DNA of 64,000 bases from a virus (taxonomy: Duplodnaviria; Heunggongvirae; Uroviricota; Caudoviricetes). The notes under the pieces are model-generated. The model ran no database searches. It was not told the DNA's origin and was given only the letters and a program-made list of their open reading frames with translations. The DNA lies in IMG/VR virus record IMGVR_UViG_3300020577_006051, positions 26,245 to 90,244 of that record; one strand, given 5' to 3'. Positions within the stretch are counted from its first letter, which is position 1; each line of letters opens with the position of its first letter. Both the position numbers and the translations under genes were made by a program. Shown piece after piece: positions 1 to 64,000 of this stretch.

Positions 1-171
1 TGAAAAAGTCCATAGCTATCTGAGTATGTGATTTCTTAGTCATAGCGTTCGACCTTGTACTTGTTATTAAAATCGTGCCAACGTTTCTTGTAGTCATATA
101 TCATGTGCATGTAAGTATGTTCGTAAGAGACCTCGAACTTATCAAGCACAAATAAAAGACTGAACAAGCCG

Positions 172-375
172 TTAACCTTTTTGCGCATCGGCTTTTTCTT
201 TCAAGCTGTTCGCATAGTGAGCAAACAGCGGAATTCGACCAGACGGCAGAATGTCGTGGAACTCCTGCGATGCCTTGAGCAGCGACAAGAGATACAGCAA
301 GCCACCTACGTATCTTATTGGTCTGTATGATTGTTCGTCTGACATGTTGAGTTCCTCACGGTGTATTCTACCCAC
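172..375 (-). CDS. hypothetical protein
   Basis: 67-aa ORF in a short minus-strand block at the window start; no motifs. Confidence 0.3.
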   Translation of the reverse strand: MGRIHREELNMSDEQSYRPIRYVGGLLYLLSLLKASQEFHDILPSGRIPLFAHYANSLKEKADAQKG

Positions 376-608
376 CGTTCGTACTCATGTCTGAGCTGCA
401 TGAATTCTGGAAGGTTTTTGTAGATGTCCATCTGGTAGAGAATAGTAAGTAGCTTGAAGATGGTGGAGAACTTATCCATCGGAGAGATCAAGCCATGTTA
501 CGGCTCTTCTCCACTGTATGTAGTTAAAGTATGAACTTCTAATCTCCATGTAGCGAAGTATGAGTACTAAAGCATGGCAACTATGTTCCTGGTCGCGAAG
601 ATTTTTCA

Positions 609-881
609 TCAGTATGTAAAATCCCTGATCTCAGTCGAGACCAACGAGCCGAAGCCTCTGTCGAGGATACGTTCCCAGGAGCTATGGAATTCGATGCAGC
701 CAGAGAATTGACCGTGATGGTCCATGTTGATTTTGTATTCGCTATAGCCTAGTTTATTGCCTCTGCGGTTGGTATTGTAGCTTCGTCTATTGATTCTCAT
801 TTGTGCCTCATCGTGTGATCCACCGTTCAACATAGCCGTCGAACCATTCACCGGTCTCGCTAGGTTCTGTGTGTCGCACAC
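609..881 (-). CDS. hypothetical protein
   Basis: 90-aa minus-strand ORF; no motifs. Confidence 0.35.
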   Translation of the reverse strand: MCDTQNLARPVNGSTAMLNGGSHDEAQMRINRRSYNTNRRGNKLGYSEYKINMDHHGQFSGCIEFHSSWERILDRGFGSLVSTEIRDFTY

Positions 882-975
882 CTAACCATAGCAGCAACTG
901 TGCGAGATTGATCGCGCGTTGACGAATATGCATCTCTCGCAGTGCGATGGTGGTGCTTTTTGTTTGAATCATTGT

Positions 976-1257
976 TTAAATTTCATAGTTGATAACAATT
1001 TGACTTTGTGGAGAACCCGTGCTAATACTTGGTTGTGTGAAGTAATATTGACCAATTGTTTTAATAATGTTCATTTTTAATAGTAATTTCAATAAACATG
1101 TAGATGGCTGATTGTGCGGCAACAAATCACCTATAAAATCGAATTTTGATTTACATTTTGTCATAGCGTGAGCCCTCGTGAAAACTTCATATATGTATTT
1201 ATACGAAGAGTACCCGGTACCTAGTGAGCCTATTGGTTGTAAGGGTGGCCGGGGCAT
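976..1257 (-). CDS. hypothetical protein
   Basis: 93-aa minus-strand ORF ending next to the divergent HNH gene. Confidence 0.35.
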   Translation of the reverse strand: MPRPPLQPIGSLGTGYSSYKYIYEVFTRAHAMTKCKSKFDFIGDLLPHNQPSTCLLKLLLKMNIIKTIGQYYFTQPSISTGSPQSQIVINYEI

Positions 1258-1259
1258 AA

Positions 1260-1679
1260 ATGGGTATAATTATGCTTATGAAAAAATGTAATGTGTGCTC
1301 GATTGAAAAAAATGAATATGAATTTTATAAACACCCAAATTCTAAAGATGGTTTGGCCAATAGATGTAAAGCTTGTGTAAAAGAATGTGGGAATATTACA
1401 CGAATGAAATGGTTAGAAGATTGTAAAAATAAAGAAAAACACAGATTTAGAGGATCACTGAAGAAGAGACCCTATTTAAAGTATAGAGATAGTAAGTGTA
1501 GACGCTGTGGATTTATACCAGAAAATAATTGTCAACTAACAGTTGATCATATAGATAAAAATAGAAAAAATAATAATGTTGATAATTTGCAAACATTATG
1601 TCATAATTGTCATAATTTAAAAAGTTGGATTGAAACAGTAGAACCAGAAAAATTAAAAAATATGAATTTAATTCCATAA
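1260..1679 (+). CDS. HNH homing endonuclease
   Basis: Zn-finger CxxC pairs plus TVDHIDKNRKNNNVDNLQTLCHNCHNLKSW HNH motif; very AT-rich; paralog of 4440..4850. Confidence 0.8.
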   Translation: MGIIMLMKKCNVCSIEKNEYEFYKHPNSKDGLANRCKACVKECGNITRMKWLEDCKNKEKHRFRGSLKKRPYLKYRDSKCRRCGFIPENNCQLTVDHIDKNRKNNNVDNLQTLCHNCHNLKSWIETVEPEKLKNMNLIP

Positions 1680-1686
1680 GTTTAAC

Positions 1687-1710
1687 ATAAGGGATCCCTT
1701 ATGTTTTTAT
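1687..1710 (+). terminator. rho-independent terminator (16-nt perfect palindrome ATAAGGGATCCCTTAT + T5)
   Basis: perfect palindrome 1687-1702 followed by TTTTT just after the HNH stop. Confidence 0.6.
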
Positions 1711-1796
1711 TTAAAAAATAATATCTACAGAAAGCGGACGCGGGGAGTACCGGTTAGCAAATAGGGGTTCCCTTGATAAGCCGAGGCTAGTGGGCT

Positions 1797-2072
1797 GTGT
1801 CTAGATCAATCGTGGTCCTAGGGTTTGAAACCGAGCATAGCACTAGGCGAAAGATTAACTTGGAGGTCCTTATGAGAACACCGATGAGTCTTTGGTTCGA
1901 GCGATTGGAATCTAAGTGCTGGGATGTCTACGGTCTTGGAATCCACGGTCTTCCTAAGTTCAACTGGGCTGAGTGCTACCGCGATGGTCTGAGTGTGGAT
2001 GAGACGATCGCTTCGTTCGCTGACATGTATCCGACCTATACTAGGATGTACGCTACGAAGGAGGTTGTATGA
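1797..2072 (+). CDS. hypothetical protein
   Basis: 91-aa ORF in a GC-richer block. Confidence 0.5.
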   Translation: MSRSIVVLGFETEHSTRRKINLEVLMRTPMSLWFERLESKCWDVYGLGIHGLPKFNWAECYRDGLSVDETIASFADMYPTYTRMYATKEVV

Positions 2073-2331
2073 AGCGAGATGAGTTCGACCCGATAGGAAC
2101 GTTGGTTGGGATTCTGGTTCTAGTGTTCTGCATAGTATTCCTCTATAGATAAGGAGAATTGATATGGTAGTTTACTCACACGATTGGATCTTGGTTGGGT
2201 TAGGGATCTTCGCCTTAGTATGCTTCGCGGCTACGGTCGTGAACGGTTGGTTGGATGATGCTGAGTATCCAGCTGATTGATTAGTCCCGAAACTAGTATG
2301 CCATGACTCTCAACCAACTAAGGAGAATCAC

Positions 2332-2480
2332 ATGGATAAGAAACAACTAGTCAAGCTGATCATCGCTAACATGATCGCCGCTGGTCAGCAAGACATGATC
2401 CCCGTGGAATGGGTTGACTCGTGGTCGGATGAAGAGTGCGACTACATCATCGTCAACTACGGTCCTTATTACCTCAGCTG
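2332..2480 (+). CDS. hypothetical small protein (49 aa)
   Basis: unlisted ORF MDKKQLVKLIIANM... preceded by AAGGAG; fills a gap. Confidence 0.35.
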
Positions 2481-2508
2481 AGATACCTAGTGCTGCCCGC
2501 TAGTCGGG

Positions 2509-2523
2509 TGACACTGCTACGCC
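2509..2523 (+). promoter_or_regulatory. conserved intergenic box TGACACTGCTACGCC (copy 1)
   Basis: 15/16 match to the recurring 16-mer; followed 27 nt later by CTATATAG. Confidence 0.5.
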
Positions 2524-2601
2524 CGAGCACGGACCCGAGTCTATATAGTTATGTGAGCGACGAACGGTTGCTCAGAGTTCTGGATCCGATTCGAATCTAG
2601 T

Positions 2602-3177
2602 TTGTCAGTGAGTGTTAGTAACAACAACGTTTTAGGAGGTTCTATGACTACAAATACTACGGCTACTTCGACTATGACTCAAAAGGAAGCGGTTTACCAA
2701 GCGGTAACAACGATCCTCGACGAGAACGGCATCAAGTTCGAAGACGGTAACGATGTACGCGAAGTGTTGACGAGCGAGCTACGCGCGCAAGTTAAAGAGG
2801 TCCTGATCCAATCCTTCCTAGCTGGAATGGTTGCTATCGACGGCCAACGCGACGAGAAGTACATCAAGAGCTACGTGCCTGGCTTGATTACTAACCACAT
2901 CAGCAAGGATAAGCGTCTGAACGGTGGCGACAAGTACCAAGCTAAGAACCCTGGCTCACGCTTCGGCAGCAGCGACGACCAACTGAAAGCGCTCAAAGCT
3001 CTCAAGACTCAGCTCACTATGAACAACGCTGACGCAGAGGCTATCGCTGAGATTGAGCAACATATCGCTAACCGAACTAACGAGTTGAAAGCAGCTAAGC
3101 CAGTCAAAGCGAAGACAGTGAAAGTGAACTTCGAAGACCTTCCAGCTGAGTTGCAAGCTAAGTACAGCAACCAGTAA
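2602..3177 (+). CDS. conserved phage protein, family A (paralog of 16106..16705)
   Basis: C-terminus KVNFEDLPAELQAKYSNQ shared with the 16106 gene; likely start near 2644 (MTTNTT...). Confidence 0.7.
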   Translation: MSVSVSNNNVLGGSMTTNTTATSTMTQKEAVYQAVTTILDENGIKFEDGNDVREVLTSELRAQVKEVLIQSFLAGMVAIDGQRDEKYIKSYVPGLITNHISKDKRLNGGDKYQAKNPGSRFGSSDDQLKALKALKTQLTMNNADAEAIAEIEQHIANRTNELKAAKPVKAKTVKVNFEDLPAELQAKYSNQ

Positions 3178-3207
3178 TCAGACCCACTAAGATAAGCCCA
3201 CCACAAA

Positions 3208-3240
3208 GAGCCTGGCGCAAAGCCGGGCTCGACCCGTTTC
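3208..3240 (+). terminator. candidate terminator hairpin
   Basis: 9-bp stem GAGCCTGGC/GCCGGGCTC (one G-U) with GCAAA loop, weak T-tract. Confidence 0.35.
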
Positions 3241-3246
3241 AGCTAA

Positions 3247-3262
3247 CTGACACTGCTACGCC
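3247..3262 (+). promoter_or_regulatory. conserved intergenic box CTGACACTGCTACGCC (copy 2)
   Basis: exact 16-mer; GAGACTATATAGCTAT downstream mirrors copy 1. Confidence 0.5.
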
Positions 3263-3306
3263 GGATGGCCGAGACTATATAGCTATACCACTACAACGGA
3301 GGCACT

Positions 3307-3444
3307 ATGACTGTCAAAGAACTAATCGACATACTGAAACTCTCTGACCCGAATGCAAAGATAGTGTTCCCAGACGGACTGCCGCTGGTCTCGACCGAGG
3401 ACTACGGTGACGAAGTTGTCCTGTCTGATGCAGAACCAGAATAA
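3307..3444 (+). CDS. hypothetical small protein (45 aa)
   Basis: unlisted ORF MTVKELIDILKL...; AAGGAG-type SD. Confidence 0.35.
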   Translation: MTVKELIDILKLSDPNAKIVFPDGLPLVSTEDYGDEVVLSDAEPE

Positions 3445-3453
3445 GGAGCTGAT

Positions 3454-3609
3454 ATGTTTACTCTCGAAGAATTAGCACTGATAAGTGAGCAGCTGAAACT
3501 AGCAGTACGAAACAGAGAGCTGTACGGCGAGTGGAACGACGTCGCTAAGTCGGCCATCAAGAAGTGCAACGAGCTGTCCGAATCTACCAACGAGCAGGAG
3601 GAATCATGA
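3454..3609 (+). CDS. hypothetical small protein (51 aa)
   Basis: unlisted ORF; stop overlaps next start (ATGA). Confidence 0.35.
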   Translation: MFTLEELALISEQLKLAVRNRELYGEWNDVAKSAIKKCNELSESTNEQEES

Positions 3610-3851
3610 GACATATCACTAGAGCACAAATCATCCGTGAGCTAACTGAGATGTGGATGGACGCTCACCCTGATGAGATAGCAGCTGCGATCGCAGACAG
3701 CAACTGTTCGCCTAACTACAGCAAGTGGACAGACAGAGACCTGATCGACCTATATGAAGTGCTGACAGACACTAGACTGACGCCTGTGTTTCAAGTAGCT
3801 GAGTTTCAGCACTCTGACCCAGCCAGCGAAGGCATCAAGGCAGCTCGATGA
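3606..3851 (+). CDS. hypothetical protein
   Basis: in frame with listed ORF 3564..3851; internal ATG at 3606 gives ATGA coupling and an AGGAGG SD. Confidence 0.5.
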   Translation: MRHITRAQIIRELTEMWMDAHPDEIAAAIADSNCSPNYSKWTDRDLIDLYEVLTDTRLTPVFQVAEFQHSDPASEGIKAAR

Positions 3852-4177
3852 CTATTCGCTACTTCATCCACTTGCTCAACCGCTTCCTCCATCTTAAAGA
3901 TAGGGAACAGATTGAGCTATACTACCTACTGACCAATATGAAACGAAACCGAGACGACAATAGTTCGCCAACCAACAAAAAGGAATTCAATATGAGTAAG
4001 ATTAGTGATAAACAAATTAAAGAAATCGTTTTTTCGATAGCAGAAGAAATAGAAGAAATCATTGCCCAAGGGTTTGATGATGTTCTTGATGAATTGTCTG
4101 GGGATGAATTGTCTGAGGATGAAGCTGATGAGCTATACGAGCGTTACCACTCTATTCTTATTAAAGAACTCAGCTAA
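3848..4177 (+). CDS. hypothetical acidic protein
   Basis: 109-aa ORF, ATGA overlap with upstream gene, D/E-rich C-terminus. Confidence 0.5.
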   Translation: MTIRYFIHLLNRFLHLKDREQIELYYLLTNMKRNRDDNSSPTNKKEFNMSKISDKQIKEIVFSIAEEIEEIIAQGFDDVLDELSGDELSEDEADELYERYHSILIKELS

Positions 4178-4228
4178 AGAAAAGTTCTGTTCCGATTTCT
4201 AGTGAGACACGCCAATCCCATCCGACAA

Positions 4229-4243
4229 CTGACACTGCTACGC
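4229..4243 (+). promoter_or_regulatory. conserved intergenic box CTGACACTGCTACGC (copy 3)
   Basis: 15/16 match; upstream of small ORF 4288..4443. Confidence 0.45.
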
Positions 4244-4287
4244 ACAGCGCCCCGACCCTAGCCATACACATACGGAGGATACTACCA

Positions 4288-4443
4288 ATGCAGACTATCC
4301 TATATCTCAACACCAAGCAGACCGAAGTTCTAGACAAGGTCATCGAAGACCGACTCGCCCTACACAACGAACAAGAAGTAGCCCAACCAGATTCCCCGGA
4401 AGTATTAATCCTAAAAGAAATTCTCAGACAGCTGAGATCTTAA
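4288..4443 (+). CDS. hypothetical small protein (51 aa)
   Basis: unlisted ORF with GGAGG SD. Confidence 0.35.
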   Translation: MQTILYLNTKQTEVLDKVIEDRLALHNEQEVAQPDSPEVLILKEILRQLRS

Positions 4444-4850
4444 GATTGACGTTCATTCCAGCTTTTTAACCGATGACAGTTAGCGCACAAGGTCTGTAGG
4501 TTGGACTCATCGTTGTTGCTGTGGTTGCCATCAATATGGTCAACGTCCAACTGACATCTATGAACTGGGATAAAACCACAAAGCTCACAATGTTCTTTAC
4601 GATGGATAAGATAAGGCTTCTTGGCTGCTAACTTTTTAATGGGATTATTTCTAGCCCAAGTTTTAACCTTTTCAGATGAGCAGGACCGACAATAACTATT
4701 AAGAGAATCCTTAGAACGTTTATTCTTATGGAATTCAGTACAGGGCTTATCAATTTTACATCTAGCACAAGTCTTCATACATAGATTATACAAAAAGACC
4801 CTAGGGAAAGAGACGAAACCTCGCCGTGGGCGTTGCCCCAGCCCCAACAA
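4440..4850 (-). CDS. HNH homing endonuclease (paralog of 1260..1679)
   Basis: LCGFIPVHRCQLDVDHIDGNHSNNDESNLQTLCANCHRLKSW aligns residue-by-residue with the 1260 gene; opposite strand. Confidence 0.8.
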   Translation of the reverse strand: MLGLGQRPRRGFVSFPRVFLYNLCMKTCARCKIDKPCTEFHKNKRSKDSLNSYCRSCSSEKVKTWARNNPIKKLAAKKPYLIHRKEHCELCGFIPVHRCQLDVDHIDGNHSNNDESNLQTLCANCHRLKSWNERQS

Positions 4851-5058
4851 TGGTCAGAGTGGGCCTAGCAATATCTGCAACTTAGAATAAGTGTCCTGGA
4901 CCGAATATATCCCTCCCTAGGATACATACAAGCATTAGAACTTGTCTCCTTAGAATTGATCTTAATGAGTTCTAGGTATGTATTTGAGTGATTAAGAATA
5001 GTATTGATATTTCTTTTTAAGATAGCCCGAAGGTAGGGATTTACGTAAGTGAAATTGA

Positions 5059-5247
5059 TTGGAGGTAGCCATGCATAAGAAAGCCTTCTGCTGTAAAGAA
5101 CTGCATGCCAAAACTCTTGGTGATGATCCGACTATAAGAGTAGATGAAAAAGGTCAGATGTCATTTATAGTGAAGACCGGCATCTTAGCTGGTGGTAGCA
5201 CTGTATTTCGTTTCTGTCCGTGGTGTGGAAAGAAGAATAAGAAATAA
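5059..5247 (+). CDS. small zinc-ribbon protein
   Basis: CC...H early and CPWCGKK at C-terminus. Confidence 0.4.
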   Translation: MEVAMHKKAFCCKELHAKTLGDDPTIRVDEKGQMSFIVKTGILAGGSTVFRFCPWCGKKNKK

Positions 5248-5269
5248 GCTATTTTTTAGGAGTAATGGT

Positions 5270-5734
5270 ATGGATAATCGAGTTGCAGAATGTGAATATA
5301 AGTTTAAGAACGGTGATAAGGTCTACGTTCAGAACTCTTATGATTTAGATGTAGCCGTTGTAGTTACTTTCGGCAAAGGCAAGTCCATCAAAGTTCGTTA
5401 TCCTAACGGCTATGAGAGTCGAGTTCTTAAGACCAAGATTGCTCATCCGGATGAGAAAATAGCTGTGGTTGAGACTATTACTCTAGCTGGGAAATACTCT
5501 TACTGGCTGGATCGTAGTCACTATACTAAGTATCACTTCGCAGCTAAGAACTGGCCGTTTCAGGTCCGAGTCCATGAGGATTCACCTGGTGTGGAGAACG
5601 TGGCCATCAACCAATCGACCTTCAGCGTCAGAAGTTTAGCAAATCGAGAAGTTAGTCGCCAAGGCGTCAAAGACGTTCTATCTGGTATGAGTGGCGGAAT
5701 GGCTGACTATCTTAAATCTGCTTTTAAGTTATGA
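5270..5734 (+). CDS. hypothetical protein
   Basis: in frame with listed 5192..5734; ATG at 5270 has an AGGAG SD. Confidence 0.5.
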   Translation: MDNRVAECEYKFKNGDKVYVQNSYDLDVAVVVTFGKGKSIKVRYPNGYESRVLKTKIAHPDEKIAVVETITLAGKYSYWLDRSHYTKYHFAAKNWPFQVRVHEDSPGVENVAINQSTFSVRSLANREVSRQGVKDVLSGMSGGMADYLKSAFKL

Positions 5735-5870
5735 GGTAAGGTATGACACCTAGTTTACTTATTGATTGGACATTCGCGATTGTTGGAAGTGTAGGAATAA
5801 TATTCGTGCTGGGTGCTTTTATCTATGCTACTATTAAATTCCTAAAATGTCCATGACTTTGAGGTGAACT

Positions 5871-6164
5871 ATGAAACGTAGACTAGGAATCGATGACTGT
5901 CGCGAGCTTAGTCATTGCTCTGTTCTATGTCGCAACTACTCTGACGGCATCAAAGCCCTCGAGACCATGGGTCCTTGGGATGAGCTGTTCTTGGACCATG
6001 ACCTAGCATCCTATGTAGACGGAGTCGAGAAGACCGGCTATGATGTGATGCTATTCCTGGAGCAGAACCCGAACTTATTACCTGGTGAGATTATTCTGGT
6101 CACATCTAATCCGGTTGGTCGCCAACGCATGCAAGTCGTCATCGATCGACTATATAAGAAATGA
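5871..6164 (+). CDS. hypothetical protein
   Basis: 97-aa ORF. Confidence 0.5.
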   Translation: MKRRLGIDDCRELSHCSVLCRNYSDGIKALETMGPWDELFLDHDLASYVDGVEKTGYDVMLFLEQNPNLLPGEIILVTSNPVGRQRMQVVIDRLYKK

Positions 6165-6171
6165 GGTAACT

Positions 6172-6468
6172 GTGAGTAGACTATTTGATCTATCAATGGC
6201 TATCTATGAAGGTCTCAACGATGGTCGCAACGTTGACTTGATGGTTAAAGAACTGTTCTCTCAGCTAGATAAACTATACCCAGATCCAACTCCTGAGGAC
6301 TATGAGAGTGCTTGCGACTACTATGCTAACGGTGAATCGTTTGGTTCTCGAGACTTAGAATCCAAGTTGAAACTGTTCGCCGAATCAATCTATTACTGGT
6401 CAGATCGATGGTGCTACGAACGTTATTTTACAGCGCAACGTTACTGGGAAGACATCAAAGGAGATTGA
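6172..6468 (+). CDS. hypothetical protein
   Basis: in frame with listed 6085..6468; GTG at 6172 after GAGGT SD avoids a long overlap. Confidence 0.45.
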   Translation: MSRLFDLSMAIYEGLNDGRNVDLMVKELFSQLDKLYPDPTPEDYESACDYYANGESFGSRDLESKLKLFAESIYYWSDRWCYERYFTAQRYWEDIKGD

Positions 6469-6807
6469 ATGTCTATTCTATTAGCTATCGATGTATCTGG
6501 CTCTTGCAAGAATATTAAGCTCAGAACAAAGGCTATGGAAACACTCAGGAATCTGAATCGTGTATCGACTGTTGATGTAGTTCTATTTGACAGTGAACTA
6601 GTAAAGTTTATTTCTTCTGCTCACGCTAAGGAAAATGAGGTTGCTTATGCTTTGTTGTCTAGATATGGTGGCGGTGGAACATTACTAGAACCTGTTTGCG
6701 AGATGATGGGTTTAGCTAGTTATCATAATTGCTATGTGGTGACTGACAGCTGCCTCAATGTTCCATCCGACCTTAAAGACACAATAAGATTAGTGATTGT
6801 TGACTGA
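6469..6807 (+). CDS. hypothetical protein
   Basis: 112-aa ORF. Confidence 0.5.
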   Translation: MSILLAIDVSGSCKNIKLRTKAMETLRNLNRVSTVDVVLFDSELVKFISSAHAKENEVAYALLSRYGGGGTLLEPVCEMMGLASYHNCYVVTDSCLNVPSDLKDTIRLVIVD

Positions 6808-6824
6808 GATTGTGAGGTAGCACG

Positions 6825-7124
6825 ATGACAATAACATCGTCTGATTGTAAGAAATATTTTACTGCCATATTAAAGGCTAATAAATCAGTATACGATGCTT
6901 ATGCTAATCAAGATGATGATCCAAGAACCTATAGTAGCATCTGTGCGAGCAGCAAATGGAAACGAAATGCTAAAAATAAAATCCAAGATGGATATGAAAG
7001 AATCTTCGACCATGAAGATGCTTTTGGCCAAGACATTACAGTATTTGTCTATACAAAAGACAATGATACGGTGATAGATAAAGTTAGAATAGCTGTAAGA
7101 AACAATCCCGATTTTATGTTCTAA
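6825..7124 (+). CDS. hypothetical protein
   Basis: 99-aa ORF. Confidence 0.5.
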   Translation: MTITSSDCKKYFTAILKANKSVYDAYANQDDDPRTYSSICASSKWKRNAKNKIQDGYERIFDHEDAFGQDITVFVYTKDNDTVIDKVRIAVRNNPDFMF

Positions 7125-7133
7125 TGAAATTAA

Positions 7134-7331
7134 TTGATTGTTCAGGTGACTATGAAAGTTAAATGTATAAGTAAAGATTCTTTGCAATCATTAACTGTCG
7201 GTAAAGTATACGATGTAGTCAGTATCCAGACAAATGAGTTTGGCAATAAGTTTTATCAAGTTATGAATGACAACAATAAATTGTCAACATATTTTCCATA
7301 CAAATTCGAAATCTTAAAAGATAATGAATAG
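7134..7331 (+). CDS. hypothetical protein
   Basis: 65-aa ORF. Confidence 0.4.
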   Translation: MIVQVTMKVKCISKDSLQSLTVGKVYDVVSIQTNEFGNKFYQVMNDNNKLSTYFPYKFEILKDNE

Positions 7332-7530
7332 AGGTTTATATGTTTCTATGGCCATTAAATAACAACAACGAACAAAACAAGTGAGAAACATATGCTTAAT
7401 TTTATTGACTTTATAACATTCGTTGCAGTTAGTTCAATAATGTATTTGTACGCACCAACTTCAGTATATCTTCTAGGTTTAGGATTATTGGTTCTTAATA
7501 GTTTGACTGGTTATCAAAGAGGGATGAAAG

Positions 7531-7755
7531 ATGGTCTCGAAATTTCTAAATAAACTATTAAAAAATATTAAGAAATACTCCAGTAAGCCACCTGAATCTC
7601 TCAAAGATAAAGAGTTAGACAGACTAGAAAAGTTGTATTATGCCGCTAAAAATAAATCCGAGAAAAAAGAAGTATATGAACAGTGGCTCAGTCGGTTTCA
7701 TGAGTTGCACAGAGAGTTTTTATCCAAGGCTAAAATCGATTACACCGTTAATTGA
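7531..7755 (+). CDS. hypothetical protein
   Basis: 74-aa ORF, K/E-rich. Confidence 0.45.
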   Translation: MVSKFLNKLLKNIKKYSSKPPESLKDKELDRLEKLYYAAKNKSEKKEVYEQWLSRFHELHREFLSKAKIDYTVN

Positions 7756-7976
7756 GGTCTTATATCTATATGATTAAGTTGCCATTAGCTAGACCAAATA
7801 GAGAGCCAGACTTTTGTTTTACCCTTCCTAAGGGTAAAAGATTAGATTATTTCTTTGATGAGATGATAGTCAGTCTGGTTTATGAAACTTCAGATAATAG
7901 AACTCATCAGATGAAGTTAGTTAAAAGAAAAAAATACAATAGAGTATTACGACACCAACTCTCCTATAGGAACTAG
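7752..7976 (+). CDS. hypothetical protein
   Basis: 74-aa ORF, ATGA-coupled. Confidence 0.45.
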   Translation: MRSYIYMIKLPLARPNREPDFCFTLPKGKRLDYFFDEMIVSLVYETSDNRTHQMKLVKRKKYNRVLRHQLSYRN

Positions 7977-8385
7977 GTTGGCATTTCACCATACGGAAGT
8001 TGAATCATCTGTGTTAGAAGCCTATACAGATTATCTAATGGAGAACGTACTAGCGGAGCCACAATGATTAAACATGATACAGACAACTCATATAAGCTAG
8101 TAAAATTATTATGGTTGCTGCGACTTTCTAGTCTTGTTGAAGATGGTGTATTGCATGAGGATATTAGACAGTGGTTTACGGATAGACACGTTCAATATGA
8201 TACTCGCCATAGACGAGGTAACAGCTAACAATGTCAAAAGTAACTGATAAAAATGGTTGGCGATGTGATCGAAACTTGATGAGCTTTTTAAAAGCTTTGA
8301 TGATTATGAATATCGATCGTGATTCAGCTAATAAATGGCTAGGCAGTAACTACGATCATAAAAGAATTTAATCCGACACTAATAA

Positions 8386-8631
8386 GTGGTAGGAGGTACT
8401 GATATGAGTAAAACAATTACGATCACAGTGTTCCTGACCGATGATCAATATGAGCAATTACATGGCCATGCTGGTGAAAATTGGGGTATCAACGGTGACG
8501 AGTTTGCTCGCAACTCGGTATTAAAAGAGTTACAAAAAGTTATCAAATCTGAAGATGATTATATCGTTAGCTTGAACAGTGACTGTGATCATCCAATTGA
8601 AAACTATGGATTCGATCCTAGTTTTAACTAA
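8386..8631 (+). CDS. hypothetical protein
   Basis: 81-aa ORF with GGAGG SD. Confidence 0.5.
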   Translation: MVGGTDMSKTITITVFLTDDQYEQLHGHAGENWGINGDEFARNSVLKELQKVIKSEDDYIVSLNSDCDHPIENYGFDPSFN

Positions 8632-8642
8632 AAGGAGTTAAC

Positions 8643-8927
8643 ATGAAAGATCTTTTTCATGATGAGATTGTTATTACGAAACAAGATATGAAAAATGCTC
8701 TAGCTTTTTGGACAGCACTCAATATTCCTGTGCCGCATGCACTGAAAGCAGCTGCAGATAAGTTTGAATCAGATCCAACAGTAGAAAACCAAAATTGGTT
8801 TAAGTATCAATCGCTAAAAGCAATTGCGGAATCCAACCATCCAGAGTTTAATGATGAGATCTTTTCTAAGGTTAAGTTAGAGTGTGCCGAAAAAGCATTT
8901 CAAATGAGTCAAATGTACGGTGAATAA
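8643..8927 (+). CDS. conserved phage protein, family B (paralog of 40773..41117)
   Basis: AFWTALNIPVPHALKAAADKFESDPTVENQNWFKYQSLKAIAESNHPEF matches AFEFWPQFNVPPMEGLKEAFQQFQNDPTLENQNYLKYMVTKAIATTQHEAF. Confidence 0.6.
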   Translation: MKDLFHDEIVITKQDMKNALAFWTALNIPVPHALKAAADKFESDPTVENQNWFKYQSLKAIAESNHPEFNDEIFSKVKLECAEKAFQMSQMYGE

Positions 8928-9091
8928 AGATCAAATAGATAGTTTGTGGATCTTCATGAAGAAACTTCATGCATTGGAGATGTTCTTACTTAAGATGCGT
9001 GTTACCGAATATAAACCTGTTCGCGGTGATGTTTACTTAGGTACTCTAGCTCGCAAGAAGATTATTGATTGGAAATAATTGGGAGGTTTAG

Positions 9092-9268
9092 ATGGCAAAT
9101 CTTTATTTACCTGCTAACAATCTTAAAGAAGCGAATCACAATCTAAATATAGTTCTCAACAAGTACAAAGAAGATAGAAGCGCATGGAACAGACAATGGG
9201 TCAGAGAATGTTTGTGGTTGTGTCGTTATCATAAGAGTCGCAACCGACGTTTACCATTCATGATCTGA
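9092..9268 (+). CDS. hypothetical small protein (58 aa)
   Basis: unlisted ORF with GGGAGG SD; basic C-terminus. Confidence 0.4.
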   Translation: MANLYLPANNLKEANHNLNIVLNKYKEDRSAWNRQWVRECLWLCRYHKSRNRRLPFMI

Positions 9269-9275
9269 GGTCTAA

Positions 9276-9470
9276 ATGCCAAGAAAAGTAAGCAGTAACA
9301 AGATCGATCTAACTAATGACGACATAGAACTCCTCGCTTCTGTTCTTAAAGATAGGATTGAATATTTGAATGATGAGATTAAAGATCCAGATGTAGAGCA
9401 GAAACTTAAAGAAGATTATAAGCTTGAGATTAAAGAAATCAAAGCTTTAGCTAATAAGATTGGTCAATGA
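9276..9470 (+). CDS. hypothetical protein
   Basis: 64-aa ORF, coiled-coil-like. Confidence 0.45.
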   Translation: MPRKVSSNKIDLTNDDIELLASVLKDRIEYLNDEIKDPDVEQKLKEDYKLEIKEIKALANKIGQ

Positions 9471-9745
9471 ATATGTTTAAGCCACGCGGATCAACATATG
9501 ACAATCTATGGCCAACCATAATTACTATCCTTGCAGACAAGATGCTCAAAGATGTTGCTGATCTGAATGTGGAAGTTCCCGGTCCAATGGCTGATGCTTA
9601 TCTATTAGCATTAGATAATGACAAAGATGCTTTCTATTTATTGACTTGTCACTATTCTATGATTAGAGCTGCTCATGGACCTGATTGTGAGCAATGGAAA
9701 GAGTTTATTCAGAAGAGGTTGGTATGTTCTTCATATTTGCGTTGA
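9467..9745 (+). CDS. hypothetical protein
   Basis: 92-aa ORF, ATGA-coupled. Confidence 0.45.
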   Translation: MNMFKPRGSTYDNLWPTIITILADKMLKDVADLNVEVPGPMADAYLLALDNDKDAFYLLTCHYSMIRAAHGPDCEQWKEFIQKRLVCSSYLR

Positions 9746-9876
9746 TTGCCTTATGTATTGGATCTAGTTGGAAGTGGGTTGTTGGCTGGATCATCTTAGG
9801 TTTAATTACGAGTAGTAAATAATTAACCCGATATTAACTTTGTGTGAGTTTAAATCCCTATTAATAAGGAGCGAAT

Positions 9877-10167
9877 ATGTTTGATCAATCAACAATTGAC
9901 GAAGCGGCATCTTTATATTCTAAAGGTATTAAAGGTGGATGGAATAAGGTAGCAGAAGAGTTAACTGCTAAAGGTCATAAACCTTGGCATGGTACCTATA
10001 TTCATGGTCAAGCAATCTGCAGTGAAGTTTTAGCAGATCCACGGTATGCTCATCTCAGAAAGAATCGTCGCTTTGGAACTGGTGCACGCGATCTCATTGA
10101 GAAAGCTATACTAAACTCTGGTTATACACAAGCAGACGCTGACGCTATCCTTAAGAATATTCCATAA
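9877..10167 (+). CDS. hypothetical protein
   Basis: 96-aa ORF with AAGGAG SD. Confidence 0.5.
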   Translation: MFDQSTIDEAASLYSKGIKGGWNKVAEELTAKGHKPWHGTYIHGQAICSEVLADPRYAHLRKNRRFGTGARDLIEKAILNSGYTQADADAILKNIP

Positions 10168-10192
10168 GTTGACACAATATCAGCTTGCGTAG

Positions 10193-10208
10193 CTGACACT
10201 GCTACGCC
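10193..10208 (+). promoter_or_regulatory. conserved intergenic box CTGACACTGCTACGCC (copy 4)
   Basis: exact 16-mer between 9877..10167 and the GT2 gene; TTGACA-like hexamer 20 nt upstream. Confidence 0.5.
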
Positions 10209-10262
10209 CATCCGACACTATGTTAAGTACAATAAGATATCGAATATATTAGAGGTATCATT

Positions 10263-11507
10263 GTGATTGCTGTAATCTTAGCTGTATTTCATACATACTA
10301 TTTCTTTAGAGCAATCATGTGGATGTTCCTATGGTTGTCCTCATATGCTATGGGTAAAGTAACAGTTCGTTTGCATACACCAAATAAGCGATACTATCTG
10401 CTTTGTCCAATGTACAAAGAATCACAGATGGTTGAGCAGTTAGTCAACAACCTAAACAAGATTCAATATCCTCGCGATTTGCTACATGTTTGTCTTCTAC
10501 TAGAGCCAGATGATTTAAATACAATTGAAGCTGCTAAACAAATTACAGGTAGATTCGATGATTTAAAAGTCCATGTAATGATAGTTCCAGAATACTACCC
10601 AGGTCCGAAGACTAAACCCCGAGCAATGAATTACGCTCTAGAACAGATCAAAGATAACGATGGGTATGTTGTCGTCTACGATGCCGAAGATGAACCAGAG
10701 ATAGATCAGCTGTTGAAAGCTGTCACATGCTTCGACCGCAATCCTCAGATACATTGCTATCAAGCTGCATTAAACTATAAGAACTTCAAAGAGAACTGGC
10801 TTAGTCGCATGTTTACTATGGAGTATTCGTTCTGGTTCGACAATCTCATATTGGGGTTAGCAACAATCGAAGCTCCTATCCCATTAGGAGGAACATCTAA
10901 TCACTTTCGTATCCAATCGTTGCGTGATGTTGGTGGGTGGGATTCGTTCAATGTTACCGAAGACTGTGAACTTGGTCTACGCATGTACAAGAACAATATG
11001 AAAGTTGGAGTACTTAATTCTACTACCTGGGAAGAAGCATGTTGTCAGCCGTGGAACTGGATCAAGCAGAGAACTAGGTGGAGTATGGGATACATGTACA
11101 CTTGGGCTACTGTTAGTTCACCTAAGAACTGGCGAGGTCTACTAACATGGCACCTATTTGTATTAGGAACTCCGTTGGTTGCCTTGATAAATGTGTTTAT
11201 GCTAAGTGTGTTTGGCTTGTGGGTAACTGGTCACGATGTTAGTACGTTCTTTCCGACATTATTCTATTATAAGTTAGGAATATTATCGTTCGTAGTGGGT
11301 AATGGAACGTGCATCTTGTTGCCTGCTATTGCGTTCTGGGCTCGAGGTCACAAGAAGCGTGCATTACTATGTTTAACGTTACCGATTTATTGGTTATTGC
11401 ATTCAATCGCTGCGTATCGTGCTCTGTATCAGTATATTAAAAATCCCCATAAGTGGGAAAAGACTCAGCACGGTTTATCTAAACGAGATGATAGGGAGAA
11501 ACAATGA
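10263..11507 (+). CDS. membrane processive family-2 glycosyltransferase (PgaC/cellulose-synthase-like)
   Basis: N-terminal TMs, DAEDEPE (DxD), TED, QRTRWSMG (QxxRW) and C-terminal TM bundle. Confidence 0.8.
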   Translation: MIAVILAVFHTYYFFRAIMWMFLWLSSYAMGKVTVRLHTPNKRYYLLCPMYKESQMVEQLVNNLNKIQYPRDLLHVCLLLEPDDLNTIEAAKQITGRFDDLKVHVMIVPEYYPGPKTKPRAMNYALEQIKDNDGYVVVYDAEDEPEIDQLLKAVTCFDRNPQIHCYQAALNYKNFKENWLSRMFTMEYSFWFDNLILGLATIEAPIPLGGTSNHFRIQSLRDVGGWDSFNVTEDCELGLRMYKNNMKVGVLNSTTWEEACCQPWNWIKQRTRWSMGYMYTWATVSSPKNWRGLLTWHLFVLGTPLVALINVFMLSVFGLWVTGHDVSTFFPTLFYYKLGILSFVVGNGTCILLPAIAFWARGHKKRALLCLTLPIYWLLHSIAAYRALYQYIKNPHKWEKTQHGLSKRDDREKQ

Positions 11508-11842
11508 GAAGTTTATTATTGGCTTTGCTATTGCCTATTACAGCTTTTGCTGGTGAAGGTAAAGTTGGATTTGCTCCAATGTATTCTCTATCTCAAGATA
11601 AGCCTATCTATCGATTATGGATTGATACGACGTTAAATGTTCGTGATACGAGCGGAGTTGGTGCTTATGCTCAAACGGAGAGTAATGCTCGAATTGCGCC
11701 AAATTCAGGGTATTTAAAATTGTTCTTCTTCAAAGACTTTCATAGTATTCCTGCTCGTGCTACATTCTTTGCAGAAGATAACTATGGTGAAACTTATATT
11801 GAAAAACGTATTGGTGTATCGTTTGAGGCTAAGCTTTGGTAA
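11504..11842 (+). CDS. secreted protein, possible outer-membrane beta-barrel
   Basis: signal peptide MRSLLLALLLPITAFA; alternating hydrophobic pattern; C-terminal FEAKLW aromatic end; ATGA-coupled to the GT2 gene. Confidence 0.5.
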   Translation: MRSLLLALLLPITAFAGEGKVGFAPMYSLSQDKPIYRLWIDTTLNVRDTSGVGAYAQTESNARIAPNSGYLKLFFFKDFHSIPARATFFAEDNYGETYIEKRIGVSFEAKLW

Positions 11843-11868
11843 TACCCGATCATAAGTAGTAATGTGAG

Positions 11869-12120
11869 GTGAAAATGAAATCTGGTCTATATAAAAAATC
11901 GCAGATGGATCTAGTTGAAAAGAACACCGGCACAAAAGTATGGTCAAAGAGACCTGCTACTTTAACAAGAGAAGTTTATTCTTTTACTGGTTGTGAAATA
12001 TACGGAGTTGGATGTGAGGTCTTAATTGAGACTTGCTATAACGGTAGTTACACGATCTGGCATAAAGATATAACAATCCTCACAAATGCGAGGGAACACC
12101 ATGACTTTAAACTTGTTTGA
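11869..12120 (+). CDS. hypothetical protein
   Basis: 83-aa ORF. Confidence 0.45.
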   Translation: MKMKSGLYKKSQMDLVEKNTGTKVWSKRPATLTREVYSFTGCEIYGVGCEVLIETCYNGSYTIWHKDITILTNAREHHDFKLV

Positions 12121-12397
12121 TTACAATGTGGCTTTATCTATACTCATAATGAGTTGGGCTATCTTTGGTGGTCTAAATGCAATTATCTTTGCAAAGTTAA
12201 ATGATGAAATAACAACAGCAGATTTTGCGTTAGCTTTGCTACTTGGACCAGCTGGTTTACCTGGTGCTATTGGTTTACTTATTTATTACAAACCAGTTAT
12301 GATCTGGAAGAAGAAAACACCAGAACAGATAGAAGCTATCAAAGCTGAAAAAGAGAAGAAGAAATTAGAAAAGAAAAGTAAATCTAAGAAGAAGTGA
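12086..12397 (+). CDS. small 2-TM membrane protein with lysine-rich tail
   Basis: two hydrophobic helices then KKKLEKKSKSKKK. Confidence 0.45.
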   Translation: MRGNTMTLNLFDYNVALSILIMSWAIFGGLNAIIFAKLNDEITTADFALALLLGPAGLPGAIGLLIYYKPVMIWKKKTPEQIEAIKAEKEKKKLEKKSKSKKK

Positions 12398-12679
12398 TTA
12401 AGACTTCTTGGTTCTCTCTTCGAGACCAGGATTCTTGTCTGCAAATTGACTAGAGTTTGGAGTAGGAACTTTAGCTTTCATCTTGTTGTCTGAAGTTTGT
12501 TTCTGACTGCGAGATGGAACTCCATGCAGTTGTCCCTTAGTACCATGATCTACTGGTAATTGACCTTGTACTTTGAGAGAACGATACGAAAGATAGTCGT
12601 CATCGAGTGGACGATCATTCTCAGCGTTCTTCTCTAGTAATGTCCATTGCCCTAATGGGCTAAATACGAGTGTTTCCAT
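12398..12679 (-). CDS. hypothetical protein
   Basis: 93-aa minus-strand ORF exactly filling the gap between two plus-strand genes. Confidence 0.3.
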   Translation of the reverse strand: METLVFSPLGQWTLLEKNAENDRPLDDDYLSYRSLKVQGQLPVDHGTKGQLHGVPSRSQKQTSDNKMKAKVPTPNSSQFADKNPGLEERTKKS

Positions 12680-12987
12680 GTAGTTATTATAACACGAGGT
12701 TGAATATGGATGTTATGCTTGGTTTTGACTTTATTATCATGACTATTAAAAACGAACACAGAAGTCTAACTGAAATGTTAGCAATATTAGATGGTAAACG
12801 AATTGATGAACCTGATTTTGAATTAAATTTGCTGGAAAAATATCCAAAAGACTTTGAATTCATTACCTCAAAAGCTCAACATGGCAGATTCTTTTCAGAA
12901 CAACCTCAGCTCGATTTACGTGGATGGTCTTTTCAACTGACTGTTAAGAAAGAGTATACCGAGATCAAGATATCTGGAATTAAATAA
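12670..12987 (+). CDS. hypothetical protein
   Basis: 105-aa ORF (likely start MDVMLGF near 12706). Confidence 0.45.
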   Translation: MFPCSYYNTRLNMDVMLGFDFIIMTIKNEHRSLTEMLAILDGKRIDEPDFELNLLEKYPKDFEFITSKAQHGRFFSEQPQLDLRGWSFQLTVKKEYTEIKISGIK

Positions 12988-13004
12988 TCTTAAGGATTGT
13001 TAGT

Positions 13005-13586
13005 ATGAAGAAGTTAATCTTGTCAGCACTATTAATTAGTTTAATGGCTTGTGGCCAAAATGGCAAAGATGGTCTTCCAGGAACAGATGGTCAGAATGGT
13101 TCTGATGGTGCAAACGGAACTAATGGTACGAACGGTAAAAATGGAAAAGATGGCTCCAATGGAGCTAACGGAATAGATGGCAAAGATGGCAAAGATGGAT
13201 TAAATGGACAAGATGGTGTGTCGCCTACGTTACAAGTTGTAGTGACACAATCTATTACATGTTCTAATGGCGGTACTCAAGTTGTTCTACTAACTAATGG
13301 TGTACCGCAAGCATTTGAAATATGTAATGGTGAAGTTGGACAAACAGGCCCACAAGGTGCAAGTGGTGTTCCATTAGACATAGAGATCATTGACCCGTGC
13401 GGTGATGCAGCAGGAATATACGACGAAGTTCTCCTACGTTTACCTGATAAAACCCTCATCGCTTCTTTTAGTGCAAATGCAAATGGACAAAACACAAGAC
13501 TATCGGTTCTTACGCAAGGTAATTACATAACGACAGATGGATCTAACTGTAGATTTTCTGTAGATGCAAATGGAAATATAAATTGA
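13005..13586 (+). CDS. collagen-like repeat lipoprotein
   Basis: lipobox LISLMAC; about 17 Gly-X-Y triplets (GKDGLPGTDGQNGSDGANG...); globular C-domain. Confidence 0.8.
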   Translation: MKKLILSALLISLMACGQNGKDGLPGTDGQNGSDGANGTNGTNGKNGKDGSNGANGIDGKDGKDGLNGQDGVSPTLQVVVTQSITCSNGGTQVVLLTNGVPQAFEICNGEVGQTGPQGASGVPLDIEIIDPCGDAAGIYDEVLLRLPDKTLIASFSANANGQNTRLSVLTQGNYITTDGSNCRFSVDANGNIN

Positions 13587-13598
13587 GTCGGAGGTAGT

Positions 13599-14105
13599 AT
13601 GCTACTAATTGGACTTTTAGTTACTTATCAGATAAAGCACTTTATTTGCGACTACCCTCTGCAAAATGAATACATGTTGGGGAAGTTTAAACCAAAAAGT
13701 TGGGTAACACCACTCTTAGCTCACGTAAGTGTTCATGGTGTTGCAACCTTTATTATTGCTAGTTTATTTACAACTCCACTGATTGGGTTAGGTTTAGCGC
13801 TGTTTGACATGATAATTCACTTTATCATGGATCGAATAAAAGCAAGCCCTAAACTCTTAGGGAGATATAAGTCTCTATCTCCTGGTCAATATAATATGGC
13901 AAAGAATATGTCTCACGGATTAGGTGCAATTGACGGTAAACCTTTACCACACGAATTAGAACCTGAAACATTAGAAGCTTATAAAAACGCCGGCATTAAA
14001 GATTTGCGCGGTAATAAATTGTTTTGGTGGTGTCTTGGTCTAGATCAGATGGTTCATCATTTAACTCACTATGTAATCATTATCGTTATCTTGGCTCTAC
14101 AATGA
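13599..14105 (+). CDS. polytopic membrane protein (DUF3307-like HxxxDxxxQ)
   Basis: HFICDYPLQ motif plus several TM helices. Confidence 0.5.
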   Translation: MLLIGLLVTYQIKHFICDYPLQNEYMLGKFKPKSWVTPLLAHVSVHGVATFIIASLFTTPLIGLGLALFDMIIHFIMDRIKASPKLLGRYKSLSPGQYNMAKNMSHGLGAIDGKPLPHELEPETLEAYKNAGIKDLRGNKLFWWCLGLDQMVHHLTHYVIIIVILALQ

Positions 14106-14247
14106 GAACAGTGACGTGGCCTGAACTATATAAATGGATACGTTTTACTAAAAAATATGGTTCTATTGGTAATGGAGAGCCCATTAAAACTAAATGTCAA
14201 CTAAAGATGTTGTTTGTGTTAATAAGTTTAAATGTAATAAAGGATGA

Positions 14248-14445
14248 ATGATGAAAACTTTTCACGCTGTTTTTCTTATTTTGTTTGTGGTATTGTTGCC
14301 ATTAAATGTTGGATCAGCTGTTATTCACTATCGAACCGATAACAATACTGGTTTACTAGTCAGTATACTGGCAATTGGTTTGTGCGCATTCAACATTCAC
14401 CGTTCTTTCATGTTCCTCACGAAATCCACCGATTCGAATAAGTGA
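14248..14445 (+). CDS. small membrane protein
   Basis: 65 aa, two hydrophobic helices. Confidence 0.4.
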   Translation: MMKTFHAVFLILFVVLLPLNVGSAVIHYRTDNNTGLLVSILAIGLCAFNIHRSFMFLTKSTDSNK

Positions 14446-14460
14446 TAGGAGGAATATGAT

Positions 14461-14703
14461 ATGTCTAATGTACCGCGATTCTTTATGCAAGATGAAGAAG
14501 GTTCTTTGTATGGTTACTGGCGCACCGACATGTTGAAGTGCGATGTTGCATCATACTTTCGTCAGAACGGTAAATATCCTAAGTTAACTATCTTGCAGTC
14601 AGGCATTAGAACCATCTATGCTCCTTTAAGCATTGCTCAGTTAGAACAACTATCAGACGATTCTAAGCCTGTTTACGAGCGCGCTGAAGGTCGTGAGTTA
14701 TAA
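14461..14703 (+). CDS. hypothetical protein
   Basis: 80-aa ORF with GGAGG SD. Confidence 0.5.
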   Translation: MSNVPRFFMQDEEGSLYGYWRTDMLKCDVASYFRQNGKYPKLTILQSGIRTIYAPLSIAQLEQLSDDSKPVYERAEGREL

Positions 14704-14712
14704 GAGGTTCTT

Positions 14713-14994
14713 ATGAAGTGGTTAATTAAGTTAAAGAATTGGTTTAGTTCTAATAGAGATCTTTCTCTATGTAAGAACATTGTTTGGTTCTTCAATCATA
14801 AAGTAGATGCAGCAGCTAGTAAAGAATTGATGGATGAACTTGCTAAGTACGGAACATCTAGTTTTAACTATGATCTAGTTCGTAAGCTGTTTGCACGAGA
14901 TATTGTTAATCTAAATAAGATGCAACCATTTAGAGAAACACAACTACGATTCCTAGTTCGTCAAGCTGATTCTTTTTATAAGAAACAAATGTAA
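14713..14994 (+). CDS. hypothetical protein
   Basis: 93-aa ORF. Confidence 0.45.
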   Translation: MKWLIKLKNWFSSNRDLSLCKNIVWFFNHKVDAAASKELMDELAKYGTSSFNYDLVRKLFARDIVNLNKMQPFRETQLRFLVRQADSFYKKQM

Positions 14995-15100
14995 ATGTCA
15001 ACCTTAGATAAGATAATTATCGCATTGCAGATATGGTTTTATTATATCCCGATGTTAATTTTGTTTGGTTTTGTAATTTACTTTGCGTTGAGGTGTAGAG

Positions 15101-15574
15101 ATGCAGGACATCAGCAAGAAGAAACTAAGCATACTGATGGATCTGATAAGAACAAAACTATCAGACATAACTGAACTACATTTCGAATATAAGTCTCTAA
15201 AAGAACTTTTGCTCTTCTTTGAAGCTGAATATGATAAGAATCCAGCACCAAAGACACCAAAGAAGTCAACTATTGAGAAAGCTAGATGGTTAAAATTTAG
15301 AGATCAGTATCTGGCTCAGTTTACAGTATTGAGTTGTCATTATTGTAATGTGTCTCTAAAGTCTGATGCGCCAAGGATGCCATGTAAGACTAAAGATCAT
15401 ATCTTTAAGCGCAACAAATCTATTCCTAAGAATGAGCAGGCTACTATCGATCATGTGGTTCCACTCAGTAAAGGTGGAGCAGAATTTGATCCAGCTAACT
15501 TTGTAGTGGCTTGTCACAAATGCAATGGCAACAAAGCAGACAAAAGTTTAGAAGAATTTAAAGGTGACAAATGA
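15101..15574 (+). CDS. HNH endonuclease
   Basis: CHYC ... DHVVPLSKGGAEFDPANFVVACHKCNGNKAD HNH/Zn motif. Confidence 0.8.
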   Translation: MQDISKKKLSILMDLIRTKLSDITELHFEYKSLKELLLFFEAEYDKNPAPKTPKKSTIEKARWLKFRDQYLAQFTVLSCHYCNVSLKSDAPRMPCKTKDHIFKRNKSIPKNEQATIDHVVPLSKGGAEFDPANFVVACHKCNGNKADKSLEEFKGDK

Positions 15575-15646
15575 TTATTGGTGTCGATTTGTTGGTGATA
15601 ATTAGTTTAGGTTTATTGTGGAATGTTTTAACATAAAGGAGAAAAT

Positions 15647-16003
15647 ATGCAACAAGAAGTTATTGATTTGTGTGTAAACTTAAAAAGTAAAGGGTTAACG
15701 TGGCCTCAAATTGCTGCCTACATTGAAACAGAAACCCAGTATAGGGCTCCTACTGGAAAACCTTACCATAATGCTGTATTGGCCGCAACAACGTTAAATA
15801 GTCCAAGCGGAGCCTCTTTGCGTCAGCGTTCTTTTAAAAAGAAAAGCACAACTAAGGTGCAACCTGTATCTAATGGTAAAAAAGTTAAATCTAAACAAGG
15901 AAGACCTTCTAAAGTGTCTCAAGTAAAAGATATTATTGATATCTTAACAAAAGCTGGGGTAAGTTCAAAAACATTAGCAAAAGTGTTGAAGGAAATAGTA
16001 TGA
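15647..16003 (+). CDS. hypothetical protein
   Basis: 118-aa ORF; basic middle region. Confidence 0.5.
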   Translation: MQQEVIDLCVNLKSKGLTWPQIAAYIETETQYRAPTGKPYHNAVLAATTLNSPSGASLRQRSFKKKSTTKVQPVSNGKKVKSKQGRPSKVSQVKDIIDILTKAGVSSKTLAKVLKEIV

Positions 16004-16105
16004 AATTAACTATTATGGATGGCTTTAAGTTTGGTGTTGGGTTGTGTTTAGCTTACACCGTTTATAGTGCTATCGGTTATATCCTGTTAGGACTATTGGG
16101 TTTGT

Positions 16106-16705
16106 TTGCACGTGTCGGCGGTGGTATTTAATCCGAGACTAGTTAATCACGAACCAATGTTGGTTCATTTTTATGGGAGGTCGTTTATGACCAAAGTTAC
16201 ACAACGTGAAGCAGTTTTCACGGCAGTGAAGTCGGTTCTTACGCAAGCAGGAGTTAAGTTTGAAGAAGGTCAGAATGTTTCTGAGCTTATGACAGCTGAG
16301 CTTCGTGCACAAGTTAATGCTATCCTCGTTGAAGGCTTCAAAGCAAGCACGATCGAGTTGAAAGATACAGCAACTAATCGTGCTAAGTTAGAAGATGAAA
16401 CAGAATTAAAGAAGTATGTGTCCGGTCTTCAAAGCAACTGGTTGAACAAAGACAGTCGCTTGAATGGTGCAACTAAGTATGTTCCAAAGAATCCAGGCTC
16501 GCGTACAGGTTCGCAAGACCCACAGATCGCAGCTCTTCGTGGTCTCATGAAAACTAAAACAGAAGCAGATGAGATCGCTGAAATTCAAGGTTACATCGAC
16601 GAGCGTTTGGCTCAACTTGCTACTGCAAAAGTAAAAACAAAGCAAGTGAAAGTAAACTTCAGCGATTTACCTAAAGAGCTTCAAGCTAAGTACTCGAACC
16701 AGTAA
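16106..16705 (+). CDS. conserved phage protein, family A (paralog of 2602..3177)
   Basis: collinear with the 2602 gene; ends KVNFSDLPKELQAKYSNQ; likely start MTKVTQ at 16187. Confidence 0.7.
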   Translation: MHVSAVVFNPRLVNHEPMLVHFYGRSFMTKVTQREAVFTAVKSVLTQAGVKFEEGQNVSELMTAELRAQVNAILVEGFKASTIELKDTATNRAKLEDETELKKYVSGLQSNWLNKDSRLNGATKYVPKNPGSRTGSQDPQIAALRGLMKTKTEADEIAEIQGYIDERLAQLATAKVKTKQVKVNFSDLPKELQAKYSNQ

Positions 16706-16814
16706 GATCCATAAACTCCCGCCTTCCCGCCTAGTCAGTTGGTCCATTAAGTCTACGAACCCGCAATGGGTATAATTCCCACCGACCAACTGACATTCCT
16801 CTTCGTAGGAAATA

Positions 16815-17384
16815 ATGTATACTTATCCAAAATCCGGTATTTATAAAATTCTTAATAAGAAAAACAATAAAATTTATATTGGTTCTTCTGTTGATATTTA
16901 TGCAAGATGGGTCACACATAAACATCTTTTAAATAAAAACAAACATAGTTCTACACATCTGCAGAATGCATGGAATCTATATGGTGAACAAGAATTTGAA
17001 TTCACTATTGTGGAAGAAGTTGAAGTTGAAAATTTAATATTTCGTGAACAGTATTGGTTAGACTTATTAAAGACTTACACTCAAGAATGTGGGTATAATA
17101 TTTTAGAAAAAGCTGGTACAACTTTAGGTTTTAAACACACAGATGAAGCCAAAAGAAAAATAAGTGAACAATCTAAAGGTAAGTTAAAACCTAGAAATAA
17201 ACCAAAGAAACAAAAAGTAATAAAAGTTCGTGGAGCTAAATTAATTGGTAGAAAATATTCTGAAGAGCATAAAAGAAAAATAAGTCAAGCTAATAAGAAT
17301 AGAATTCTATCTGAAGAACATAAAGCAAAACTTAGAAAACCTAAAAATAAGGTCAAAAATGAAACAGATCATAGTAATTCGTAA
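16815..17384 (+). CDS. GIY-YIG homing endonuclease
   Basis: GIYKILNKKNNKIYIGSS ... R ... E ... N motifs; K-rich DNA-binding tail; AT-rich. Confidence 0.85.
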   Translation: MYTYPKSGIYKILNKKNNKIYIGSSVDIYARWVTHKHLLNKNKHSSTHLQNAWNLYGEQEFEFTIVEEVEVENLIFREQYWLDLLKTYTQECGYNILEKAGTTLGFKHTDEAKRKISEQSKGKLKPRNKPKKQKVIKVRGAKLIGRKYSEEHKRKISQANKNRILSEEHKAKLRKPKNKVKNETDHSNS

Positions 17385-17715
17385 GGATTTGCATATGAGA
17401 CGCGGAAAAGAAATCGCACAGGGTGCTCATGCATCCAATGCGGTTTTAATTGATTCTGTTAAGGCAGGAAAGATGGATTCTGACATCAAAGAATGGATAA
17501 TGAACGGATCAAAGAAGGTTTGTGTCCAGGTCTCATCAGAAGCAGAACTCCTCAAGGTGTATCAAGATGCATGTAAGGCAGGGCTATCAGCACACATCAT
17601 CAGGGATGCCGGTCATACTGAGTTTAATGGTGTACCTACGCTTACTGCATGTGCCATCGGTCCCAACGAAGACAGCGATATCGATGCGGTCACCGGCAGC
17701 TTGCAACTCTACTGA
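17359..17715 (+). CDS. peptidyl-tRNA hydrolase, PTH2 family
   Basis: MKQIIVIRKDLHMRRGKEIAQGAHAS and DAGHTEF...IGP...VTGSLQLY match the PTH2 signature end to end. Confidence 0.9.
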   Translation: MKQIIVIRKDLHMRRGKEIAQGAHASNAVLIDSVKAGKMDSDIKEWIMNGSKKVCVQVSSEAELLKVYQDACKAGLSAHIIRDAGHTEFNGVPTLTACAIGPNEDSDIDAVTGSLQLY

Positions 17716-17727
17716 CACTGCTACGCC
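17712..17727 (+). promoter_or_regulatory. conserved intergenic box CTGACACTGCTACGCC (copy 5)
   Basis: exact 16-mer; its TGA is the stop codon of the PTH2 gene. Confidence 0.5.
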
Positions 17728-17760
17728 CGACCGATCATAGGTCTGGCTAACGGAGAACAC

Positions 17761-18024
17761 ATGAGCGAATTAGAATATAAGAGAATCGCCGCAAATACTA
17801 AACTTATAAGAATCATCACACTCATTGCCGAGAAGAATCCTGCTCTGCGATTCTCTCAGATCGTAATGAACTTTGGGTTTGTAACAGTTAATCAAGGTGA
17901 TGACTATGATCCAAGGACCGTAGAGTACGATCCATGGGTGGAACCTCACGTCGTCTTAAAGCGAGTCATTAAATACCTTAAAGAGATTAGTTGGGATGAT
18001 ATCGTAAACGAGGTTAGCGAATGA
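17761..18024 (+). CDS. hypothetical protein
   Basis: 87-aa ORF. Confidence 0.5.
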   Translation: MSELEYKRIAANTKLIRIITLIAEKNPALRFSQIVMNFGFVTVNQGDDYDPRTVEYDPWVEPHVVLKRVIKYLKEISWDDIVNEVSE

Positions 18025-18515
18025 ATATCTTTGTGACATCCATGGATCCAATAGAGTCTGCCAAGAATCTAGACGATCAGCGTGTCGTCAAGATGATCGT
18101 TGAATCAGCTCAGATGTTGAGCACCAGTATGAATGTTCGTGGTCTCAATGGTCCTTATAAAACAACACACAAGAATCATCCGTGTACGGCAGCAGTGACT
18201 TATAACTATGAGAATTATAAGTGGTTACTGTCTCACTTTACTGCACTATTAGAAGAATACACATATCGCTACGGCAAGGTGCACAAATGTGCTGATTATC
18301 TGCCGATATTTCGAGCGCATGAACCACTAGACATTAATCCTCATATGTTACCTTACAAACTGTCGCTCCCAAATTGCTCCCTATTCAAAGATGAATCCGA
18401 TCTTATAACAGCATATCAAAAGACGATGATTGAAAAATGGAACACACAGAAGCGAAAACCAAGATGGACAAAACGAAATGGACCGACTACGTTCGAGCAC
18501 GTTCCACAAGAATAG
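18021..18515 (+). CDS. hypothetical protein; weak resemblance to pyrimidine-dimer DNA glycosylase (EndoV/Pyr_excise) N-terminus
   Basis: MNIFVTS...LDDQRVVKMIVESAQML resembles M-RINL..L.DQHL.AEYREL; weak. Confidence 0.3.
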   Translation: MNIFVTSMDPIESAKNLDDQRVVKMIVESAQMLSTSMNVRGLNGPYKTTHKNHPCTAAVTYNYENYKWLLSHFTALLEEYTYRYGKVHKCADYLPIFRAHEPLDINPHMLPYKLSLPNCSLFKDESDLITAYQKTMIEKWNTQKRKPRWTKRNGPTTFEHVPQE

Positions 18516-18603
18516 ATTTATTGAAAGTATTAGTACGACTGAATTCAGAGTTTTTTAAATTTCAAGATAAAGACATAGTTAAACTAACGCCTTCACTAAT
18601 AAA

Positions 18604-19077
18604 TTGGGTAGACAAGGGGTAAATATGAGTCAAGTAATCGTTCACGTTTATGATCGTCATGGACATATGCAGAACAAAGAGCAACGTAAAAGTACAGCTT
18701 TACATGCAGCGACTCGTTATACACTTGTTATGGAAGATCTACCTACGTACCAAGAAGCAATCGAGATGATCACCAGCGACTACTTCCATCTAGAAGTATC
18801 AGCAGGACTGTCATTGGTTCACTGGAAAGATGAGTTCTGTCGCAAGATTGGCGTTGATACAGCTATTCAGAACATGAACTCTCATATGTTTGTAGTAAGT
18901 AGCTTTGAAGTATTACCAGATCGAGTTATCTTACGTCTCCTAGTAGAAGAAGGCGAGTACTACGATAGCTTCATCTCCCTAGAGATCAACAAACAAGATA
19001 AACCATTCATTAACTATGATGGCATGCCGTATGACGGTCGTGTGCTTGCAAAGGCTTTGAAAGCAAATGAACTATAA
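18604..19077 (+). CDS. hypothetical protein
   Basis: 157-aa ORF. Confidence 0.5.
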   Translation: MGRQGVNMSQVIVHVYDRHGHMQNKEQRKSTALHAATRYTLVMEDLPTYQEAIEMITSDYFHLEVSAGLSLVHWKDEFCRKIGVDTAIQNMNSHMFVVSSFEVLPDRVILRLLVEEGEYYDSFISLEINKQDKPFINYDGMPYDGRVLAKALKANEL

Positions 19078-19205
19078 GAATTATAGTAATTGCCATAAGA
19101 CAAGTGCTGCATTTCTTAGGATGTTGGCTAGATTCGATATAAAAATCTATCTCTTAAGAAGAGAAAATCTTATAAATAGATGGATGTTTCATAGGGAAAA
19201 AGATT

Positions 19206-20078
19206 ATGCCGAAAATACTTATGTTGCGCGGATTGCCAGGTTCTGGAAAAAGCACTTTGGCAAGAAAACTAGTTGAAGAAAAGAGTTTTGTGAGGGTCAA
19301 TAAAGATGATCTTCGTGCTATGGCTCATAACTCTAAACATACTCCAAAACGTGAAGAATTCATTCTAACTCTGAGAGACATGATAATTTCTTCTGCCTTA
19401 GGTGAAGGTAAGAATGTGGTTGTAGATGATACAAACTTACACCCTAAACATGAGAAACGACTGCGTGAACTAGCAGATGCCCTTCACTGCGACTTTGAGG
19501 AAGACAATTCGTTGTTGCTAGTTCCAATCGAACAGTGTATAGAGCAAGATCTTAAGCGATTGAATTCTGTTGGTGAGCAGGTAATTCGTAAGATGCATAA
19601 AGAAGCTGTAAAGCATTATCCACACTTATTGCCTAAACCAGCTAAAGCACAACAACCTTATGTCGCAAAACCAGGCACACCAAAGACTATTATTTGTGAT
19701 TTAGATGGAACATTGGCATTGATGAATGGTAGAGATCCATTTGATGCTTCAACCTGTGAGAATGATTTGCTGAATAAGGTTGTGTACGACATAATCTCTG
19801 AATATCCACATAATGTCATATTTGTTAGTGGTCGAAGTGATAAATATAGAGAACAAACTAAACGTTGGTTAGGTAAATATGGTTTAGCTGGTTTTCCACT
19901 CTTTATGCGTAAAGAAAATGACTTTCGTAAAGATAGCATCGTGAAGCTTGAGATATTTGACAATCATATCCGAGACCATTACGATGTATCCTTTGTTCTA
20001 GACGATCGCAATCAAGTGGTTGAGATGTGGCGATCTCTAGGTTTAACTTGTTTGCAGGTTGCAGATGGAAATTTTTAA
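19206..20078 (+). CDS. pnk: polynucleotide 5'-kinase/3'-phosphatase (T4 PseT-like)
   Basis: Walker A GLPGSGKST; HAD motif ICDLDGTLA; C-terminus QVVEMWRSLGLTCLQVADGNF near-identical to T4 Pnk. Confidence 0.95.
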   Translation: MPKILMLRGLPGSGKSTLARKLVEEKSFVRVNKDDLRAMAHNSKHTPKREEFILTLRDMIISSALGEGKNVVVDDTNLHPKHEKRLRELADALHCDFEEDNSLLLVPIEQCIEQDLKRLNSVGEQVIRKMHKEAVKHYPHLLPKPAKAQQPYVAKPGTPKTIICDLDGTLALMNGRDPFDASTCENDLLNKVVYDIISEYPHNVIFVSGRSDKYREQTKRWLGKYGLAGFPLFMRKENDFRKDSIVKLEIFDNHIRDHYDVSFVLDDRNQVVEMWRSLGLTCLQVADGNF

Positions 20079-20289
20079 CTGCTTGGCATGTGATGGCGAT
20101 GGCATCTATAAGGTATTCCGCAACGAATGTTGTGGTAATTACAATGAAAACGGTAGTTGCTGTGGTTGGGAAGAGGAAATTGAATGCTATGAGAATTGTA
20201 GAGCTTGCAATGGTACAGGCACTAATCTTACCTATCAAAACTTAAGAATTTTTATGAAGAAGATTTTACTAAAACGGAGACTGAAATGA
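20059..20289 (+). CDS. DnaJ-type zinc-finger mini-protein
   Basis: two CxxCxGxG units (CLACDGDG, CRACNGTG) plus extra Cys pairs. Confidence 0.5.
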   Translation: MQMEIFNCLACDGDGIYKVFRNECCGNYNENGSCCGWEEEIECYENCRACNGTGTNLTYQNLRIFMKKILLKRRLK

Positions 20290-20504
20290 AACCAGAAACA
20301 CAAGACATCTTGGAAGAATTAGATCGCCGTTACGGCATTGCTTTATATGGCTTTACCAAAGAAGACTTGGAAAACATTAAATCTATGATTGATTTAGTGA
20401 TGGTGCTAGATGGTGATACTGTTGAAAACGAATCTGACATGGAAGAACTTCAAGGATATCAATACGGCGATGGTTCGCTTGTCGAATTCGATAATATCGA
20501 CTAA
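20286..20504 (+). CDS. hypothetical acidic protein
   Basis: 72-aa ORF. Confidence 0.45.
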   Translation: MKPETQDILEELDRRYGIALYGFTKEDLENIKSMIDLVMVLDGDTVENESDMEELQGYQYGDGSLVEFDNID

Positions 20505-20513
20505 GGAGTTGCT

Positions 20514-20774
20514 ATGTACGGTGTTTATGTGATCAATGCTGAAGGTTACGGTCGCTTAGTATTCGACGATAAAGACGAAGATCGTGCATTCTTAAATGCT
20601 TACAATAACATTGTCGTTCAGAAAGAGTTATACGCTATCGTTCAACTTGAATACCTTCCTGCCAGCATCTCCCATCTTGACATGCTTCGTTTGGCTGGTC
20701 AACGCAAAGCTCAGTATCTGATTAAAGAGCTAAGAGAAGCACGTAACGGTCCATTAAAATTCAAACCGAAATAA
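20514..20774 (+). CDS. hypothetical protein
   Basis: 86-aa ORF with AAGGAG SD. Confidence 0.5.
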   Translation: MYGVYVINAEGYGRLVFDDKDEDRAFLNAYNNIVVQKELYAIVQLEYLPASISHLDMLRLAGQRKAQYLIKELREARNGPLKFKPK

Positions 20775-20800
20775 ACATAAGGTATTGGAGGTTATGGATT

Positions 20801-20992
20801 ATGATGACTTGTTACTTCTGTAAGAAACAATATTCTAAGACAGTTACAGAGCGACTTAATAGCAAATCGAACGTAACTGTTTGTCAAGATTGTCGTAAAA
20901 AGATTGCAGATAAGAAAAATAGCAAAGAGAATGATATTGAGGCTATCTATGCTTACAGTCAGACAGCAAGAACTCGAGGAGTATCTCGCTAA
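20801..20992 (+). CDS. small zinc-ribbon protein
   Basis: CYFC ... CQDC. Confidence 0.4.
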   Translation: MMTCYFCKKQYSKTVTERLNSKSNVTVCQDCRKKIADKKNSKENDIEAIYAYSQTARTRGVSR

Positions 20993-21052
20993 GAATGTTC
21001 ACCAGGACAACTTGGTATTCTTGTTGGGTAAATTTAATATAGTTGAATTACC

Positions 21053-21436
21053 ATGGTTATCATGGCAATGGAAAACAAAGGATTAAATATGGTTTGGGTA
21101 GCATTAACAATCGCAGTTATCTCTTTATTCTGTAACTATCTATTATTAAAAGTGATTAGGTCTTTTCAAGAAGACTACAATCATCTACATGTCAAGACTC
21201 GCCATATCGAAGACACGAATTTTCAGAGCATGGTTGACAACACTAAACACACCAATGTTCGCTGTGATGCTCTAGCTAAGAAAATTGAAGAACTTAGAAT
21301 TGAAGTAATGAATCTACCAGGCCACAACTACATGAAACTAGTAGATTCTAAAGTAACAGAACTTCTAAAAGGTTTAGAAGCAAAGCAAATTAAACAAAAA
21401 CCTTTAGTGAAGACAACTAAAAAGAAAAAGAAATGA
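21053..21436 (+). CDS. membrane-anchored coiled-coil protein
   Basis: N-terminal TM then charged helix, KKKKK tail. Confidence 0.45.
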   Translation: MVIMAMENKGLNMVWVALTIAVISLFCNYLLLKVIRSFQEDYNHLHVKTRHIEDTNFQSMVDNTKHTNVRCDALAKKIEELRIEVMNLPGHNYMKLVDSKVTELLKGLEAKQIKQKPLVKTTKKKKK

Positions 21437-21765
21437 TTAAGTTTGATCATAAAATTTCTTCTAGAAGACCATGGGATGACGAGAATACAGAAACTGTCGT
21501 CACATTTAACGTTCCTGACCCAATAACTAAATCAAATTTCTTTGATTCTGTTAGCGACTTACATTATTATTTCGATGAGATGGTTGCAGTTAGATACGAA
21601 ATTAATACACGCAGAATCAATTATAAGATGGTATTAATGCCATGTCCAATTACAGGCTATTTACTGTTCTCTCCAGTAGAAGAATCAGATTCTTGGACAT
21701 TTGATACAGAAGAAGTTAATAGAGCTTATCAGAATTATTTATTTGAAGAAAGGTTTTTAAGATGA
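21433..21765 (+). CDS. hypothetical protein
   Basis: 110-aa ORF, ATGA-coupled. Confidence 0.5.
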   Translation: MIKFDHKISSRRPWDDENTETVVTFNVPDPITKSNFFDSVSDLHYYFDEMVAVRYEINTRRINYKMVLMPCPITGYLLFSPVEESDSWTFDTEEVNRAYQNYLFEERFLR

Positions 21766-22100
21766 ACATTGAAGGTGCATTAATTTTTGTTGCGGTTATG
21801 GTTGGTGTTATTTTTTTTATCTGGGGTATTTCACCAAAACAAAAGCCAGAACCTAAACTAGAACGTAAGTACAAACAGATGAAAGTCAAGATCGTCGATG
21901 AAACGGGCAGACATCATGTCCTAACAAAAAAACCTACATTTATGCATACGGAGTACGGTACTTTTGTTAGTGAACCATCGCCATCTTCTTTTATTGAAAA
22001 GAATCAACACTTCGTTAAAGTAGACGAAAAGACATATCTTCCTCGTGAGCGTATCATATCAATTGACTTCGAGATGGAGGACTACAATGAGTCTACATGA
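21762..22100 (+). CDS. membrane-anchored hypothetical protein
   Basis: N-terminal TM helix. Confidence 0.5.
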   Translation: MNIEGALIFVAVMVGVIFFIWGISPKQKPEPKLERKYKQMKVKIVDETGRHHVLTKKPTFMHTEYGTFVSEPSPSSFIEKNQHFVKVDEKTYLPRERIISIDFEMEDYNEST

Positions 22101-22220
22101 TGATAGAAAGTATGCAAACAAAGCTTATAGTTTGGCTTGGTTCTTGAACTGGATTGGTTCTATCTCTAAAGAAACTAGAGAAGAAGTATTCAATATAGCA
22201 ATTCATAAGGTAAAGAAGTT

Positions 22221-22433
22221 ATGAGCGATATTAAACGATACAGAGACTTACTACAACGACGTCATATAAGACATTGGTTCTCTTTTAAGATTGGTAGCAC
22301 TATGTGGTTCAGTGCCAGTAATCAGTATGGTATCGGTCGCCATGTGAATGTGCTAAGCGATGATTGGACATTAACTACATTTTCGTTTGGGCCATTTCAA
22401 CTGTTTAAGTTAAAAGAATTCAGCGATGAGTAA
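22221..22433 (+). CDS. hypothetical protein
   Basis: 70-aa ORF. Confidence 0.4.
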   Translation: MSDIKRYRDLLQRRHIRHWFSFKIGSTMWFSASNQYGIGRHVNVLSDDWTLTTFSFGPFQLFKLKEFSDE

Positions 22434-22752
22434 TCCTAATGTTTGGTTTGGCCAACACGACTGGATGTTTGTTACCTCTTGCAAAAGAGAATGTCGCATC
22501 TTTGTAACAGCAGAAGCTGGCGGTCCTGCACATAAAGGTGGAATGAAGATCGGTATAGGTAAGCCATGGATTAAGTTTGACGACGAAAAGGACTGGTATC
22601 CTTTGGATAGATATTCTATGAGACATGTAGATATCAGTAAAATGACAAAGTGGCAACTCATATTTGACAAAGGTAATTGCCATCAGTGGCATAGTTTACA
22701 TAATATGCTATACAGATTAGAGATAGCAGCTTCTGTTATACCATACGGGTGA
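22426..22752 (+). CDS. hypothetical protein
   Basis: 108-aa ORF; preferred over overlapping minus-strand ORFs. Confidence 0.45.
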   Translation: MSNPNVWFGQHDWMFVTSCKRECRIFVTAEAGGPAHKGGMKIGIGKPWIKFDDEKDWYPLDRYSMRHVDISKMTKWQLIFDKGNCHQWHSLHNMLYRLEIAASVIPYG

Positions 22753-22755
22753 AAC

Positions 22756-23016
22756 ATGATTGACTATTGGGATGAGGACAACTACTACGCTACGCCAGAC
22801 TACGATGATGCATACGAGTTTAGAGGTAAAACCAAGGCTCAACTTGAAGAAGAGATGAAAGCTAAAGTCTTAAAAGAACAAGAAGAACGTCTTGAACGAG
22901 CGCGTATCAGATTGGAGTACGAAAAGATGTTGCTTGGCTACAACTTAAAGAAACGTGACAGAGAGTACAAAACAGAGTACGAACGTTACTGTGCTCGATT
23001 GGCAAAGGCTTATTGA
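22756..23016 (+). CDS. hypothetical charged helical protein
   Basis: 86-aa ORF. Confidence 0.5.
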   Translation: MIDYWDEDNYYATPDYDDAYEFRGKTKAQLEEEMKAKVLKEQEERLERARIRLEYEKMLLGYNLKKRDREYKTEYERYCARLAKAY

Positions 23017-23139
23017 TGGATACTGTTGATAAAACATTGCTGGAAATGAATAGGTATAACGATCTTAAGTTTTTGTTGTTGAGATTATTAGGGTATCCAC
23101 AAACCAGTGATACTTATTTTGAGGTTAATAGGAGATTAC

Positions 23140-23394
23140 ATGACCAACTTGGTGTGTTTCCGGCACTCCGCGTCAGATACAAGAAAGTGGGCAACCGCAT
23201 GCACATCATGCGCGCAAGTGTTGGCTGCTAATGGCGAAACAGTTACAGACTCTCGTAAGTCTCCAGAATACTCTTACCAACCAGAACCAGATATCCCTTT
23301 AAACGAACGAATCGATCGTATTAAGAGTTCAATTAATAGAGTTAATCAGTTAATGGCAGAATTAAGAATGATGACACCATCGGCGGACAAATGA
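23140..23394 (+). CDS. hypothetical protein
   Basis: in frame with listed 23107..23394; ATG at 23140 follows an AGGAG SD. Confidence 0.4.
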   Translation: MTNLVCFRHSASDTRKWATACTSCAQVLAANGETVTDSRKSPEYSYQPEPDIPLNERIDRIKSSINRVNQLMAELRMMTPSADK

Positions 23395-23540
23395 ACTACA
23401 TAATTTCTCATATTATGGTCTGGGTTATCTGTATCATGCTAGCGTTCTTTAAGCTAAGCGACCCCATGAAGAGCGTCTTGGTTGCAGCTTTATCTATATC
23501 TTTTATTATGCAAACTTATTATCTGATTAAGGGAAAATGA
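23391..23540 (+). CDS. small membrane protein (49 aa)
   Basis: unlisted ORF MNYIISHIMVWVICIMLAFF..., ATGA-coupled on both sides. Confidence 0.4.
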   Translation: MNYIISHIMVWVICIMLAFFKLSDPMKSVLVAALSISFIMQTYYLIKGK

Positions 23541-23716
23541 TGAGCACAAAAGAAACCTATTATGGTAAGAGAGGTGTTAGATTTGATGACTTAACTGGTC
23601 AAAGATTTAATAGACTTACAATTATTTCTTTTGTAAAAATGAGCGCTCAACATAGGGCACAGTGGCTATGTAAATGTGATTGTGGTAAAGAGGTCAGAAT
23701 TTTTAGATTATGGTAG
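23537..23716 (+). pseudogene. truncated N-terminal remnant of a CxCDCG-family HNH homing endonuclease
   Basis: GQRFNRLTIISFVK...WLCKCDCGKEV matches the N-termini of 30395 and 52262, then stops after 59 aa with no HNH half. Confidence 0.6.
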
Positions 23717-23749
23717 AAAATATATATCAAAATATGTGGAGAAATTGCA

Positions 23750-24865
23750 ATGACTAATAAGTTTACAGTTAAAGTTGTTAAAATAGAATCAATTACAGAA
23801 ATCCCTGGTGCATTAAACTTAGAAATAGCCAATATTGCAGGTTGGCAGTGTGTAGTTAGAAAGAATTCACACCCTGTAGGAAGTCTAGCTATCTACATCC
23901 CAATTGATTCAGTGCTTCCCCATGAAGTAGAGTCCAAGTTGTTTGGACCTGACTCTAAAGTTAAATTACACAAGTCTCGTGTTAAGTCCATTAAGCTACG
24001 TGGTGCTGTGTCGCAGGGTATGTTAGCGCCATGCGAAGAGTTTAATGTTCCTGCTGAGGAAGGTTATGATTGCACTGAAGAACTTAAGATCACTAAGTAC
24101 GAACCACCTGAAGCTCCAGCAACTATGTCTGGTGGTCTACAAGTTAAGAAACTTAAGAAGAACCCACACTTCCCAGAATACGGTGGACTAGACAACTTCA
24201 AGAACTACCCTAAACTCTTTGAAGAAGGTGAGCAAGTTGTCATCACTGAGAAGATCCACGGAACAAACTTCCGTTGTGGTTGGGTTAAAGCTGCACCAGA
24301 TACTTTCTTCAAGCGAGTGCTACAATTCTTCCATTTATTACCTAAGTATGAGTTCGTGTATGGCTCAAATCGTGTTCAACTACAGAACAAGATGATCCAC
24401 AAAGGTTACTACGAGAAGAACGTTTATGCTGAAGCTGTTAAGAATTACAACCTTAAAGAGAACATGAAAGCATTCCCTGGAACACTCATCTATGGTGAGA
24501 TCTATGGTGATGGTATCCAGAAAGGATACAATTACGGTTGTGCTACTGGAGTACAGAAACTCGTTGCATTCGATGTGCACCAAGAAGATGATCAAGGCAA
24601 CAAGACATTCTTGAACCATGCTGTTGCTAAACGCTTCATCAAAGGTTTGGGCCTTGATATGGTTCCTGTACTTTATGAAGGTCCATACGATGCTAAAAAA
24701 GCTAAAGAATTGACTGTCGGTAATTCTGTTCTTGCCCCGACCCAAAAGGTGCGTGAAGGGGTTGTAATTCGCCCCGCTGAAGAAACTAAAGTATACATCG
24801 GTCGTAAAGTTTTGAAGTTAATTTCCGATGAATATCTGTTAGGAGACCAGTCGGACTTTCATTGA
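23750..24865 (+). CDS. ATP-dependent RNA ligase, Rnl2/Rnl5-like
   Basis: motif I TEKIHGTNF (same as T4 Rnl2 EKIHGTNF); ~165-aa N-terminal extension; no Rnl2 C-domain. Confidence 0.75.
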   Translation: MTNKFTVKVVKIESITEIPGALNLEIANIAGWQCVVRKNSHPVGSLAIYIPIDSVLPHEVESKLFGPDSKVKLHKSRVKSIKLRGAVSQGMLAPCEEFNVPAEEGYDCTEELKITKYEPPEAPATMSGGLQVKKLKKNPHFPEYGGLDNFKNYPKLFEEGEQVVITEKIHGTNFRCGWVKAAPDTFFKRVLQFFHLLPKYEFVYGSNRVQLQNKMIHKGYYEKNVYAEAVKNYNLKENMKAFPGTLIYGEIYGDGIQKGYNYGCATGVQKLVAFDVHQEDDQGNKTFLNHAVAKRFIKGLGLDMVPVLYEGPYDAKKAKELTVGNSVLAPTQKVREGVVIRPAEETKVYIGRKVLKLISDEYLLGDQSDFH

Positions 24866-24873
24866 GGTTGAAA

Positions 24874-25197
24874 ATGGCCAAACTAGCAATACCGAAGGGT
24901 AAGAAAGTTAAAGCTCCGTTGCGTGAACCAGATATGATTTCTAAACGTGGAGTTCCATATTTCTTTGCTCCTGAATGGGTCAGAATAACCAACGGCACAG
25001 TCAACCGTATTGCCCCTATCAAGAATAAGAACAATTCAGTTGATCTACATTCCGTATCTAAGGATGGCAACGTTCTTTATATCCAGGGCTCCATCCAAGT
25101 TGAGTTTCATACCTGGCATCAAGATAATCTGATCGACTGTATCTTGTTAGGTATGGACGAAGAAGAACTATTGGATACAAACTGGGAGTACGAATGA
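24874..25197 (+). CDS. hypothetical protein
   Basis: in frame with listed 24862..25197; ATG at 24874 has a GAGG SD. Confidence 0.5.
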   Translation: MAKLAIPKGKKVKAPLREPDMISKRGVPYFFAPEWVRITNGTVNRIAPIKNKNNSVDLHSVSKDGNVLYIQGSIQVEFHTWHQDNLIDCILLGMDEEELLDTNWEYE

Positions 25198-25688
25198 AAG
25201 GCAATATCTCCATCTCTGTTAGTTTGTTGAAGCAACTAAAAGCATTCGACATTGATCCTAATGAAGCAATTATTGGTTTCTTTTATATGGCACAGAAAAT
25301 GTTGTCGTGTCCAGGTAATTATAGAGAAGCTTATCAAAAAGCCAACGACGATCGAATTCACGTCCTCAGAGACTATTATCCAAATACTAAGTTCATGTTT
25401 AAGATGACTATTGTTAAGTTTGAGTACGAAGATTATAGTGAAGATGTTTCTATGACCAAACAAGGTTGCAATATTAAAGTTCGTTCTATTGATGCTGATT
25501 CTATCTCTAAATGGGGCTACAAGAAGAAAGGTGGCGCTCTTAAATTTGACATAGCAGACTTATCTAAAAAACTAGGCGACATGTCAGATGGAATGTTGTT
25601 GGAAAACAATTTCACTAAACTAAACTTATTACCTAAAGATTTTAAGATCAAGGCTCCCATGCGCATGTTCCCTAAGGGTTACAAGTAA
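25194..25688 (+). CDS. hypothetical protein
   Basis: 164-aa ORF, ATGA-coupled. Confidence 0.5.
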   Translation: MKGNISISVSLLKQLKAFDIDPNEAIIGFFYMAQKMLSCPGNYREAYQKANDDRIHVLRDYYPNTKFMFKMTIVKFEYEDYSEDVSMTKQGCNIKVRSIDADSISKWGYKKKGGALKFDIADLSKKLGDMSDGMLLENNFTKLNLLPKDFKIKAPMRMFPKGYK

Positions 25689-25724
25689 CCCGATTCAATA
25701 TAGTAATGTTCATAAGGAGGATCT

Positions 25725-25928
25725 ATGACAGTTATCGCTGTTGATTTTACAAAGAAAGCTAAGAAAAAAGAAGAAACACAAGATGATATCTTAGACCCTG
25801 TAAAGACAGAAACAGTAGAAACCTCATTCGAAGAAATTGCTCGTAAAAACAAAGAGCGCGCTGATCGCAAAGAAGAAGAGCGAAAGAAGGCAAACAAAGA
25901 TGTCCTCAGATCTTACAGAATTAAGTAA
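25725..25928 (+). CDS. hypothetical K/E-rich protein
   Basis: 67-aa ORF with AGGAGG SD. Confidence 0.45.
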   Translation: MTVIAVDFTKKAKKKEETQDDILDPVKTETVETSFEEIARKNKERADRKEEERKKANKDVLRSYRIK

Positions 25929-26056
25929 CATTGACATAATGATCTTTAGAAATTCTGTAATAACTAGTTTCTTAGTTAAGTTGCAGGTCGTAAAGTATGT
26001 CATGATACCGTCACCGTACCCAATTCGTGGCTTTGTTAGTGAAATTAGAGGCTACT

Positions 26057-26233
26057 ATGAAAGCGATAGATAGTCCAGAGATGGATAAATTAGTTTATCT
26101 ATTAAAATGTTTAGACATTAAAGCAACTAGAAATGTATTTATCTTGAACGGCACATCGTACGTAGCTCCTCGTTTTTATATGAATCAATCAACGTACGAT
26201 AGCTTAGTTAAAGCTTTTGGGAAAACAAAATGA
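26057..26233 (+). CDS. hypothetical protein
   Basis: in frame with listed 26027..26233; ATG at 26057. Confidence 0.4.
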   Translation: MKAIDSPEMDKLVYLLKCLDIKATRNVFILNGTSYVAPRFYMNQSTYDSLVKAFGKTK

Positions 26234-26460
26234 AAATTATTATGTTAGCTGTTTATGCTTTTGCTTTTATAGTTTTCGCTCTATCTAACAAAGGATTCTT
26301 TGCCTTTGTAGCGTTCATGTTGTTCCTAATGGTTGGAACACTAATTGGTACTTTAGGTGGTAAGAATAAGTCAACTGAAGATAATAATCGTGACTCGCAA
26401 AATCTAGAAGATCTGGCTACGATTGAACGAGCAAGATACTTCAGAAAGCCCTTAAACTGA
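26230..26460 (+). CDS. small membrane protein
   Basis: two TM helices. Confidence 0.45.
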   Translation: MKIIMLAVYAFAFIVFALSNKGFFAFVAFMLFLMVGTLIGTLGGKNKSTEDNNRDSQNLEDLATIERARYFRKPLN

Positions 26461-26593
26461 TGTTTAGATTAAATAATGATTTAAATAAATTGCTAGAAGA
26501 GATGAACGAAATTTCTAAAACAATAGATAAATCATTCAAGACATTAAAGTTGGTTCACTTTCTAAAGAAATTAAAATTAAAGGCACTTTACTA

Positions 26594-26785
26594 ATGTTCA
26601 GTCAACATTCGTTTAAACACTCATATGCTTGCAATAAAATCGATGAAGACATCGAAGATGAAAGGGCGAAGGCCAGATTAAAGAACTTTGTTACTTTGCT
26701 TATTCATGGTTATTATAAAAGGGTCGTATTTTCAACACAAATAGGCCCAAACGATCCGATTCAAATTATCTTTAAGAAAGACTGA
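26594..26785 (+). CDS. hypothetical protein
   Basis: 63-aa ORF. Confidence 0.35.
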   Translation: MFSQHSFKHSYACNKIDEDIEDERAKARLKNFVTLLIHGYYKRVVFSTQIGPNDPIQIIFKKD

Positions 26786-26809
26786 ACAAGTCGATCTTAG
26801 GAGGATTAA

Positions 26810-27529
26810 ATGTCTAAGTTTATCTCGATTCTTACCCACACGTCTATCGCAGCAGCAGTGGGATTTGGAGCATTCAAAGTAACCACTACTTACAACGGTC
26901 ATGCTAAGTCAGCAGAGATCTCCAAACTAGAGAACAATATCGCACTTCTAAAGTCTCAAGAGGAAGCAGATCGTCAGTTAGGTCAGTACGTGATCAACAT
27001 GATGTATCAAACATCTGCTGCAACTAAACTATCTGATGCTAAGAAACTCACTCTTGCTCGCTCAATCGTTCGCGTAGCTAACGATGTGTTCGAGACCACA
27101 GAGAACAAGAAGGCGTTCGTTGCACTATTAGCAATTGAGTCTGAGTTTCAACGCAATGCTCAAAGTCCTACAGGACCTAAAGGTCTCTCGCAGGTAGCCA
27201 AAGCTGCCTTCAAAGAAGGTCTCGAGAGTTGTGGGATCACGAATGTTAAGGAAGATGATGTTTGGGAAACAGACATCAATCTCTACGCAGGTGCGTGCTA
27301 CTTCCGCTCTTTACTTGATAAACATAATGGCGACCACTATATCGCGATCGTAGGTTATAACCAAGGTCCTTACAGCAAAGATGTTAAGTCATATGCTAAG
27401 CATGGCCGTGTTGAGAATGTAGAAGCTCTTAAGTATATCGCTCGCTTCACGTTCCTCAAACGCACAGTAACAGACGCTAAGAAACCTAATGTTGTGGCAA
27501 TGGATAAAGTAGAAGTTAAAGTTAAATGA
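26810..27529 (+). CDS. membrane-anchored lytic transglycosylase (SLT domain)
   Basis: N-terminal TM; LLAIESEFQRNAQSPTGPKGLSQV ... YNQG SLT motifs. Confidence 0.7.
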   Translation: MSKFISILTHTSIAAAVGFGAFKVTTTYNGHAKSAEISKLENNIALLKSQEEADRQLGQYVINMMYQTSAATKLSDAKKLTLARSIVRVANDVFETTENKKAFVALLAIESEFQRNAQSPTGPKGLSQVAKAAFKEGLESCGITNVKEDDVWETDINLYAGACYFRSLLDKHNGDHYIAIVGYNQGPYSKDVKSYAKHGRVENVEALKYIARFTFLKRTVTDAKKPNVVAMDKVEVKVK

Positions 27530-27696
27530 ATATATTTGAGATGACTACTCAAGATGAAATAGAGTTAAAAACATTCAGATTAACAGTTAACTTAAATAAG
27601 TTCTTGCAAAAACTTCAGTTAAAGACACAAGTGTACGGAAGTCCCAGCGGAAAAGGTCTCGAAGCTCTCCTAATGAAGGAGTATTTAAGGTTATGA
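27526..27696 (+). CDS. hypothetical small protein (56 aa)
   Basis: unlisted ORF ATGA-coupled to the SLT gene. Confidence 0.35.
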   Translation: MNIFEMTTQDEIELKTFRLTVNLNKFLQKLQLKTQVYGSPSGKGLEALLMKEYLRL

Positions 27697-27813
27697 AACA
27701 ATTCTATGTTGAATCTACAGATCTAGATGCATTTATTATCATTGGCCAAACATACCCATCTGCGACAATTGCTATTAAAAAACAGATTGGTAAAACAGTA
27801 GTAGTAACGGTTA

Positions 27814-28002
27814 TTGAAACATCAGATCTCGAGGACGAGAATGACTGACTTCACATCTGTTATGAACAGAGATCCTGGATCTCAGTGGATCTGGGAGCGC
27901 GATATCACAACCGTAAAACCAGAAGATAGTATGGGATGGGATATGGCATTCATTGATCTACTTCGTTACCAGATTATCTCTGGAAGATTAAAGGACACAT
28001 AA
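27814..28002 (+). CDS. hypothetical protein
   Basis: 62-aa ORF (probable start 27841). Confidence 0.4.
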   Translation: MKHQISRTRMTDFTSVMNRDPGSQWIWERDITTVKPEDSMGWDMAFIDLLRYQIISGRLKDT

Positions 28003-28003
28003 C

Positions 28004-28219
28004 ATGATTGGATTCATAGTTGGTTGTGCAATTGTAGCTTATCTATTTGGAGTCTTGATATCGTACGGTATATTAAAACCACTGGTATCGACGAAGAATG
28101 GTCCCATTATTGTTTATTTCTCATTCATTGGTCCAGTATTCTTATTAGGGTTTTTCATTGGGCTTCCATTGTGGGTGCTCATATCAACGATGTTTGGCAT
28201 AGAAAAGGTGCAATCATGA
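28004..28219 (+). CDS. small 2-TM membrane protein (holin-like topology)
   Basis: 71 aa, two hydrophobic helices. Confidence 0.45.
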   Translation: MIGFIVGCAIVAYLFGVLISYGILKPLVSTKNGPIIVYFSFIGPVFLLGFFIGLPLWVLISTMFGIEKVQS

Positions 28220-28458
28220 AAAGTTTAGTATTGGCTTTAGGCTTGTTATCCAGTGTAGCGTTTGCTCAAGTCGAAGTTCTTCCTACAGATAAGGAACAAA
28301 CTTGCGTTATCGTAGTTCGCGTTCTAACAGATGCTCAAGGCAAAATTAAAGCAACTGGACAACCAGGTTTAGACTGCGAAACATTTCGCGCTAAGTTGAA
28401 TCCAGCTCCAAAAGCTAAACCGACAGCTGTTCCACGCGTAGACAAATCGAAGCAGTAA
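28216..28458 (+). CDS. small secreted protein
   Basis: in frame with listed 28024..28458; ATG at 28216 gives signal peptide MKSLVLALGLLSSVAFAQ. Confidence 0.5.
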   Translation: MKSLVLALGLLSSVAFAQVEVLPTDKEQTCVIVVRVLTDAQGKIKATGQPGLDCETFRAKLNPAPKAKPTAVPRVDKSKQ

Positions 28459-28459
28459 T

Positions 28460-28966
28460 ATGCTGAACAAGAAGCACGTTCTAAACAACGGTAAGTCAAT
28501 AGATATTCGCGCTTTGTTTCCGACAAAGGATGTGAGTTCTGTTTCGTACTACGAAGTTGACTACGTTGGTGGTAACGTGCTTATCAGCTTTTACGATGAA
28601 TATGGCCAACAGATCAGTTCTTTACCAGATAAAGAGAAAGTTTATGTCACAGAAAGTACGGCACTATATTGTAGCTCAGTTACTACGGCTTGCTTTGATC
28701 GTGCAAAAAGTAACGTCGCAGCTCTCTTTCCTAATATAGATATCGAGCAGATTAAGTATCTAGAATTTGACAAATATAAAGATATCAAATCTAAGATAGA
28801 TGAAGAATATAGACAACAGTTATGTGCGCTATCTGTTTCTGACATGGAACTCATCATCAAGTGCCACGATAAAGGTAAGATCAACCGCGCGGATGTAACT
28901 ATTAGGGCACTAAAAGACGAGTTGGCTCGACGTTATATCTTTACGGAGGCAAATAAAGATGTTTAA
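28460..28966 (+). CDS. hypothetical protein
   Basis: 168-aa ORF. Confidence 0.5.
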   Translation: MLNKKHVLNNGKSIDIRALFPTKDVSSVSYYEVDYVGGNVLISFYDEYGQQISSLPDKEKVYVTESTALYCSSVTTACFDRAKSNVAALFPNIDIEQIKYLEFDKYKDIKSKIDEEYRQQLCALSVSDMELIIKCHDKGKINRADVTIRALKDELARRYIFTEANKDV

Positions 28967-29444
28967 ATTATTGTTAGCACCGATGTGCTTCATGCTTACC
29001 AGCTGCGGAACAACACCCAAAGATTTAATAGAACGTCGATTCCTTCCAGACCATCCAACAGACAAGAAGATTGATCCAGAATTCCAGAGTCACGTAGATC
29101 GCTTCTCCAAGTATCTTGGTCGCAAAGTAGAGATCCGTATTCAGTTCGAAGAGTTAGACGATGAGACAGTTGGTTTGTGTGCTATATACAGCGACGGCTA
29201 CCGCGAGATAGAGATCGACAGAGAATATTGGGACGATGCAGAAGAGTCCGTACGTGATGAACTTATCTTTCATGAGCTTGGTCACTGTATTTTAGATCTA
29301 GACCACGATGAGACATTAATCAACAAAGGTAACTACTACCAAATCCCCAACAGCATCATGTATCCTTTTACTTTTGGATACACATCTTACTATAAAGAAT
29401 TCATTGAAGAGTATCACCAAGAGCTTTTCACTCATGGAAAATAA
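28959..29444 (+). CDS. lipoprotein with HExxH zinc-metallopeptidase motif
   Basis: lipobox FMLTSCG; FHELGHCILDLDHDE. Confidence 0.6.
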   Translation: MFKLLLAPMCFMLTSCGTTPKDLIERRFLPDHPTDKKIDPEFQSHVDRFSKYLGRKVEIRIQFEELDDETVGLCAIYSDGYREIEIDREYWDDAEESVRDELIFHELGHCILDLDHDETLINKGNYYQIPNSIMYPFTFGYTSYYKEFIEEYHQELFTHGK

Positions 29445-29913
29445 GACTGACACTGCTTGGCTAGCGAGCGGCGAAAACCCAAATTTTCTTAAATATTGTT
29501 GGCTTATCTATACACGACATATATTATTTGAAGAATCTAATCGAAATGATGAGCAGCTAAAGTATCTAAAGCAGATAGAATACGACACCTTACAAAAGAA
29601 ACAACTGCCCGCTAAATATATTGGAATGAAACCTAGTGCAATAAAGTTTTTAAAACTCGAATTAGTTAAAAAGAATAAAGACATATTTCAGTATTTAATG
29701 AAACTAATGAAAGACAATGAAGAATTTATTAGGGCAGCAGATAACAATCTAGCGTATAGAGTTGCTTACGAAAAAGAAGACATATGGTTAGTACGACGAG
29801 CTATGGCTTCAATAGACTTACCATCAAAGATAAGTCCATCCGATATTAAAAAATATCATGATGAGTATGTCGCTCAACTGTGCATCGAAGAGATGCTGAA
29901 GGAACAAACATGA
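29434..29913 (+). CDS. hypothetical protein
   Basis: in frame with listed 29374..29913; ATG at 29434 overlaps the upstream stop. Confidence 0.45.
   Translation: MENKTDTAWLASGENPNFLKYCWLIYTRHILFEESNRNDEQLKYLKQIEYDTLQKKQLPAKYIGMKPSAIKFLKLELVKKNKDIFQYLMKLMKDNEEFIRAADNNLAYRVAYEKEDIWLVRRAMASIDLPSKISPSDIKKYHDEYVAQLCIEEMLKEQT
29447..29461 (+). promoter_or_regulatory. degenerate copy of the conserved box (CTGACACTGCTtggc)
   Basis: 11/16 match right after the stop of 28959..29444. Confidence 0.3.
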
Positions 29914-30386
29914 GATCGTTATTACTGGCAGCATTGGCGCTCTTACCTTTGACAGCGAAGGCAGAAGAGACATCAGTAGCTCCAAAGACAGCAAACGTTC
30001 AGCTACTGAACGTGGAATACTTCGACATCACCTACGCTAAGTTTCGCGAGAATCGCGATCCTTATACGCCAGAGTTCGATGGTCAATGGAAGTATCGTTT
30101 AGCAACCAACTTCCGCATCAGTCTTGGACATCTCATCTACTGGGATAACCAAGTGCATACAGAAGCTCTAACGAACGAAGTTAAAACCGTTGGCTGGCAT
30201 TATTTCGTAGGTATTCGCTTACACTCCAAGATTGACCTGTACTGGGAACATCACTCTCGCCACGTGATGGAAGAACAGCGTCCAAAAGATCCACTAGACA
30301 AAAGCAACGTGTTTCCTGTTGAGGATTCAGTTGGTATCCGATTCAAATTTATTGAAGATAACACTAAGAATAGTTTATTTAAATAA
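29910..30386 (+). CDS. secreted protein with signal peptide
   Basis: in frame with listed 29880..30386; MRSLLLAALALLPLTAKA nearly identical to the signal peptide of 11504..11842. Confidence 0.5.
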   Translation: MRSLLLAALALLPLTAKAEETSVAPKTANVQLLNVEYFDITYAKFRENRDPYTPEFDGQWKYRLATNFRISLGHLIYWDNQVHTEALTNEVKTVGWHYFVGIRLHSKIDLYWEHHSRHVMEEQRPKDPLDKSNVFPVEDSVGIRFKFIEDNTKNSLFK

Positions 30387-30394
30387 GGATAGTT

Positions 30395-31222
30395 ATGTCT
30401 TCTAAAAAGAGAAAAAATCTAATCAATAGAAGATTTAATAGACTTTTTGTTCTGAGTTTATATAAAACTATACAATACAAAAAGTCTAAAAAAGATTTAT
30501 ATTTATGTAAATGTGATTGTGGAAATTCTATTGTTACTAGAGGTGATTCACTTTTGAATGGTAGAACAAAGTCATGTGGATGCTTTTCTAAAGAAACAAT
30601 AATTAAAAACAACGTAAAAAGAAAAATACCCAATGGTGGGGCTGCTATTAATATGCTTTTTAATAAATATAAAGAGGGCGCGGTCGTAAGAAATTTAGAA
30701 TTTACAATTAACATGGCTTTTTTTAAAAAAATAACCAAACAAAATTGTACATACTGTGGATCAAAACCAAGTCAAATAGCTAAAACTAAATGTAGTTCAT
30801 ATAACTATAATGGAATTGATAGGCAAGATAATTTATTAGGTTATACAAAAGAAAATTGCAAACCTTGTTGCAAAATATGTAATCGTGCAAAAATGGATTT
30901 AAGTTGTACTGAATTCTTAAAATGGATAGAGCAAATAAAATCGATGACATCTATAAAGTGTTTTTATCTTAAAAGAATAAATGATGTTAGTGGAACTAGT
31001 GGAACAGGTATTGTCGCTATTGGTGGTATTTTACCATCAGGTAAATGTATTCTTGAATGGACTAGTTCTGAAATAACCGAAACCATCTTTGAAAGCATCG
31101 ATCAAATCGAAAGAATTCACGGTCATGGCGGCAAAACTCTAGTAATCATGGGGAACCCAAATGAGCAAGAAAAACCAAAAGCAAAAACAAAGTCCAAAAC
31201 AAAAGCAAAAGCCAAAAAGTAA
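30395..31222 (+). CDS. HNH homing endonuclease, CxCDCG/HNH_3 family
   Basis: RFNRLFVLS...LCKCDCGNSIV...SCGC and NGIDRQDNLLGYTKENCKPCCKICNRAK; about 28% GC. Confidence 0.8.
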   Translation: MSSKKRKNLINRRFNRLFVLSLYKTIQYKKSKKDLYLCKCDCGNSIVTRGDSLLNGRTKSCGCFSKETIIKNNVKRKIPNGGAAINMLFNKYKEGAVVRNLEFTINMAFFKKITKQNCTYCGSKPSQIAKTKCSSYNYNGIDRQDNLLGYTKENCKPCCKICNRAKMDLSCTEFLKWIEQIKSMTSIKCFYLKRINDVSGTSGTGIVAIGGILPSGKCILEWTSSEITETIFESIDQIERIHGHGGKTLVIMGNPNEQEKPKAKTKSKTKAKAKK

Positions 31223-31622
31223 GAAGATCGGAAGTGAAGTAACATTTACTTTATTACCATCTACAAATATTGCGGTTAAACCTTCTGAAGGTCGTGGTCG
31301 CGGTGTATTTGCAGTTAAAGATATTAAAGCAGGTGATGTAATTGAAGCTGCACCCACAATCGATATTCCTTCTAAAGAAATTGCTTTCGTTAATGCTTCA
31401 AGATTGGCTCACTATATGTTTGAGGGTGTGTTCTCCGGTGAAGGAGTTATTGCTCTGGGTTATGCAAGTCTATATAACCATGATAAAAAATCGAATGCTT
31501 CTTGGGAGATGAACGACGGATTGATCGTTATTTCTGCCGACAAGAATATCAAAGCAGGTCAAGAGATTTTCTTAGATTATGGTTGGGGCAAAGAAATGCT
31601 CAAAAAATTAGGCATCAAATAA
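31161..31622 (+). CDS. SET-domain protein methyltransferase with basic N-terminal tail
   Basis: GRGVFAVKDIKAGDVI, YNHDKKSNA (NHxC-like) and EIFLDYG motifs. Confidence 0.7.
   Translation: MSKKNQKQKQSPKQKQKPKSKKIGSEVTFTLLPSTNIAVKPSEGRGRGVFAVKDIKAGDVIEAAPTIDIPSKEIAFVNASRLAHYMFEGVFSGEGVIALGYASLYNHDKKSNASWEMNDGLIVISADKNIKAGQEIFLDYGWGKEMLKKLGIK
31172..31219. repeat. imperfect (CAAAAG)n low-complexity tract
   Basis: about 8 hexamer-like units; encodes K-rich tails in two frames. Confidence 0.6.
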
Positions 31623-31631
31623 GGAGTAAGT

Positions 31632-32381
31632 ATGAAACAATTTCTTTTACCATTATTGATCTTAGCTACAGGTTGTACAGTCGTTAGTCCTGGTGAACGT
31701 GGCATCGGCATCTCTCAAGGTGAGATCAATAAAGAAGTTCGCAAGCCAGGTACCTATCTTTGGATCCCTCACTTTCGCGGTAGCGCTGTCATGGATGTTC
31801 AGATCCAGAAGAGCGACATCGAGTCTGGTGCAGCTACAAAAGACCAACAAGAGCTTATGACTAAAGTTGCCGTCAACTGGCAAATTGAAGAAAGCAAAGT
31901 GGTAGAGATCTACGAGAACTTAGGTAACCTACGAGCTGTACTAACAAACGTAATCGAGCCTCAAGTTCACGAAGTAATGAAAGCTTGTGTTTCGAAGATG
32001 TCCGCAGAAGAAGTGTTGTCGAAGCGTCAAGAACTTAAAGAACAGATGGATGCTGCACTCAAAGCACGTCTATCTCCTTACGGAATCACTATTCGCGACG
32101 TGTCGATCATCAACTTCGAGTTCGGTAAAGAGTATAAGAATGCTATTGAACAGAAGCAAGTTGCAGAGCAAAAAGCTAAGCAAGCTGAGTATGAAGCGCA
32201 AAAAGCAGAGCAAGATGCTCGTGCTGCGATCAATACAGCTCGTGGACAAGCTGAATCGCAGAAGTTAGTACAACAGACATTGACACCACTAATGATTGAG
32301 TTGAAGAAGGTGGAAAAATGGGATGGCAAACTACCGACGACAATCTTGGGCAACACAACCCCAATGATCAATGTGAAGTAA
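31632..32381 (+). CDS. SPFH/band-7 (prohibitin-like) lipoprotein
   Basis: lipobox LATGC; VVSPGERGIG band-7 start; long Ala/Gln/Glu coiled coil. Confidence 0.75.
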   Translation: MKQFLLPLLILATGCTVVSPGERGIGISQGEINKEVRKPGTYLWIPHFRGSAVMDVQIQKSDIESGAATKDQQELMTKVAVNWQIEESKVVEIYENLGNLRAVLTNVIEPQVHEVMKACVSKMSAEEVLSKRQELKEQMDAALKARLSPYGITIRDVSIINFEFGKEYKNAIEQKQVAEQKAKQAEYEAQKAEQDARAAINTARGQAESQKLVQQTLTPLMIELKKVEKWDGKLPTTILGNTTPMINVK

Positions 32382-32598
32382 CAGTTTCAGATAGAACTGT
32401 TTTTTCTAGTTTTACTAAGTCTACTCGCTGGGCACACAATGAGCTTCATAAGAAGTGCATCATAAAAGATAACCTCATGTGTGTCCTTCACCAGCTCGAG
32501 TGCATAGATATTGAAACATACGCTAAGTTCATCGAACATAACGAACAGACTGTGTTCGAGATCATGTTCAGTACGGGTAATTTGTTCAAGGGAACTTT

Positions 32599-32997
32599 AT
32601 GAATCAGGTGGGTGAATACATAGGTTGGTTAGGTGCTTTGTGTCTAGCTATATGCAGCTTACCGCAAGTGATTTATACTATTCGATACAAGTCAGCAGAC
32701 GGCATATCATGGGGATTCATACTGCTGTGGTTCGGCGGTGAGATCTTTACTCTAGCTTATTTATTCATGACTGGTCTTGCGACTTATCAACTGATCTTTA
32801 ACTATGGGTTGAACCTGATAGGACTAGGGATAATTCTCTACTACAAGATCAAGGAACGGTACGACGAGAAACAGAGACATAAAGATTATATTATGAGTCT
32901 GAACCAAGATGCTGCTTTCCACAATCTAATGGAAATGTTATTTTGCTTTGGTTCGATATCTCATAAAACTTTTAGTCGATACCTAGATAGAAGGTAA
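32599..32997 (+). CDS. PQ-loop-like small membrane protein
   Basis: SLPQVIYTIRYKSADGISW plus 3-4 TM helices. Confidence 0.5.
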   Translation: MNQVGEYIGWLGALCLAICSLPQVIYTIRYKSADGISWGFILLWFGGEIFTLAYLFMTGLATYQLIFNYGLNLIGLGIILYYKIKERYDEKQRHKDYIMSLNQDAAFHNLMEMLFCFGSISHKTFSRYLDRR

Positions 32998-32998
32998 C

Positions 32999-33175
32999 AT
33001 GGAACAATTTAAATGTCTAGCTTGCAAACATGAGTATAAAGCTAACCCTGGTCCGACACAATGCCCTAAGTGCAAACATCTATTGATCGAATGGGTGAGT
33101 TATGAAGAAAAAGAAAAAGCCAAAGAAGCCGAAAGTAAGAATTCCAGTACCGCCACCAACGATTCGTCACAAGTC
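32999..33175 (+). CDS. zinc-ribbon small protein (58 aa)
   Basis: unlisted ORF with CLAC...CPKC. Confidence 0.45.
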
Positions 33176-33213
33176 TAAGAAAGATTACAAGCGAGTCAAG
33201 AAAGTAGTAGTGG

Positions 33214-33534
33214 TTGAGGATGAAACGGGTGGGTGATATAGAAACACACGCTCTACTTCGCAGATTGCGAATCACTTATGGACATGATAGCGTGTACAGG
33301 TTAATGTCTATCTTGCATAGTTTAAGAGTGTCTGATCAATGGATTGGAAGAGACAATTTAGATACTTATCTAAGAAACATGGAAAACTCTGCTATTAAAA
33401 GATCTTCAGGTTTTCGAAAACTTTGGCTTCTATCTCAACAGAAGTTTGTTGATTTGGTTGGTGAGGTTGAGAATCCGCTTTTATCTTATCTTCTGGGGAA
33501 AGTTGTCTGTTTACTTCACAGTATGCGCAGATAG
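33214..33534 (+). CDS. hypothetical protein
   Basis: 106-aa ORF; conflicts with minus ORF 33395..33610. Confidence 0.3.
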   Translation: MRMKRVGDIETHALLRRLRITYGHDSVYRLMSILHSLRVSDQWIGRDNLDTYLRNMENSAIKRSSGFRKLWLLSQQKFVDLVGEVENPLLSYLLGKVVCLLHSMRR

Positions 33535-33610
33535 GGCACTTAGTCCACCAGCGTAACTTCGGATGTGGGGTCATGTATCCCCAAGAACATTCTCGGCAGA
33601 TACTGAACAT

Positions 33611-33853
33611 TTAAGTAATCTTTCCTGGACCTGTGGAGGTCGTTACGATGGCTTGCGTTAGGAGTGCATTGATGATTGTCTTGGTAACAGCAGCAGCTAC
33701 GGCCTCAGCTAACTTACCCTGTGATCCTTCAGCGCTCGAAGCGAAGTCCGAACCACCTGCAGATACTGTAGATGAAAACTTACTCTTCATCTCAGCCTTA
33801 ACTGCTTCTACTGCTTGCATTGCTATAACGTCTGGAACTAGTGGCATACGCAC
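33611..33853 (-). CDS. hypothetical Ala-rich protein
   Basis: 80-aa minus-strand ORF in a locally GC-rich patch. Confidence 0.3.
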   Translation of the reverse strand: MRMPLVPDVIAMQAVEAVKAEMKSKFSSTVSAGGSDFASSAEGSQGKLAEAVAAAVTKTIINALLTQAIVTTSTGPGKIT

Positions 33854-34236
33854 CTCACTTTATAACTATTATACAACACTATGAAACAAACATACTTAAT
33901 AAACGAAGAAACTCGCATACAAGCCGCTGACAAGATGCTGGACCTGTTGTCCGATCTGAATATAAGGCATGCAACCGTCTTTGGGATACCTAAGATGTTG
34001 AATTGGTTGGAACAGTTTAATGTTAAAGTATAATGTAGCACGACTACGAGCCTTTAAATTATTTATATTATTGAGTAAATTAGAGTTAAATCTTGTTGGA
34101 AGCTTAAATGTTTATGACGATAGTCTGAGAGATTGGCTAGACATAATGGGTGAACAATGAATAATCATACAGCTAGTCTTGCTAACTTATTATTCTTACT
34201 TAAGATCCACAAGATGGAAACTGAAGACTTTCTTAC

Positions 34237-34680
34237 ATGGAGAAAACAATGTCTAAGCTTGAGATCTACTGCGACGGTTCATCAGAAGGTAACTCAACAG
34301 GCTGCGGCGGATATGGATATGTAATTGTTCTAGATGGTGAACCTATCGGTCAGGGTTCTGGACATCTTCCCCAAGCAACGAACAACACTGCTGAGTTGAC
34401 TGCAGCTGTTAAGGGTATGCACTGCGCATTAGGATTGATCTCCTTGATGGAAACAAAACCAGAGGAAGTAAGTCTTGTGTCTGATTCAAAACTCGTCCTA
34501 GGGTACGCGGATGGATCATATAGGTGCAAGGCATTACATCTTGCCCCTTTATGTATCGATCTTCGTAAAGCCTACACCTTACTCAAAGCTAAGACTCGCT
34601 GGGTGAAGGGACACAATGGCGATCGCTTTAATGAAATGTGCGATAAATTAGCAAAAAATGCAAAAGAAATTGAAGAATAA
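34237..34680 (+). CDS. ribonuclease H (RNase HI-like)
   Basis: YCDGS, TNNTAELTA, SDSKLV and GHNGDRFNEMCDKLA carboxylate motifs. Confidence 0.85.
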   Translation: MEKTMSKLEIYCDGSSEGNSTGCGGYGYVIVLDGEPIGQGSGHLPQATNNTAELTAAVKGMHCALGLISLMETKPEEVSLVSDSKLVLGYADGSYRCKALHLAPLCIDLRKAYTLLKAKTRWVKGHNGDRFNEMCDKLAKNAKEIEE

Positions 34681-35141
34681 TGAAAACTTGTACTAAATGC
34701 AAAAGTCAAAAACCTGTTACTGATTTTTGTAAAAGAAATCGCTCAAAAGATGGTTTAAATCATTGGTGTAAACAATGTGTAAACATAAATAATAAAATTG
34801 TTATTTCTAATAATTTAGAAAAATATAGACAATTAAGTAGAGAATGGGATAAGAAAAACAGACCAAGACGTTTTGAAAGTGAAATAAAACATAAATTCAA
34901 CATAACGGTTGAAATTTATAATGAAATGTTGCAAAAACAGGATAATGCATGTGGAATATGTAAAGTTAAAACAATAGACTTAAATAAACGTTTAGCGGTT
35001 GATCATTGTCATCTTACTAATAAAGTAAGAGGATTATTGTGCGGTAAATGCAATATGGCATTAGGTCTGTTTAATGATGATTTAAAAATACTTAAAACTG
35101 CAATTAACTATTTAGGTCAAAATGACAGTGATCAAATATAA
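34680..35141 (+). CDS. recombination endonuclease VII-like
   Basis: CGICK ... VDHCHLTNKVRGLLCGKCNMALG aligns with T4 gp49 HxDHDH...RGLLCxxCN. Confidence 0.75.
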   Translation: MKTCTKCKSQKPVTDFCKRNRSKDGLNHWCKQCVNINNKIVISNNLEKYRQLSREWDKKNRPRRFESEIKHKFNITVEIYNEMLQKQDNACGICKVKTIDLNKRLAVDHCHLTNKVRGLLCGKCNMALGLFNDDLKILKTAINYLGQNDSDQI

Positions 35142-35696
35142 ACGAACTACTACATTTCGATGGGAAATGCAAGATTACGAAGTTTGCATAGATGATCACA
35201 TTAAAGTAAATATCTTATGCGATTTATTGCTAGCTTTCAGAATTGACTCTGCAGATCTACATTACACAAACATGATGAAGTTTATTATAAGGATGAGGAT
35301 GTGTTAGTGATTGGGCCACAGAAACATAACTTTGACTCTAAAGGACGATACATAACTGTTCGTAATATCGTTAGAGTCTACGTAAACAATTCTGCCAAAT
35401 TTGATCACGTAATGAGTTTAACAACCTTGCTTATGTTTCTTAACTTAAAAAGTTACGATCTTTATCACAACGATATCTGCAGGTTTTTGATTCGCAGAGG
35501 TTGCAAATGATAGTTGAATATTTAACGGCGCCAAAAACGAAACGTGATCAAATGCATCATTCAAGCTACGTTTTATGGCGTACTTTAATACTTCTTAAAG
35601 TTTTCCATATAAAATATGATCACGATTCTAGATCAGAGAGGTGGAGATGGGCTTCTAAGCTCATAGAAACTAGAAGCCCTGTTCTTACTATTAAAA

Positions 35697-37484
35697 TTAC
35701 TTTTTCTTAACGAAACTAACTTCACAAGATCCAGTTGCACAGTCATCTACTTCAGCTGCTTCAACTTTATACTGCTCGTTGAACTTAGCTTTACCTTCTT
35801 CAAGGCTCAGAGCTTTAAGTGGTGGTTCATGGATGACGCCTTTATCGTCTACGTATCCACGACTGTTCTCACGATAGAACGTTGTTCCTTTAAGCGAAGG
35901 CAGATATTCCAACCATAGGTCGTTCATCTCTTCGATAGGATAGTCTTCGGCGATGTTGATCGTCTTAGATACTGCGTTGTCAACATGCTTCTGAATGATA
36001 CGTTGAACTTCCATGTGATCGCGAACAGAGATATCGCGTGCGCCAACGAAGTGATCAACAGACTTACCTTCCTTCATGAACTGAACGAACAATGGGTGTA
36101 AGCAAAGCTCAACCTTACGCTCATCCTTGTCCCAGTAGCGACGCTCATAAGCTGGAGCAAACATCGGCTCGATGCCAGAGCTACAGTTACCAGAGAGAAT
36201 CGATACTGTTCCTGTAGGTGCCTGAGTTAGGATCGCGCAGTTGCGGATACCGTGTTCAGCAACCAATGAGCGAACTTTAGGTCCCATGCGCTTCATGAAG
36301 CCGGACTCAACGTGTTTGTCAGGTTGGCAGAGCGGAAACGCTCCCTTCTCCATAGCGAGCATTACAGAAGCTTCGTATGAAGTCTTAGCGATGAACTTAT
36401 AGAGCTTGTCGATAAACTTGTTACCATCTTCTGAACCGTAGCGAACACCGAGCATAGCAAGCATGTCAGCAAGCCCAGTTGTTCCTAGACCAATGCGACG
36501 CAAGCTGTGTGACTTAGCCTTCATCTCAGGAAGTGGGTAAGTGTTAACAGTTAGAACGTTGTCCAAGAAGCGAACTGCAGTGCGAATGGTATCGCCCAGA
36601 GTAGCATAGTCGATGTCGCCGTCTTTGACGAAGCGAGTCAACACCAGATGTCCTAGGCAGCAGCAGTCGTAAGCGCTCAACGCGATCTCACCGCATGGGT
36701 TTGTAGTTACTAAAGGTTCGATGTAAGAAATGTTACTTTCACTCTCAACTAATTCCCAGTTCAAGAAACCAGGTTCAGCAGAGTTGTAAGCGTTAGTTAC
36801 GATGGTGTTCCAAAGCTCTTTAGCCTTGACCACGCGCTTGTACTTACCTTTCCACGACAGTTCCCAATCACCGTCTTCTTTGACTGCTTTGATGAATGCC
36901 TTCGTGTCTTTACTGCGAACAGATACGTTAGCATGGGTAAGCTCACCTTTGACCAACTTAGCGTTCAAGAACTCTTCGATATCTGGATGGTCGAGGTCTA
37001 GACTAAACATGAGAGCGACGCGACGTTGTCCACCGTTCTTAACTGGCTTAGCGCAAGAGTCGATTAAGCGCATCAATTCAACTGCGCCAGGTGCAACACC
37101 TTTCTGGTCAGAGATCATTGCACCTTTAGGACGGATGTCGCTGAAGTCGTCTCCGCAACCGCCACCAGTCATGGACGTAACGATCATGTTGTGAGCGGAC
37201 TTGCCCCAACCTTCTTTAGAATCTTTGTTTGGATCGAGAACGAAACAGTTCAAAAGCTGTGGATTAGTGCGGCCGGAGTTGTACCAGATGCGTCCACCAG
37301 GAACAAACATATTGTTCGATAAGATGTCGAAGAATCTTTGCTCGTACTGTTTTTGTTTTTCAGGGTATTCAGCGAGAGCCATCTGACGAGCCACGCGCTG
37401 GCAAGCTTCGGACCAACTTTCCTCTGGCGTGAATGCGTAACGGTCTTTAAAGATCTTTAGGGAAAAGTCTTCTGGATTAAACAA
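35697..37484 (-). CDS. ribonucleotide reductase catalytic subunit, class II-like
   Basis: LLNCFVL and TNPCGEIAL active-site Cys/Glu, C-terminal CATGSC pair, no ATP cone; 595 aa; no nrdB in window. Confidence 0.65.
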   Translation of the reverse strand: MFNPEDFSLKIFKDRYAFTPEESWSEACQRVARQMALAEYPEKQKQYEQRFFDILSNNMFVPGGRIWYNSGRTNPQLLNCFVLDPNKDSKEGWGKSAHNMIVTSMTGGGCGDDFSDIRPKGAMISDQKGVAPGAVELMRLIDSCAKPVKNGGQRRVALMFSLDLDHPDIEEFLNAKLVKGELTHANVSVRSKDTKAFIKAVKEDGDWELSWKGKYKRVVKAKELWNTIVTNAYNSAEPGFLNWELVESESNISYIEPLVTTNPCGEIALSAYDCCCLGHLVLTRFVKDGDIDYATLGDTIRTAVRFLDNVLTVNTYPLPEMKAKSHSLRRIGLGTTGLADMLAMLGVRYGSEDGNKFIDKLYKFIAKTSYEASVMLAMEKGAFPLCQPDKHVESGFMKRMGPKVRSLVAEHGIRNCAILTQAPTGTVSILSGNCSSGIEPMFAPAYERRYWDKDERKVELCLHPLFVQFMKEGKSVDHFVGARDISVRDHMEVQRIIQKHVDNAVSKTINIAEDYPIEEMNDLWLEYLPSLKGTTFYRENSRGYVDDKGVIHEPPLKALSLEEGKAKFNEQYKVEAAEVDDCATGSCEVSFVKKK

Positions 37485-37661
37485 CTTGATCTCCTTGTAG
37501 TTTAATGTAGCAGTGTCATAGTTAAATTGTTAAGCGGAAATATAAGTCTGGTAAGAGTTCGATTGTGTGTTGTAGGTTTTACGGATGTATCTCATATTCG
37601 TCCTCACAATCAAATTGGTGTATGTCTTATACTCAATTGGTAGAATAAAATTATAACATAA

Positions 37662-38168
37662 ATGAGAGCAAAACAAATGCCAGTAATTTACTTTTTAGCT
37701 AGCCTTATCATACATATAGGGCTAATTTTAGGTATTGCCTCTATTCAGCAAACTCAACAAAAACAACAGGCAGAACAGAAACAAGGTCAAGGCCAACCGC
37801 CGCGAGAATCTGTCAAAGTAAAAATCATCGAGAAACCAAAAGAAGAAAATAAAGTTAAGATGAAGATCGCAACTAAGAAAGAACCTAGTAAGACTAAAGT
37901 AGCTGAACCAGAAGTTAAGAACGAAGAGAAATGTCCACAGTTCTACTACGGAATTGGTATCTATACGGATCCAAGCTTGTGTGTCGTGACTAAAGTTTAT
38001 CCAGGTTACTCAGCCGATCGTTCTGGAATAAAACCAGGCGATATGATTTTGATCCCTAACTGTGGATCGATTCGCGGTACAAGAGAAGAGGAATTCGATA
38101 TGACATTGATCCGCCAAGGCGAGATCATTAATTTAAAGATTAATAGGGAGAAAATCTGTGAAGGTTGA
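37662..38168 (+). CDS. membrane-anchored PDZ-domain protein
   Basis: N-terminal TM, Q/K-rich linker, then GIGIYTD...YSADRSGIKPGDMIL PDZ. Confidence 0.55.
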   Translation: MRAKQMPVIYFLASLIIHIGLILGIASIQQTQQKQQAEQKQGQGQPPRESVKVKIIEKPKEENKVKMKIATKKEPSKTKVAEPEVKNEEKCPQFYYGIGIYTDPSLCVVTKVYPGYSADRSGIKPGDMILIPNCGSIRGTREEEFDMTLIRQGEIINLKINREKICEG

Positions 38169-39396
38169 AGATTTTGCTAGAAAAAATACAGTATCTACAA
38201 AAGCAGGTGGAACCCAAAGATGGGAAGTATATGATTCAGCTAAATTAGAGGAATATTTGGCTATTTTTAATTATAAAATTGGACCATTAGCAACCAAACT
38301 AAACCAATCTTACTCCATGATTAGAAGATTGGTAACTTCTAGTGGATTAAAAGAAAAGTGTGATATAAAGCAGCAATCTATAAAAGGCGGAAGACCAAGA
38401 TCTACTAATATTGATAAATTTGGATATGTTTATGCTGAACCAGAACATGACTATATAGATCAAAATGGAGATAAAAAAAGAAAACATTTACATCTAGTTA
38501 TTGCTGAAAAAAAACTTGGACGACCATTAAATGCAAATGAAGTTGTTCATCATATAAATTTAGATAAAGAAGATAATAGACCTGAAAATCTCTATATATG
38601 TGATCAATCTACACACCGCAAGGTACATCAAAATTTGGAACATTTAGCTGCTAGATTAGCCCAAATAGGACAAATAGAATTTGTTCCTGAATTGCAAGAA
38701 TATGTTTTGGTTCAAAATCCACTTAAGTTACAAAAACATATACAAGGTGGTTTTGTTAAAGTAGTCGATGTTCTTGGATCTGACGCAACTGTTGTTAATT
38801 CTGCAAGAGTTTCATTTGGCAAATCAGTTTCTAACATTCGAGATCAAGATAAAAAGCTATTAGATTATTTAGCAAAAAATGGCCATACAAGTCCATTTAG
38901 ACATTGTTATGTTCAGTTACATGTAAAGGCACCAGAGTTTGTTGCTAGACAATGGTATAAACACATAGTCGGTACAGAGTATTCATTTAAAGATCAACCA
39001 TGGAATGAAATTTCTGGACGATATGTTGAGTATGATTTTTCTACTTGGGAACCAGAACATTTACGAAAGCAATCAGCAGATAAAAAACAAGGATCTTCTG
39101 ATGAATATGTTGAACATGAAGCGGAATTAATTGAGCAATATAAAAAGTTTACAAATGACGCTTTTAAATTTTATGAATACTTAATAAGTCAAGGTGTTTG
39201 TAAGGAGCAAGCTAGAACAGTTTTGCCTTTAAATTTTTATACAGAATGGTATTGGACTGCAAGTCTACAATCAATTCAACATTTTGTTAAATTAAGGACA
39301 GACCTACATGCTCAAATTGAAATACAAGATTTTGCATGGGCAGTTAACGAAATGATGGGGCAAATATTTCCAAATGCATGGAAAGCTTTAAGTTAA
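38158..39396 (+). CDS. thyX: HNH endonuclease fused in frame to a flavin-dependent thymidylate synthase (ThyX) domain with non-canonical RHR motif
   Basis: aa 120-160 HNH (VVHHINLDKEDNRPENLYICDQSTHRKVH); aa ~196-412 collinear with T. maritima ThyX; RHR replaced by KHI plus 8-aa insertion. Confidence 0.75.
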   Translation: MKVEDFARKNTVSTKAGGTQRWEVYDSAKLEEYLAIFNYKIGPLATKLNQSYSMIRRLVTSSGLKEKCDIKQQSIKGGRPRSTNIDKFGYVYAEPEHDYIDQNGDKKRKHLHLVIAEKKLGRPLNANEVVHHINLDKEDNRPENLYICDQSTHRKVHQNLEHLAARLAQIGQIEFVPELQEYVLVQNPLKLQKHIQGGFVKVVDVLGSDATVVNSARVSFGKSVSNIRDQDKKLLDYLAKNGHTSPFRHCYVQLHVKAPEFVARQWYKHIVGTEYSFKDQPWNEISGRYVEYDFSTWEPEHLRKQSADKKQGSSDEYVEHEAELIEQYKKFTNDAFKFYEYLISQGVCKEQARTVLPLNFYTEWYWTASLQSIQHFVKLRTDLHAQIEIQDFAWAVNEMMGQIFPNAWKALS

Positions 39397-39574
39397 TACT
39401 TTTTTAAAGAAATTTTTTAAATTATGTTGTTGGATTTTTAACAACCTTAAGTTTAGTATTGGCTTTAGGTTTGTTTGTTTTATGTTTATCACTACCGGGA
39501 CCACGAAGACCAGCAGCATGCAAGGCCATGGGCCGCGCAGCGAACGTTAGAGAGAGTAGGACTTTTGAACTGGA

Positions 39575-39964
39575 TTACGCGCTTGCAATAATATTGTATT
39601 TTAGGAGAACATCGGGGTCATCTTTTAACATTTCAATCATACGCAGTGCTGGGCCACTTGGTACGTTTTTACCTGATTCCCAGGCTTCGACAGTCTTGAG
39701 AGAAACCCCTAGAGACATCGCAAAAAGAGCTTGTGAAAAATCAAGAGACATTCGTATTTTTCTAATTTCATTTGGAGGGAATAATTGAACGGGGTTCACA
39801 TGAGGTTTTCTAACTCTCACGCCTTTTACGTTCTCCCCTTTCTCATACGAAATAGCTTGATTTAAGCCACGCATGAGGCTTTCAAAGGCTTCACTTCTTT
39901 TTGGTTGTTGTTTTTCTTTTTTCATCTCTTTGAAAGACTTGATTAAGGACTCTAATTTGCTCAT
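39575..39964 (-). CDS. XRE-family HTH regulator, MqsA-like C-terminal domain
   Basis: IRKIRMSLDFSQALFAMSLGVSLKTVEAWESGKNVPSGPALRMIEML matches the MqsA/XRE HTH; no Zn finger; minus strand. Confidence 0.7.
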   Translation of the reverse strand: MSKLESLIKSFKEMKKEKQQPKRSEAFESLMRGLNQAISYEKGENVKGVRVRKPHVNPVQLFPPNEIRKIRMSLDFSQALFAMSLGVSLKTVEAWESGKNVPSGPALRMIEMLKDDPDVLLKYNIIASA

Positions 39965-40071
39965 GATTTTGATCTCCGTTACTTATATTCTACCACGATA
40001 TGCACTATTCAACATGCATTGAGTATAATAGCATTTGTCCCGAAAAGATTAATGTTTAAAAGGGGATACCC

Positions 40072-40776
40072 ATGGAAACGATGCCTCTCATTCTACCAAA
40101 AAGCGAAAGTGACGAGATCTGGGTCACAGAGTTTAATCCGCAATCTGCTCAAGAATTTAGAGACCGAGTCTTGGAAGAAGCCAAGAAAGGTCCAGATCGC
40201 CCTATCGTTATCTACATCGACAGCTACGGTGGTCAAGTTGATTCCTTGGCCAAGATGATTGCTACACTAGATGAAGTATCGAATCCTATCGTTACTTGCT
40301 GCATGGGCAAAGCAATGAGCTGTGGTGCTATGTTGTTAGCTCATGGCGATGTCCGTTTCTGTGATAGTCATAGCCGAATTATGGTTCATAAAGTTAGTGC
40401 AATGGCAATGGGTAACGTAGACGATATCGTCACAGACACGGAAGAGATTTCTCGTCTAAATGAATATTGGATGAATGTATTGGCAACGGACTGCGGAATC
40501 AAGGGTGGATATCAGGAATTAAGTGAGATCTTACGTTCTAAGGATGGTCATGAACGTTATTTCACACCGCAAGAAGCTAAGACATTTGGTCTCATCGACA
40601 TTATTGGATTACCAAAGGTTGTTGCTGATACGGTCTACGATGTGGCTACTATTCCTGTCAAAACATCTCCATATAAAGAAAGCAAGTGGCGGGCAAAATA
40701 TAGATCAGAACCCGAAAAGAAAGCACCCCAAACGAAAACTCTTAAAAAGAGTAAAACAAAAGGAGCTAAGAAATGA
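40072..40776 (+). CDS. ClpP-family serine protease
   Basis: IVIYIDSYGGQVDS ... CMGKAMSCGAMLLA ... IMVHKVS; K-rich tail. Confidence 0.8.
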   Translation: METMPLILPKSESDEIWVTEFNPQSAQEFRDRVLEEAKKGPDRPIVIYIDSYGGQVDSLAKMIATLDEVSNPIVTCCMGKAMSCGAMLLAHGDVRFCDSHSRIMVHKVSAMAMGNVDDIVTDTEEISRLNEYWMNVLATDCGIKGGYQELSEILRSKDGHERYFTPQEAKTFGLIDIIGLPKVVADTVYDVATIPVKTSPYKESKWRAKYRSEPEKKAPQTKTLKKSKTKGAKK

Positions 40777-41117
40777 GTGATGATGTTAAGAACCAAGAAG
40801 AGAAAGTTCGCAGCCACAATCTAAAAGAAGTTGTGATTTCTCCAGATGATGCTAAGGCAGCATTTGAATTCTGGCCTCAGTTTAACGTTCCACCTATGGA
40901 AGGCTTAAAAGAAGCTTTTCAACAGTTTCAGAACGATCCAACACTTGAGAATCAAAATTATCTCAAGTACATGGTCACTAAAGCTATCGCAACAACGCAG
41001 CACGAAGCATTCCTAGATCCAACCTTTGAGAAAGTTCGCTCTGAGTGCGCTGATGTAAGTTACGAGATGGCGTTCGACCGTGACTTCCAAAACATCATCG
41101 GCGAGGATAAAACCTAA
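40773..41117 (+). CDS. conserved phage protein, family B (paralog of 8643..8927)
   Basis: see 8643..8927. Confidence 0.6.
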   Translation: MSDDVKNQEEKVRSHNLKEVVISPDDAKAAFEFWPQFNVPPMEGLKEAFQQFQNDPTLENQNYLKYMVTKAIATTQHEAFLDPTFEKVRSECADVSYEMAFDRDFQNIIGEDKT

Positions 41118-41315
41118 ATGGGATTTCACGAAGACGACAGAATTCGCAATAAGAACCGTGCTGCGAATGCCGCTTATGCTAAGTATCAAGAGTATAAAGA
41201 TAAGAAGTTGTCTGACTCTGATATTCTTCAAGAATTAGAGAAGACAGAAAACTCTAACTATGCGGTGGTACATGAAATTCGTAAGATCGTTGCTGCAAAA
41301 AGCGGCCAAAAGTAA
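41118..41315 (+). CDS. hypothetical protein
   Basis: 65-aa ORF. Confidence 0.4.
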   Translation: MGFHEDDRIRNKNRAANAAYAKYQEYKDKKLSDSDILQELEKTENSNYAVVHEIRKIVAAKSGQK

Positions 41316-42045
41316 ATTAGCTAAAGCAGCTTTGATTGGGTTATCTGTATTTGGATACATTACATTTACATTAAGAGCTCAAGAGTTACACGACAACTAC
41401 TTATTCTCTTATGTAGGTACGAGCGTATACTTTGTTATGTCACCCCAAGTTCAAGGTGGTGGAAGTGCTTTCACTTTGAGATATAAAGGTAAAACTTACG
41501 GTATAACCAATGCACATGTATGTAGAGCGTTAGCTGGTAAACCTCTAGTACTGATAAGTGACTTTTACGGAACATATATCACTTCGCAGAAGTTGATCTC
41601 TAAGAAATATGACCTATGCTTGATCGAAGCACCACAGGACGATCATGGTTTGTCAGTTTCTACTGACATCTCACAGAATCAAACTGTGTGGGCTGTCGGT
41701 CATCCGCAAGGTTGGCCACTAACAGTATCTAATCCTGGTCATGTCATCATGGCTAAAACATGGGAAATACCTGCTATCCAAGGTCCGTGTCCAGATACCT
41801 TAGATAAATCTGTCTATCAAACTAGACAAAATCAGTTTGGTCAAGTGTGCACGCTTACTTCGAACTATGTTCAAACAACAGTATTCATCGATTTTGGAAG
41901 TTCTGGATCACCTATGGTAGATTTTTACGGAAACGTAGTTGGTGTTAATACCATAAAAGATGGGTTTAACTACGCTAATTTTATTACATCTGAAGATGTA
42001 GTTAATTTCTTAGAAGAAGAGGTTTTAAATGTCCCTACCAAATAA
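41260..42045 (+). CDS. membrane-anchored trypsin-like serine protease
   Basis: TNAHVC (His), DLCLIE (Asp), GSSGSPMVD (Ser); N-terminal TM. Confidence 0.6.
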   Translation: MRWYMKFVRSLLQKAAKSKLAKAALIGLSVFGYITFTLRAQELHDNYLFSYVGTSVYFVMSPQVQGGGSAFTLRYKGKTYGITNAHVCRALAGKPLVLISDFYGTYITSQKLISKKYDLCLIEAPQDDHGLSVSTDISQNQTVWAVGHPQGWPLTVSNPGHVIMAKTWEIPAIQGPCPDTLDKSVYQTRQNQFGQVCTLTSNYVQTTVFIDFGSSGSPMVDFYGNVVGVNTIKDGFNYANFITSEDVVNFLEEEVLNVPTK

Positions 42046-42478
42046 AAGTATTAAACCAGCACTCATTATCACTGGCGTATTCTTTACAACGGTGTTTTTA
42101 GCAGCATGGAAAGTAGTTGACTTGTTTTATGCTCTATTCACGGCCACAATGTGTCCTTAAACGAAGAAGATCAGAAACAGTTAGAATGCATATATAAAGA
42201 AATCAACGACCAAAAGTTAATAAAGAAATTACGACTTAGGGGTCATAAGATTGCTTTACTTGAACTTCTTCATGATTTAGAATTAACAACAATAATGCCT
42301 TACTTTTTATGGTTTTCAGATTTGGAGTAAGTCATGTTGAGTAGCACCAGGCGATTTCAAAGACAAAAATTATCACTATTTAGTTTACTGTTTAAATTCA
42401 AGATCGCGCAACCTGGTGGACCCGATTGGAATTACGCAAATGAATTGCATCAAGATGTAATAAAATGGATGAGCAAAC

Positions 42479-43390
42479 ATGATTACTAAACCTATGCTTT
42501 CTGGATCTCTTGAGGATGTTAGTAAGTTAAAGTTTCCGGTATTAGCTTCTGCTAAGCTGGACGGTATCCGCTGTCTGATGGTTGGTGGCAAATGCCTCAG
42601 CCGAACATTCAAACCAATTCCTAATAAGTTCATTAGAGAGTGGATGGAAGCAAACATCCCAGACGGATTCGACGGTGAGCTAGTGTCTCGCAACGCTGAC
42701 GGTTCAATGCGGACCTTCAACGAGATCCAAGGCGACGTCATGCGAGAAGAGAATGAACCTAACTTTGAATTCCAAGCATTCGACCGCGTCACAGATTCAT
42801 TGACTGAACCTTTCGAGAAACGCTTTGATAAGTTACGTTTCCTAGTTAAAACTATCAATCTGAAACATCTAGTATTGGCAGAGCACGTTCTGATCAATAA
42901 CATAGAAGAATTGGATGCTTACGAAGAGAAGTGTCTTGCTGAAGGCTACGAAGGCATCATGGTTCGCTCTCTGTCTGGTCCGTACAAGTGTGGACGAGCT
43001 ACTGAGAAGGAAGGAACTCTACTTAAAGTTAAGAGATTCTTAGACTCTGAAGCTGTCATCTTAGGTTTTGAAGAACAACTAGAGAACACCAACGAAGCTG
43101 AAAAAGATGCTTTCGGTCGGACCAAGCGTTCTAGTCACCAAGATGGAATGGTCGGTAAAGGAACGTTAGGTAAGTTCCTGGTTCGTGAGATCGGTTCCAC
43201 TCCGTGGAAAGATCGTGAGTTCGCCATCGGAACCGGCGAAGGTTTAACCCAAGTCCTACGACAAGAGATCTGGGACAACAGGGAAGCTTACGTAGGTAAG
43301 ATCGTCACTTACAAGTATCAAATGCATGGAATTAAATCATTGCCCAGATTGCCGATTTGGAAAGGTTTTAGAGATGAACGAGATATGTAA
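42479..43390 (+). CDS. ATP-dependent DNA ligase (small T7/PBCV-type)
   Basis: motif I AKLDGIRC, III FDGELV, IV EGYEGIMVR, V LLKVKRF. Confidence 0.85.
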   Translation: MITKPMLSGSLEDVSKLKFPVLASAKLDGIRCLMVGGKCLSRTFKPIPNKFIREWMEANIPDGFDGELVSRNADGSMRTFNEIQGDVMREENEPNFEFQAFDRVTDSLTEPFEKRFDKLRFLVKTINLKHLVLAEHVLINNIEELDAYEEKCLAEGYEGIMVRSLSGPYKCGRATEKEGTLLKVKRFLDSEAVILGFEEQLENTNEAEKDAFGRTKRSSHQDGMVGKGTLGKFLVREIGSTPWKDREFAIGTGEGLTQVLRQEIWDNREAYVGKIVTYKYQMHGIKSLPRLPIWKGFRDERDM

Positions 43391-43414
43391 TTCTTATGGT
43401 TTAAAGGAAAAAGA

Positions 43415-43627
43415 TTGTTGATGGAACCAGGTAAGAAGTATAAAGCAAATCTTATCTATAGAGAAAAAGAAGAGCATCTTGATAACTTGAGAATTCTATT
43501 GACGTCTTTATTTAAAGGTCGAGAACTTGACCTATTTGATAGACAAGCAATAGTTCGAGATTACGATAAACACGGTTTTGTACATAGAATAACTGGACTT
43601 CACTACTACATAGAGGATGATCTATGA
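43415..43627 (+). CDS. hypothetical protein
   Basis: 70-aa ORF. Confidence 0.45.
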   Translation: MLMEPGKKYKANLIYREKEEHLDNLRILLTSLFKGRELDLFDRQAIVRDYDKHGFVHRITGLHYYIEDDL

Positions 43628-43902
43628 TGTTTCCGGAGCAGCGTCAGAAAGCGATCAGACATCTAGGTCAGATCTATCAACAGCACTTAAATAATAACCA
43701 CTACGAAACACAGCGCAAGTTTAACGATTGGATGTTTACTGGATTTGCGGGTGTTGGTTCATTTTCAGATAGCAAAATCATTAAAGAACTTAACTGTTTT
43801 GCCCATGCACAAAGAGAAGGTAGAGCTGGTGCATACTACCACCAGATGTATGAAGTTGAGCAATTGTTAGTTGATATTGAAATAGATAGGATGTTAACAT
43901 GA
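43624..43902 (+). CDS. hypothetical protein
   Basis: 92-aa ORF, ATGA-coupled. Confidence 0.5.
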   Translation: MMFPEQRQKAIRHLGQIYQQHLNNNHYETQRKFNDWMFTGFAGVGSFSDSKIIKELNCFAHAQREGRAGAYYHQMYEVEQLLVDIEIDRMLT

Positions 43903-44468
43903 GTGAAGCAGTGTACGTGGTTTTTGACAACGAAACAGGCGGCTTAACTAAAGACTGTTCACTATTGACAAGTCACTTCTTCATCTGCGACAAAGATCTA
44001 GAGATCATCGACGAGCTTGGTCTAGCTATCAAGCCTAACGATCATCAACCGTATCGTGTGCAAGCGACAGCTCTAGCCGTTAACAAGATCGACCTGATCG
44101 AACACGACAAGATCGCCATCACTCAGTCTGAAGCTGCTCAAAAGCTGTTCTTATTCCTTAAAAAACATTCAGACAGCGGCAAGATTAAGTTGATTCCTGT
44201 CGGCCACAACGTGAGCTTCGACATTGAATCTGTCAACGAACATTTGATCAGTAAGCCAAACTGGGACCAATTCGTTTCCTACAGGAAGTTAGATACTGGG
44301 ACGATCATGCAGTACCTAAAGCTCAAAGGTACAGTTCCAAACGATAAGAGTAGCTCTCTAGGTTCAAGTGCAGAATATTTTGGGGTAACATTTGAGGGTG
44401 AAGCGCACACAGCCCGAGCTGATGCGTTGATGTGCATTAAACTCTTGAAGAAAATGAAGGCTGTATGA
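43899..44468 (+). CDS. DnaQ-like 3'-5' exonuclease (DEDDh)
   Basis: VVFDNETGGL (Exo I), HNVSFDIES (Exo II), HTARADALM (Exo III). Confidence 0.7.
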   Translation: MSEAVYVVFDNETGGLTKDCSLLTSHFFICDKDLEIIDELGLAIKPNDHQPYRVQATALAVNKIDLIEHDKIAITQSEAAQKLFLFLKKHSDSGKIKLIPVGHNVSFDIESVNEHLISKPNWDQFVSYRKLDTGTIMQYLKLKGTVPNDKSSSLGSSAEYFGVTFEGEAHTARADALMCIKLLKKMKAV

Positions 44469-44767
44469 TCTCTGGCAAATTCTCCAAACAGATCGAATGT
44501 CTCAAGCGTCTAAGTGAGCTTACAACTTCAATGGATGAAATCTTAGACTTCTTGTTCACTGAAAAGGTCGCTACTAAAGATGAGTGTTCTGCTGTCAAGA
44601 GATCAACAAACCAACACAAAGAACTAGTGATATTATTACAAACTCTTAAGGCTAACGATAAATTCCAACTATTAGAATACGAGTGGACAATACTTCCCGT
44701 AGAGAGAATTTGTATAACAATTGTAACAGATAAAACTCGAAAAGAATTCGATTATTCATCATACTGA
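44465..44767 (+). CDS. hypothetical protein
   Basis: 100-aa ORF. Confidence 0.5.
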   Translation: MISGKFSKQIECLKRLSELTTSMDEILDFLFTEKVATKDECSAVKRSTNQHKELVILLQTLKANDKFQLLEYEWTILPVERICITIVTDKTRKEFDYSSY

Positions 44768-44774
44768 GGTCTAG

Positions 44775-44978
44775 ATGCGCTGGAAAGACGGTTGTTTAAA
44801 TCACGGACAGATCAATCATTTTATAAAAGATACTTGGAGAGTTTCAAAGCATTTAGAACATTTCTCAAATGAGTGCTTAACTATCATAGATAAGAGATCT
44901 AGAATTCGCACTGGAAATCAAAAACAGGCAGGTTTAACTTTCAAGACCAATTGGCTATTCAATCATTACGGAACATAA
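44775..44978 (+). CDS. hypothetical protein
   Basis: 67-aa ORF. Confidence 0.4.
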   Translation: MRWKDGCLNHGQINHFIKDTWRVSKHLEHFSNECLTIIDKRSRIRTGNQKQAGLTFKTNWLFNHYGT

Positions 44979-45045
44979 CAGCTTTTGCAATGAATCCGAA
45001 AAGATAAACAGTAATCGATAGAATTCAACAGATTGGAGCATACTA

Positions 45046-46056
45046 ATGGAAAATCCAAAAGGTCATTTTACAGTAAAGAAGATTACGAATTTTGCTGATC
45101 TAAAAGAAGGCCAACAAATCACGCTTCCTGAGAGCGATCTATGCTTTCAAGACGGCAACAAGATCTTCCAGTTCGAATATGTCGAACCAGAAGTTAAAGA
45201 AAAAGTTCAAGTTGAGCCAGGTGTGTTTGCTTTTGTTGAAACAAATGCTGGATTGCGACTCAACCAAATGGAATTGAAGAAACGTGATCTTCTTATGGAT
45301 CTAGTTAATACAGAAAAGATCGTTAATGAAGCTAAGAAGTTCTTCAGTCGCTTACATATCTATGACAAACATAAGCGTCCAAAACGTCGCGGCGTACTTC
45401 TGTATTCTCCTCCAGGAATGGGAAAATCTGCTGCCATCGAGCAAGTATCTCAAGATCTTATAAAAGAAGATCCAGGTACGGTCATCATTAACTGGTCCAC
45501 TTCAGAGATCGAGCCAGACTCTGTTCATCGCTTCTTCAGTCAAGTATCTGAATACGATGAAAAAGTTACTCGCGTAGTGCTGATCATGGAAGATATCGGT
45601 GGCGGATCACGTCCTGGCTCTCATGGTCCAAGCGCTATCCCATCTGGCTTACTTAACTTGCTGGACGGTATCGGTGATGTATTCAAAAAGCCAACGTTCA
45701 TCGTATCAACTACGAATCACCCAGAGAATCTATTGGCAGAACTTGGTAATCGCCCTGGTCGCTTTCACATCAAGATTAAGTTAGAAGCACCAAACGAGAA
45801 AGATCGTATTCGCCTATTGGAGTTCATCAGTCACCGCGAGATCACAGACGATGAAAAGAAAGCGATTACCTGCAAAGGCACTGAAGAGTTTAGTATCGCC
45901 CATATCGAGGAAGTAGTTATTCGTGCAGATCTCGATGACAAGACCTATCAGCAAGTAGTAGACGAACTTATCGCCGAAACTAAAGAGTTTAAGGGTGGAT
46001 TCGAAGGTAAGAACAAATCAAGTATGGGATTCGACAGTCACGACGACGATTATTAA
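45046..46056 (+). CDS. AAA+ ATPase
   Basis: Walker A LLYSPPGMGKSAA; Walker B VVLIMEDIGG. Confidence 0.7.
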   Translation: MENPKGHFTVKKITNFADLKEGQQITLPESDLCFQDGNKIFQFEYVEPEVKEKVQVEPGVFAFVETNAGLRLNQMELKKRDLLMDLVNTEKIVNEAKKFFSRLHIYDKHKRPKRRGVLLYSPPGMGKSAAIEQVSQDLIKEDPGTVIINWSTSEIEPDSVHRFFSQVSEYDEKVTRVVLIMEDIGGGSRPGSHGPSAIPSGLLNLLDGIGDVFKKPTFIVSTTNHPENLLAELGNRPGRFHIKIKLEAPNEKDRIRLLEFISHREITDDEKKAITCKGTEEFSIAHIEEVVIRADLDDKTYQQVVDELIAETKEFKGGFEGKNKSSMGFDSHDDDY

Positions 46057-46065
46057 GGAGGATTT

Positions 46066-46308
46066 ATGGGGCTACAGTATCGCATCAATACAACTTATGC
46101 TAATTCATTAAGTATCGATGCGTTCCACATCAAGAATATCGTCAGTAATAAGGTTACTGTTATCGTTGTTCATGATAAAGAAACTGGTAAGTTTTTAACA
46201 GAGTTGGATGCCGCAGAAGTTATTGCCAATGCCCAACATCGTTTGATCCGCAATCCTAAGACAGGTAAGTTGCAGATTTCTAAGTACAGGGTTTATCACT
46301 GGGGGTGA
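46066..46308 (+). CDS. hypothetical protein
   Basis: 80-aa ORF with AGGAGG SD. Confidence 0.5.
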   Translation: MGLQYRINTTYANSLSIDAFHIKNIVSNKVTVIVVHDKETGKFLTELDAAEVIANAQHRLIRNPKTGKLQISKYRVYHWG

Positions 46309-46529
46309 TCATGTTTATGTCAAATGAAGTGTATCTGTTCAACGCTTTCGATTGCGATGATATCACTACAACTCTTGTCTTCGTAAATAAAAAGAAGGCT
46401 CTGGAACATATTGCTAAGAACTACTTCCACTTCAATCTCAAGGGTGAGAACAAAGAAGAAGACATCATGTTCTGGGAAAAGAACCAAGGTGAAGGTTTGA
46501 CTCTTGAAAAAGTTCGTCTGATGAAGTGA
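46305..46529 (+). CDS. hypothetical protein
   Basis: 74-aa ORF. Confidence 0.45.
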   Translation: MIMFMSNEVYLFNAFDCDDITTTLVFVNKKKALEHIAKNYFHFNLKGENKEEDIMFWEKNQGEGLTLEKVRLMK

Positions 46530-46532
46530 TCT

Positions 46533-46718
46533 ATGTACAGATATCAAGACCATCAATTAAGACAGATAGAACGAGTAACTACTCTATACAGCTTATTGAC
46601 TTTTATTTACTGCGTCAATCGTGCAACTTCTAAATACGAGAGTGCATTCATTGGTGTTGATTATCGCAGATACATGAGCGACTTTGAGATGAATTATCTC
46701 GCAAAGAAGATCAGATGA
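46533..46718 (+). CDS. hypothetical protein
   Basis: 61-aa ORF. Confidence 0.4.
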   Translation: MYRYQDHQLRQIERVTTLYSLLTFIYCVNRATSKYESAFIGVDYRRYMSDFEMNYLAKKIR

Positions 46719-46969
46719 AGAAGAGATTCGCGGCCGAAGCTTGGCTAATTAAATTGTTAGACCAATTATTAGATAAAAGAATGGATTCCTTCACCATGAA
46801 TGATTACGACAAATACTCCACATTCGTAAGAACTCTACGCAATGGAACTTAATATATTTTTAATAAAACTAAAAGCATTAAATGCCATGCTTGATTTGGT
46901 ACAAGAACTTACATTAATAACAATTGATATCGACAGTAACAAAGCATTGATATACGTAGGGAGATATGG

Positions 46970-47389
46970 ATGAACAAAAACAACACCACTATCTTATTCA
47001 ATGAATTTCCAAACCTGTACGCAGATCGCAATAAAGGCTACGATAAGACTCAAATGCAGAGTTTTGCAGTTGATGATGGTTGGTTTGACATCATCTATTC
47101 ACTATCTCAAAAACTTGAGCATGAGATAATTAAGTATAAGAGGGATAACCCAAACGCGAGTGCGGACGATATTCCAAGAGCTTTTCAAGTCAAAGAAAAA
47201 TTCGGCGGTTTACGCTTTTACATGGACGGTAAAAGTACAAAAGAAATGAATGAAGCTATCTCAGAAGCAGAACAGAAAGCAGATAAGACCTGTGAAAGAT
47301 GCTCTAGTGGTGGACAAATCGTCAAGAATGGTCGTGGTTGGGTTAAAACATTATGTTCAAACTGTCATAACAAATGGAGACAAATATGA
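46970..47389 (+). CDS. hypothetical protein with C-terminal Cys cluster
   Basis: CERCSSGG...CSNCHNKW. Confidence 0.5.
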   Translation: MNKNNTTILFNEFPNLYADRNKGYDKTQMQSFAVDDGWFDIIYSLSQKLEHEIIKYKRDNPNASADDIPRAFQVKEKFGGLRFYMDGKSTKEMNEAISEAEQKADKTCERCSSGGQIVKNGRGWVKTLCSNCHNKWRQI

Positions 47390-47646
47390 CAAATTTCAGT
47401 ACTAAGGCTTACACTTTAAACGTGTTGATTTCGGAAGTCCAAAGTTTGGACGTCGTTACAGTCAACAATTTCCGCACTTTTGCTCGTGCTATCAGTCCTC
47501 GTGCTGGTGTTAAGAGCACAAAAGTTAAAGTGTTGAACTACTTCTTGAACGGTAAATTGCGTTCAATCGTAAACAACAGCTTCAACGGTAGCGACATTAA
47601 AGACCGCTTATTGGTTGCTTTGAAGGCTCGTAAAAACGCTCGTTAA
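47374..47646 (+). CDS. hypothetical protein
   Basis: 90-aa ORF. Confidence 0.5.
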   Translation: METNMTNFSTKAYTLNVLISEVQSLDVVTVNNFRTFARAISPRAGVKSTKVKVLNYFLNGKLRSIVNNSFNGSDIKDRLLVALKARKNAR

Positions 47647-48575
47647 TCGTTAAAAGCAGCTACGACTGGTTCCGCCAGCTGGACGCCTTGTTCAGCTGGT
47701 TTTTCTTTTTGCTCTTCTTTGATCTCTTTTTCTACAAAAACCTTAGAGTCGAACTTCTCGTGAGGAGTGTGGATCTCGATTTTGGTTGGCAACTTAGATT
47801 CGTTGATGCGACTATAAATCTTTCTTACAACTTTAGCAAGTTCAGCCTTATCTACTTCCTTATTGAGTAAAGCAATACGCATACGACGAAGATTACCGCG
47901 CTTCTTAGGTTCTATGATCTTGTCTGCTAAACCTAGTTGAACTACTTCTTCTGCGCTCAAATAACAGTCACGTTTGACGATTACATTATAGAATTCTTCT
48001 GGCATGCGAGAGTTGTCTGCATATAGCTTATTAAGCATCTTCTGCATACGCTCTTCTTCTTCGTAGTCGATCTTATTGTCTGTTAATTTGATAGGCTTAT
48101 TATTTTCTTCTGCAAAAGATGGGCTGTCGTGAAGGAGAACGATTGTGTTCTTATGTAAGAATCGCTCGTCACATACTGCCATTACCCAAGTTGCAGCAGA
48201 CATGATTCGACCAGAGCCGATGAACTTGAACTGACATGGAGAATGTTCAATAATATCAACAAGACGAAGCATGTCGTAAGGGTCACCGCCGGAAGACGAC
48301 ATATGCAGTTCAATTGGCTTAGTTGGAGCTTCAGTTTCTAAGATGTGGATAGCTCTGATCATTTTCTCGACAGACTTCCAGTCAAAGCCTCCACCACCCT
48401 CATCATCAGGGCCAAAGTAGAGCTTTCTTCCTTTTAGGTCTATTCCAGAATTAATCCAGGAATCTAACTGGTTTGAATCAATGGCCATTGTGCTTCCTAA
48501 ATAAATGATAAAATAGGCTAAGGCAATTATACCAACTAAGATGGTCGACCGTGTATCCAAAAGAGATAGTATCAC
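47643..48575 (-). CDS. membrane-anchored ClpP/S49-fold serine peptidase
   Basis: IELHMSSSGGDPYDM ... GRIMSAATWV ... VLLHD ... LGLADKII; N-terminal TM; minus strand. Confidence 0.7.
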   Translation of the reverse strand: MILSLLDTRSTILVGIIALAYFIIYLGSTMAIDSNQLDSWINSGIDLKGRKLYFGPDDEGGGGFDWKSVEKMIRAIHILETEAPTKPIELHMSSSGGDPYDMLRLVDIIEHSPCQFKFIGSGRIMSAATWVMAVCDERFLHKNTIVLLHDSPSFAEENNKPIKLTDNKIDYEEEERMQKMLNKLYADNSRMPEEFYNVIVKRDCYLSAEEVVQLGLADKIIEPKKRGNLRRMRIALLNKEVDKAELAKVVRKIYSRINESKLPTKIEIHTPHEKFDSKVFVEKEIKEEQKEKPAEQGVQLAEPVVAAFND

Positions 48576-49003
48576 TAATACTGGACGTTATGATAAAACG
48601 TTTTAAAGATAACCCTGAGTGTTTTAGAATACTTAGTTATAATGATTTATCTCTCATGATATGGGAAAATAAGATCGAAGTCGACGACAAGATGGTGCCA
48701 GATCCCAACGATAGTCGAACAGCTATGAGTGTAACTGTTGCTCGCTATAGTCACTTAACTTGGACTATAACTGTAAGCTCTTACCGCGACCATCTAGAAG
48801 TAAAAGAAGACATCTTCTATATTCTCAATAAGAAACCCGAGACAACTGTAGAATATTCGGTATCTGTATTGAATATCTTCAGTAGCCATCTAAGAAAAAC
48901 AAAGCTACTGCGAAAACTTATTAAGAACAAAGACAACATACTTGCTCTAAAAAGAATGAGTAAAATCTTTCCTGACATATTGGATTCCAAGATATTTAAA
49001 TAA
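48551..49003 (+). CDS. hypothetical protein
   Basis: 150-aa ORF. Confidence 0.45.
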   Translation: MYPKEIVSLILDVMIKRFKDNPECFRILSYNDLSLMIWENKIEVDDKMVPDPNDSRTAMSVTVARYSHLTWTITVSSYRDHLEVKEDIFYILNKKPETTVEYSVSVLNIFSSHLRKTKLLRKLIKNKDNILALKRMSKIFPDILDSKIFK

Positions 49004-49009
49004 ATCCGA

Positions 49010-49017
49010 TATAAATA
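49010..49017 (+). promoter_or_regulatory. TATAAATA box (T4-late-promoter-like)
   Basis: TATAAATA 18 nt upstream of the 49035 ATG; a gp55-like sigma is encoded at 57866. Confidence 0.25.
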
Positions 49018-49034
49018 ACATTTATGGAGGATAT

Positions 49035-49319
49035 ATGAAAGTTGAAACGATCGAAGAGTTCTTAGCTCGCGGTGGTAAACCAGAGATCATTCCGTATCAG
49101 GATCCGAAGAATGTTAAAGATCTTGCATTCAGTACTCGCACTAACTTAAATTCCCCACCTTCCAACAACTTCATCTCATTTGGTGAAGCTGATCTCTTCC
49201 ATGGTGAGATCCGTAAAGGTTCTAAGCCAAAGAAGCAAAAACCCGAAACAAAAATCGATGTCAGCATGTTACCAGAAGCGCTACGCAAAAAATATTGCCA
49301 GGGGTTGTTAGATGAATGA
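49035..49319 (+). CDS. hypothetical protein
   Basis: 94-aa ORF with GGAGG SD. Confidence 0.5.
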   Translation: MKVETIEEFLARGGKPEIIPYQDPKNVKDLAFSTRTNLNSPPSNNFISFGEADLFHGEIRKGSKPKKQKPETKIDVSMLPEALRKKYCQGLLDE

Positions 49320-49563
49320 TATTCCACCGTACAAAGAAGGTTTTGTAACGATCCAACTTCACAAGAAGGATCTTGAGACATTGATCGAGCTGTTGAATGT
49401 TACTACACAGACATATCAGAACGTTATCGCTAGTGCTCGTGACTTGAATGATGCTAAGTCAGTTGACACTTACACAGTTCGCGCTAAGTTGTCTTCTATG
49501 TTCTGTGAAGTGTTGAGTGAACAAACTGTCATTGCTGAACCAGAATCACGCGAATCTCATTAA
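49312..49563 (+). CDS. hypothetical protein
   Basis: 83-aa ORF. Confidence 0.5.
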   Translation: MNDIPPYKEGFVTIQLHKKDLETLIELLNVTTQTYQNVIASARDLNDAKSVDTYTVRAKLSSMFCEVLSEQTVIAEPESRESH

Positions 49564-49611
49564 TAATCCGAAACAATAAACGTCAGAAATAAAATACACC
49601 AAGGAGGAAAG

Positions 49612-50739
49612 ATGAAACCGTCTCACATTTTGAAAGTTTTAGATGTCGCTAAGAAAGCCCGCGCAATCGGTCAAGTATTTAACCCAATGTTTACAGGTGA
49701 TGCTGGCCTTGGTAAATCGCAGATCGTTCAGCAATGGGTTAAAGAACAACAGAAGACAAATCCAAACTTCGGATTCGTTGACCTTCGCATCGCATACATG
49801 GAAGCACCTGACTTGATCGGTCTTCCAGAAACTGAGATGGGCAAAGACGGTATCGTTCGCAGTAAGCACCGTTTACCTGAGTTCTTCCCTACAGATCCAG
49901 ACAGCGAAGGCCTACTCTTCCTTGAAGAACCAAACCGCGGCACGACAGGTGTTCTTAACTGTCTCATGCAAATCTTGACAGACCGTAAGATTCATAACTA
50001 CGAACTTCCAAAAGGTTGGATCATCGCAGCTGCAGTTAACCCAGACTCTTCTGAGTACGACGTTAATACAATGGATGCTGCTCTTAAAGACCGTTTCGAA
50101 TCTTTCGAAGTTGAATACGATGCTATGACATTCATGGACTTCATGGACAAAGCACAGTGGGACGACAAGGTTCAACGTTTCATCAGCTCAGGTATCTGGG
50201 TTTACAAGACTCCTGGCAATTTAGGTAAAGATGCTCAATACATCTCGCCTCGTACTTGGTCTAAAGTAAACGCAGTTGAGAAAGCTGGTGTTCACGAGAA
50301 TCGTCAATTACATCGTCTAACTGTTCTTTCGATCTTAGGCAAAGATATCGGCAATGAATACCACAAGTATTGCTACGACCAAGCTCCTGTTACTGCTGAA
50401 GACATCTTGAAGAATCAAAAAGACGCATTCAAGAAACTCAAAGAGCAATCAGACACAAACACCTATAAAGGCGACATGATCGCTGCAACAGTTGAGTCTA
50501 TCGTTAAGAACTACGGTGGAGATGCTAAGAACTGTAAGCCAAATCAGATCAGCGAAGATGTCATGGCTGAAGTTGCTAAGATCATCCCAGCTGACCACGC
50601 AGTTAACTTGATCAAGGAATGTGGTTTCAAATCTTCGAAGGGTCAGATCTCGAGCTTCTTCCAAGAGTTTGTTAAGCGTCACCCAGAGCTTGTAAAAGTT
50701 CTCAAGGACAATATCAAGATCACGCGCGCGATCAAGTAA
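49612..50739 (+). CDS. MoxR/CbbQ-type AAA+ ATPase
   Basis: Walker A FTGDAGLGKSQIVQ; Walker B/sensor LLFLEEPNRGTTGVLNCLMQILTDRKI. Confidence 0.75.
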   Translation: MKPSHILKVLDVAKKARAIGQVFNPMFTGDAGLGKSQIVQQWVKEQQKTNPNFGFVDLRIAYMEAPDLIGLPETEMGKDGIVRSKHRLPEFFPTDPDSEGLLFLEEPNRGTTGVLNCLMQILTDRKIHNYELPKGWIIAAAVNPDSSEYDVNTMDAALKDRFESFEVEYDAMTFMDFMDKAQWDDKVQRFISSGIWVYKTPGNLGKDAQYISPRTWSKVNAVEKAGVHENRQLHRLTVLSILGKDIGNEYHKYCYDQAPVTAEDILKNQKDAFKKLKEQSDTNTYKGDMIAATVESIVKNYGGDAKNCKPNQISEDVMAEVAKIIPADHAVNLIKECGFKSSKGQISSFFQEFVKRHPELVKVLKDNIKITRAIK

Positions 50740-50760
50740 TAAGCAAGTCTCACTCACTAA

Positions 50761-50793
50761 AAGGTGACCAACTCGGTCACCTTATTTTTTATT
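50761..50793 (+). terminator. rho-independent terminator
   Basis: 9-bp stem AAGGTGACC/GGTCACCTT with AACTC loop, then ATTTTTTATT. Confidence 0.8.
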
Positions 50794-50855
50794 AAAAGTA
50801 CAATTAAGTTAAGATTTATCCGAAATTAACGGATGGTACGGAGGATACATACCTT

Positions 50856-52265
50856 ATGAGTTCAAAAATTCGTTCTAATTCAGAGATCAACAAGAATCTA
50901 TTAGACAAAGAATTTGTAGAAGTAGAAGAAAAAAGTCGTTGTTTGGCTACCACTATCTTCAATACCGTTAAGTACCATCCATTTATGGGTTCAGTTCTTC
51001 AGTGCTTGAACATCAGCTACAGCCACGCTTTACCAACAGCTGGCATCATGTTCAACACAGACCATAAACGCTGGGATATGCTCGTCAATCCTTATTTCTT
51101 CTGTAAGAAATTAAACGACGCACAACGTAAAGCCGTATTCATCCACGAGCTCAGTCACATCACGCATAAACATCCAATGCGCGTTCCTTTCTTAAAGATC
51201 AGTCCACGCAAGCGCATGCTCATGAATATTGCTGCAGACATGGCAATCAATCAATTCATCCAAGATCTTCCTAATGGTTGTCCACAATGTCCACCAATTC
51301 ATCAACCAGCTAAGTGCACCAACGAGATGTGTCCCGGTCGATGTATCGATGTCAAAGATTACTTCGATCAAGATGAGAACGGCACCAAGACTGCTTGGAG
51401 TCGTAATCAGACGATGGAATATTACTATGACAAATTAGTAAAACGTTTGGACGATCCAAACGACGACAGTGGGGACGGCGAAGGTGAAGGTAGTGGAAAT
51501 GCAGGTGGCGGAGCTAACACTAGTGATCTACCAGACACCATCGATGAGCATATGTGGGATGGAGCATCTGAAGAGAAAGAAATGCTCGATGCTACAGAAG
51601 AACTTATGAAACGTGCGATGGTTAAAGCTCGTCTATCCTACGACGATCTACCAGGACACATTAAAGATCTATTGGAAGACATTAAGACTCGTCGCGCTGA
51701 ACTAAACTACAAAGCGTTGATCATGTCCGCTCTCAAACGCCATGCAAGCGGTCACGATCGCAAGTCAACATGGACACGCAAGTCTAAACGGTTCGGCTTC
51801 AAAGCACCTGGCACAAAGATCGGTGATCTACCTAAGTTACGTGTCTACTGCGACACTTCAGGTTCGATTTCCGTTGAAGAGTTAAATGAGTTCTTGCAGA
51901 TTGTAGATAACTTCTTGAAAGTAGGATCGCGTAAGTGTGAGATCTCTTTCTTTCACACTAAGAACTACGGACATCAACAATACAAACTTGGCTACAAGAT
52001 CGACCGCAAAGAAATTCAATCAGGTGGTACAGAACTTACACCAGTGATGGAAGACATCTTGCGCAAAAAAGCAGATTTCAACGTGATCATCACGGACGGT
52101 TGCTACGATGACGTTAAAGTAGATGAGAAGATGCGACCTGGACAAAAGTTCCCTCAGACTCTATTCATCATCAGTAAAGGGGGCGTCGCAGATCATCCTT
52201 TACAGAGATATGGTGAAACAGTCAAGGTACCTGATTCTGAATCTGGAAAAGGTCGCAAACGTTGA
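50856..52265 (+). CDS. VWA-domain protein with N-terminal HExxH metallopeptidase-like region (DUF2201-like MoxR partner)
   Basis: FIHELSHITHKH; MIDAS LRVYCDTSGSIS; adjacent to MoxR ATPase. Confidence 0.6.
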   Translation: MSSKIRSNSEINKNLLDKEFVEVEEKSRCLATTIFNTVKYHPFMGSVLQCLNISYSHALPTAGIMFNTDHKRWDMLVNPYFFCKKLNDAQRKAVFIHELSHITHKHPMRVPFLKISPRKRMLMNIAADMAINQFIQDLPNGCPQCPPIHQPAKCTNEMCPGRCIDVKDYFDQDENGTKTAWSRNQTMEYYYDKLVKRLDDPNDDSGDGEGEGSGNAGGGANTSDLPDTIDEHMWDGASEEKEMLDATEELMKRAMVKARLSYDDLPGHIKDLLEDIKTRRAELNYKALIMSALKRHASGHDRKSTWTRKSKRFGFKAPGTKIGDLPKLRVYCDTSGSISVEELNEFLQIVDNFLKVGSRKCEISFFHTKNYGHQQYKLGYKIDRKEIQSGGTELTPVMEDILRKKADFNVIITDGCYDDVKVDEKMRPGQKFPQTLFIISKGGVADHPLQRYGETVKVPDSESGKGRKR

Positions 52266-52897
52266 GCAATTTAACTATAGAAAAATTAAATAATTTGGTT
52301 GGCAAAAAGATTAGAATGTTGACTATAGTTAAATTCTCTCATACAACTAATGTCACACATAAAGATAGAATTAGAGTTAAATATTTTTATGAATGTAAAT
52401 GTGATTGCGGAAACATAACCATCGTTAACAGACAACATTTACTTCAAAAACTTGGCAAGTTAACTTATTCTTGCGGTTGCTATCAAAAAGAACAAAGCAA
52501 GATTGGACATGAAAAGCAAAAAGGCGTTGCAAGACCACATGTTCAAAAACCAAATGGAATCTCTGTCTCTCATACTATGTTTCTTGGATATAAAGCTGGC
52601 GCCAATAGAAGAAATATTAATTTTGATATAACAGAACACGAATTTGAAACAATAACAACTCAAAATTGTTTCTACTGCAATCAAGAACCTGTTGAAAAGA
52701 AAAAGAACAAAAGTGAACATGCAGTAAGAAAAATGAACGGTATCGATAGAATTAACTCTAATGTTGGTTATACAGTAAGCAATTGTGTGCCTTGTTGCAA
52801 AATATGTAATTACATGAAGCAAGAACTATCAACTTCTGAATTTTACGATCACTTATTAAAGATTGTACAATTCAAATCGTTGGGAGATAATAAATGA
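52262..52897 (+). CDS. HNH homing endonuclease, CxCDCG/HNH_3 family
   Basis: IRMLTIV...YECKCDCGNITIV...SCGC and NGIDRINSNVGYTVSNCVPCCKICNYMK; AT-rich. Confidence 0.8.
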   Translation: MSNLTIEKLNNLVGKKIRMLTIVKFSHTTNVTHKDRIRVKYFYECKCDCGNITIVNRQHLLQKLGKLTYSCGCYQKEQSKIGHEKQKGVARPHVQKPNGISVSHTMFLGYKAGANRRNINFDITEHEFETITTQNCFYCNQEPVEKKKNKSEHAVRKMNGIDRINSNVGYTVSNCVPCCKICNYMKQELSTSEFYDHLLKIVQFKSLGDNK

Positions 52898-53325
52898 GAA
52901 CCTACAACATCGCATCGATGACTTACGACTATAATCTTATGTATCTTATCCAGCAAACCACTGGTCAGGCTACAGAGGATATAGTCTCGTATCTATATGA
53001 AGTATCGAATGGAACGATCATTGAATCTCTCAAGACTACTAAAGCGCAGCGTCTAAGCAAGTGCATTAAGTATTTCTATCCCAACACACATATTCCAATC
53101 AAAATTAAACTTGATTCTCTACCATTCGCTTGGGGTGGAACTGTCCACTGTACGATTCACATCGAATTCTGCAACCAGCATCAGAAACTAACTTCAGAAG
53201 AACTTCAGTATCTTGCTCAAGCAAATCTAGAGAAGAACTTAGGCTTAAGTGAAGGTGTTAAGTTAGATAAAGTTGAGAAGATGAAGCTTAAAATTCCAAT
53301 CACGGCTAGAGAAATCATCAAATGA
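52894..53325 (+). CDS. conserved phage protein, family C (paralog of 54032..54514)
   Basis: shared MYLIQQTTG / VYLIQQQTK and FYPNTHIPIKIKLD / FFPGTDIPFSIEVD. Confidence 0.55.
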   Translation: MRTYNIASMTYDYNLMYLIQQTTGQATEDIVSYLYEVSNGTIIESLKTTKAQRLSKCIKYFYPNTHIPIKIKLDSLPFAWGGTVHCTIHIEFCNQHQKLTSEELQYLAQANLEKNLGLSEGVKLDKVEKMKLKIPITAREIIK

Positions 53326-53786
53326 TACAAGATGTTCTTAACAACATTTCAACAGTAGATCTAGTAAGTTTCTATCTTCCTAAGATCATCATAGCTACAA
53401 TCTGTGGCGGTGTCGTAGGTATTGAACGAGAGTTGAAACATAAAGTTGCAGGCATCAAGACCAACATCATAATCTGCGTTGGATCAACTTTATTTGCAGC
53501 TACTGCTTTCTTGCTGTATAGCTTAAATCCCAACATCGATCCAACTCGCATCATCTCCTACATCGTTAGCGGAATCGGTTTCTTAGGTGCTGGAGCTATC
53601 TTCCGCGGTGTTGAGAAGGTACAAGGACTTACGTCTGCTGCTTTGATTTGGATCTTGGCAGCCATCGGTATTCTCATTGCATCAGGTGGATACACCATCT
53701 CATTCTTAATCACTATTGGCTTAGTTGCTTTGATTTTAATATCTTCTCGAGTAGAAAAGAAATTGTTTCCAGAGGAGCATAAATGA
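53322..53786 (+). CDS. MgtC/SapB-family membrane protein
   Basis: IIATICGGVVGIERELKHKVAGIKTNIIICVGSTLF plus four TM helices. Confidence 0.7.
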   Translation: MIQDVLNNISTVDLVSFYLPKIIIATICGGVVGIERELKHKVAGIKTNIIICVGSTLFAATAFLLYSLNPNIDPTRIISYIVSGIGFLGAGAIFRGVEKVQGLTSAALIWILAAIGILIASGGYTISFLITIGLVALILISSRVEKKLFPEEHK

Positions 53787-54031
53787 TTGGTCTATTTCGC
53801 AAACAAACTAATCCATTTGATATCTTAAATAAAGAACTTCGTAGATGCCATAAGCAACTATCGAATTCTGATTCATCTCAAGATGCTGCGGTTTGGTTAA
53901 ACCGAATCAAAGATTTACATGAGATCTTGCGCGAACATGTTCAAAATATATCAGTAGAAAATGCTTCACTCAACAAGAAGATGGATGAGGTGAAGCAGAT
54001 GATCAAAGAATCTATGGAGTTTGGAGCTTAA
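53783..54031 (+). CDS. hypothetical protein
   Basis: 82-aa ORF, ATGA-coupled. Confidence 0.5.
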   Translation: MIGLFRKQTNPFDILNKELRRCHKQLSNSDSSQDAAVWLNRIKDLHEILREHVQNISVENASLNKKMDEVKQMIKESMEFGA

Positions 54032-54514
54032 ATGGCTTTCACTATCGACCGCATCGACAACTCGAATATCAGAATCAATCAAGGTTTGGTCTATCTTATT
54101 CAGCAGCAGACTAAACTATCTAGCGCCCAGATCCTTGGGTTTTTTAGCGATCTAGCTGGAGACATCATCAAGATCGGTGCAGAATACATGGTTGAAAAAG
54201 GTACTCGCAGCATGAAGAAGAAACTAGAAGACTTCTTCCCAGGAACTGATATTCCGTTCTCGATCGAGGTTGATGGTTCTCGCTGGCACTATTCTGGATT
54301 AGATATTCCTAACTCTTATGCCTTAACTTGCACCACAATGGTTGGATTCTCAACTGGCACAGACTACCAAGAGATCAAGAAGATCGAAGAAGCAGTAATG
54401 GAAACAATGCTGCTTGGTGCAGATTCTTTACCGCTATTCGAACGTCCCAAAACAAAAACCCCTAAACTTTACAAAGACTTAATGGAACAGATTAGAAAGA
54501 AACGTATGATATAA
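54032..54514 (+). CDS. conserved phage protein, family C (paralog of 52894..53325)
   Basis: see 52894..53325. Confidence 0.55.
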   Translation: MAFTIDRIDNSNIRINQGLVYLIQQQTKLSSAQILGFFSDLAGDIIKIGAEYMVEKGTRSMKKKLEDFFPGTDIPFSIEVDGSRWHYSGLDIPNSYALTCTTMVGFSTGTDYQEIKKIEEAVMETMLLGADSLPLFERPKTKTPKLYKDLMEQIRKKRMI

Positions 54515-54547
54515 TTAGTCTATCAACTTTCTAGCAGAGAGAAGTCA

Positions 54548-55159
54548 ATGGAAGAATTTATCACGTCAGAAGAAGTCGAATCACTCTCTAAGAGTGAGAT
54601 TGAAGAAATCGAAGAACTCGCTAAGAAATGTCCACGCTGTGGAGGCAAGTCTGCCAATCCCGGAAATCCTGCAGGTCGCTGCAGAGCTCATCTAAATAAA
54701 CTAGCAAAAGATAAGAAGACACCTGGTCACTGGCAACGTGCTCAAACCAAAGCCGATGATGCATTGCGTCGTCAGGATGGTAAGAACGGCACAGCTAGTC
54801 ATAAGTCAAGTGGACGCGGTTCACGCGAATCCATCGTTAAACAAACACAAGCAGCAGAGAAAAAGCACGGCCAAAAACTAAGTCCAGATCGTAAGGATAA
54901 CAGTAAAGGTTACGCTGCTAAGAACACGCGCATGGTTCCAGAGAAGCTGAATCGTGGTCGCCATACCGTAGATCCCAAAAAATTAAAAGCATGGAAGAGC
55001 CGCTTAAAGAAGTCTGAGATCAGCAATGAGTTGTTCTATACTTCCTTACTGGCTAAGGCTGCACAAGAAGACAATGAAGAGTTATTGACACTGCTACAGA
55101 CACTAACACCGGACGAAGCTGTCGAGCTTGTTGATTCACTGGAGATTCTGGACTCGTAA
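54548..55159 (+). CDS. zinc-ribbon protein with degenerate HNH_3-like C-terminal module (cysteines lost)
   Basis: CPRCGG...CRAH; LSPDRKDNSKGYAAKNTRMVPEKLNRGRH follows the IDRxDNxxGYTxxNxxPCCxxCN pattern with C replaced. Confidence 0.5.
   Translation: MEEFITSEEVESLSKSEIEEIEELAKKCPRCGGKSANPGNPAGRCRAHLNKLAKDKKTPGHWQRAQTKADDALRRQDGKNGTASHKSSGRGSRESIVKQTQAAEKKHGQKLSPDRKDNSKGYAAKNTRMVPEKLNRGRHTVDPKKLKAWKSRLKKSEISNELFYTSLLAKAAQEDNEELLTLLQTLTPDEAVELVDSLEILDS
55085..55099 (+). promoter_or_regulatory. intragenic near-copy of the conserved box (TTGACACTGCTACag)
   Basis: 13/15 match at the 3' end of 54548..55159, ~75 nt upstream of the next gene. Confidence 0.3.
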
Positions 55160-55169
55160 AGGAGCTAGA

Positions 55170-55622
55170 TTGGGTACTAAAGCTGATTTCTATATCAAAC
55201 GTGGCGAAGAATTAGAATGGCGTGGAAGCATCGAATGGGACGGACAAGAAGATAAAATACCTGAGAACATACTAAGAGCTACTAACGAACAAGAATTTCA
55301 AGAAAATCTGGATGCTTTCTTCAAGAGAAAGCCTGACTCTGTTGGTCCAGACAAGCCATGGCCATGGCACTACGACTCATCTAAGTTTACAGACTTCTGC
55401 TACATCATGTGGGAAGAGAAGGGTAAACTCGTAATCTCGCACTTCAACAGCCAAACGTACACTATCTATCAATATAGAAAGTATATGGAACGTATGAAAG
55501 CGGATAAGGATAACATGGAGAACTTCGATTCTTACTTGAAGAAAGTGGGCGATTTCAGACCAGTGTTTCCTATCATGAACAAACTTATGGCTGCTCTTAA
55601 GCAGAACACCGAAAAGAAATAA
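55170..55622 (+). CDS. hypothetical protein
   Basis: in frame with listed 55128..55622; TTG at 55170 sits 5 nt after a perfect AAAGGAG SD. Confidence 0.45.
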   Translation: MGTKADFYIKRGEELEWRGSIEWDGQEDKIPENILRATNEQEFQENLDAFFKRKPDSVGPDKPWPWHYDSSKFTDFCYIMWEEKGKLVISHFNSQTYTIYQYRKYMERMKADKDNMENFDSYLKKVGDFRPVFPIMNKLMAALKQNTEKK

Positions 55623-55662
55623 GATCGTACAATAACAATATCTGAGAATCAAGAGGAACATC

Positions 55663-56178
55663 ATGACTGTGTTGCTATTCGTTTATGTGTTTGTAATGGG
55701 TTTCGCGATGGGATTTTTAGTACAAAACCTTATCGAATACTATCGTGCAAAGCAACGTAAGAAAGCAGTCACTAAGTTAATAGATGCTATTAAAAAATAC
55801 GCGTCTAACGTAACAGACAACATTCCTGAATCAGTTCTTGAGCGCCTTAAGCGAGCACAGAAGATCGAGTCAGAACAGCTAGAGATGGCGTATGCAAACG
55901 AAGGTCCCCAGCGCGGTATCTTAGACGGTCGCAGCCGCAACCAGATCTCTGGTCAGATTAAGAAGCTGTCAGAAGAAAAATTAGAACTATTACAATCTAT
56001 CTTGAGAGAAGGTCACGATCCGTCGATTACCGTAATGAACGAAGGTAAACGCGAGAACATGAAACTTTCTGAGTACATGAAATTGAACAACAAGGTATAT
56101 TCTGAAGATACGGCCGAAGAAAAACCCGTAGAGAAACCAAAGACTAAGTTAACCCTCGTTAAGAATAAGGATGAGTGA
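55663..56178 (+). CDS. membrane-anchored hypothetical protein
   Basis: N-terminal TM helix then charged helical region. Confidence 0.5.
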   Translation: MTVLLFVYVFVMGFAMGFLVQNLIEYYRAKQRKKAVTKLIDAIKKYASNVTDNIPESVLERLKRAQKIESEQLEMAYANEGPQRGILDGRSRNQISGQIKKLSEEKLELLQSILREGHDPSITVMNEGKRENMKLSEYMKLNNKVYSEDTAEEKPVEKPKTKLTLVKNKDE

Positions 56179-56645
56179 TGCCAAATACTGTAGCCATCGT
56201 CACTAGTCGATGTTTCGTACTAGCAAAAGCAATCAACAATATCGTGATTCGCCCAAACATGGATCACTACGGTAGCAAACCAGTAATGTTCTACGACATC
56301 CATATCGACTATATTCCAGAAGATCATGGTAATCAAAACAACAGCCATCGTAACGGCGAAGGTCAAAATGTTGTAGTTGTTCGTGTTCGCGGTGAACAAT
56401 CTGCTCTAAAGTTATTCAAAGAGTTGGTTCAACAGATGCGCGAGCAGATGCCAGATCAAGTTTATCTAGATAAGATGGTCGAGAACATCTTAGACGGTAA
56501 GAAAGATATCTTTGACGCTGCAGAAGAACAAGAGAAAGTTAAGGTTCGTCTTCGTAAAGACATCGATAAAGCACTCAGGAAACTTGGTAAATCTAAACCC
56601 ACCAAGAAGAAAACTGTCAAGAAAAAAGCTAAAAAGAAAAAATAA
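56175..56645 (+). CDS. hypothetical protein with lysine-rich tail
   Basis: ends KSKPTKKKTVKKKAKKKK. Confidence 0.5.
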   Translation: MMPNTVAIVTSRCFVLAKAINNIVIRPNMDHYGSKPVMFYDIHIDYIPEDHGNQNNSHRNGEGQNVVVVRVRGEQSALKLFKELVQQMREQMPDQVYLDKMVENILDGKKDIFDAAEEQEKVKVRLRKDIDKALRKLGKSKPTKKKTVKKKAKKKK

Positions 56646-56678
56646 TCCGATCGTATCCCTTCTATGGAGGGATATCAG

Positions 56679-57407
56679 ATGTCAGTTTTCCAAGATAAAA
56701 TTTACAAACAGATGGATTGGCTCTCTCAAGCAACAGAGCCATATCAACTTAAGATAATCACTGCACTAGCAGAATTACCAGAAGTAGTTGAATTATCATA
56801 TAAAGATATCATGATGCTGGTGTCTAAAAACTACAGTTCAGAACTCAATCCACATAATGTAATATCAAAAATGTTCCCTGAAATTTCAGCTCGCTTTAAC
56901 TTTGATGAAAGAGTTATGTTTCGAAATGTTACAAAATGCTTCAATGTTGGCATGAGCGAAGGTGCATACTTGGACTTTGAGGAGGGTAAGTTACACGGTT
57001 CGGTTACCATTATCAAGATAAAAGATCACTTTACGGATATGGAATGTAGAGAACTGATAGCCAGTGAATGTTTAGATAAATTGTCTCTACTAGATCCTAC
57101 TTTAGCAAAAGCAGGCAGAATGAAAGCCGTTCTTGAAATCATAGGAATTCCTGTGGTTGCAGACGACTTTGAGCCAGATCAAAAAGAATCGCCATACGTT
57201 ATCAGATCTATCTTGTCAAAGAAGATGAGAACTCTAATTCTAGAAGATAAGATTCGCTTTAGAACTTTACAAGCAGCTAACACTTTCATGGATAACGTAC
57301 GAGGATACGTAAATGAGATGAAAGAGTCTAGTCTAGCTAACATAATGAAAGTAGTTATAATAGCTAGAAACAATCAGCCTATATACATAGGAGATGAAGA
57401 TGTATAA
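56679..57407 (+). CDS. hypothetical protein
   Basis: in frame with listed 56664..57407; ATG at 56679 follows a GGAGGG SD. Confidence 0.5.
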   Translation: MSVFQDKIYKQMDWLSQATEPYQLKIITALAELPEVVELSYKDIMMLVSKNYSSELNPHNVISKMFPEISARFNFDERVMFRNVTKCFNVGMSEGAYLDFEEGKLHGSVTIIKIKDHFTDMECRELIASECLDKLSLLDPTLAKAGRMKAVLEIIGIPVVADDFEPDQKESPYVIRSILSKKMRTLILEDKIRFRTLQAANTFMDNVRGYVNEMKESSLANIMKVVIIARNNQPIYIGDEDV

Positions 57408-57912
57408 CGAATTTATCGCTTATCTTGAAGGGTTTAAGCCTGTCTCTAAGAGAGTGCTACTGATTAAGTCAGATGTAGATAGTGTGTCTCTTCAGCTTGA
57501 AAATTCAAACGTTATGAATCCAAATCCACCAAACGAGATCTTTGATGAGCTGTTGTCTAACTATCGTAAGTATGCTAGTTTATTGCCATCTAAGCAAAAG
57601 GTTGTATTCAGCTATGAGCACATAGTCTCTTCTATGACTCAAGATATATTTAAACAGTTCGTTAGCATCTGGTGTAGAGTCAATAATAAGAAGGAGTTCT
57701 ATCGCACAAATACAGGTAAAAATTCAAGACAGATCGAGAATCTTTCTGAAAAAATACTTGGATTATACTTTAAAAATCATACCGAAGGTATATTGACACG
57801 ATACAAGCTCGGATCAAATCCACAATTAGACAAACAACTCTCCAAACAATTTGAGGACATGGTAAATGGTAACAAACAAAACCGGTCGCGTTCTAACAGA
57901 TCAAGATATTAA
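57394..57912 (+). CDS. hypothetical protein
   Basis: 172-aa ORF. Confidence 0.5.
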   Translation: MKMYNEFIAYLEGFKPVSKRVLLIKSDVDSVSLQLENSNVMNPNPPNEIFDELLSNYRKYASLLPSKQKVVFSYEHIVSSMTQDIFKQFVSIWCRVNNKKEFYRTNTGKNSRQIENLSEKILGLYFKNHTEGILTRYKLGSNPQLDKQLSKQFEDMVNGNKQNRSRSNRSRY

Positions 57913-58264
57913 GAAATATGAGCCGATGATCGAACGTTACATCCGTGATTACGTCATCAAGAATTGGAAAGAAGCAAAAGCGGGCAAGAACAACGGTGAG
58001 ATCAGTCTGGGTAACACCGGCATGACTGTCAACGATATTCGTCAACATCTCAAGGCTGAACTCTGTATTGCCCTCTACAACTTCAATCCTAATTATGTAA
58101 CCAAAGAAGGTCGCACAGTTAAAGAGTCGACTTTTGTATATCGTCACATCTTCAACCGTATCGGTCAAACATTGAAGCGTTTGACTAAGAAACGTTACGG
58201 TTACGGCGTTCGAACAGCAAACATCGATGACATTCTCAATGAGAATTACGGAGATGAAGTGTGA
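57866..58264 (+). CDS. candidate late sigma factor (T4 gp55-like)
   Basis: ALYNFNPNYVTKEGRTVKESTFVYRHIFNRIGQTLKRLTKKRY resembles gp55 [34 protein letters not shown]. Confidence 0.4.
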   Translation: MVTNKTGRVLTDQDIKKYEPMIERYIRDYVIKNWKEAKAGKNNGEISLGNTGMTVNDIRQHLKAELCIALYNFNPNYVTKEGRTVKESTFVYRHIFNRIGQTLKRLTKKRYGYGVRTANIDDILNENYGDEV

Positions 58265-58983
58265 GTGGCAAACTATCGCTAGCTATCATGAATGATCAAG
58301 AACCAATTGCCTACAATGCAGAAGTGGTTTTTAAAAATGTAATGGGTCAGATAGCTAGTGGTATTTTGTTGCAGGACGATAGTTGGTGTGATGTTCATGA
58401 ATTTGAAGTAGTTTCTTACAATAGTAGTTCAGTATTCTTCCCAAAGAAAGGTGAAATCATAGCTGGTTCAGCAGTTAGTTCCACCTGGTCCAATTTGTCG
58501 CCTTCAGACATGGATGTGTATTTCAATACCTACGATCAAATCGTTGAATTTGTAAGGGCTAATGAAGGTCGCAATCTTTTAGATACAGAAATACAAGCTC
58601 TAAATAAAAGCAAAAATGTTCACATAAGTTTCGGTCGCACAGTCATTAATGCAATACTTTATGACTTTAAGTCTGAAATCGACATCATCAGCAAGTTCGA
58701 CATCAGAGCTTCGTCCATGGCATTCAATCCACAAACTAGTAAATTATTCACTATCAATAGTGCAATAGAAGACGCTATGGCTAGAAGAATAGTATTCAAT
58801 CCATTCCCTAATCGGACTTCATTGTGCAGGTTATTGAAGTATATTCAGAAAGGTTACGAGATCGACAGATATCAAATGGCGGTCTTTACAGAACTTATCA
58901 AGAATCCAACAATACATAACGCAACAGTAGAACTAACTACTGGCCAATATGGAGCAATCACAGACGATGAAATCCCATTCTAA
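58261..58983 (+). CDS. hypothetical protein
   Basis: 240-aa ORF upstream of dCMP hydroxymethylase. Confidence 0.5.
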   Translation: MSGKLSLAIMNDQEPIAYNAEVVFKNVMGQIASGILLQDDSWCDVHEFEVVSYNSSSVFFPKKGEIIAGSAVSSTWSNLSPSDMDVYFNTYDQIVEFVRANEGRNLLDTEIQALNKSKNVHISFGRTVINAILYDFKSEIDIISKFDIRASSMAFNPQTSKLFTINSAIEDAMARRIVFNPFPNRTSLCRLLKYIQKGYEIDRYQMAVFTELIKNPTIHNATVELTTGQYGAITDDEIPF

Positions 58984-59740
58984 TGTTCATGAGGCATATC
59001 TCAGCACCCTAAAAGACGTCTGGTTCAATCCTGAACACAAATCTGCACCACGTGGTTTGGCAATCAGAGAATGTCTCGATTATTCTTTTAGGATCACGAA
59101 TCCTGTGGCAGAACCAATCGTCACGAACGATCTTGAGCGCAATAAGACTATCGCAGAGTACACAGCAAAAGAAGTAGCGTTATATGACAGCTGCTCCAAT
59201 AAAGTAGAAGATTTTGCCAAAGCTAGTAAGTTCTGGAACCAGATCGCTAATCCAGATGGCACGATCAACTCTGCTTATGGTTATCTGATCTGGAAAAATC
59301 GCAGCTGCGGCAATGCTTATTACCAATTTAGCGGCAACGGTGGACCAACGTTGATACCTGCAGAATTTAACATCGGTATGCATACTCCATGGGAGTGGGC
59401 TAAGCAAAGTCTTATCAAGGATAAAGATACTCGTCAAGCTATCTTGCGCTTCAGCTTACCTGAACATCAGTGGGAAGGCGTTAAGGACTTTACCTGTACC
59501 ATGTATGGCAACTTCTTAATAAGAGATGATAAATTACATTTTAGTGTCTTTATGAGAAGCAACGATATGGTAAAAGGTTTCACATACGATGTTCCGTGGT
59601 TTATTAGCTTAATGGATCGAATGATCGAAGAATTAAAACCTACATATCCAGATCTAACTAAAGGTAACTATACTCACACTGCAAATAGTATTCATGTGTA
59701 TGAAAAAGACGAACAAATTGTTTTAAAGATGTTAGGTTGA
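58949..59740 (+). CDS. dCMP hydroxymethylase (T4 gp42-like, thymidylate-synthase fold)
   Basis: FWNQIANPDGTINSAYGYLIW, DFTCTMYGNFLIRDDKL (Cys183), FMRSNDMVKGFTYDVPWF with Asp214; C-to-D spacing 31 as in T4 gp42. Confidence 0.8.
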   Translation: MEQSQTMKSHSNVHEAYLSTLKDVWFNPEHKSAPRGLAIRECLDYSFRITNPVAEPIVTNDLERNKTIAEYTAKEVALYDSCSNKVEDFAKASKFWNQIANPDGTINSAYGYLIWKNRSCGNAYYQFSGNGGPTLIPAEFNIGMHTPWEWAKQSLIKDKDTRQAILRFSLPEHQWEGVKDFTCTMYGNFLIRDDKLHFSVFMRSNDMVKGFTYDVPWFISLMDRMIEELKPTYPDLTKGNYTHTANSIHVYEKDEQIVLKMLG

Positions 59741-60180
59741 TAATGACTAGAGGTAAACCAAGAAATTACATTTGTGAAGTATGCAGCAAAGAATTTGTAG
59801 CTCATAGAAGTGATAAAAGATACTGTGGACACAACTGTATGCGGAATAGTGTTCAAAACAAAAAATATCTTGCTAATTTTGCCAGAAATAGTGGTGGGAA
59901 ATGGGCTGCAATCAAACATAAAGCAAGTAAATTCAATGTTCCGCTAACTCTAACTTTAGAAGAATGTAAAATACTATGGTTAAAACCTTGTGAATATTGT
60001 GGTAAAGAAATTAATTCTACTGGCGTAAGTTTAGATCGTTTAGATAATAGTGGTGGTTACACAAAAGACAATGTAGTTCCTTGTTGTGGGCCATGCAATA
60101 AAATTAAAAATATTTACTTAACCCACGACGAAATGAAAGCTGCAATGGAAGCTGTTTTAAAATTAAGAGGTAATCAATGA
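59737..60180 (+). CDS. HNH homing endonuclease, HNH_3 family
   Basis: Zn ribbon CEVC...CGHNC; CEYCGKE...SLDRLDNSGGYTKDNVVPCCGPCNKIKN; AT-rich. Confidence 0.8.
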   Translation: MIMTRGKPRNYICEVCSKEFVAHRSDKRYCGHNCMRNSVQNKKYLANFARNSGGKWAAIKHKASKFNVPLTLTLEECKILWLKPCEYCGKEINSTGVSLDRLDNSGGYTKDNVVPCCGPCNKIKNIYLTHDEMKAAMEAVLKLRGNQ

Positions 60181-60494
60181 AAATCTTTGTTTGTTCACCT
60201 TATCGTGGTGATGTTAAAAACAACGTTAAGAACGCGCAAGATTATTGCAAATGGGTCGTTAAGCAAGGCCACATTCCATTCGCTCCTCACCTTATCTATC
60301 CGCAGTTTCTAGATGACAATGTTGAATCAGAACGTAACGCCGGTATTCAAGCTGGTAAAACTTTCATGCTTGACTGTGATGCTGTGTGGGTTTTTGGCAG
60401 CAAGATGACTTCTGGAATGAAGCACGAAGTTAACTATGCTCAAGAGAATGACATCGAAGTTCGTTTCTTTCATGATGAGGAACTTAGTTTATGA
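60177..60494 (+). CDS. DUF4406 / nucleoside 2-deoxyribosyltransferase-fold protein
   Basis: MKIFVCSPYRGD ... LDCDAVWVFGSKMTSGMKHEVNYAQENDIEV matches the DxCDAVxxLxGWxxSxGAxxE pattern. Confidence 0.55.
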   Translation: MKIFVCSPYRGDVKNNVKNAQDYCKWVVKQGHIPFAPHLIYPQFLDDNVESERNAGIQAGKTFMLDCDAVWVFGSKMTSGMKHEVNYAQENDIEVRFFHDEELSL

Positions 60495-61012
60495 GTTTGT
60501 GGGAACAACTATTTGGATCCAAAATAGAAGATAATTCTCAGCAGCAGTTAACTACTAGCACACAAGGTACACAATTGCAAATAACTACACCAAACTACAG
60601 TACCCCCAACATGCAAATTCCTGGTGGTTTCGTAATCAACAGAGATCCACCAAGAACACCACAAGAGATCGAAGATCTTAAGAACAGTTACGCAACAGAT
60701 CGCAATAACGTATTTAAGGCGTTACCGTCAAGTGCTAGAGAGCTGTTGATCAATAAAGCAACAATTAAAAATGCCAAACATAAACTTGCTCAATTAGAGC
60801 GATCTCATGAATGGCAGCGTTATCAAAAAGAACAGCAGTGGGAAATGTTTGGCAGAATGTCTGGCAAATCACCCATTGACTTTTTCCATAATGGATACTC
60901 TTCAATGATTGGATATCCACTTTCAGTTGACGAGTATGATCTTGGATTCTCTTTAGAAGAGATGATAAAACTACACACAGAAGCCACAGTAGAAGAAAAT
61001 TTAATGGGTTAA
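60491..61012 (+). CDS. hypothetical protein
   Basis: 173-aa ORF. Confidence 0.5.
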   Translation: MSLWEQLFGSKIEDNSQQQLTTSTQGTQLQITTPNYSTPNMQIPGGFVINRDPPRTPQEIEDLKNSYATDRNNVFKALPSSARELLINKATIKNAKHKLAQLERSHEWQRYQKEQQWEMFGRMSGKSPIDFFHNGYSSMIGYPLSVDEYDLGFSLEEMIKLHTEATVEENLMG

Positions 61013-61014
61013 TA

Positions 61015-61887
61015 ATGACTATATCTGAAACAACTAAACATAAACTAGACTTAATTAAGCAGGTTATGAAGGATCAGTTTGATCGTGATCCTAAAAACCA
61101 AAAACTATTATTAAAGTGGGCTGCTCAATATAGTGGACTTAAAGTTGGGGATATTTTAGTTGCTAAATCAGGCAATCTTGAAATTCAAAACACAAATAAA
61201 GCTGTCAGAAAATTTAAAGTATTAGATATAGATCAAGATACTGAAATCTTATTAGCTGGCGAAATCATCATCCCCAACAAAATAGGAACAGTATTTCCGC
61301 TATTTTATTATGACACAGACAGTCTTACTTACGGTGGATGGACAGGTTTTCCACGAATGTTGACTTACTATATTTCTTTCAAAGATCAAGATGGGGTGTA
61401 TTCTTACAAGAACCACTGTCAACTTACATTTGAATTAGATAGTGGTGCTGTATTTCACACCATCTTAGATCAAGAAGGCACTTATGATGCCCTTGAGAAA
61501 AATAAGAGAAACAATGATATCGCAAAAGAAATTAAAGCCTACAACAAAGAAAATCGCATAGTTGATCCAGATCATAAAGCTTCGAGCATTCACACATACT
61601 TAACTAAAGCAGCTCCTGGCGAAGTTATGTGGCGAAGTGCTAAGAATAAATTAACTATTAAAACAATAAAGAAAATTCCTGTTAGCCCCAACAATAGACA
61701 CTCTTGGTATTACATGGATAGAGTATTCGACGAAAACAAGGGAAAATATATCAACACTTGGTTCGCACCAAATGATTTTGAAATCACATTCGAAGAGAAT
61801 GATGAAACTTGGATCATAGAAGATTTTCACAATAAAAATCTATTTAGGAATCCACCTCGCTCTCGAAAAGAAATACCAAACGAATAA
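61015..61887 (+). CDS. hypothetical protein
   Basis: 290-aa ORF. Confidence 0.55.
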   Translation: MTISETTKHKLDLIKQVMKDQFDRDPKNQKLLLKWAAQYSGLKVGDILVAKSGNLEIQNTNKAVRKFKVLDIDQDTEILLAGEIIIPNKIGTVFPLFYYDTDSLTYGGWTGFPRMLTYYISFKDQDGVYSYKNHCQLTFELDSGAVFHTILDQEGTYDALEKNKRNNDIAKEIKAYNKENRIVDPDHKASSIHTYLTKAAPGEVMWRSAKNKLTIKTIKKIPVSPNNRHSWYYMDRVFDENKGKYINTWFAPNDFEITFEENDETWIIEDFHNKNLFRNPPRSRKEIPNE

Positions 61888-61920
61888 ATCCGATTCGATC
61901 GATCCCTAAACGGAGGACAC

Positions 61921-62457
61921 ATGGCTAAGAAAGCAAAAACAAGTACGGCGGTTACACCTGTTCCGGTAGTGCCAGTACAAGCACCATTATCTAGTTTACC
62001 GGTTCGCGAAGATGAAGATTTTATTGCTGAGATCGAAACAATGGATCTTAGCGAACTCAAAGACAAAACTTACCTTGTCTCTGTTAACAGAGAAGATCGC
62101 AATAAGGGTTTGTTTCTCTGTACTACGGTTCGTGGACCTTACACCTTCGAAGAGATGTGTGAAGAAGTTGGCCATATGTGGGAAACACAGCAACACCATG
62201 CAAAAGTAGTTATCTGTGAAAAAGATCGCAAAAAACCAATCAAAACCTTAGATGAGAATACTGTAGACTATATTGAAGCTCACTACGCAGACATCATCAC
62301 TGAATCTATGCTAGAAGGTGTATTTGACTCTCAGAAAGAATATACTTGTCGCGCTGGGATCAAGGAACAAGATCTTAAAGAAGAACCTAAGAAGGTTGCT
62401 GAAGTGAAGGCTCTTGGCGAGAAAACTGACATCGACGACGAAGATGAGGACTTTTAA
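61921..62457 (+). CDS. hypothetical acidic protein
   Basis: 178-aa ORF with GGAGG SD. Confidence 0.55.
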   Translation: MAKKAKTSTAVTPVPVVPVQAPLSSLPVREDEDFIAEIETMDLSELKDKTYLVSVNREDRNKGLFLCTTVRGPYTFEEMCEEVGHMWETQQHHAKVVICEKDRKKPIKTLDENTVDYIEAHYADIITESMLEGVFDSQKEYTCRAGIKEQDLKEEPKKVAEVKALGEKTDIDDEDEDF

Positions 62458-62459
62458 TC

Positions 62460-62963
62460 ATGGGTGCCGACATTCATCTCTACATCGAAACTAGATTATC
62501 TCCTAACGATGAGTGGAGCACAGACAACTTTCACAGTCTAGAATCAAGCACGGAAGAAGACGATGAAGGTGAAGAGTATCAAGACACATATCTGATCCCC
62601 AAACACAGCAAGTATCACTATTCCTACGGTGGTCGTAACTATGAGATGTTTGGAATTCTGGCAGATGTTAGAGGTAAAGGTTGTCTCTATCAACCAAGAG
62701 GCATACCTAAAGACGTAGCTAAAAGCACTAAGAAAGAGATCGACCGGATGGATTCAGACGGTCATAGCCATAGCTATTTATCTCTAAAAGAGTTTAAAGA
62801 ATGTCTAAATGTTTACACAAAGGCAACTGATTATCGCGATACAGAATATGAAGCCATATACGACATAGCTTTAGAATGGCTCAACATGGAACAAGCAGAA
62901 GCTAAAATATTAGAAACCGGATTTGAACCTGAAATTAGATTCGTGTTCTTCTTTGATAATTGA
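62460..62963 (+). CDS. hypothetical protein
   Basis: 167-aa ORF. Confidence 0.55.
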   Translation: MGADIHLYIETRLSPNDEWSTDNFHSLESSTEEDDEGEEYQDTYLIPKHSKYHYSYGGRNYEMFGILADVRGKGCLYQPRGIPKDVAKSTKKEIDRMDSDGHSHSYLSLKEFKECLNVYTKATDYRDTEYEAIYDIALEWLNMEQAEAKILETGFEPEIRFVFFFDN

Positions 62964-62970
62964 GGTCCCA

Positions 62971-63324
62971 ATGACAACGTTCGACGACATCGTAAAGAAA
63001 GTTCTAGCAAATAAGAACCCACCTGTCGTAGCAACTATTGACACAACGGTTCCTCCACCTGTTCGTCTTAAAAAAGCTAAGAAGCCTAAACCAAAATCAG
63101 AATTGGTTGGCGAATTTACAGATCAAGATTACCCAATTCAAGAACTAGCACCAGATACAGATCCATGCCAAGTGTGTGGGAAACCCTCCAAAGTTGGAGC
63201 TCACGGAATTCGCGAAGGTAAAGTATATAGTGAATACTACTGTTTTGCACATTACAATGCAAAACCAGGCACAACCTTAACAAGAGAAAGCGAAGAACCA
63301 GATGAACAAGCTCCCAGTACTTGA
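62971..63324 (+). CDS. hypothetical protein with CxxC ... C ... H cluster
   Basis: in frame with listed 62923..63324; ATG at 62971 follows a GAGGT SD. Confidence 0.45.
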   Translation: MTTFDDIVKKVLANKNPPVVATIDTTVPPPVRLKKAKKPKPKSELVGEFTDQDYPIQELAPDTDPCQVCGKPSKVGAHGIREGKVYSEYYCFAHYNAKPGTTLTRESEEPDEQAPST

Positions 63325-63829
63325 TGATGGTTACGTAACACTACTCTCCAGTACGATCCCAAACAAAAAATACAAAGATGTCTTAGATAACTTCTTTCAA
63401 GCAACGCCAACAGAGTCATTGCGTCAAGCGTGTTTCTTAGTTATGGCTATTCGCTGTCCTATATTCGTTCAGCTAATATTTGCACAGCACGGTTTAACTC
63501 TGATCTCAACTAGAGACAACAAGTTAACCACCTATAGACCTAACGCTGGTGAAATCGGCGGTTCAGATCACGCCAACAATAAGATGATCGCAGAAGATAT
63601 TGCAGCAACTTCAGAAGCTCTAACTGTCAACCCAAATGCTTATCAAGCTGATGGATGTGACAAATTCATATCACAGATTATTCTCCCTATCAGCACTTAC
63701 TCTACATTTATCGTGAGTGGTACATTAGACAAGTGGCAAAAATTCTATACAAATCAGAATGTGCCTGCGCCAATTAAGAGTTATGCTATGGTTATTGAAC
63801 AAGTAGTGAGAGCAGAATACAATGTCTAA
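63302..63829 (+). CDS. divergent ThyX-fold protein lacking the catalytic RHR..S motif
   Basis: LPVLDDGYVTLL / DILDKGFVELV; RCPIFVQLIFAQHGLTLIS aligns to KAPIFVARQWFRHRIAS with no RHR; ILPISTYSTFIVS matches VLPLNLYTRFFWT. Confidence 0.55.
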   Translation: MNKLPVLDDGYVTLLSSTIPNKKYKDVLDNFFQATPTESLRQACFLVMAIRCPIFVQLIFAQHGLTLISTRDNKLTTYRPNAGEIGGSDHANNKMIAEDIAATSEALTVNPNAYQADGCDKFISQIILPISTYSTFIVSGTLDKWQKFYTNQNVPAPIKSYAMVIEQVVRAEYNV

Positions 63830-64000
63830 GAAAAAGAACACCGGTATTAAAATTCCAACTGAAAACATGGTTGAAGAAATCTCATACAGAGATGTAGAGT
63901 TCGTTTGTCCAGTTCGTGGCAAAGTAACTCAAAAGGTCAAAGTAGTTAAGCTAAAACCATACATTCCTAGCACCAAGGATGTAACTATGACTAGCGATCC
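63822..64000 (+). CDS. hypothetical protein (5' partial, runs off window)
   Basis: ATG at 63822 overlapping the upstream stop; open to window end. Confidence 0.45.
   Translation, partial: MSKKKNTGIKIPTENMVEEISYRDVEFVCPVRGKVTQKVKVVKLKPYIPSTKDVTMTSD

Follow-up and report, generated by a model that had tools for sequence, protein, structure and literature searches.

T4-like phages carry composite terminator-promoter cassettes, PeSL and PmSL (Arbiol 2010; Comeau 2014, PMC4122927), in which a stem-loop stands directly before a promoter and is followed by a Shine-Dalgarno sequence and a start codon (PMC4122927). PeSL cassettes recur among the small variable ORFs of the plastic early region, where they are proposed to supply homology for shuffling, and the PmSL variant consists of a regulator box and a -10 box with no -35 (PMC4122927). 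This is the closest known architecture to the one that we describe here, a cassette built around a repeated 16-mer in the 64,000-nt stretch IMGVR_UViG_3300020577_006051:26245-90244 (the window; copy counts cover its whole length). On balance, we favor reading the 16-mer as an upstream, protein-bound element on a few phage promoters within a terminator-promoter cassette, most likely as a docking site through which some of the phage's own, unusual promoters are strengthened.

The 16-mer is repeated and oriented with the downstream gene

The initial annotation had proposed that a 16-mer recurring between genes is a promoter or regulatory box. The repeat itself is real: CTGACACTGCTACGCC has six matches in the window, all on the + strand (five with at most one mismatch, one with 3 mismatches), a frequency that shuffled sequence does not match (0.23 expected; 100 shuffles). 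Exact copies of the 12-mer core, TGACACTGCTAC, number seven against ~0.008 expected, namely in the five good 16-mer copies, at 55086-55097 (+) and at 37507-37518 (-).

Copy 1, GTGACACTGCTACGCC, carries one mismatch (2508..2523, +); the stop of the ORF at 2332-2481 lies 27 nt before it, and a gene of a family that we call X begins 121 nt after it. This gene (2644..3177, +; 177 aa) separates copy 1 from copy 2, which is exact (3247..3262, +). Copy 3, CTGACACTGCTACGCA, again with one mismatch (4229..4244, +), precedes an ATG at 4288, and the exact copy 4 (10193..10208, +) lies upstream of a family-2 glycosyltransferase gene (GTG 10263). Copy 5, also exact (17712..17727, +), precedes an ATG at 17761, and the TGA inside it (17713-17715) is indeed the stop codon of the PTH2 ORF at 17359-17715. 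The proposed placement after a stop and before a start thus holds for all five, which sit 0-70 nt past a stop and 33-121 nt before a start. Three of the copies fall in a GC-richer island at 2.0-4.4 kb.

The five good copies had all been listed, but the minus-strand core had been overlooked. It lies at 37507..37518 (-); minus-strand nrdA starts 22 nt further on with TTG (37484), and TGC-TACATT is readable here as an extended -10. Because this sole minus-strand core precedes a minus-strand gene, orientation tracks the gene, and it does so in 7/7 exact cores of the window. The core at 55086..55097 (+) had been placed, at 55085-55099, in the 3' end of a gene, which is where it lies (gene 54548-55159; next start 55170, 73 nt on), but it had been called degenerate and is exact.

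Two other listed sites did not hold up. The doubtful, degenerate copy at 29447..29462 (+; 3 mismatches), taken for an intergenic box, falls inside the CDS of a gene starting at ATG 29434 and could be chance or a relic. A weak copy near 16790 has only CTGACA in common with the motif. The half-site present there, CCGACCAACTGACAttcctcttcg (16782..16804, +), stands immediately 5' of a GIY-YIG endonuclease gene (16815-17384) and is probably a degraded copy or a recombination junction; the likeness of its left flank, CCGACCAA, to the CCGACAA flanking copy 3 leads us to read it as a degraded half-site.

A plain sigma-70 promoter, against which the initial annotation had already argued, is excluded. 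TTGACA/TATAAT-like hexamers 16-18 bp apart were not found, the CTGACA-to-TATATA distance being 28 bp at copy 1 and 23 bp at copy 2, and a sigma-70 consensus scan of 1-20 kb gave 40 sites versus 58 in shuffles. Nor did the copies carry a PeSL-type promoter module, either as -35/N17/-10 or as a Mot box at fixed distance from a -10.

A second, commoner box lies downstream of the 16-mer

Copies 1 and 2 share the downstream element noted initially, GAG[T/A]CTATATAG[T/C]TAT. The TATATA described within it is present at both copies and belongs to a second, much commoner C[C/T]GA-N3-[T/G]ATA box, whose full consensus downstream of the 16-mer is C[C/T]GA-N3-[T/G]ATA[T/A]A (hereafter the CCGA-TATA box). 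At copy 1 the box, CCGAGTCTATATA, begins 11 nt past the 16-mer (2535..2547, +), and an additional box-like site, CCGATTCGAATCT, follows at 2586-2598 (+). At copy 2 it is CCGAGACTATATA, 6 nt past the 16-mer (3269..3281, +), with a predicted transcript start at ~3288, GGAGG at 3298 and ATG at 3308. The boxes at copies 3-5 are all weak: CCGACCCTAGCCA (4252-4264, +), CCGACACTATGTT (10212-10224, +) and CCGATCATAGGTC (17731-17743, +). Downstream of the 37507 (minus strand) and 55086 cores, no CCGA box was found at either.

The box is not confined to the 16-mer. The most enriched 4-mer 20-65 nt 5' of + strand starts in the window is CCGA, found before 34 of 125 genes versus 8.6 expected. In related phages, the box lies downstream of the 16-mer in 112/134 copies of a first set, and a stricter box pattern follows 106/172 unique copies. 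Strict boxes directly before a ribosome-binding site and start number 181, versus 59 in shuffles; 62 of these have a 16-mer and the remainder are boxes without one. No conserved -35 region was found at these plain boxes. Minus-strand genes upstream of the window lack the box, which is therefore a marker of one gene class.

The position of the box relative to the start of translation is also constrained. The box-to-ATG distance is sharp (29-35 nt), which would be compatible with a translation-linked RNA element as well. Measured from the box's invariant A, ribosome-binding sites almost never start within the first 10-12 nt and cluster at 12 and 15-16 nt, positions that fit a transcript start ~11 nt past this A, as for a -10 element. 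From this geometry we infer both the promoter role and the start site of the predicted promoters. Since the CCGA-TATA box is much commoner and is, by prediction, the likelier core promoter, the 16-mer is probably a promoter add-on, not a promoter. The category of the initial proposal thus survives, the copies being intergenic, co-oriented with genes and far above chance, whereas the identification of the 16-mer as the promoter itself probably does not.

The 16-mer is helically phased with the box and often preceded by a hairpin

The gap between 16-mer and box ranges from 3 to ~30 nt. Among 97 dereplicated copies it peaks at 5-6, 14-15 and 24 nt, with a periodicity of Rayleigh R = 0.415 at period 10 (p<0.0005 vs a smoothed null), gap classes that could come partly from shared descent even after dereplication. 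The commonest class places the 16-mer one helical turn further upstream than the 5-6 nt class. Phasing of ~10 bp is expected of a DNA-bound partner of RNA polymerase, and not of an RNA signal or of independent tandem promoters.

On its other side, the 16-mer is often preceded by a hairpin. In the window the only clear one, at 1/5 copies, is a GC-rich hairpin with a GCAAA loop (3208..3230, +), past the X-gene stop and 16 nt ahead of copy 2, with an RNA fold of -23.2 kcal/mol (z -2.9). In relatives, the upstream fold is below -12 kcal/mol at 56% of 16-mer copies versus 10% of controls; these hairpins stop 0-3 nt 5' of the 16-mer, a T-run is rare, and at several copies the loops are of UUCG or GNRA type. 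The cassette therefore opens, in relatives, with an RNA-type hairpin, continues with the 16-mer, a spacer and the CCGA-TATA box, and ends with a ribosome-binding site and start codon.

Such RNA-like hairpins raise the alternative that hairpin and 16-mer form an RNA signal in read-through transcripts, either a processing or 3'-end-forming site that leaves a protective hairpin on the upstream mRNA, or the site of an RNA-binding protein. The UUCG and GNRA-type loops would suit this reading, as would the hairpin-to-16-mer distance, which at 0-3 nt is tighter than the coupling of 16-mer to box. Strict strand orientation suits an RNA element too, and extreme invariance would suit base pairing or a specific RNA-binding partner. 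The phasing with the box, however, points to double-stranded DNA geometry. Only one of the five window copies has a nearby hairpin, and copy 5 overlaps a stop codon and has none. The window showed no complementary partner, its sole minus-strand match being another gene-oriented copy. No Rfam 15 covariance model reached its gathering score in the window, and within 1600-4400 the matches were all at chance level (E of at least 0.27). We consider an RNA signal quite improbable.

A hairpin promoter of the N4 type was also rejected. N4 virion-polymerase promoters are hairpins with a 5-7-bp stem, a 3-nt loop and conserved bases, served by a giant virion polymerase. The hairpins here are longer and variable in sequence, have loops of at least 4 nt and lie upstream of the conserved block, and the window contains no giant ORF.

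The 16-mer is nearly invariant across a phage lineage

We examined conservation in 77 IMG/VR loci picked by the X gene alone. The 16-mer was present at up to 2 mismatches, co-oriented with the X gene, in 67/77 of these loci, and on the opposite strand at the same threshold in 0/77. It varied only at positions 0, 1, 7 and 15, and the core GACAC[T/C]GCTACGC was unchanged even at 30-36% X-protein identity; near-absolute invariance of 13 bases over such deeply diverged phages exceeds the norm for protein binding sites. The conserved block measures 16 bp and has sharp edges with unconserved flanks, and 76% of copies have a purine at the second base 3' of it. For 164 unique copies in relatives, the upstream ORF ends a median of 47 nt before the 16-mer and the ribosome-binding site and start follow a median of 83 nt after it, with only 12 copies deep within a same-strand ORF.

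The lineage is a large group of uncultured phages (contigs 147-177 kb), found mainly in IMG/VR contigs and environmental assemblies; searches of 50,697 GenBank phage records recovered no relatives, either with 10 kb of DNA by megablast or with the X protein by tblastn. In 596 Gb of bacterial and archaeal genomes, 103 stretches matched the 16-mer versus ~280 expected by chance, and the only multi-copy record was a 146,658-bp phage contig binned into a MAG. Because these matches do not exceed chance, we rejected a regulon site of a host transcription factor.

A sharp-edged, asymmetric, contiguous block of 13-16 nt is also what promoters of phage RNA polymerases look like, and the 16-mer could in principle be the compact promoter of such an enzyme (single-subunit T7/SP6 type or other), with starts at or just past its 3' end; the CCGA-TATA box would then be a distinct promoter in tandem, used by another form of polymerase. 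T7/SP6 promoters are blocks of ~23 bp (-17 to +6) whose upstream part is AT-rich and which are matched by a cognate polymerase gene; that of SP6 reads ATTTAGGTGACACTATAG. The 16-mer resembles them in being contiguous, oriented and highly conserved, and 8-9 bases, GTGACACT (GGTGACACT in copy 1), are common to copy 1, GTGACAC variants and the SP6 promoter; in addition, CCGA-N3-CTATA boxes recall T7's CGACTCACTATA. The purine preference, the lack of sigma-70-type enrichment in 1-20 kb and the box-less nrdA and 55086 copies, the former just 22 nt before a start, would fit as well. Unlike these promoters, however, the 16-mer has no conserved AT-rich -17 to -13 part, and a GC-rich hairpin usually occupies the 5' side. 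It is also invariant over a deep lineage, whereas T7-group promoters diverge together with their polymerases, and its ~10-bp phasing with the box is unexpected for independent promoters. The positions of ribosome-binding sites fit a transcript start ~11 nt past the box A and not straight after the TATA. PF00940-type polymerases had no match among the ORFs scanned in the window, and no polymerase gene was seen there or among ten large ORFs of relatives. We therefore regard a polymerase promoter as unlikely.

The genes around the 16-mer bear on a further alternative. Apart from two groups of antisense-ORF artefacts inside X genes, the X family is the only one widely shared near the motif (120 loci; every other motif-neighboring family in at most 24). 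It is novel, multi-copy and motif-linked in relatives, with more than 600 metagenomic members, no relatives found in Pfam, PHROG or PDB, and a second paralogue in the window (16187..16705, +). Such turnover of neighbors would be expected if the block were mainly a recombination or mobility site, that is, short homology for cassette shuffling in a hyperplastic region or a homing endonuclease target, with any promoter role secondary. Within 60 nt of a copy lie 37% of homology break points between related loci versus 6% of random positions, which were not restricted to intergenic sequence. Homing endonucleases crowd the region, the half-site stands immediately before a GIY-YIG endonuclease gene, the GC-richer island holds three copies, and PeSL shuffling provides a published precedent (PMC4122927). 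Against this, a 16-bp stretch offers little for homologous exchange, and recombination by itself leaves three features unexplained: the strict gene-wise orientation, the phased box spacing, and purifying selection limited to exactly 13-16 bases while the flanks vary freely. As a side effect, a recombination role is compatible with a promoter element; as the main function, we judge it very unlikely.

A composite cassette compared with known promoter systems

In the mechanism that we favor, a large uncultured phage lineage would use a composite terminator-promoter cassette with the 16-mer as its upstream module. The core promoter would be the CCGA-TATA box, a -35-less, -10-type element that may also act alone before many genes and in which TATA would occupy about -12 to -7 and CCGA about -19 to -16. 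The 16-mer would lie upstream on the same helix face, centered at about -33, -42 or -52. Each genome would have 3-8 promoters marked in this way, grouped around X-family genes and where the rightward block of small genes begins. A sequence-specific factor, probably phage-encoded, may bind the 16-mer and contact RNA polymerase, and would set promoter strength or timing. Several observations count against this mechanism. Among the window ORFs scanned, none was recognized as encoding a sigma factor, an RNA polymerase, a MotA/AsiA-like protein or a helix-turn-helix regulator; the 13-base invariance, the two box-less cores, the weak boxes at copies 3-5, the single clear hairpin in the window and the sharp box-to-ATG distance also weigh against it.

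More tentatively, the 16-mer may be the operator of a new, lineage-wide phage transcription factor system that occupies phased positions on -35-less CCGA-TATA promoters, themselves a new class. Such a system would be functionally comparable to T4 MotA/AsiA, the X family could be its binding factor or its main target, and 13-base invariance at ~30% protein identity would imply an unusual mode of recognition.

If the cassette reading is true, transcription signals would be defined for a widespread group of uncultured large phages: one a promoter box of general use that lacks a -35, the other a rarer element upstream by which a special class of promoters is marked. These signals would help to annotate operons in such genomes and to fish out the cognate DNA-binding factor, and the 13-mer GACACYGCTACGC together with the X gene would give a handle for recognizing members of the lineage. 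Terminator-promoter cassettes in a plastic early region would also no longer be an idea confined to the classical T4-like phages.

Like PeSL/PmSL, the cassette follows the order of stem-loop, promoter, and Shine-Dalgarno with start (the hairpin mostly from relatives), repeats between variable small ORFs with break points enriched nearby (by an imperfect control), and leaves degraded half-elements near indels; like PmSL, it joins an upstream element to a -10-like box with no -35. It differs in that its upstream box, an invariant 16-mer, has no relation to TTGACA or the Mot box TGCTT, that the distance from this box to the -10-like box changes in ~10-bp steps rather than being fixed, and that the -10-like box bears a CCGA extension.

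T4 middle promoters combine a MotA box at -30 with the sigma-70 -10 element and depend on sigma appropriation by MotA and AsiA. There too a phage-specific box upstream of a -10 element takes the place of the -35, and with a gap of 5-6 nt the 16-mer's TGCT would fall at about -34 to -31, the position taken by TGCTT in the Mot box. The 16-mer is nevertheless 16 bp long, versus 9 bp for the Mot box, its spacing is variable, and the commonest class lies one helical turn further upstream. A MotA-dependent middle promoter (12±1 bp to the -10) was rejected on this variable spacing, and no MotA or AsiA Pfam domain was found among the window ORFs scanned. The window showed no core T4 replication, transcription or structural genes; it does hold T4-style accessory genes for endonuclease V (Pyr_excise), endonuclease VII, PNKP, RNA ligase and DNA ligase.

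Outside phages, CRP at class I/II promoters and the monomeric MarA/SoxS/Rob activators act from asymmetric or oriented sites at about -42 or further upstream, on one helix face. The 16-mer is likewise oriented and helically phased, but unlike those sites it is not above chance in host genomes and is far more invariant. Cluster K mycobacteriophages reportedly carry start-associated sequences (SAS/ESAS). SAS are repeated, asymmetric, gene-oriented sequences before a subset of gene starts, with unproven function. The 16-mer shares repetition, asymmetry, gene orientation and a position upstream of some gene starts in a phage lineage. SAS, however, lie 3-8 bp before the start codon and overlap the ribosome-binding site, whereas in the window 33-121 nt, including a -10-like box, separate the 16-mer from the start.

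Recurrence of the 16-mer in the window

Searching the window with CTGACACTGCTACGCC at up to three mismatches returned six matches, all on the + strand (2508, 3247, 4229, 10193, 17712 and 29447), against 0.23 expected from shuffled sequence. Seven exact instances of the 12-mer core TGACACTGCTAC are present, against ~0.008 expected: in the five good copies (2508–2523, 3247–3262, 4229–4244, 10193–10208 and 17712–17727; copies 1–5), at 55086 (+) and at 37507–37518 (−). The recurrence reported in the initial annotation is therefore not random. The minus-strand core, which that annotation overlooked, lies 22 nt upstream of the TTG start of nrdA (35697–37484, −), one of few minus-strand genes amid mostly rightward ones. 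Because this single minus-strand core precedes a minus-strand gene, motif orientation tracks the gene and not the genome strand.

Placement between a stop and the next start held for the five good copies, which lie 0–70 nt past a stop codon and 33–121 nt ahead of the next start. The TGA of copy 5 is indeed the stop codon of PTH2, and the extended element said to be common to copies 1 and 2 was recovered as GAGnCTATATAGyTAT. Two degenerate sites fared less well. The match at 29447 is present, but it is doubtful because it falls inside the coding sequence of a gene starting at 29434. Near 16790 only CTGACA is retained, although the flank to its left is similar to the one at copy 3, and we read this as a putative degraded half-site; it directly precedes a GIY-YIG endonuclease gene. 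In copy 4 only, an upstream GCGTAGC pairs with GCTACGC of the 16-mer itself in a 7-bp stem (10186–10207), with a fold of −16.7 kcal/mol for 10150–10208 (z −3.8); this predicted self-pairing could conceal the site whenever it is single-stranded.

Conservation across an uncultured phage lineage

Scanned for exact matches, IMG/VR yielded the 16-mer in 66 stretches, many of them on multi-copy contigs of 147–177 kb, with copies restricted to a 20–35-kb portion of each contig. Bacterial and archaeal genomes (596 Gb) contained it in 103 stretches, fewer than the ~280 expected by chance, and the sole multi-copy record there was a 146,658-bp ‘MAG’ contig identical in size to an IMG/VR phage contig, indicating a phage signal rather than the site of a host regulon. 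The window itself had no near DNA match in 50,697 GenBank phage records (megablast of 10 kb), and a text search of the literature for the motif string found no matching paper. The 16-mer is thus conserved across a phage lineage without a cultured relative. The best matches of the RNA ligase, NrdA and two ATPases are distant and taxonomically scattered, and so assign the phage to no lineage or host. One contig of the lineage was binned into a Cytophagales MAG; despite this, strong GGAGG ribosome-binding sites argue against a Bacteroidota host.

The gene directly after copy 1 (2644–3177) and a paralogue at 16187–16705 belong to a protein family, here called X, represented by homologues at 42 of the 66 loci that carry the motif. 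X proteins are about 160–180 aa long with invariant KNPGSR and KD.RLNG motifs, and none of the more than 600 metagenomic homologues is functionally annotated. The family has no Pfam, PHROG or PDB relative and no tblastn match in GenBank phages; the predicted structure is confident and all-helical, and a fold search with it gave no informative match. Related contigs carry one to three X genes, often flanked by the 16-mer. For an unbiased sample, we fetched 77 IMG/VR loci through the X gene alone, regardless of the motif. The 16-mer (≤2 mismatches) was present in 67 of these, always on the X strand and never on the other, and varied only at positions 0, 1, 7 and 15, with GACAC[T/C]GCTACGC unchanged even where X identity to the window’s X fell to 30–36%. 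Variants specific to sublineages are CT, CC, GT or TT ahead of GACAC at positions 0 and 1, and T7C. Thirteen bases unchanged between phages with protein identities of about 30% is stricter conservation than a protein site usually shows. X is the only family widely shared near the motif (120 loci versus at most 24 for any other, setting aside two sets of spurious ORFs that run antisense within X genes), so that the motif’s surroundings resemble a plastic region in which small ORFs vary. The window is GC-richer at 2000–4400 (0.44–0.51 versus 0.29–0.43 nearby), an island holding the first X gene, three 16-mer copies (2.0–4.4 kb) and several tiny ORFs, and possibly a recently imported cassette.

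Hairpin, 16-mer and CCGA-TATA box

In an alignment of a first set of 134 copies the conserved 16 bases are sharply bounded. Sequence immediately upstream folds more stably than controls (mean −14.0 versus −7.0 kcal/mol; below −12 kcal/mol in 56% of copies versus 10% of controls), with the hairpin ending 0–3 nt ahead of the 16-mer in most cases, rarely with a T-run, and with UUCG or GNRA-type loops in several listed copies. We read these predicted structures as RNA hairpins of the preceding transcript.

Downstream, 112 of the 134 copies are followed by a second box, C[C/T]GA-N3-[T/G]ATA[T/A]A, which also occurs alone. The strict form was found directly before ribosome-binding sites and starts 181 times, versus 59 in shuffled sequence, and 62 of the 181 accompany a 16-mer. 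CCGA is the most enriched 4-mer 20–65 nt before + strand starts in the window (34 of 125 genes versus 8.6 expected), with a sharp positional peak 29–35 nt before the ATG. Examples of this general CCGA(A/T)..A/T-rich box, all + and 29–60 nt before starts, lie at 8373, 11846, 14429, 40040, 44996, 49006, 49568, 50820, 56647 and 61890. Plain boxes have no conserved −35 region, and no box precedes the minus-strand genes that lie upstream of the window, on its left. On sequence grounds, the CCGA box probably defines the class of promoter used by this gene block.

Helical phasing of the 16-mer and the box

Counted from the invariant A of the box, the distance to the beginning of the ribosome-binding site is almost never below 10–12 nt, and values accumulate at 12 and 15–16 nt. 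This is the pattern expected if that A were −11 of a −10-type element, with transcription starting ~11 nt later and minimal leaders; it would not fit a transcript start directly after TATA. Among 97 dereplicated copies, the distance from 16-mer to box peaks at 5–6, 14–15 and 24 nt, with periodicity strongest at 10 bp (R = 0.415, p<0.0005), placing the 16-mer center at about −33, −42 or −52, always on the same helix face. Within the window the spacings are 3, 6, 7 and 11 nt, and −1 or 3 nt for copy 5, which has two overlapping CCGA sites. Phasing with the helix is what a DNA-bound factor in contact with RNA polymerase classically produces; neither an RNA signal nor two independent promoters would be expected to show it.

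We propose that the whole element is a composite terminator-promoter cassette, in which the CCGA-TATA box would be the −35-less promoter of the lineage for this gene block, and the 16-mer an upstream element marking three to eight special promoters per genome, clustered at the block start and around X genes. From the phasing we infer that the 16-mer would be bound by a sequence-specific factor, probably phage-encoded. What the sequences show directly is how the element is built, oriented, conserved and phased, and that it is specific to phages; promoter activity, the start site and the binding protein are deduced from these. The original designation of the 16-mer as a promoter or regulatory box was thus right in kind, but the downstream CCGA-TATA box is the likelier core promoter, and the 16-mer would be a phased element upstream of it.

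That hairpin and 16-mer together form an RNA processing or binding site is quite improbable: the two are tightly coupled, yet most window copies lack a hairpin, the 16-mer is phased with the box, and the window matches no Rfam family. A tRNA scan of the window was also negative. Action as a phage-polymerase promoter, which we consider unlikely, would account for the block-like shape of the 16-mer, its 8–9-base identity with the SP6 promoter, the purine bias immediately 3′ of the block and the nrdA copy without a box, although TGC-TACATT at that copy is also readable as an extended −10. It would leave the phasing unexplained, no AT-rich part lies upstream, and Pfam and PHROG searches covering about 88 ORFs of the window yielded no polymerase gene. 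The same searches recognized no sigma factor, MotA/AsiA-like protein, helix-turn-helix or other regulator.

Known site types were compared separately. By manual check, key dinucleotides or spacings of a sigma-54 site (GG-N10-GC) and of a Caulobacter-type −35/−10 mismatch the 16-mer; it lacks the dyad symmetry of an NtcA/CRP-type palindrome, and is unlike a nut-like boxA, GCUCUUUAACAA.

Resemblance to cassettes of T4-like phages

The closest published architecture, by analogy, appears to be the PeSL/PmSL cassette of T4-like phages, in which a stem-loop immediately precedes either an early promoter or a Mot box with a −10 box, and a Shine-Dalgarno sequence and start come next; the cassette recurs in hyperplastic regions, with degraded half-elements near indels (PMC4122927). 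Homology break points between related loci fell within 60 nt of a copy in 37% of cases, versus 6% for random positions not restricted to intergenic sequence. This is consistent with the PeSL/PmSL picture, as are the half-site before the GIY-YIG gene and the three copies in the GC-richer island. A primary role as a recombination or homing site has very little probability, since neither the orientation nor the phasing nor selection confined to these very bases would follow from it; as a side effect, such a role is compatible with the proposed cassette. The element’s kinship is with terminator-promoter cassettes and activator-type phage promoters, here in a phage group without a cultured relative, and its interest would be greater if the cognate factor turns out to be novel.

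Other features of the window and its relatives

A conserved non-coding stretch of ~100 nt (1715–1830; ..TATAGGAAAAA..GGTACC..AAATAGGGGTTCCCTT..GCTGAGGnTAGCGGGC..) is found where the rightward block begins, immediately ahead of a CCGA box and once per genome, with counterparts in related loci L017 (~8100–8215), L034 (~1918–2035), L056 (~5525–5640), L172 (~2200–2315) and L028 (~9900–10020). A structured RNA was rejected, with no covariation or Rfam match, as was pairing with the 16-mer, the partial complementarity not being kept in relatives. Immediately ahead of the motif-rich block, the opposite strand encodes a conserved ~500-aa NUDIX-domain protein, in relatives (L171 2121–3620 (−), L060 8423–10009, L022 3871–5418 (−), L017 963–2495 (−)) and upstream of the window.

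Homing-endonuclease-type genes crowd the window (1260–1679 (+), 4440–4850 (−), 15101–15574 (+), 16815–17384 (+) and 38158–39396 (+)): three HNH, one GIY-YIG/NUMOD3, and one HNH_3 domain in the same ORF as ThyX. An RNA-repair-flavored set (5871–6164, 17359–17715, 19206–20078 and 23750–24865) comprises a cREC_REC receiver domain, the peptidyl-tRNA hydrolase PTH2, a polynucleotide kinase-phosphatase and an RNA ligase. Accessory genes unusual for a phage (26810–27529, 31161–32381, 32599–32997, 40072–42045, 47643–48575 (−), 49612–52265 and 53322–53786) include an SLT lytic transglycosylase domain, a SET-domain protein, SPFH/Band 7, PQ-loop, two ClpP-like proteases, a trypsin-like protease, a MoxR-type ATPase paired with a DUF2201 metallopeptidase/VWA partner, and MgtC. 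The nrdA product, a ribonucleotide reductase large subunit, has its best phage matches in Rhodobacter and Loktanella phages (~37% identity); with its own upstream 12-mer core, nrdA looks like an imported gene given the local signal.

Follow-up and report, generated by a model that had tools for sequence, protein, structure and literature searches.

A phage gene pair encoding a GT2 synthase without MshEN and a small secreted β-strand protein, a candidate cassette for envelope glycan production

NfrB, the GT2 synthase of the NfrB-NfrA(-YbcH) N4-glycan-receptor system of E. coli, is an experimentally supported c-di-GMP-activated EPS synthase (PMC8669469, PMC8669472). It is encoded by a host gene that phage N4 exploits, not by a phage gene, and this gene lies directly 5' of and overlaps nfrA, which encodes the outer membrane (OM) exporter. 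The nearest viral analogue of the locus reported here is found in the chloroviruses, whose HAS and CHS (PBCV-1 A98R, CVK2 CHS) are virus-encoded, membrane-embedded, processive GT2 enzymes, expressed from early genes, which make the cell extrude polymer and cover infected cells with fibres (PMC5408694). We found no description of phage-directed extracellular polysaccharide synthesis in the literature searched.

The locus studied here resembles nfrB-nfrA in that a gene for a GT2 synthase with DxD, TED, and QxxRW motifs directly precedes and overlaps the gene of an OMP-like β protein. We lean, with moderate confidence, towards a minimal c-di-GMP-independent synthase which, together with an OM conduit, coats infected cells. 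The two-gene cassette comes from a large uncultured lytic phage and lies in a window of 64,000 nucleotides, the whole stretch of DNA that was analysed. The phage setting is backed by the presence in the window of T4-type RNA ligase, Pnk, RNR, ThyA, DNA ligase, and many homing endonucleases, and the phage genes of the window are almost all on a single strand. No structural genes were identified among the window ORFs scanned; tail, baseplate, and endolysin genes are found on related cassette-bearing contigs. The window also carries further envelope-targeted genes near the cassette. No sugar-nucleotide genes were detected among the larger window ORFs scanned, the window contains no tRNAs and no Rfam match, and scans for promoters and terminators, repeats, and upstream motifs around the cassette returned nothing exceeding background. 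Against cultured phages, megablast of the cassette region gave no match and tblastn of conserved proteins gave distant relatives only.

The synthase and its cellular relatives

A first, sequence-only reading had delimited two ORFs here, the first with a 414-aa product, and both were confirmed at the same coordinates. They are not chance frames, since homologs of the glycosyltransferase (GT) number in the thousands and the partner recurs in 10 other phage contigs. The features of the first gene are as follows.

10251..10255, + strand: Shine-Dalgarno-like AGAGG, 7 nt 5' of the GT start codon, GTG (read from the sequence)
10263..11507, + strand: GT gene, start codon GTG at 10263, encoding a 414-aa membrane-embedded GT2 synthase, short form without MshEN (ORF, Pfam, AF2, Foldseek, hhalign)
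10266..10343, + strand: predicted N-terminal TM helix, aa 2-27 (DSSP on the model, hydropathy, alignment)
10680..10691, + strand: DxD motif D140-A-E-D143, invariant in 40 family members, aligned with FDADH of BcsA
10956..10964, + strand: TED motif T232-E-D234, putative catalytic base, invariant in the 40 members, aligned with TED of BcsA
11067..11081, + strand: QxxRW motif Q269-R-T-R-W273, within predicted helix 263-283, aligned with QRGRW of BcsA
11130..11441, + strand: C-terminal membrane region, predicted helices aa 290-321, 333-360, and 364-393 (DSSP, hydropathy)
11454..11474, + strand: conserved C-terminal motif W398-E-K-T-Q-H-G404 (conserved columns in 40 members)

The three catalytic motifs lie where the first reading had seen them (aa 140-143, 232-234, and 269-273), the Q, R, R, and W residues of the last being likewise invariant in the 40 family members. 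TM helices at both ends of the protein, which had also been proposed, were recovered by hydropathy and DSSP (aa 1-27, then 290-321, 333-360, and 364-393). The cellular enzymes have two TM helices ahead of the catalytic domain, and the N-terminal helix of the GT corresponds in the alignment to the second of them. Helix 364-393 is probably an interface helix because it has basic flanks on both sides. The phage enzyme would probably have about three true TM helices in addition to interface helices. In the C-terminal motif, W, K, T, and H are invariant and E and G are conserved in at least 90% of the 40 members; hhalign revealed that a W-[DE]-K-T-x-H pattern is common to the GT and NfrB (AWDKTTHD). 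With regard to the gating loop of BcsA, the alignment to BcsA stops short of this motif.

The assignment of the GT to the membrane-embedded, processive-type GT2 synthase class is supported by its motifs, Pfam, hhalign, and Foldseek. The GT2 models PF13641 (E 5e-25, 89.2 bits for a cut-off of 27), PF13632 (E 3e-21, 76.7 bits, cut-off 27), and PF00535 (25.2 bits, cut-off 23.3) all score above the gathering threshold, which places the protein in glycosyltransferase family 2 with its GT-A fold. The AF2 model (pLDDT 92.3, pTM 0.90) shows a GT-A domain resting on interface helices and a bundle of TM helices, as in processive GT2 synthases. In a Foldseek search, hyaluronan and cellulose synthases ranked best (E 1e-14 to 5e-16), with CvHAS at the top (E 5e-16), XlHAS1 at TMq 0.69, and BcsA at TMq 0.68, and chitin synthases came next. 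BcsA was the sole PDB sequence match and the best profile match in hhalign (prob 98.3, E 2e-14), ahead of NfrB (prob 97.8), which aligned over 351 columns, the most for any characterized enzyme, and PgaC (prob 97.4, over the GT domain only).

The kinship with PgaC, cellulose synthase, and hyaluronan synthase that was read from the sequence thus holds at the level of the class and not at that of orthology, because the NCBIfam equivalog scores are all 10 to 20 times under their cut-offs. A PgaC/IcaA-type poly-β-1,6-GlcNAc synthase was rejected (TIGR03937, 31.5 bits versus 422.3; no PgaD-like gene), as were BcsA (TIGR03030, 36.8 bits versus 699.1; no PilZ domain by Pfam, and no BcsB in the window neighbourhood by Pfam) and an NfrB-type c-di-GMP-activated synthase (NF011305, 21.9 bits versus 409; no MshEN).

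The GT is instead a branch of a widespread, uncharacterized family of MshEN-GT2 enzymes present in at least 585 species, for example Xanthomonas sacchari and Mucilaginibacter. Its closest cellular relatives, of about 620 aa, share 40 to 46% identity with it (query coverage 88 to 99%, E about 1e-91 to 1e-95), and the catalytic and membrane core is homologous throughout, with 58 invariant columns. The cellular enzymes are about 610 to 650 aa long, with two pre-catalytic TM helices, and an MshEN domain occupies the N terminus in about 78% of them: it was found in 63 of 79 cellular loci and, among the matches listed in a metagenome scan that served as a negative control and returned essentially cellular loci, in 62 of 80 further cellular-type loci. 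No such region was detected in any phage locus with a custom N-terminal HMM, nor in the GT with Pfam. The phage enzymes have lost the c-di-GMP receptor domain carried by most cellular relatives, and they should therefore work whatever the c-di-GMP state of the host. The loss of MshEN is the most informative feature of the phage enzymes and was absent from the first reading.

The cellular loci also differ in their neighbours. A polytopic membrane protein of about 500 aa follows the GT gene in 59 of 80 loci and is absent from all phage loci; a BcsB-like protein is encoded in 31 of the 80, often 5' of the GT gene; and GH5 or GH113 hydrolases were present in both cellular operons inspected. With about three true TM helices predicted and the ~500-aa membrane protein missing from the phage, it is uncertain whether the GT forms an autonomous channel.

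The secreted partner

The second gene begins inside the first and has the following features.

11494..11499, + strand: Shine-Dalgarno-like GGGAGA preceding the partner gene, still within the 3' end of the GT gene (read from the sequence)
11504..11842, + strand: partner gene, encoding a 112-aa secreted protein (ORF, family HMM)
11504..11554, + strand: predicted signal peptide, aa 1-17, MRSLLLALLLPITAFA, cleaved before G, no lipobox Cys (sequence, hydropathy)
11555..11839, + strand: mature partner, about 95 aa, six predicted antiparallel amphipathic β-strands, ending in K-L-W

As had been noticed from the sequence, the stop of the GT gene overlaps the partner ATG at 11504 as ATGA (11504-11507), and the two genes are translationally coupled. 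The proposed cleavable signal peptide stands as well: by eye, MRSLLLALLLPITAFA followed by GEGK fits an SPase I site with A at -3 and -1, and comparable N termini occur in every member of the family. Equally real is the alternation of hydrophobic and polar residues, conserved family-wide. The AF2 model (pLDDT 88.3, from an MSA of 5 sequences) consists of six strands of 10 to 13 residues. Two traits of OM β-barrel proteins are therefore both predicted, a signal peptide for Sec export and antiparallel amphipathic strands long enough to span a membrane. The likeness to a β-barrel suggested by the first reading therefore survives as regards the strands and fails as regards the barrel, since six strands in 95 residues, where at least 8 are needed, cannot close a barrel within one chain. 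The C terminus (...GVSFEAKLW) had been compared with an OMP terminal signature. Of the 11 members, 10 do have a [KR]LW motif, which stands at the very end of the protein in 8. In the canonical OMP β-signal, however, the last residue is aromatic and in phase with hydrophobic residues at -3, -5, and -7, whereas the terminal W of the partner sits on the polar-parity face and the hydrophobic register is shifted by one.

The partner represents a new family. It has no match in Pfam, PHROG, or NCBIfam, and Pfam at E <= 10 gave nothing meaningful for eight members. An indexed search of 5.8 billion clusters with the single sequence retrieved the sequence itself alone, a profile search retrieved the five known members only, and tblastn with a partner as query found nothing among cultured phages. 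Comparison with BFVD produced marginal matches only, including small cyanophage OMP-like proteins. An exporter of the PgaA, BcsC, AlgE, or NfrA type, a 16- to 18-strand barrel usually with periplasmic TPRs, was considered and rejected, and in hhalign the partner profile proved unrelated to the barrels of NfrA and PgaA (PgaA, prob 2.4%).

These features leave room for a partner that is not an OM pore. The GT would still be a polymer synthase in that case, and the partner would be a β-sheet protein that binds glycan in the periplasm or at a membrane, for instance as a face-to-face β-sandwich dimer. It would replace, in minimal form, the BcsB-like periplasmic subunits that cellular relatives use, and would guide the growing chain or hold it. 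The product could remain in the periplasm, as osmoregulated glucans do, or be released by exporters of the host. We regard this as unlikely. It would agree with a sheet face whose aromatic and charged residues are conserved, as in carbohydrate-binding surfaces, with six strands that make no barrel, with a C-terminal signature off-register for the BAM β-signal, and with the lack of relationship to NfrA or PgaA. However, AF2 returned no sandwich but a single, strongly curved meander sheet resembling a wall segment of an OM β-barrel, whose opposite face is uniformly hydrophobic throughout the family, and the terminal aromatic residue is conserved. The weak sequence matches to SpaA/prealbumin-type β-sandwich repeats, two multi-stretch matches that were all phmmer found besides the query among 1.84 billion representatives, were judged compositional, because they cross domain boundaries and the other family members do not show them. 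We keep to the reading of the partner as part of an OM conduit, a role as exporter being one that it may have.

Probable product and joint function of the pair

The product of the GT could be a polymer or a smaller glycoconjugate. PcManGT, an archaeal mannosyltransferase (6yv7), has the same minimal CesA-like fold (Foldseek, TMt 0.72) and no known polymerization activity, so that the fold alone is no proof of processivity. The QxxRW motif is shared by lipid glucosyltransferases of the GT21 type, and many relatives of the GT show a weak match to PF13506 (GT21). A distantly similar GT of Staphylococcus phage AH12 is annotated as a β-monoglucosyldiacylglycerol synthase, TM helices are few, and the membrane protein of ~500 aa that accompanies the cellular enzymes is missing. 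Accordingly, the GT might be a non-processive or length-limited glycosyltransferase acting on a lipid or an envelope glycoconjugate, with a diacylglycerol- or ceramide-type glycolipid, a polyprenol carrier, or a NodC-like oligosaccharide as candidate products. The phage would thereby alter membrane or LPS properties, with the partner, as an OM protein, taking up, flipping, or displaying what the GT makes. We hold this to be quite improbable. The best structural and profile matches are polymerizing enzymes (HAS, BcsA, NfrB, PgaC), and a polymer is favored over a lipid because the cellular relatives are MshEN-gated like EPS synthases and are accompanied by BcsB-like subunits and GH5/GH113 hydrolases. 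It is also favored because NfrB, c-di-GMP activated and paired with the OM exporter gene nfrA, makes a secreted EPS (PMC8669469).

The linkage of the two genes is conserved, and the cassette is exclusive to phages. With the family HMM, all 11 phage contigs that have a short GT showed the partner directly after it, against none of the 160 cellular-type loci among the matches listed. The contigs span 32 to 67% GC and differ in genomic neighbourhood, the reading frames overlap in most of them, and neither the 5.8 billion clusters nor the 1.84 billion representatives searched yielded a partner that lacked a GT. This strongly conserved pairing argues for a joint function. The phage GTs fall into two clades, each with 100% bootstrap support. 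Some phages of diderm Bacteroidota carry a GT homolog without any partner; that such partner-less GTs might belong to phages of monoderm hosts was rejected, as their relatives are Cellulophaga and Tenacibaculum phages.

It is very improbable that the genes are co-inherited yet functionally separate, the GT having an unrelated inner-membrane role and the partner being an OM superinfection-exclusion or envelope-remodelling factor that blocks a receptor or disturbs the BAM machinery through its β-signal-like end: receptor blocking by small OM proteins or lipoproteins of phages is well known (T5 Llp, Cor, and Lom-type proteins), small proteins with a "cyanophage OMP-like β-barrel domain" occur without a GT, and other envelope-targeted genes lie nearby in the window, but the association is strict, immediate, and maintained across diverse backbones and GC contents.

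Our working model is that of a synthase-conduit cassette serving envelope glycan production. The GT would be an inner-membrane synthase of the BcsA/NfrB/HAS type that polymerizes a host UDP-sugar on the cytoplasmic face and threads the polysaccharide across the inner membrane. The partner would insert in the OM as a homo-oligomer, for example with 2x6 or 3x6 strands, and would conduct or anchor the polymer; residues R20, W22, Y38, Q40, E42, Y53, K55, E91, K93, and W95 could line a polar, sugar-contacting face. OM barrels assembled from several short protomers of 4 strands each have precedents (TolC, YadA anchors, CsgG); we know of no OM barrel made of 6-strand protomers, and the oligomerization of the partner is a conjecture on our part. 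The infected cell would thereby acquire a coat of glycan specified by the phage, most plausibly to mask receptors against superinfection and to keep progeny from adsorbing to infected cells or debris. What the analysis shows is the family membership, the motifs, the predicted folds, the loss of MshEN, and a linkage of the two genes that is conserved in phages and exclusive to them; processivity, constitutive activity, the polymer, the oligomeric OM pore, and the biological purpose are what we infer.

A bolder version of this model, which we find doubtful, is that the ~95-residue partner is the protomer of a new class of homo-oligomeric OM β-barrels, each subunit giving six strands, and forms with the synthase the smallest complete second-messenger-independent machine known for making and exporting a polysaccharide, a mobile cassette with which lytic phages re-coat the infected cells of diverse diderm hosts. 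If our model is true, the partner would be a new and extremely small OMP-like family that could inform on the minimum number of strands and residues for building or extending an OM conduit, and it would offer a compact component for engineered glycan secretion. The masking of receptors by a glycan of phage origin would also bear on superinfection exclusion, the design of phage cocktails, and biofilm ecology. The takeover of the host pathway would be simple, the catalytic core being retained and the c-di-GMP receptor domain dropped. The phage enzymes moreover point to a widespread, unstudied bacterial system composed of an MshEN-GT2 enzyme, a ~500-aa membrane protein, and a BcsB-like protein, and the 414-aa, regulator-free phage version may give the easiest entry to the biochemistry of MshEN-GT2 enzymes.

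Comparison with known systems

The cellular MshEN-GT2 family has the same core and invariant motifs as the phage GT and, in the 160 cellular-type loci listed, never occurs with the small partner. Among characterized systems, NfrB-NfrA is tied to MshEN/c-di-GMP biology through these cellular relatives, and the alignment of NfrB to the GT covers the catalytic and membrane regions as well as the C-terminal motif; the two proteins are nevertheless only about 20% identical, and MshEN is C-terminal in NfrB, N-terminal in the cellular relatives, and absent from the phage GT. NfrA, a TPR protein of 990 aa, has a 16-strand barrel, whereas the partner has 95 aa and six strands and is unrelated in sequence.

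The BcsA-BcsB-BcsC system shares BcsB-like subunits with the cellular relatives of the GT. BcsA has a PilZ domain, is about twice the size of the GT, and has far more TM helices, and its alignment with the GT ends past the first post-catalytic TM helix; the phage lacks both BcsB and a BcsC-type TPR/16-strand exporter. PgaC is similar to the GT in size and TM arrangement, but the phage has no PgaD-like or PgaB-like partner and the small protein is unrelated in sequence to PgaA. KdgM and NanC are monomeric 12-strand barrels with no detectable sequence homology to the partner, two copies of which roughly equal one of them in size and strand number.

The chlorovirus synthases, only 13 to 14% identical to the GT, belong to viruses of eukaryotic algae and, as the phage cassette would, lean largely on the host for the supply of sugar nucleotides. 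No export partner is dedicated to them, whereas the cassette includes an OMP-like protein that would suit the diderm envelope. If our reading is true, virus-directed extracellular polysaccharide synthesis would extend from the chloroviruses to bacteriophages.

Cassette layout and the glycosyltransferase

On balance, we favor reading the cassette as a pared-down synthase-dependent secretion system. The sequence-only reading had placed the pair exactly, both ORFs being found at 10263-11842, and the overlap that it described between the stop of the glycosyltransferase (GT) gene and the start of the next gene is the tetranucleotide ATGA, in a classic translational-coupling layout.

Features of the cassette (window coordinates)
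10263-11507, plus strand: GT gene, ORF of 414 codons with a GTG start and a TGA stop
7 nt upstream of the GT start, plus strand: AGAGG, read from the sequence
11504-11842, plus strand: partner gene, ORF of 112 codons, its ATG lying in the ATGA at 11504-11507
5 nt ahead of the partner ATG, within the GT gene, plus strand: GGGAGA, read from the sequence
N-terminus of the partner: MRSLLLALLLPITAFA, followed by GEGK, judged on inspection to be an SPase I signal peptide lacking a lipobox

The GT belongs firmly to GT2 (Pfam PF13641, E 5e-25; PF13632, E 3e-21), and it carries the anticipated DAED (aa 140-143), TED (aa 232-234), and QRTRW (aa 269-273) motifs together with hydrophobic helices at both termini. 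The likeness to PgaC, cellulose, and hyaluronan synthases claimed from the sequence holds for motifs, fold, and profiles but does not extend to equivalence, as none of the NCBIfam models for named synthases reached its cut-off (36.8 against 699 bits for CelA, 31.5 against 422 for PgaC/IcaA, and 21.9 against 409 for the NfrB-type model). No PHROG matched the GT, and the sole match in a PDB sequence search was BcsA (E 3e-4), with the pairings YDAEDEP/FDADHVP, TEDCELGL/TEDAETAL, and QRTRWSMG/QRGRWATG. An AlphaFold2 model computed from an alignment of 40 sequences (pLDDT 92.3, pTM 0.90) was closest, in a Foldseek search of the PDB, to the Chlorella-virus and Xenopus hyaluronan synthases and to bacterial BcsA (E 5e-16 to 1e-14, TMq at most 0.69), with chitin synthases ranking next; the archaeal mannosyltransferase PcManGT shares the same minimal fold.

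Profile-profile comparison related the GT family to E. coli BcsA (probability 98.3%, 274 columns), NfrB (97.8%, 351 columns), and PgaC (97.4%, 242 columns). Of the three, NfrB alone aligned across the entire membrane region and the conserved C-terminal motif (KWEKTQHG in the phage GT, AWDKTTHD in NfrB), whereas the BcsA alignment stopped short of this motif, which we considered as a gating-loop equivalent. Since basic residues flank both sides of helix 364-393, it is probably an interface helix, leaving probably only about three true transmembrane (TM) helices. Distant membrane GT2s are also encoded by eight jumbo Staphylococcus phages of 260 to 275 kb (S6, Madawaska, MarsHill, Machias, and AH12 among them), seven of which align over 87 to 96% of the query at ~22% identity under annotations varying between glycosyltransferase and β-monoglucosyldiacylglycerol synthase; membrane-embedded GT2s are thus present in cultured phages of monoderm hosts too and are apparently unstudied.

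The partner protein

The partner, which starts with the putative signal peptide given above, ends in GVSFEAKLW. No Pfam, PHROG, or NCBIfam family matched it, and searches of 5.8 billion clusters and of 1.84 billion representatives yielded no convincing homologs besides copies adjoining phage GTs, which are only 18 to 31% identical to it. All copies have a signal peptide and a mature N-terminus reading E-G-K-[VIL]-G or a close variant; K55 is invariant, and R/K20, an aromatic residue at 38, Q/E40, and Y/F53 are nearly so. A search of BFVD gave marginal similarity only, some of it to small proteins labeled "cyanophage OMP-like β-barrel domain."

Although built from only five sequences, the five AlphaFold2 models agree (pLDDT 88.3, pTM 0.72) on six antiparallel strands of 10 to 13 residues joined by tight turns. 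Throughout the family, one strand parity is hydrophobic, and the other carries the conserved R20, W22, Y38, Q40, E42, Y53, K55, E91, K93, and W95, an amphipathicity consistent with one side facing lipid and the other forming a lumen or binding face that is polar and suited to sugars. The "beta-barrel-like" description therefore stands for the predicted amphipathic strands but not for a closed barrel, which six strands cannot form, so that oligomerization must be assumed. Similarly, the terminal FEAKLW had been likened to an outer membrane protein (OMP) signature: most members do end in [KR]-L-W, but the last W does not keep the register of the canonical β-signal. Nor is the profile of the partner related to the NfrA and PgaA barrels. 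A periplasmic glycan-binding sheet or sandwich with no pore, which would need no closed barrel, is a rather unlikely alternative, against which the hydrophobic strand parity and the common C-terminus favor a membrane-inserted partner.

Relatives, linkage, and phage setting

Among thousands of database relatives of the GT, the closest (43 to 73% identity, 405 to 468 aa) all lie on phage-like metagenomic contigs, and a further phage-like copy, 37% identical, is on an IMG/VR contig. The closest cellular relatives (40 to 46% identity, about 610 to 650 aa) carry the c-di-GMP receptor domain MshEN (PF05157; PMC5013675) at the N-terminus and then two TM helices, and this family has matches in at least 585 species genomes from most phyla. 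A custom HMM of the cellular N-terminal region matched 63 of 79 genomic GT ORFs and, among the matches listed, 62 of 80 metagenomic ones; it found no MshEN-like region in the phage GT loci. A neighbor-joining tree resolved two phage clades, each with 100% bootstrap and both apart from the MshEN-bearing group: clade A (413 to 417 aa, one N-terminal TM), which contains the window GT, and clade B (447 to 468 aa, two N-terminal TMs).

In the cellular loci, a ~500-aa polytopic membrane protein without Pfam, NCBIfam, or PDB match is encoded immediately 3' of the GT in 59/80 cases and a BcsB-like protein upstream in 31/80; the two operons inspected also encode GH113 or GH5 hydrolases. Synthase-dependent exopolysaccharide systems typically have such a gene set, which speaks against the family glycosylating lipids. 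We found no characterized member of the N-terminal MshEN-GT2 family in the literature, and this widespread system of MshEN-GT2, ~500-aa membrane protein, and BcsB-like protein, present for instance in Xanthomonas sacchari and Mucilaginibacter jinjuensis, is apparently uncharacterized. A glycolipid or an oligosaccharide, instead of a polymer, is improbable as the product of the phage GT. Several points weigh against the favored secretion system: the small number of TM helices in the phage GT and its want of the cellular ~500-aa partner, the absence of sugar-nucleotide genes from the ORFs scanned, and a GT family with apparently no biochemically characterized member.

The partner occurs in 11/11 phage loci and in 0/160 cellular-type loci (Fisher p 1.5e-17, not phylogeny-corrected). 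An HMM built from eight members recovered three copies outside its training set (E 2.5e-17, 5e-28, and 7e-30 in loci L010, L178, and L179) and, among the matches listed, none in the 160 cellular-type loci. The start of the partner gene and the GT stop overlap in most loci; in phage-like locus L009, a 56-aa ORF with two hydrophobic helices (2453-2623) lies between the two genes and overlaps both, perhaps encoding a small membrane subunit like PgaD or perhaps being an insertion. Different phages have different genes beside the cassette (DnaB and PolB, RNA ligase, baseplate, or UDG) and the contigs range from 32% to 67% GC, so that the cassette behaves as a mobile two-gene unit held together by selection. 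Independent functions for the GT and the partner are therefore very improbable. A further point against the favored secretion system is that relatives of Cellulophaga and Tenacibaculum phages, whose hosts are diderm, carry a GT homolog (33% identity) with no partner gene. On four IMG/VR contigs related to Cellulophaga phage phiST/phi13:1, whose portal is 68% identical, this homolog has 455 aa and adjoins the portal gene; cultured Cellulophaga phages were absent among the GT matches.

The window resembles the early or nucleotide-metabolism part of the genome of a large lytic phage, with nearly all genes on one strand, including T4-type RNA ligase, polynucleotide kinase, ribonucleotide reductase (RNR), DNA ligase, and a ThyA split by an HNH region, along with many HNH and GIY-YIG homing endonucleases. 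It has no nucleotide-level relatives among 50,697 deposited phages, and neither tRNA genes nor Rfam matches were found in it. As no structural gene was identified among the window ORFs scanned, the assignment to a phage is based on gene content, together with related contigs in which the same cassette adjoins tail, baseplate, and endolysin genes.

Several other window genes deserve mention. In the thymidylate synthase ORF at 38158-39396 (plus strand), the N-terminal ~190 aa match HNH endonucleases and only aa 190-411 match ThyA, which points to the insertion of a mobile element or to a gene fusion; 20 kb away there is another thymidylate-synthase-like ORF, a divergent one (58949-59740, plus strand). 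A set of genes unusual in a phage replication region, at 31632-32381, 40072-40776, and 41260-42045 (plus strand) and 47643-48575 (minus strand), encodes an SPFH/Band 7 protein, a trypsin-like protease, and two ClpP-family proteases; of the latter, one has a weak NfeD-like N-terminus and the other is listed on the minus strand. The RNR large-subunit ORF (35697-37484) stands out by its listing on the minus strand, the window being otherwise plus-strand, and by lying within a GC-rich patch (0.449 versus ~0.38); this patch and another at 2001-4000 (0.488) may be recent acquisitions. At 26810-27529 (plus strand), away from any lysis or tail genes identified, the encoded protein of 239 aa contains an SLT lytic transglycosylase domain (E 8e-14).

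Closer to the cassette, 10263-14445 is an envelope-targeted gene cluster that includes TM proteins (12086-12397 and 14248-14445) and, 1.8 kb 3' of the cassette, a DUF3307 membrane protein (13599-14105, plus strand; phrog_2470, "membrane protein, moron"). A DUF3307 gene directly follows the partner in phage-like locus L003 (9648-10091), and the protein may be an occasional cassette accessory. At 13005-13586 (plus strand), a 193-aa protein has a lipoprotein-type signal peptide, MKKLILSALLISLMAC, with lipobox LMAC, then collagen G-x-y repeats (Pfam Collagen, E 5e-11) and a globular C-terminus; its PHROG is "collagen-like minor tail" or tail fiber, and such a lipoprotein is odd within a phage early region.

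Proposed mechanism and known systems

In the secretion system that we favor, an inner-membrane processive GT2, no longer under c-di-GMP control because it lacks MshEN, would be cotranslated with a small β protein inserted in the outer membrane (OM), and a homo-oligomer of this partner would conduct or anchor the GT product. Receptor masking or superinfection exclusion might be the purpose, the least secure step of the proposal. The observation made from the sequence is upheld, and its interpretation in part.

Both synthase-dependent exopolysaccharide systems and virus-encoded processive GT2s are already known. The nfrB-nfrA pair is a close parallel: the GT2 NfrB is activated by c-di-GMP, and its gene and that of the OM exporter overlap by 14 nt (PMC8669469); the product is a surface glycan that serves phages as a receptor (PMC8669472). 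Among viruses, the parallel is chlorovirus HAS/CHS, early genes that coat infected algae with fibers, after which other viruses are inhibited in their attachment, although the function is still debated (PMC5408694). We found no bacteriophage-encoded synthase/OM-partner pair in the literature. Compared with these systems, what appears to be new is the systematic loss of the c-di-GMP domain in a phage lineage, a phage-restricted, predicted six-strand OMP-like family tied to a synthase, and the spread of the cassette over phages of widely differing GC content.

Follow-up and report, generated by a model that had tools for sequence, protein, structure and literature searches.

Phage T4 encodes a polynucleotide kinase-phosphatase, PseT (Pnkp), and an RNA ligase, RnlA (Rnl1), that act together in tRNA repair against PrrC; the 1.4 kb that separates pseT from rnlA holds unrelated genes. 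T4 does not encode a PTH2-family peptidyl-tRNA hydrolase. Another ligase family, Rnl5, includes DraRnl (DRB0094) of Deinococcus and NgrRnl of Naegleria; the characterized members seal nicks in duplexes (PMC4408790, PMC5397189) and need RNA only on the 3'-OH strand (PMC4408790), loss of DraRnl makes Deinococcus sensitive to ionizing radiation (PMC5397189), and phage homologues have already been noted (PMC4408790). In Capnocytophaga gingivalis, Pnkp1 (4xrp) is part of a Pnkp1-Rnl-Hen1 repair system in which the partner ligase is separately encoded. Finally, in jumbo phages such as Klebsiella phage RaK2, PTH2, a Pnk-HAD protein, and an ATP-dependent RNA ligase occur together in one genome, and PTH2 was proposed to complement phage tRNA repair by rescuing ribosomes (Iyer, Anantharaman, Krishnan, Burroughs, and Aravind, 2021; PMC7824862, section 3.4.9).

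We analyzed a 64,000-nucleotide stretch of DNA (the window) from a large uncultivated phage, 7.5 kb of which carries genes for a T4-type Pnkp, an Rnl5-type RNA ligase, and an archaeal-type PTH2. The combination of these three functions, and a role for it in translation rescue, had already been described for jumbo phages; the locus is thus a good further example and not a new system, and the logic proposed for RNA repair and ribosome rescue in jumbo phages is the one that would apply to the window genes. The arrangement differs in that pth2 of RaK2 is far from pnk and rnl, whereas here all three genes fall within 7.5 kb. Compared with the jumbo-phage systems, the source contig is only ~97 kb long, so the phage need not be jumbo. 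All four open reading frames (ORFs) singled out in the initial annotation, i.e., these three genes and a homing-endonuclease remnant, were recovered on the plus strand at the positions given below with strong family support. PTH2, Pnkp, and the ligase are real and, judged from their sequences, look catalytically intact.

The Pnk gene (19206..20078, plus strand) encodes a bifunctional polynucleotide 5'-kinase/3'-phosphatase with an AAA_33 kinase domain (Pfam, 2e-19) and a HAD_PNKP domain (8e-49), and it matches phrog_505 at 1.4e-89. Its assignment as T4 type held up: the protein can be aligned over its whole length with T4 Pnkp (1ltq; 38% identity, E 3e-48) and has every catalytic motif, namely, the P-loop GLPGSGKS (19230-19253) in the kinase half (~19206-19655) and DLDGT (19698-19712) and DDR (20001-20009) in the HAD phosphatase half (~19656-20078). 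The C terminus had been called nearly identical to that of T4 PseT, which was an overstatement: over the final 25 residues, 17 are identical. The closest solved relative is in fact Capnocytophaga Pnkp1 (4xrp, 1e-53) rather than T4 Pnkp. As in Capnocytophaga, the partner ligase is separately encoded; unlike that system, the region yielded no Hen1 methyltransferase in Pfam and PHROG searches.

The ligase gene (23750..24865, plus strand) encodes a 371-amino-acid (aa) ATP-dependent RNA ligase that had been described as Rnl2-like with an N-terminal extension. The additional N-terminal part is present, but it is the PF21189 OB domain (~nt 23768-24031; 5.3e-20), and it precedes a nucleotidyltransferase domain (PF09414, ~24230-24820; 1.8e-23). 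The Rnl2-like label did not survive: the protein failed TIGR02307 (26.7 versus a cutoff of 197) and passed the equivalog cutoff of TIGR02306 (180.6 versus 151), which places it in the Rnl5/DraRnl type. Motif I, EKIHGTNF, was confirmed at residues 167 to 174 (nt 24248-24271) and includes K168; motifs III (YGEIYG), IV (FD), and V (EGVVIR...GRKVLK) occupy invariant alignment columns. Domain order and nucleotidyltransferase motifs are shared with DraRnl and NgrRnl. In gene context, the window ligase, near Pnkp and PTH2, differs from DraRnl, whose gene accompanies a DEDDh exonuclease-like gene in Deinococcus. NgrRnl is the best PDB sequence match (1.6e-12), albeit at ~22% identity, and the top 13 fold matches to an AF2 model (pLDDT 89) were all NgrRnl chains. 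In the model, the OB domain is similar to OB folds that bind tRNA (PheRS beta, 3bu2). The protein has no C-terminal domain and so differs from the T4 ligase in family, in its N-terminal OB domain, and in lacking the tRNA-specific C-terminal domain; no Rnl1 was found in the window.

The PTH2 gene (17359..17715, plus strand) encodes 118 aa that match PF01981 over its full length (Pfam E 3.7e-32) and pass TIGR00283 (113.6 bits versus a cutoff of 82), with M. jannaschii Pth2 (2zv3, E 3.7e-27) as the closest solved structure. An alignment of 35 sequences has 24 invariant columns, every one of which is retained here, and the conserved motifs are RRGKEIAQGAHA (nt 17398-17433), RDAGHTEF (nt 17602-17625), and TLTACAIGP (nt 17638-17664). 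The description of PTH2 as unusual in phages proved correct: among 50,697 phage records, it was present in 48, whereas 652 had a ligase of the Rnl5 family and 2,959 had Pnkp. Phage PTH2 had been reported previously.

The neighboring ORFs are likewise all on the plus strand. A free-standing, AT-rich GIY-YIG/NUMOD3 homing endonuclease gene (16815..17384; PF01541, 1.3e-10; NUMOD3, 1.6e-9; phrog_314, 6.9e-32) overlaps the start of PTH2 by 26 nt at its 3' end and was not found upstream of PTH2 in the relatives L016 and L017. Downstream of PTH2 are an 87-aa ORF (17761..18024) with no Pfam or PHROG match and no homologue in L016 or L017 and a gene for a 164-aa protein related to the Pyr_excise (pyrimidine-dimer glycosylase) family (18021..18515; PF03013 over residues 1 to 86, 1.3e-10; phrog_624, 1.9e-46). 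PHROGs labels the latter "DNA binding protein"; it had no PDB sequence match. A 157-aa ORF immediately 5' of Pnk (18604..19077) had no match in Pfam, PHROG, NCBIfam, or PDB searches, and the ~14 small ORFs (49 to 127 aa) of a variable accessory stretch (20059..23540) had no significant Pfam or PHROG match, and neither L016 nor L017 gave a tblastn match to them. Just before the ligase lies the truncated homing-endonuclease remnant (59 aa; 23537..23716), which was borne out as such: it matches only an N-terminal part of the phrog_374 HNH endonucleases (1.8e-14; profile positions 190 to 232 of 617) and is 38% identical to the N terminus of an intact HNH ORF at 30395-31222. An intact 186-aa HNH gene occupies the equivalent site, immediately 5' of the ligase, in the relative L018. 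A 111-aa ORF (24862..25197) that overlaps the ligase stop codon had no Pfam, PHROG, or NCBIfam match but is 64% identical to L017 8476-8805, which is just 3' of the ligase there with one small ORF between.

No operon structure joins PTH2, Pnk, and the ligase: ~17 unrelated ORFs intervene, and promoter and terminator scans over the region gave background-level results that defined no unit. Separation of Pnk and ligase genes by a few kilobases is likewise seen in T4. In the two closest relatives, L016 and L017, PTH2 is 2.6 to 3 kb upstream of Rnl5, and no T4-type Pnkp was found in the 10-kb flanks; this synteny may simply reflect common descent. PTH2 is also near Rnl5 in four further gene orders. 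In L100, it is 2 kb downstream of Rnl5; LR756508 has Pnk, then Rnl5 after 5 kb, and PTH2 after another 9 kb; L065 is a third case. In L208, HAD_SAK_2, Rnl5, kinase, YAcAr (SLOG), and PTH2 genes form a tight operon, with PTH2 translationally coupled by 4-nt overlaps to the polynucleotide-kinase-like and SLOG genes, Rnl5 and HAD_SAK_2 directly upstream, and an RF-1 (GGQ) domain gene 1.3 kb away. HAD_SAK or RF-1-domain genes were near PTH2 at six further loci. Genomic context was retrieved for seven close Rnl5 relatives (57 to 65% identity), and an end-healing enzyme or RtcB was almost always within ~6 kb of Rnl5: a Metallophos enzyme in L016 and L017; a kinase-Metallophos fusion, in some cases alongside a separate HAD_PNKP gene, in L018, L097, L177, and L178; and RtcB in L176. 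An end-processing partner was present at 18 of 80 metagenome Rnl5 loci, often as the adjoining gene.

PTH2 itself is not a regular member of phage RNA-repair clusters. A Pnk or Rnl gene was within 10 kb at only 2 of 81 IMG/VR PTH2 loci, and PTH2 was near Rnl5 at only 2 of ~150 Rnl5 loci. Its commonest neighbors across phages are tRNA genes, which were within 10 kb, in or beside arrays, at 40 of 67 dereplicated phage PTH2 loci (60%; median distance, 735 nt, and many <40 nt) and within 10 kb of Rnl5 at 24 of 62 loci. The 64-kb window contains no tRNA genes.

Pnkp and an ATP-dependent RNA ligase make a credible heal-and-seal pair; the partners found near Rnl5 in close relatives and at metagenome loci support this, as does the spacing of the T4 genes. 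The HAD domain would remove 2',3'-cyclic or 3'-phosphates from broken RNA ends, the P-loop domain would phosphorylate 5'-OH ends, and the ligase, adenylylated on K168, would then seal the resulting 3'-OH/5'-PO4 break, perhaps preferring, by analogy with DraRnl and NgrRnl, a duplex-held nick with RNA on the 3'-OH side. The initial annotation named this the classical tRNA-repair pair. The pairing of enzyme types stands, but the classical pair is T4 Pnkp with Rnl1; since the ligase is an Rnl5, i.e., a duplex-nick sealer (PMC4408790, PMC5397189), a tRNA substrate is something that we infer, and with radiation sensitivity as the Deinococcus phenotype (PMC5397189), tRNA repair is not established for the Rnl5 family. 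PTH2 would address a different lesion, cutting the ester bond in peptidyl-tRNA or in aminoacyl-tRNA with a blocked N terminus, substrates expected to build up upon translation stalling or drop-off, and would so return free tRNA to the pool.

A more integrated scheme starts with cleavage of ribosome-bound tRNA by a host anticodon nuclease. PTH2 would first have to remove the nascent peptide from the cut peptidyl-tRNA, after which Pnkp would heal the broken ends and Rnl5 would rejoin them, the three genes forming one coselected counterdefense cassette. We regard this as unlikely. It is in print for jumbo phages (Iyer et al. 2021, PMC7824862), and it gains from the coupled genes of L208, from the HAD_SAK and RF-1-domain neighbors elsewhere, and from at least five gene orders in which two rare genes lie within 10 kb of each other. 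However, these loci are a small minority, the window has no operon structure, L016 and L017 keep PTH2 and Rnl5 without a T4-type Pnkp in the 10-kb flanks, L018, L177, and L178 keep kinase and phosphatase genes without PTH2, and Rnl5 is no known anticodon-loop ligase (PMC4408790). The absence of regular linkage also bears on the initial proposal of a broader translation-rescue package, which is backed by the proximity of PTH2 to Rnl5 in relatives and other gene orders but not by PTH2 loci at large; nor was the idea new, as Iyer et al. (2021) preceded it.

T4 Pnkp is active on DNA ends too, and Pnkp and Rnl5 might instead help to repair or replicate the phage genome by healing 5'-OH/3'-PO4 DNA ends and sealing nicks with a short RNA patch on the 3'-OH side, with PTH2 an unrelated neighbor. 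The DraRnl phenotype and the Rnl5 strand requirement (PMC4408790) agree with this, as do the Pyr_excise-like gene between PTH2 and Pnk and the position of Rnl5 just 3' of an ATP-dependent DNA ligase gene, with at most a few small ORFs between, in L018, L177, and L178. We nevertheless consider it quite improbable, given that Rnl5 has RNA-specific partners at several loci (RtcB, HAD_SAK_2 "RNA repair" phosphatases, and PTH2), that the modeled OB domain is like tRNA-binding OB folds, and that the window already has a DNA ligase gene 18 kb away. It seems very improbable that PTH2 acts on its own, independently of tRNA cleavage, against toxins or stresses by which the 3' end of tRNA is blocked, e.g., GNAT toxins of the TacT/AtaT/ItaT type that N-acetylate aminoacyl-tRNA or peptidyl-tRNA drop-off due to the phage's many short ORFs or to shutoff of host Pth. 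Pth reportedly detoxifies TacT-acetylated tRNA, an archaeal/eukaryal-type enzyme would evade any regulator or inhibitor directed at host Pth1, and tRNA arrays rather than repair-enzyme neighborhoods house most phage PTH2 genes, but it would be left unexplained why PTH2 is repeatedly, if rarely, found tightly linked to genes for Rnl5 and a kinase.

We therefore favor, as the probable reading, an accessory and presumably early region of a large virulent phage in which three separate enzymes, outside any single operon, maintain a supply of usable RNA (tRNA being the most plausible kind) during infection. The sequences themselves show what PTH2, Pnkp, and Rnl5 are, that they are complete, that their motifs are conserved, and that they are syntenic with relatives; what we infer are the substrates, the expression timing, and any link to host defense. 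Having PTH2 close to repair genes is a trait of this phage lineage, and the sporadic recurrence of this proximity elsewhere fits a shared theme of tRNA-pool maintenance rather than an obligatory three-enzyme pathway.

All four ORFs named in the initial annotation were present on the + strand. Three of them, encoding a PTH2-type peptidyl-tRNA hydrolase (17359-17715), a polynucleotide 5'-kinase/3'-phosphatase (Pnkp; 19206-20078), and an RNA ligase (23750-24865), belong to recognizable families and have intact motifs. The main correction concerns the ligase, which had been called Rnl2-like. Its motif I, EKIHGTNF, was located at residues 167 to 174, and what had been described as an N-terminal extension is an OB domain (PF21189, residues 7 to 94), followed by the nucleotidyltransferase domain (PF09414, residues 161 to 357 of 371). 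The protein scored above the cutoff of TIGR02306, the DraRnl equivalog (180.6 versus 151.15), and failed that of TIGR02307, the Rnl2 family (26.7 bits versus 197.15). Motifs I (with the KxxG lysine), III, IV, and V were all found, and residues K168, H170, G171, E250, G253, D275, E336, G337, K353, and K356 were invariant in 50 homologs. The stop codon falls 15 residues past motif V; thus, there is no C-terminal domain. Close relatives of the ligase were found with alignment-based scans, single-protein scans of IMG/VR and metagenome contigs having given none, and an exact-sequence lookup had one return, a 9.8-kb Logan contig (L005) that duplicates part of the region.

A sequence search of the PDB placed NgrRnl of Naegleria first (1.6e-12), with T4 Rnl2 at 2e-3. 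Using an AlphaFold (AF2) model built from the 50 homologs (pLDDT 89.3), we observed in Foldseek that the top 13 matches were NgrRnl chains aligned over both domains (~380 columns; E values of 1e-21 to 1e-19) and that T4 Rnl2 covered the nucleotidyltransferase core alone (260 columns; 1e-10). Such an architecture, in which an N-terminal OB domain leads into the nucleotidyltransferase domain and nothing is appended after it, is the Rnl5 signature (PMC4408790), and on its sequence and modeled fold we assign the ligase to the Rnl5 type. The Rnl2 identity was ruled out by the TIGR02307 score, the core-only match to T4 Rnl2, and the missing C-terminal domain.

Enzymes of the Rnl5 type join 3'-OH and 5'-PO4 ends at duplex nicks whose 3'-OH strand is RNA, in an Mn-dependent reaction, and the published descriptions give their physiological substrates as unknown (PMC4408790, PMC5397189). 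Deinococcus lacking DraRnl is radiation sensitized (PMC5397189), and phage homologs of DraRnl have been listed before (PMC4408790). A tblastn search of the window with T4 RnlA (Rnl1) gave no match at an E value of <1, and both Rnl1 and RtcB were absent from the window. Because the ligase is of the Rnl5 type and the window has neither Rnl1 nor RtcB, the "classical tRNA-repair pair" of the initial annotation is a suggestion rather than an identification. In the fold search, the ligase OB domain also resembled tRNA-binding OB folds (PheRS beta and 3bu2), a likeness that may point weakly toward tRNA.

The Pnkp protein aligned end to end with T4 Pnkp (1ltq) at 38% identity and matched AAA_33 (2e-19; the N-terminal P-loop kinase), HAD_PNKP (8e-49), and phrog_505 (1.4e-89). 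Its kinase half carries GLPGSGKS, with K15 and S16 equivalent to K15 and S16 of T4, and NKDDLR, whose D34 and R37 correspond to D35 and R38 of T4. The phosphatase motifs DLDGT (residues 165 to 169), VSGR (207 to 210), FRKD (240 to 243), and LDDR (265 to 268) follow on the same polypeptide, giving the T4-type arrangement of kinase residues and a fused C-terminal HAD domain with DxDGT, SGR, RKD, and DDR. The T4-type call thus stood, but the C terminus, described as near-identical to that of T4 PseT, is better called strongly conserved (17 of the last 25 residues), and the nearest solved relative is Capnocytophaga Pnkp1 (1e-53), not T4. The 3' end of the gene is overlapped by 20 nt by a 76-aa cysteine-rich ORF (20059-20289, + strand), which contains two CxxCxGxG motifs like those of the DnaJ zinc finger and has no family match.

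PTH2 is a full-length member of its family, as had been proposed. It matched PF01981 over profile positions 1 to 115 of 115 (E value of 3.7e-32; 111.4 bits, cutoff 23) and scored above the cutoff of TIGR00283 (113.6 bits versus 82) and below that of NF003314 (116.4 versus 126). The closest solved structure was that of M. jannaschii Pth2 (3.7e-27), with which the conserved residues line up. The protein conserves every one of the 24 columns that are invariant in an alignment of 35 homologs, among them K17, Q21, H24, D83, G85, T87, E88, T94, T96, G101, and P102. These residues form the motifs GK..AQ..HA, D-x-G-x-TE, and T..AIGP, of which the lysine of the first and the aspartate of the second are the predicted catalytic residues by analogy with Sulfolobus Pth2. 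The claim that the gene is unusual in phages also held: PTH2 was present in 48 of 50,697 phage records, compared to 652 for Rnl5 and 2,959 for Pnkp. An exact-sequence lookup of PTH2 matched 0 records; identical copies of both PTH2 and the ligase are also present on a 96.8-kb JGI contig.

The window as a whole is 38% GC, with nearly all genes on the + strand. Megablast of positions 17000 to 25000 against the 50,697 phage records gave no match, and no cultured relative was found, the best identity for Pnkp being 43%. Scans for tRNA genes and Rfam families across the 64 kb were both empty; the window therefore has no tRNA island and no recognizable intron. Its other genes include those for a ribonucleotide reductase large subunit, ThyX, a DNA ligase, an SLT-like transglycosylase, and many homing endonucleases, and the stretch resembles the part of a large virulent phage genome given to nucleotide metabolism and accessory functions. 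The reductase gene (35697-37484; phrog_84, 1e-116), one of the few on the minus strand, lies in a GC-rich patch (0.449 versus ~0.37), and two phage loci carrying related ligases (L018 and L177) also have a minus-strand reductase gene, there with class II-type Pfam marks. An ATP-dependent DNA ligase gene (42479-43390, + strand) is followed by that of a DEDDh exonuclease (43899-44468, + strand). The GC-richest patch (0.488; positions 2001 to 4000) holds a member (2602-3177, + strand) of a multicopy paralogous family of ~130 to 200 aa without a known domain. Copies of this family are scattered around the PTH2/ligase region, at 16106-16705 (+ strand) in the window and, in the two closest ligase relatives, at 250-702, 8265-8792, and 14047-14448 of L016 and 11834-12328 of L017.

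The PTH2, Pnkp, and ligase genes are co-oriented but have ~17 unrelated ORFs between them that are not conserved in relatives. The interval between PTH2 and Pnkp contains an 87-aa ORF, a gene for a Pyr_excise-like protein, and a 157-aa ORF, and that between Pnkp and the ligase contains ~14 small ORFs, ten of which had no Pfam or PHROG match. Pfam, PHROG, NCBIfam, or PDB searches with the 87- and 157-aa ORFs and with a 111-aa ORF that overlaps the ligase stop codon were empty, and neither Hen1 nor a 2H phosphoesterase nor any other repair factor turned up among the ORFs searched. Scans for sigma-70 promoter and intrinsic-terminator consensus sequences gave counts at or below those for shuffled sequence, so no operon could be defined. 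The T4 genes pseT and rnlA are likewise apart, with 1.4 kb of unrelated genes in between.

Mobile genes border two of the three. A GIY-YIG homing endonuclease gene overlaps the start of PTH2, and the ORF at 23537-23716, which adjoins the ligase gene, matched only the N-terminal part of phrog_374 (HNH endonuclease; 1.8e-14) and also matched an intact HNH ORF at 30395-31222. An intact 186-aa homolog occupies the same site upstream of the ligase in L018, bearing out its description as a truncated homing-endonuclease remnant. Both PTH2 and the ligase gene thus lie directly downstream of mobile-endonuclease insertion sites. The gap at 16734-16794 (+ strand), which immediately precedes the GIY-YIG gene, contains an 11-bp perfect GC-rich inverted repeat (GTCAGTTGGTC...GACCAACTGAC; folding z-score of -2.9), which could be a terminator or regulator of that gene. 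Two ORFs are in-frame HNH fusions. In the ORF at 38158-39396 (+ strand), a single uninterrupted frame encodes HNH_3 (residues 109 to 148) and then a complete ThyX (residues 202 to 406; profile positions 2 to 191 of 191), and Rfam identified no group I intron there; the homing endonuclease gene apparently continues in the same frame into that for thymidylate synthase. In the ORF at 30395-31222 (+ strand), residues 3 to 155 match phrog_374 and residues 184 to 259 are homologous to stand-alone L016 and L017 genes annotated as Acb5 (PF26761) in Pfam; the next gene (31161-31622, + strand) encodes a SET-domain protein.

The two closest relatives of the ligase (65% identity in L016 and 63% in L017) share a gene backbone with the window, consisting of the paralogous family, PTH2, the ligase, and SLT and continuing to the Acb5-like and SET-domain genes. 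In both, PTH2 lies 2.6 to 3 kb upstream of the ligase, with genes in between that are not conserved. No T4-type Pnkp was found in their 10-kb flanks; instead, a Metallophos gene lies ~0.8 to 1.4 kb downstream of the ligase (L016, 11874-12656; L017, 9607-10395). Five further Rnl5 relatives at 57 to 62% identity lack PTH2 and have other partners. A kinase-Metallophos fusion and a separate HAD_PNKP gene lie 3 to 6 kb downstream of the ligase in L018 (15009-17012) and L177 (14401-16464) and directly downstream in L178 (11619-14368); L097 has a kinase-Metallophos gene directly downstream, and L176 has RtcB nearby (11516-12682). From the pattern in these seven loci, an end-processing or second-ligase partner is the rule in the clade, and PTH2 is confined to a sublineage. 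The relatives swap Metallophos alone, kinase-Metallophos plus HAD_PNKP, or RtcB for the fused T4-type Pnkp of the window, and the repair partner of Rnl5 appears to be modular.

Outside the window lineage (L016 and L017), PTH2 was found near a Pnk or Rnl gene in L100, L014, L065, and L208. Four such arrangements have Rnl5 within 10 kb of PTH2. In L100, PTH2 is 2 kb downstream of Rnl5; in L065, Rnl5 is 6 kb away on the opposite strand; and in LR756508, a 484-kb phage, Pnk is separated by 5 kb from Rnl5, which is in turn 9 kb from PTH2. The most compact arrangement is that of L208 (7665-14040 of contig FKKE01005394.1), in which five genes follow one another directly, those for HAD_SAK_2 (a phosphatase labeled "RNA repair"), Rnl5, an AAA_33 kinase, a YAcAr SLOG protein, and PTH2; the kinase, SLOG, and PTH2 genes overlap by 4 nt. 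A DEDDh exonuclease gene lies upstream, and DUF6939 and an RF-1 (GGQ) domain gene, the latter 1.3 kb beyond PTH2, lie on the other side. This island is the tightest cluster of RNA-repair and ribosome-rescue genes among the loci compared, and its exonuclease is 46% identical to the DEDDh exonuclease of the window.

Surveys of the best ~80 loci per search from IMG/VR or metagenomes gave a measure of how general such proximity is. Among 81 IMG/VR PTH2 loci (L001 to L004 and L019 to L095; PTH2 at ~10001, with 10 kb on each side), one had Rnl5 and one had a Pnk-type HAD domain. The 79 IMG/VR Rnl5 loci listed included one with PTH2 and five with Pnk-like genes, and the 80 metagenome Rnl5 loci listed, only 37 of which were at least 8 kb long, included one with PTH2 and 18 with a healing enzyme or RtcB. 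In counts uncorrected for phylogeny, PTH2 was accompanied by Pnk or Rnl in 2/81 listed loci and Rnl5 by PTH2 in 2/~150. Nine additional PTH2 contexts (L007 to L010, Baka, phiM12, Myrna, LR756508, and Xoo-sp13) had the trio in LR756508 only; in phiM12, Rnl1, a CCA-adding enzyme, and a RelA/SpoT-family gene are within 12 kb of PTH2. The idea of PTH2 as a regular member of RNA-repair clusters was set aside on the 81-locus survey. The repeated co-location of PTH2 and Rnl5, two rare genes found together in varied orders, is nevertheless probably greater than expected by chance in counts uncorrected for genome size and phylogeny. The commonest protein-coding neighbor of PTH2 was a small metallophosphoesterase (170 to 230 aa; 14/81 listed loci, among them L022, L023, and L085, at ~9471-9985), which is directly upstream in three of the 14. 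BLAST showed no relationship between this family and the Metallophos genes that neighbor Rnl5 in L016 and L017, and it was not counted as a repair link.

PTH2 was associated more often with tRNA genes. Among dereplicated listed loci, a tRNA gene was present within 10 kb in 40/67 PTH2 loci versus 24/62 Rnl5 loci (Fisher P = 0.022), and arrays of at least five tRNAs were present in 20/67 versus 6/62 (P = 0.0046). The nearest tRNA gene lay a median of 735 nt from PTH2, and in many loci it was <40 nt away. The 64-kb window, in contrast, has no tRNA gene at all. That phage PTH2 travels mostly with tRNA arrays points to a general role in tRNA-pool maintenance.

The best-supported reading is that PTH2, Pnkp, and Rnl5 represent a tRNA/RNA-maintenance theme, with enzymes acting separately. 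From their identities, Pnkp would convert 2',3'-cyclic-phosphate/5'-OH breaks to 3'-OH/5'-PO4 ends, Rnl5 would seal such ends via a K168-AMP intermediate, and PTH2 would release tRNA from peptidyl- or N-acyl-aminoacyl esters; the identities and intact motifs are shown here, and the substrates, a possible coupling of the three activities, and the defense context are inferred. A stronger version, in which the three form a dedicated counterdefense pathway that salvages tRNAs cut with the nascent peptide attached by deacylating, healing, and sealing them, finds its best support in L208, but we consider it unlikely. The "translation-rescue package" of the initial annotation is partly supported: the PTH2-Rnl5 proximity in the window lineage and in L208 speaks for it, and the low counts in the broad surveys speak against it. 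A real rival has Pnkp and Rnl5 serving DNA or RNA-patch repair. It draws on the biochemistry of Rnl5, on the close upstream position of a DNA ligase gene relative to Rnl5 in three relatives, and on the window's own Pyr_excise-like gene. Alternatively, PTH2 could work by itself, against tRNA-acetylating GNAT toxins or on drop-off products.

Part of this interpretation has precedent. Iyer et al. (2021; PMC7824862, section 3.4.9) counted PTH2 as one of the RNA-repair and ribosome-rescue functions of jumbo phages, reasoning that tRNAs cut on the ribosome stay attached to the nascent peptide, and noted that the phage enzyme is the archaeo-eukaryotic PTH2, not bacterial Pth1. The paper on the RaK2 genome described Pnk, Rnl, and Pth2 as occurring together there. 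The original observation is confirmed with corrections, and its interpretation is partly supported and not new. What is new here is the correction of the ligase family to Rnl5; the finding that PTH2-Rnl5 proximity is kept in the window lineage, sporadic elsewhere, and tight in L208; and the location of phage PTH2 genes mostly in tRNA arrays.

Current concepts are unchanged by these results, which provide candidates and lend a published hypothesis modest support from comparison. If the deacylate-heal-seal pathway were real, the window lineage and the L208 operon would offer it in compact form, amenable to experiment, and tRNA would be the long-missing physiological substrate of Rnl5 ligases. 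With PTH2, Pnkp, and Rnl5 within a few kilobases of one another, and more tightly so in L208, these loci are small clonable gene sets that offer a route to asking whether phages pair peptidyl-tRNA hydrolysis with RNA healing and sealing against tRNA-targeting defenses.
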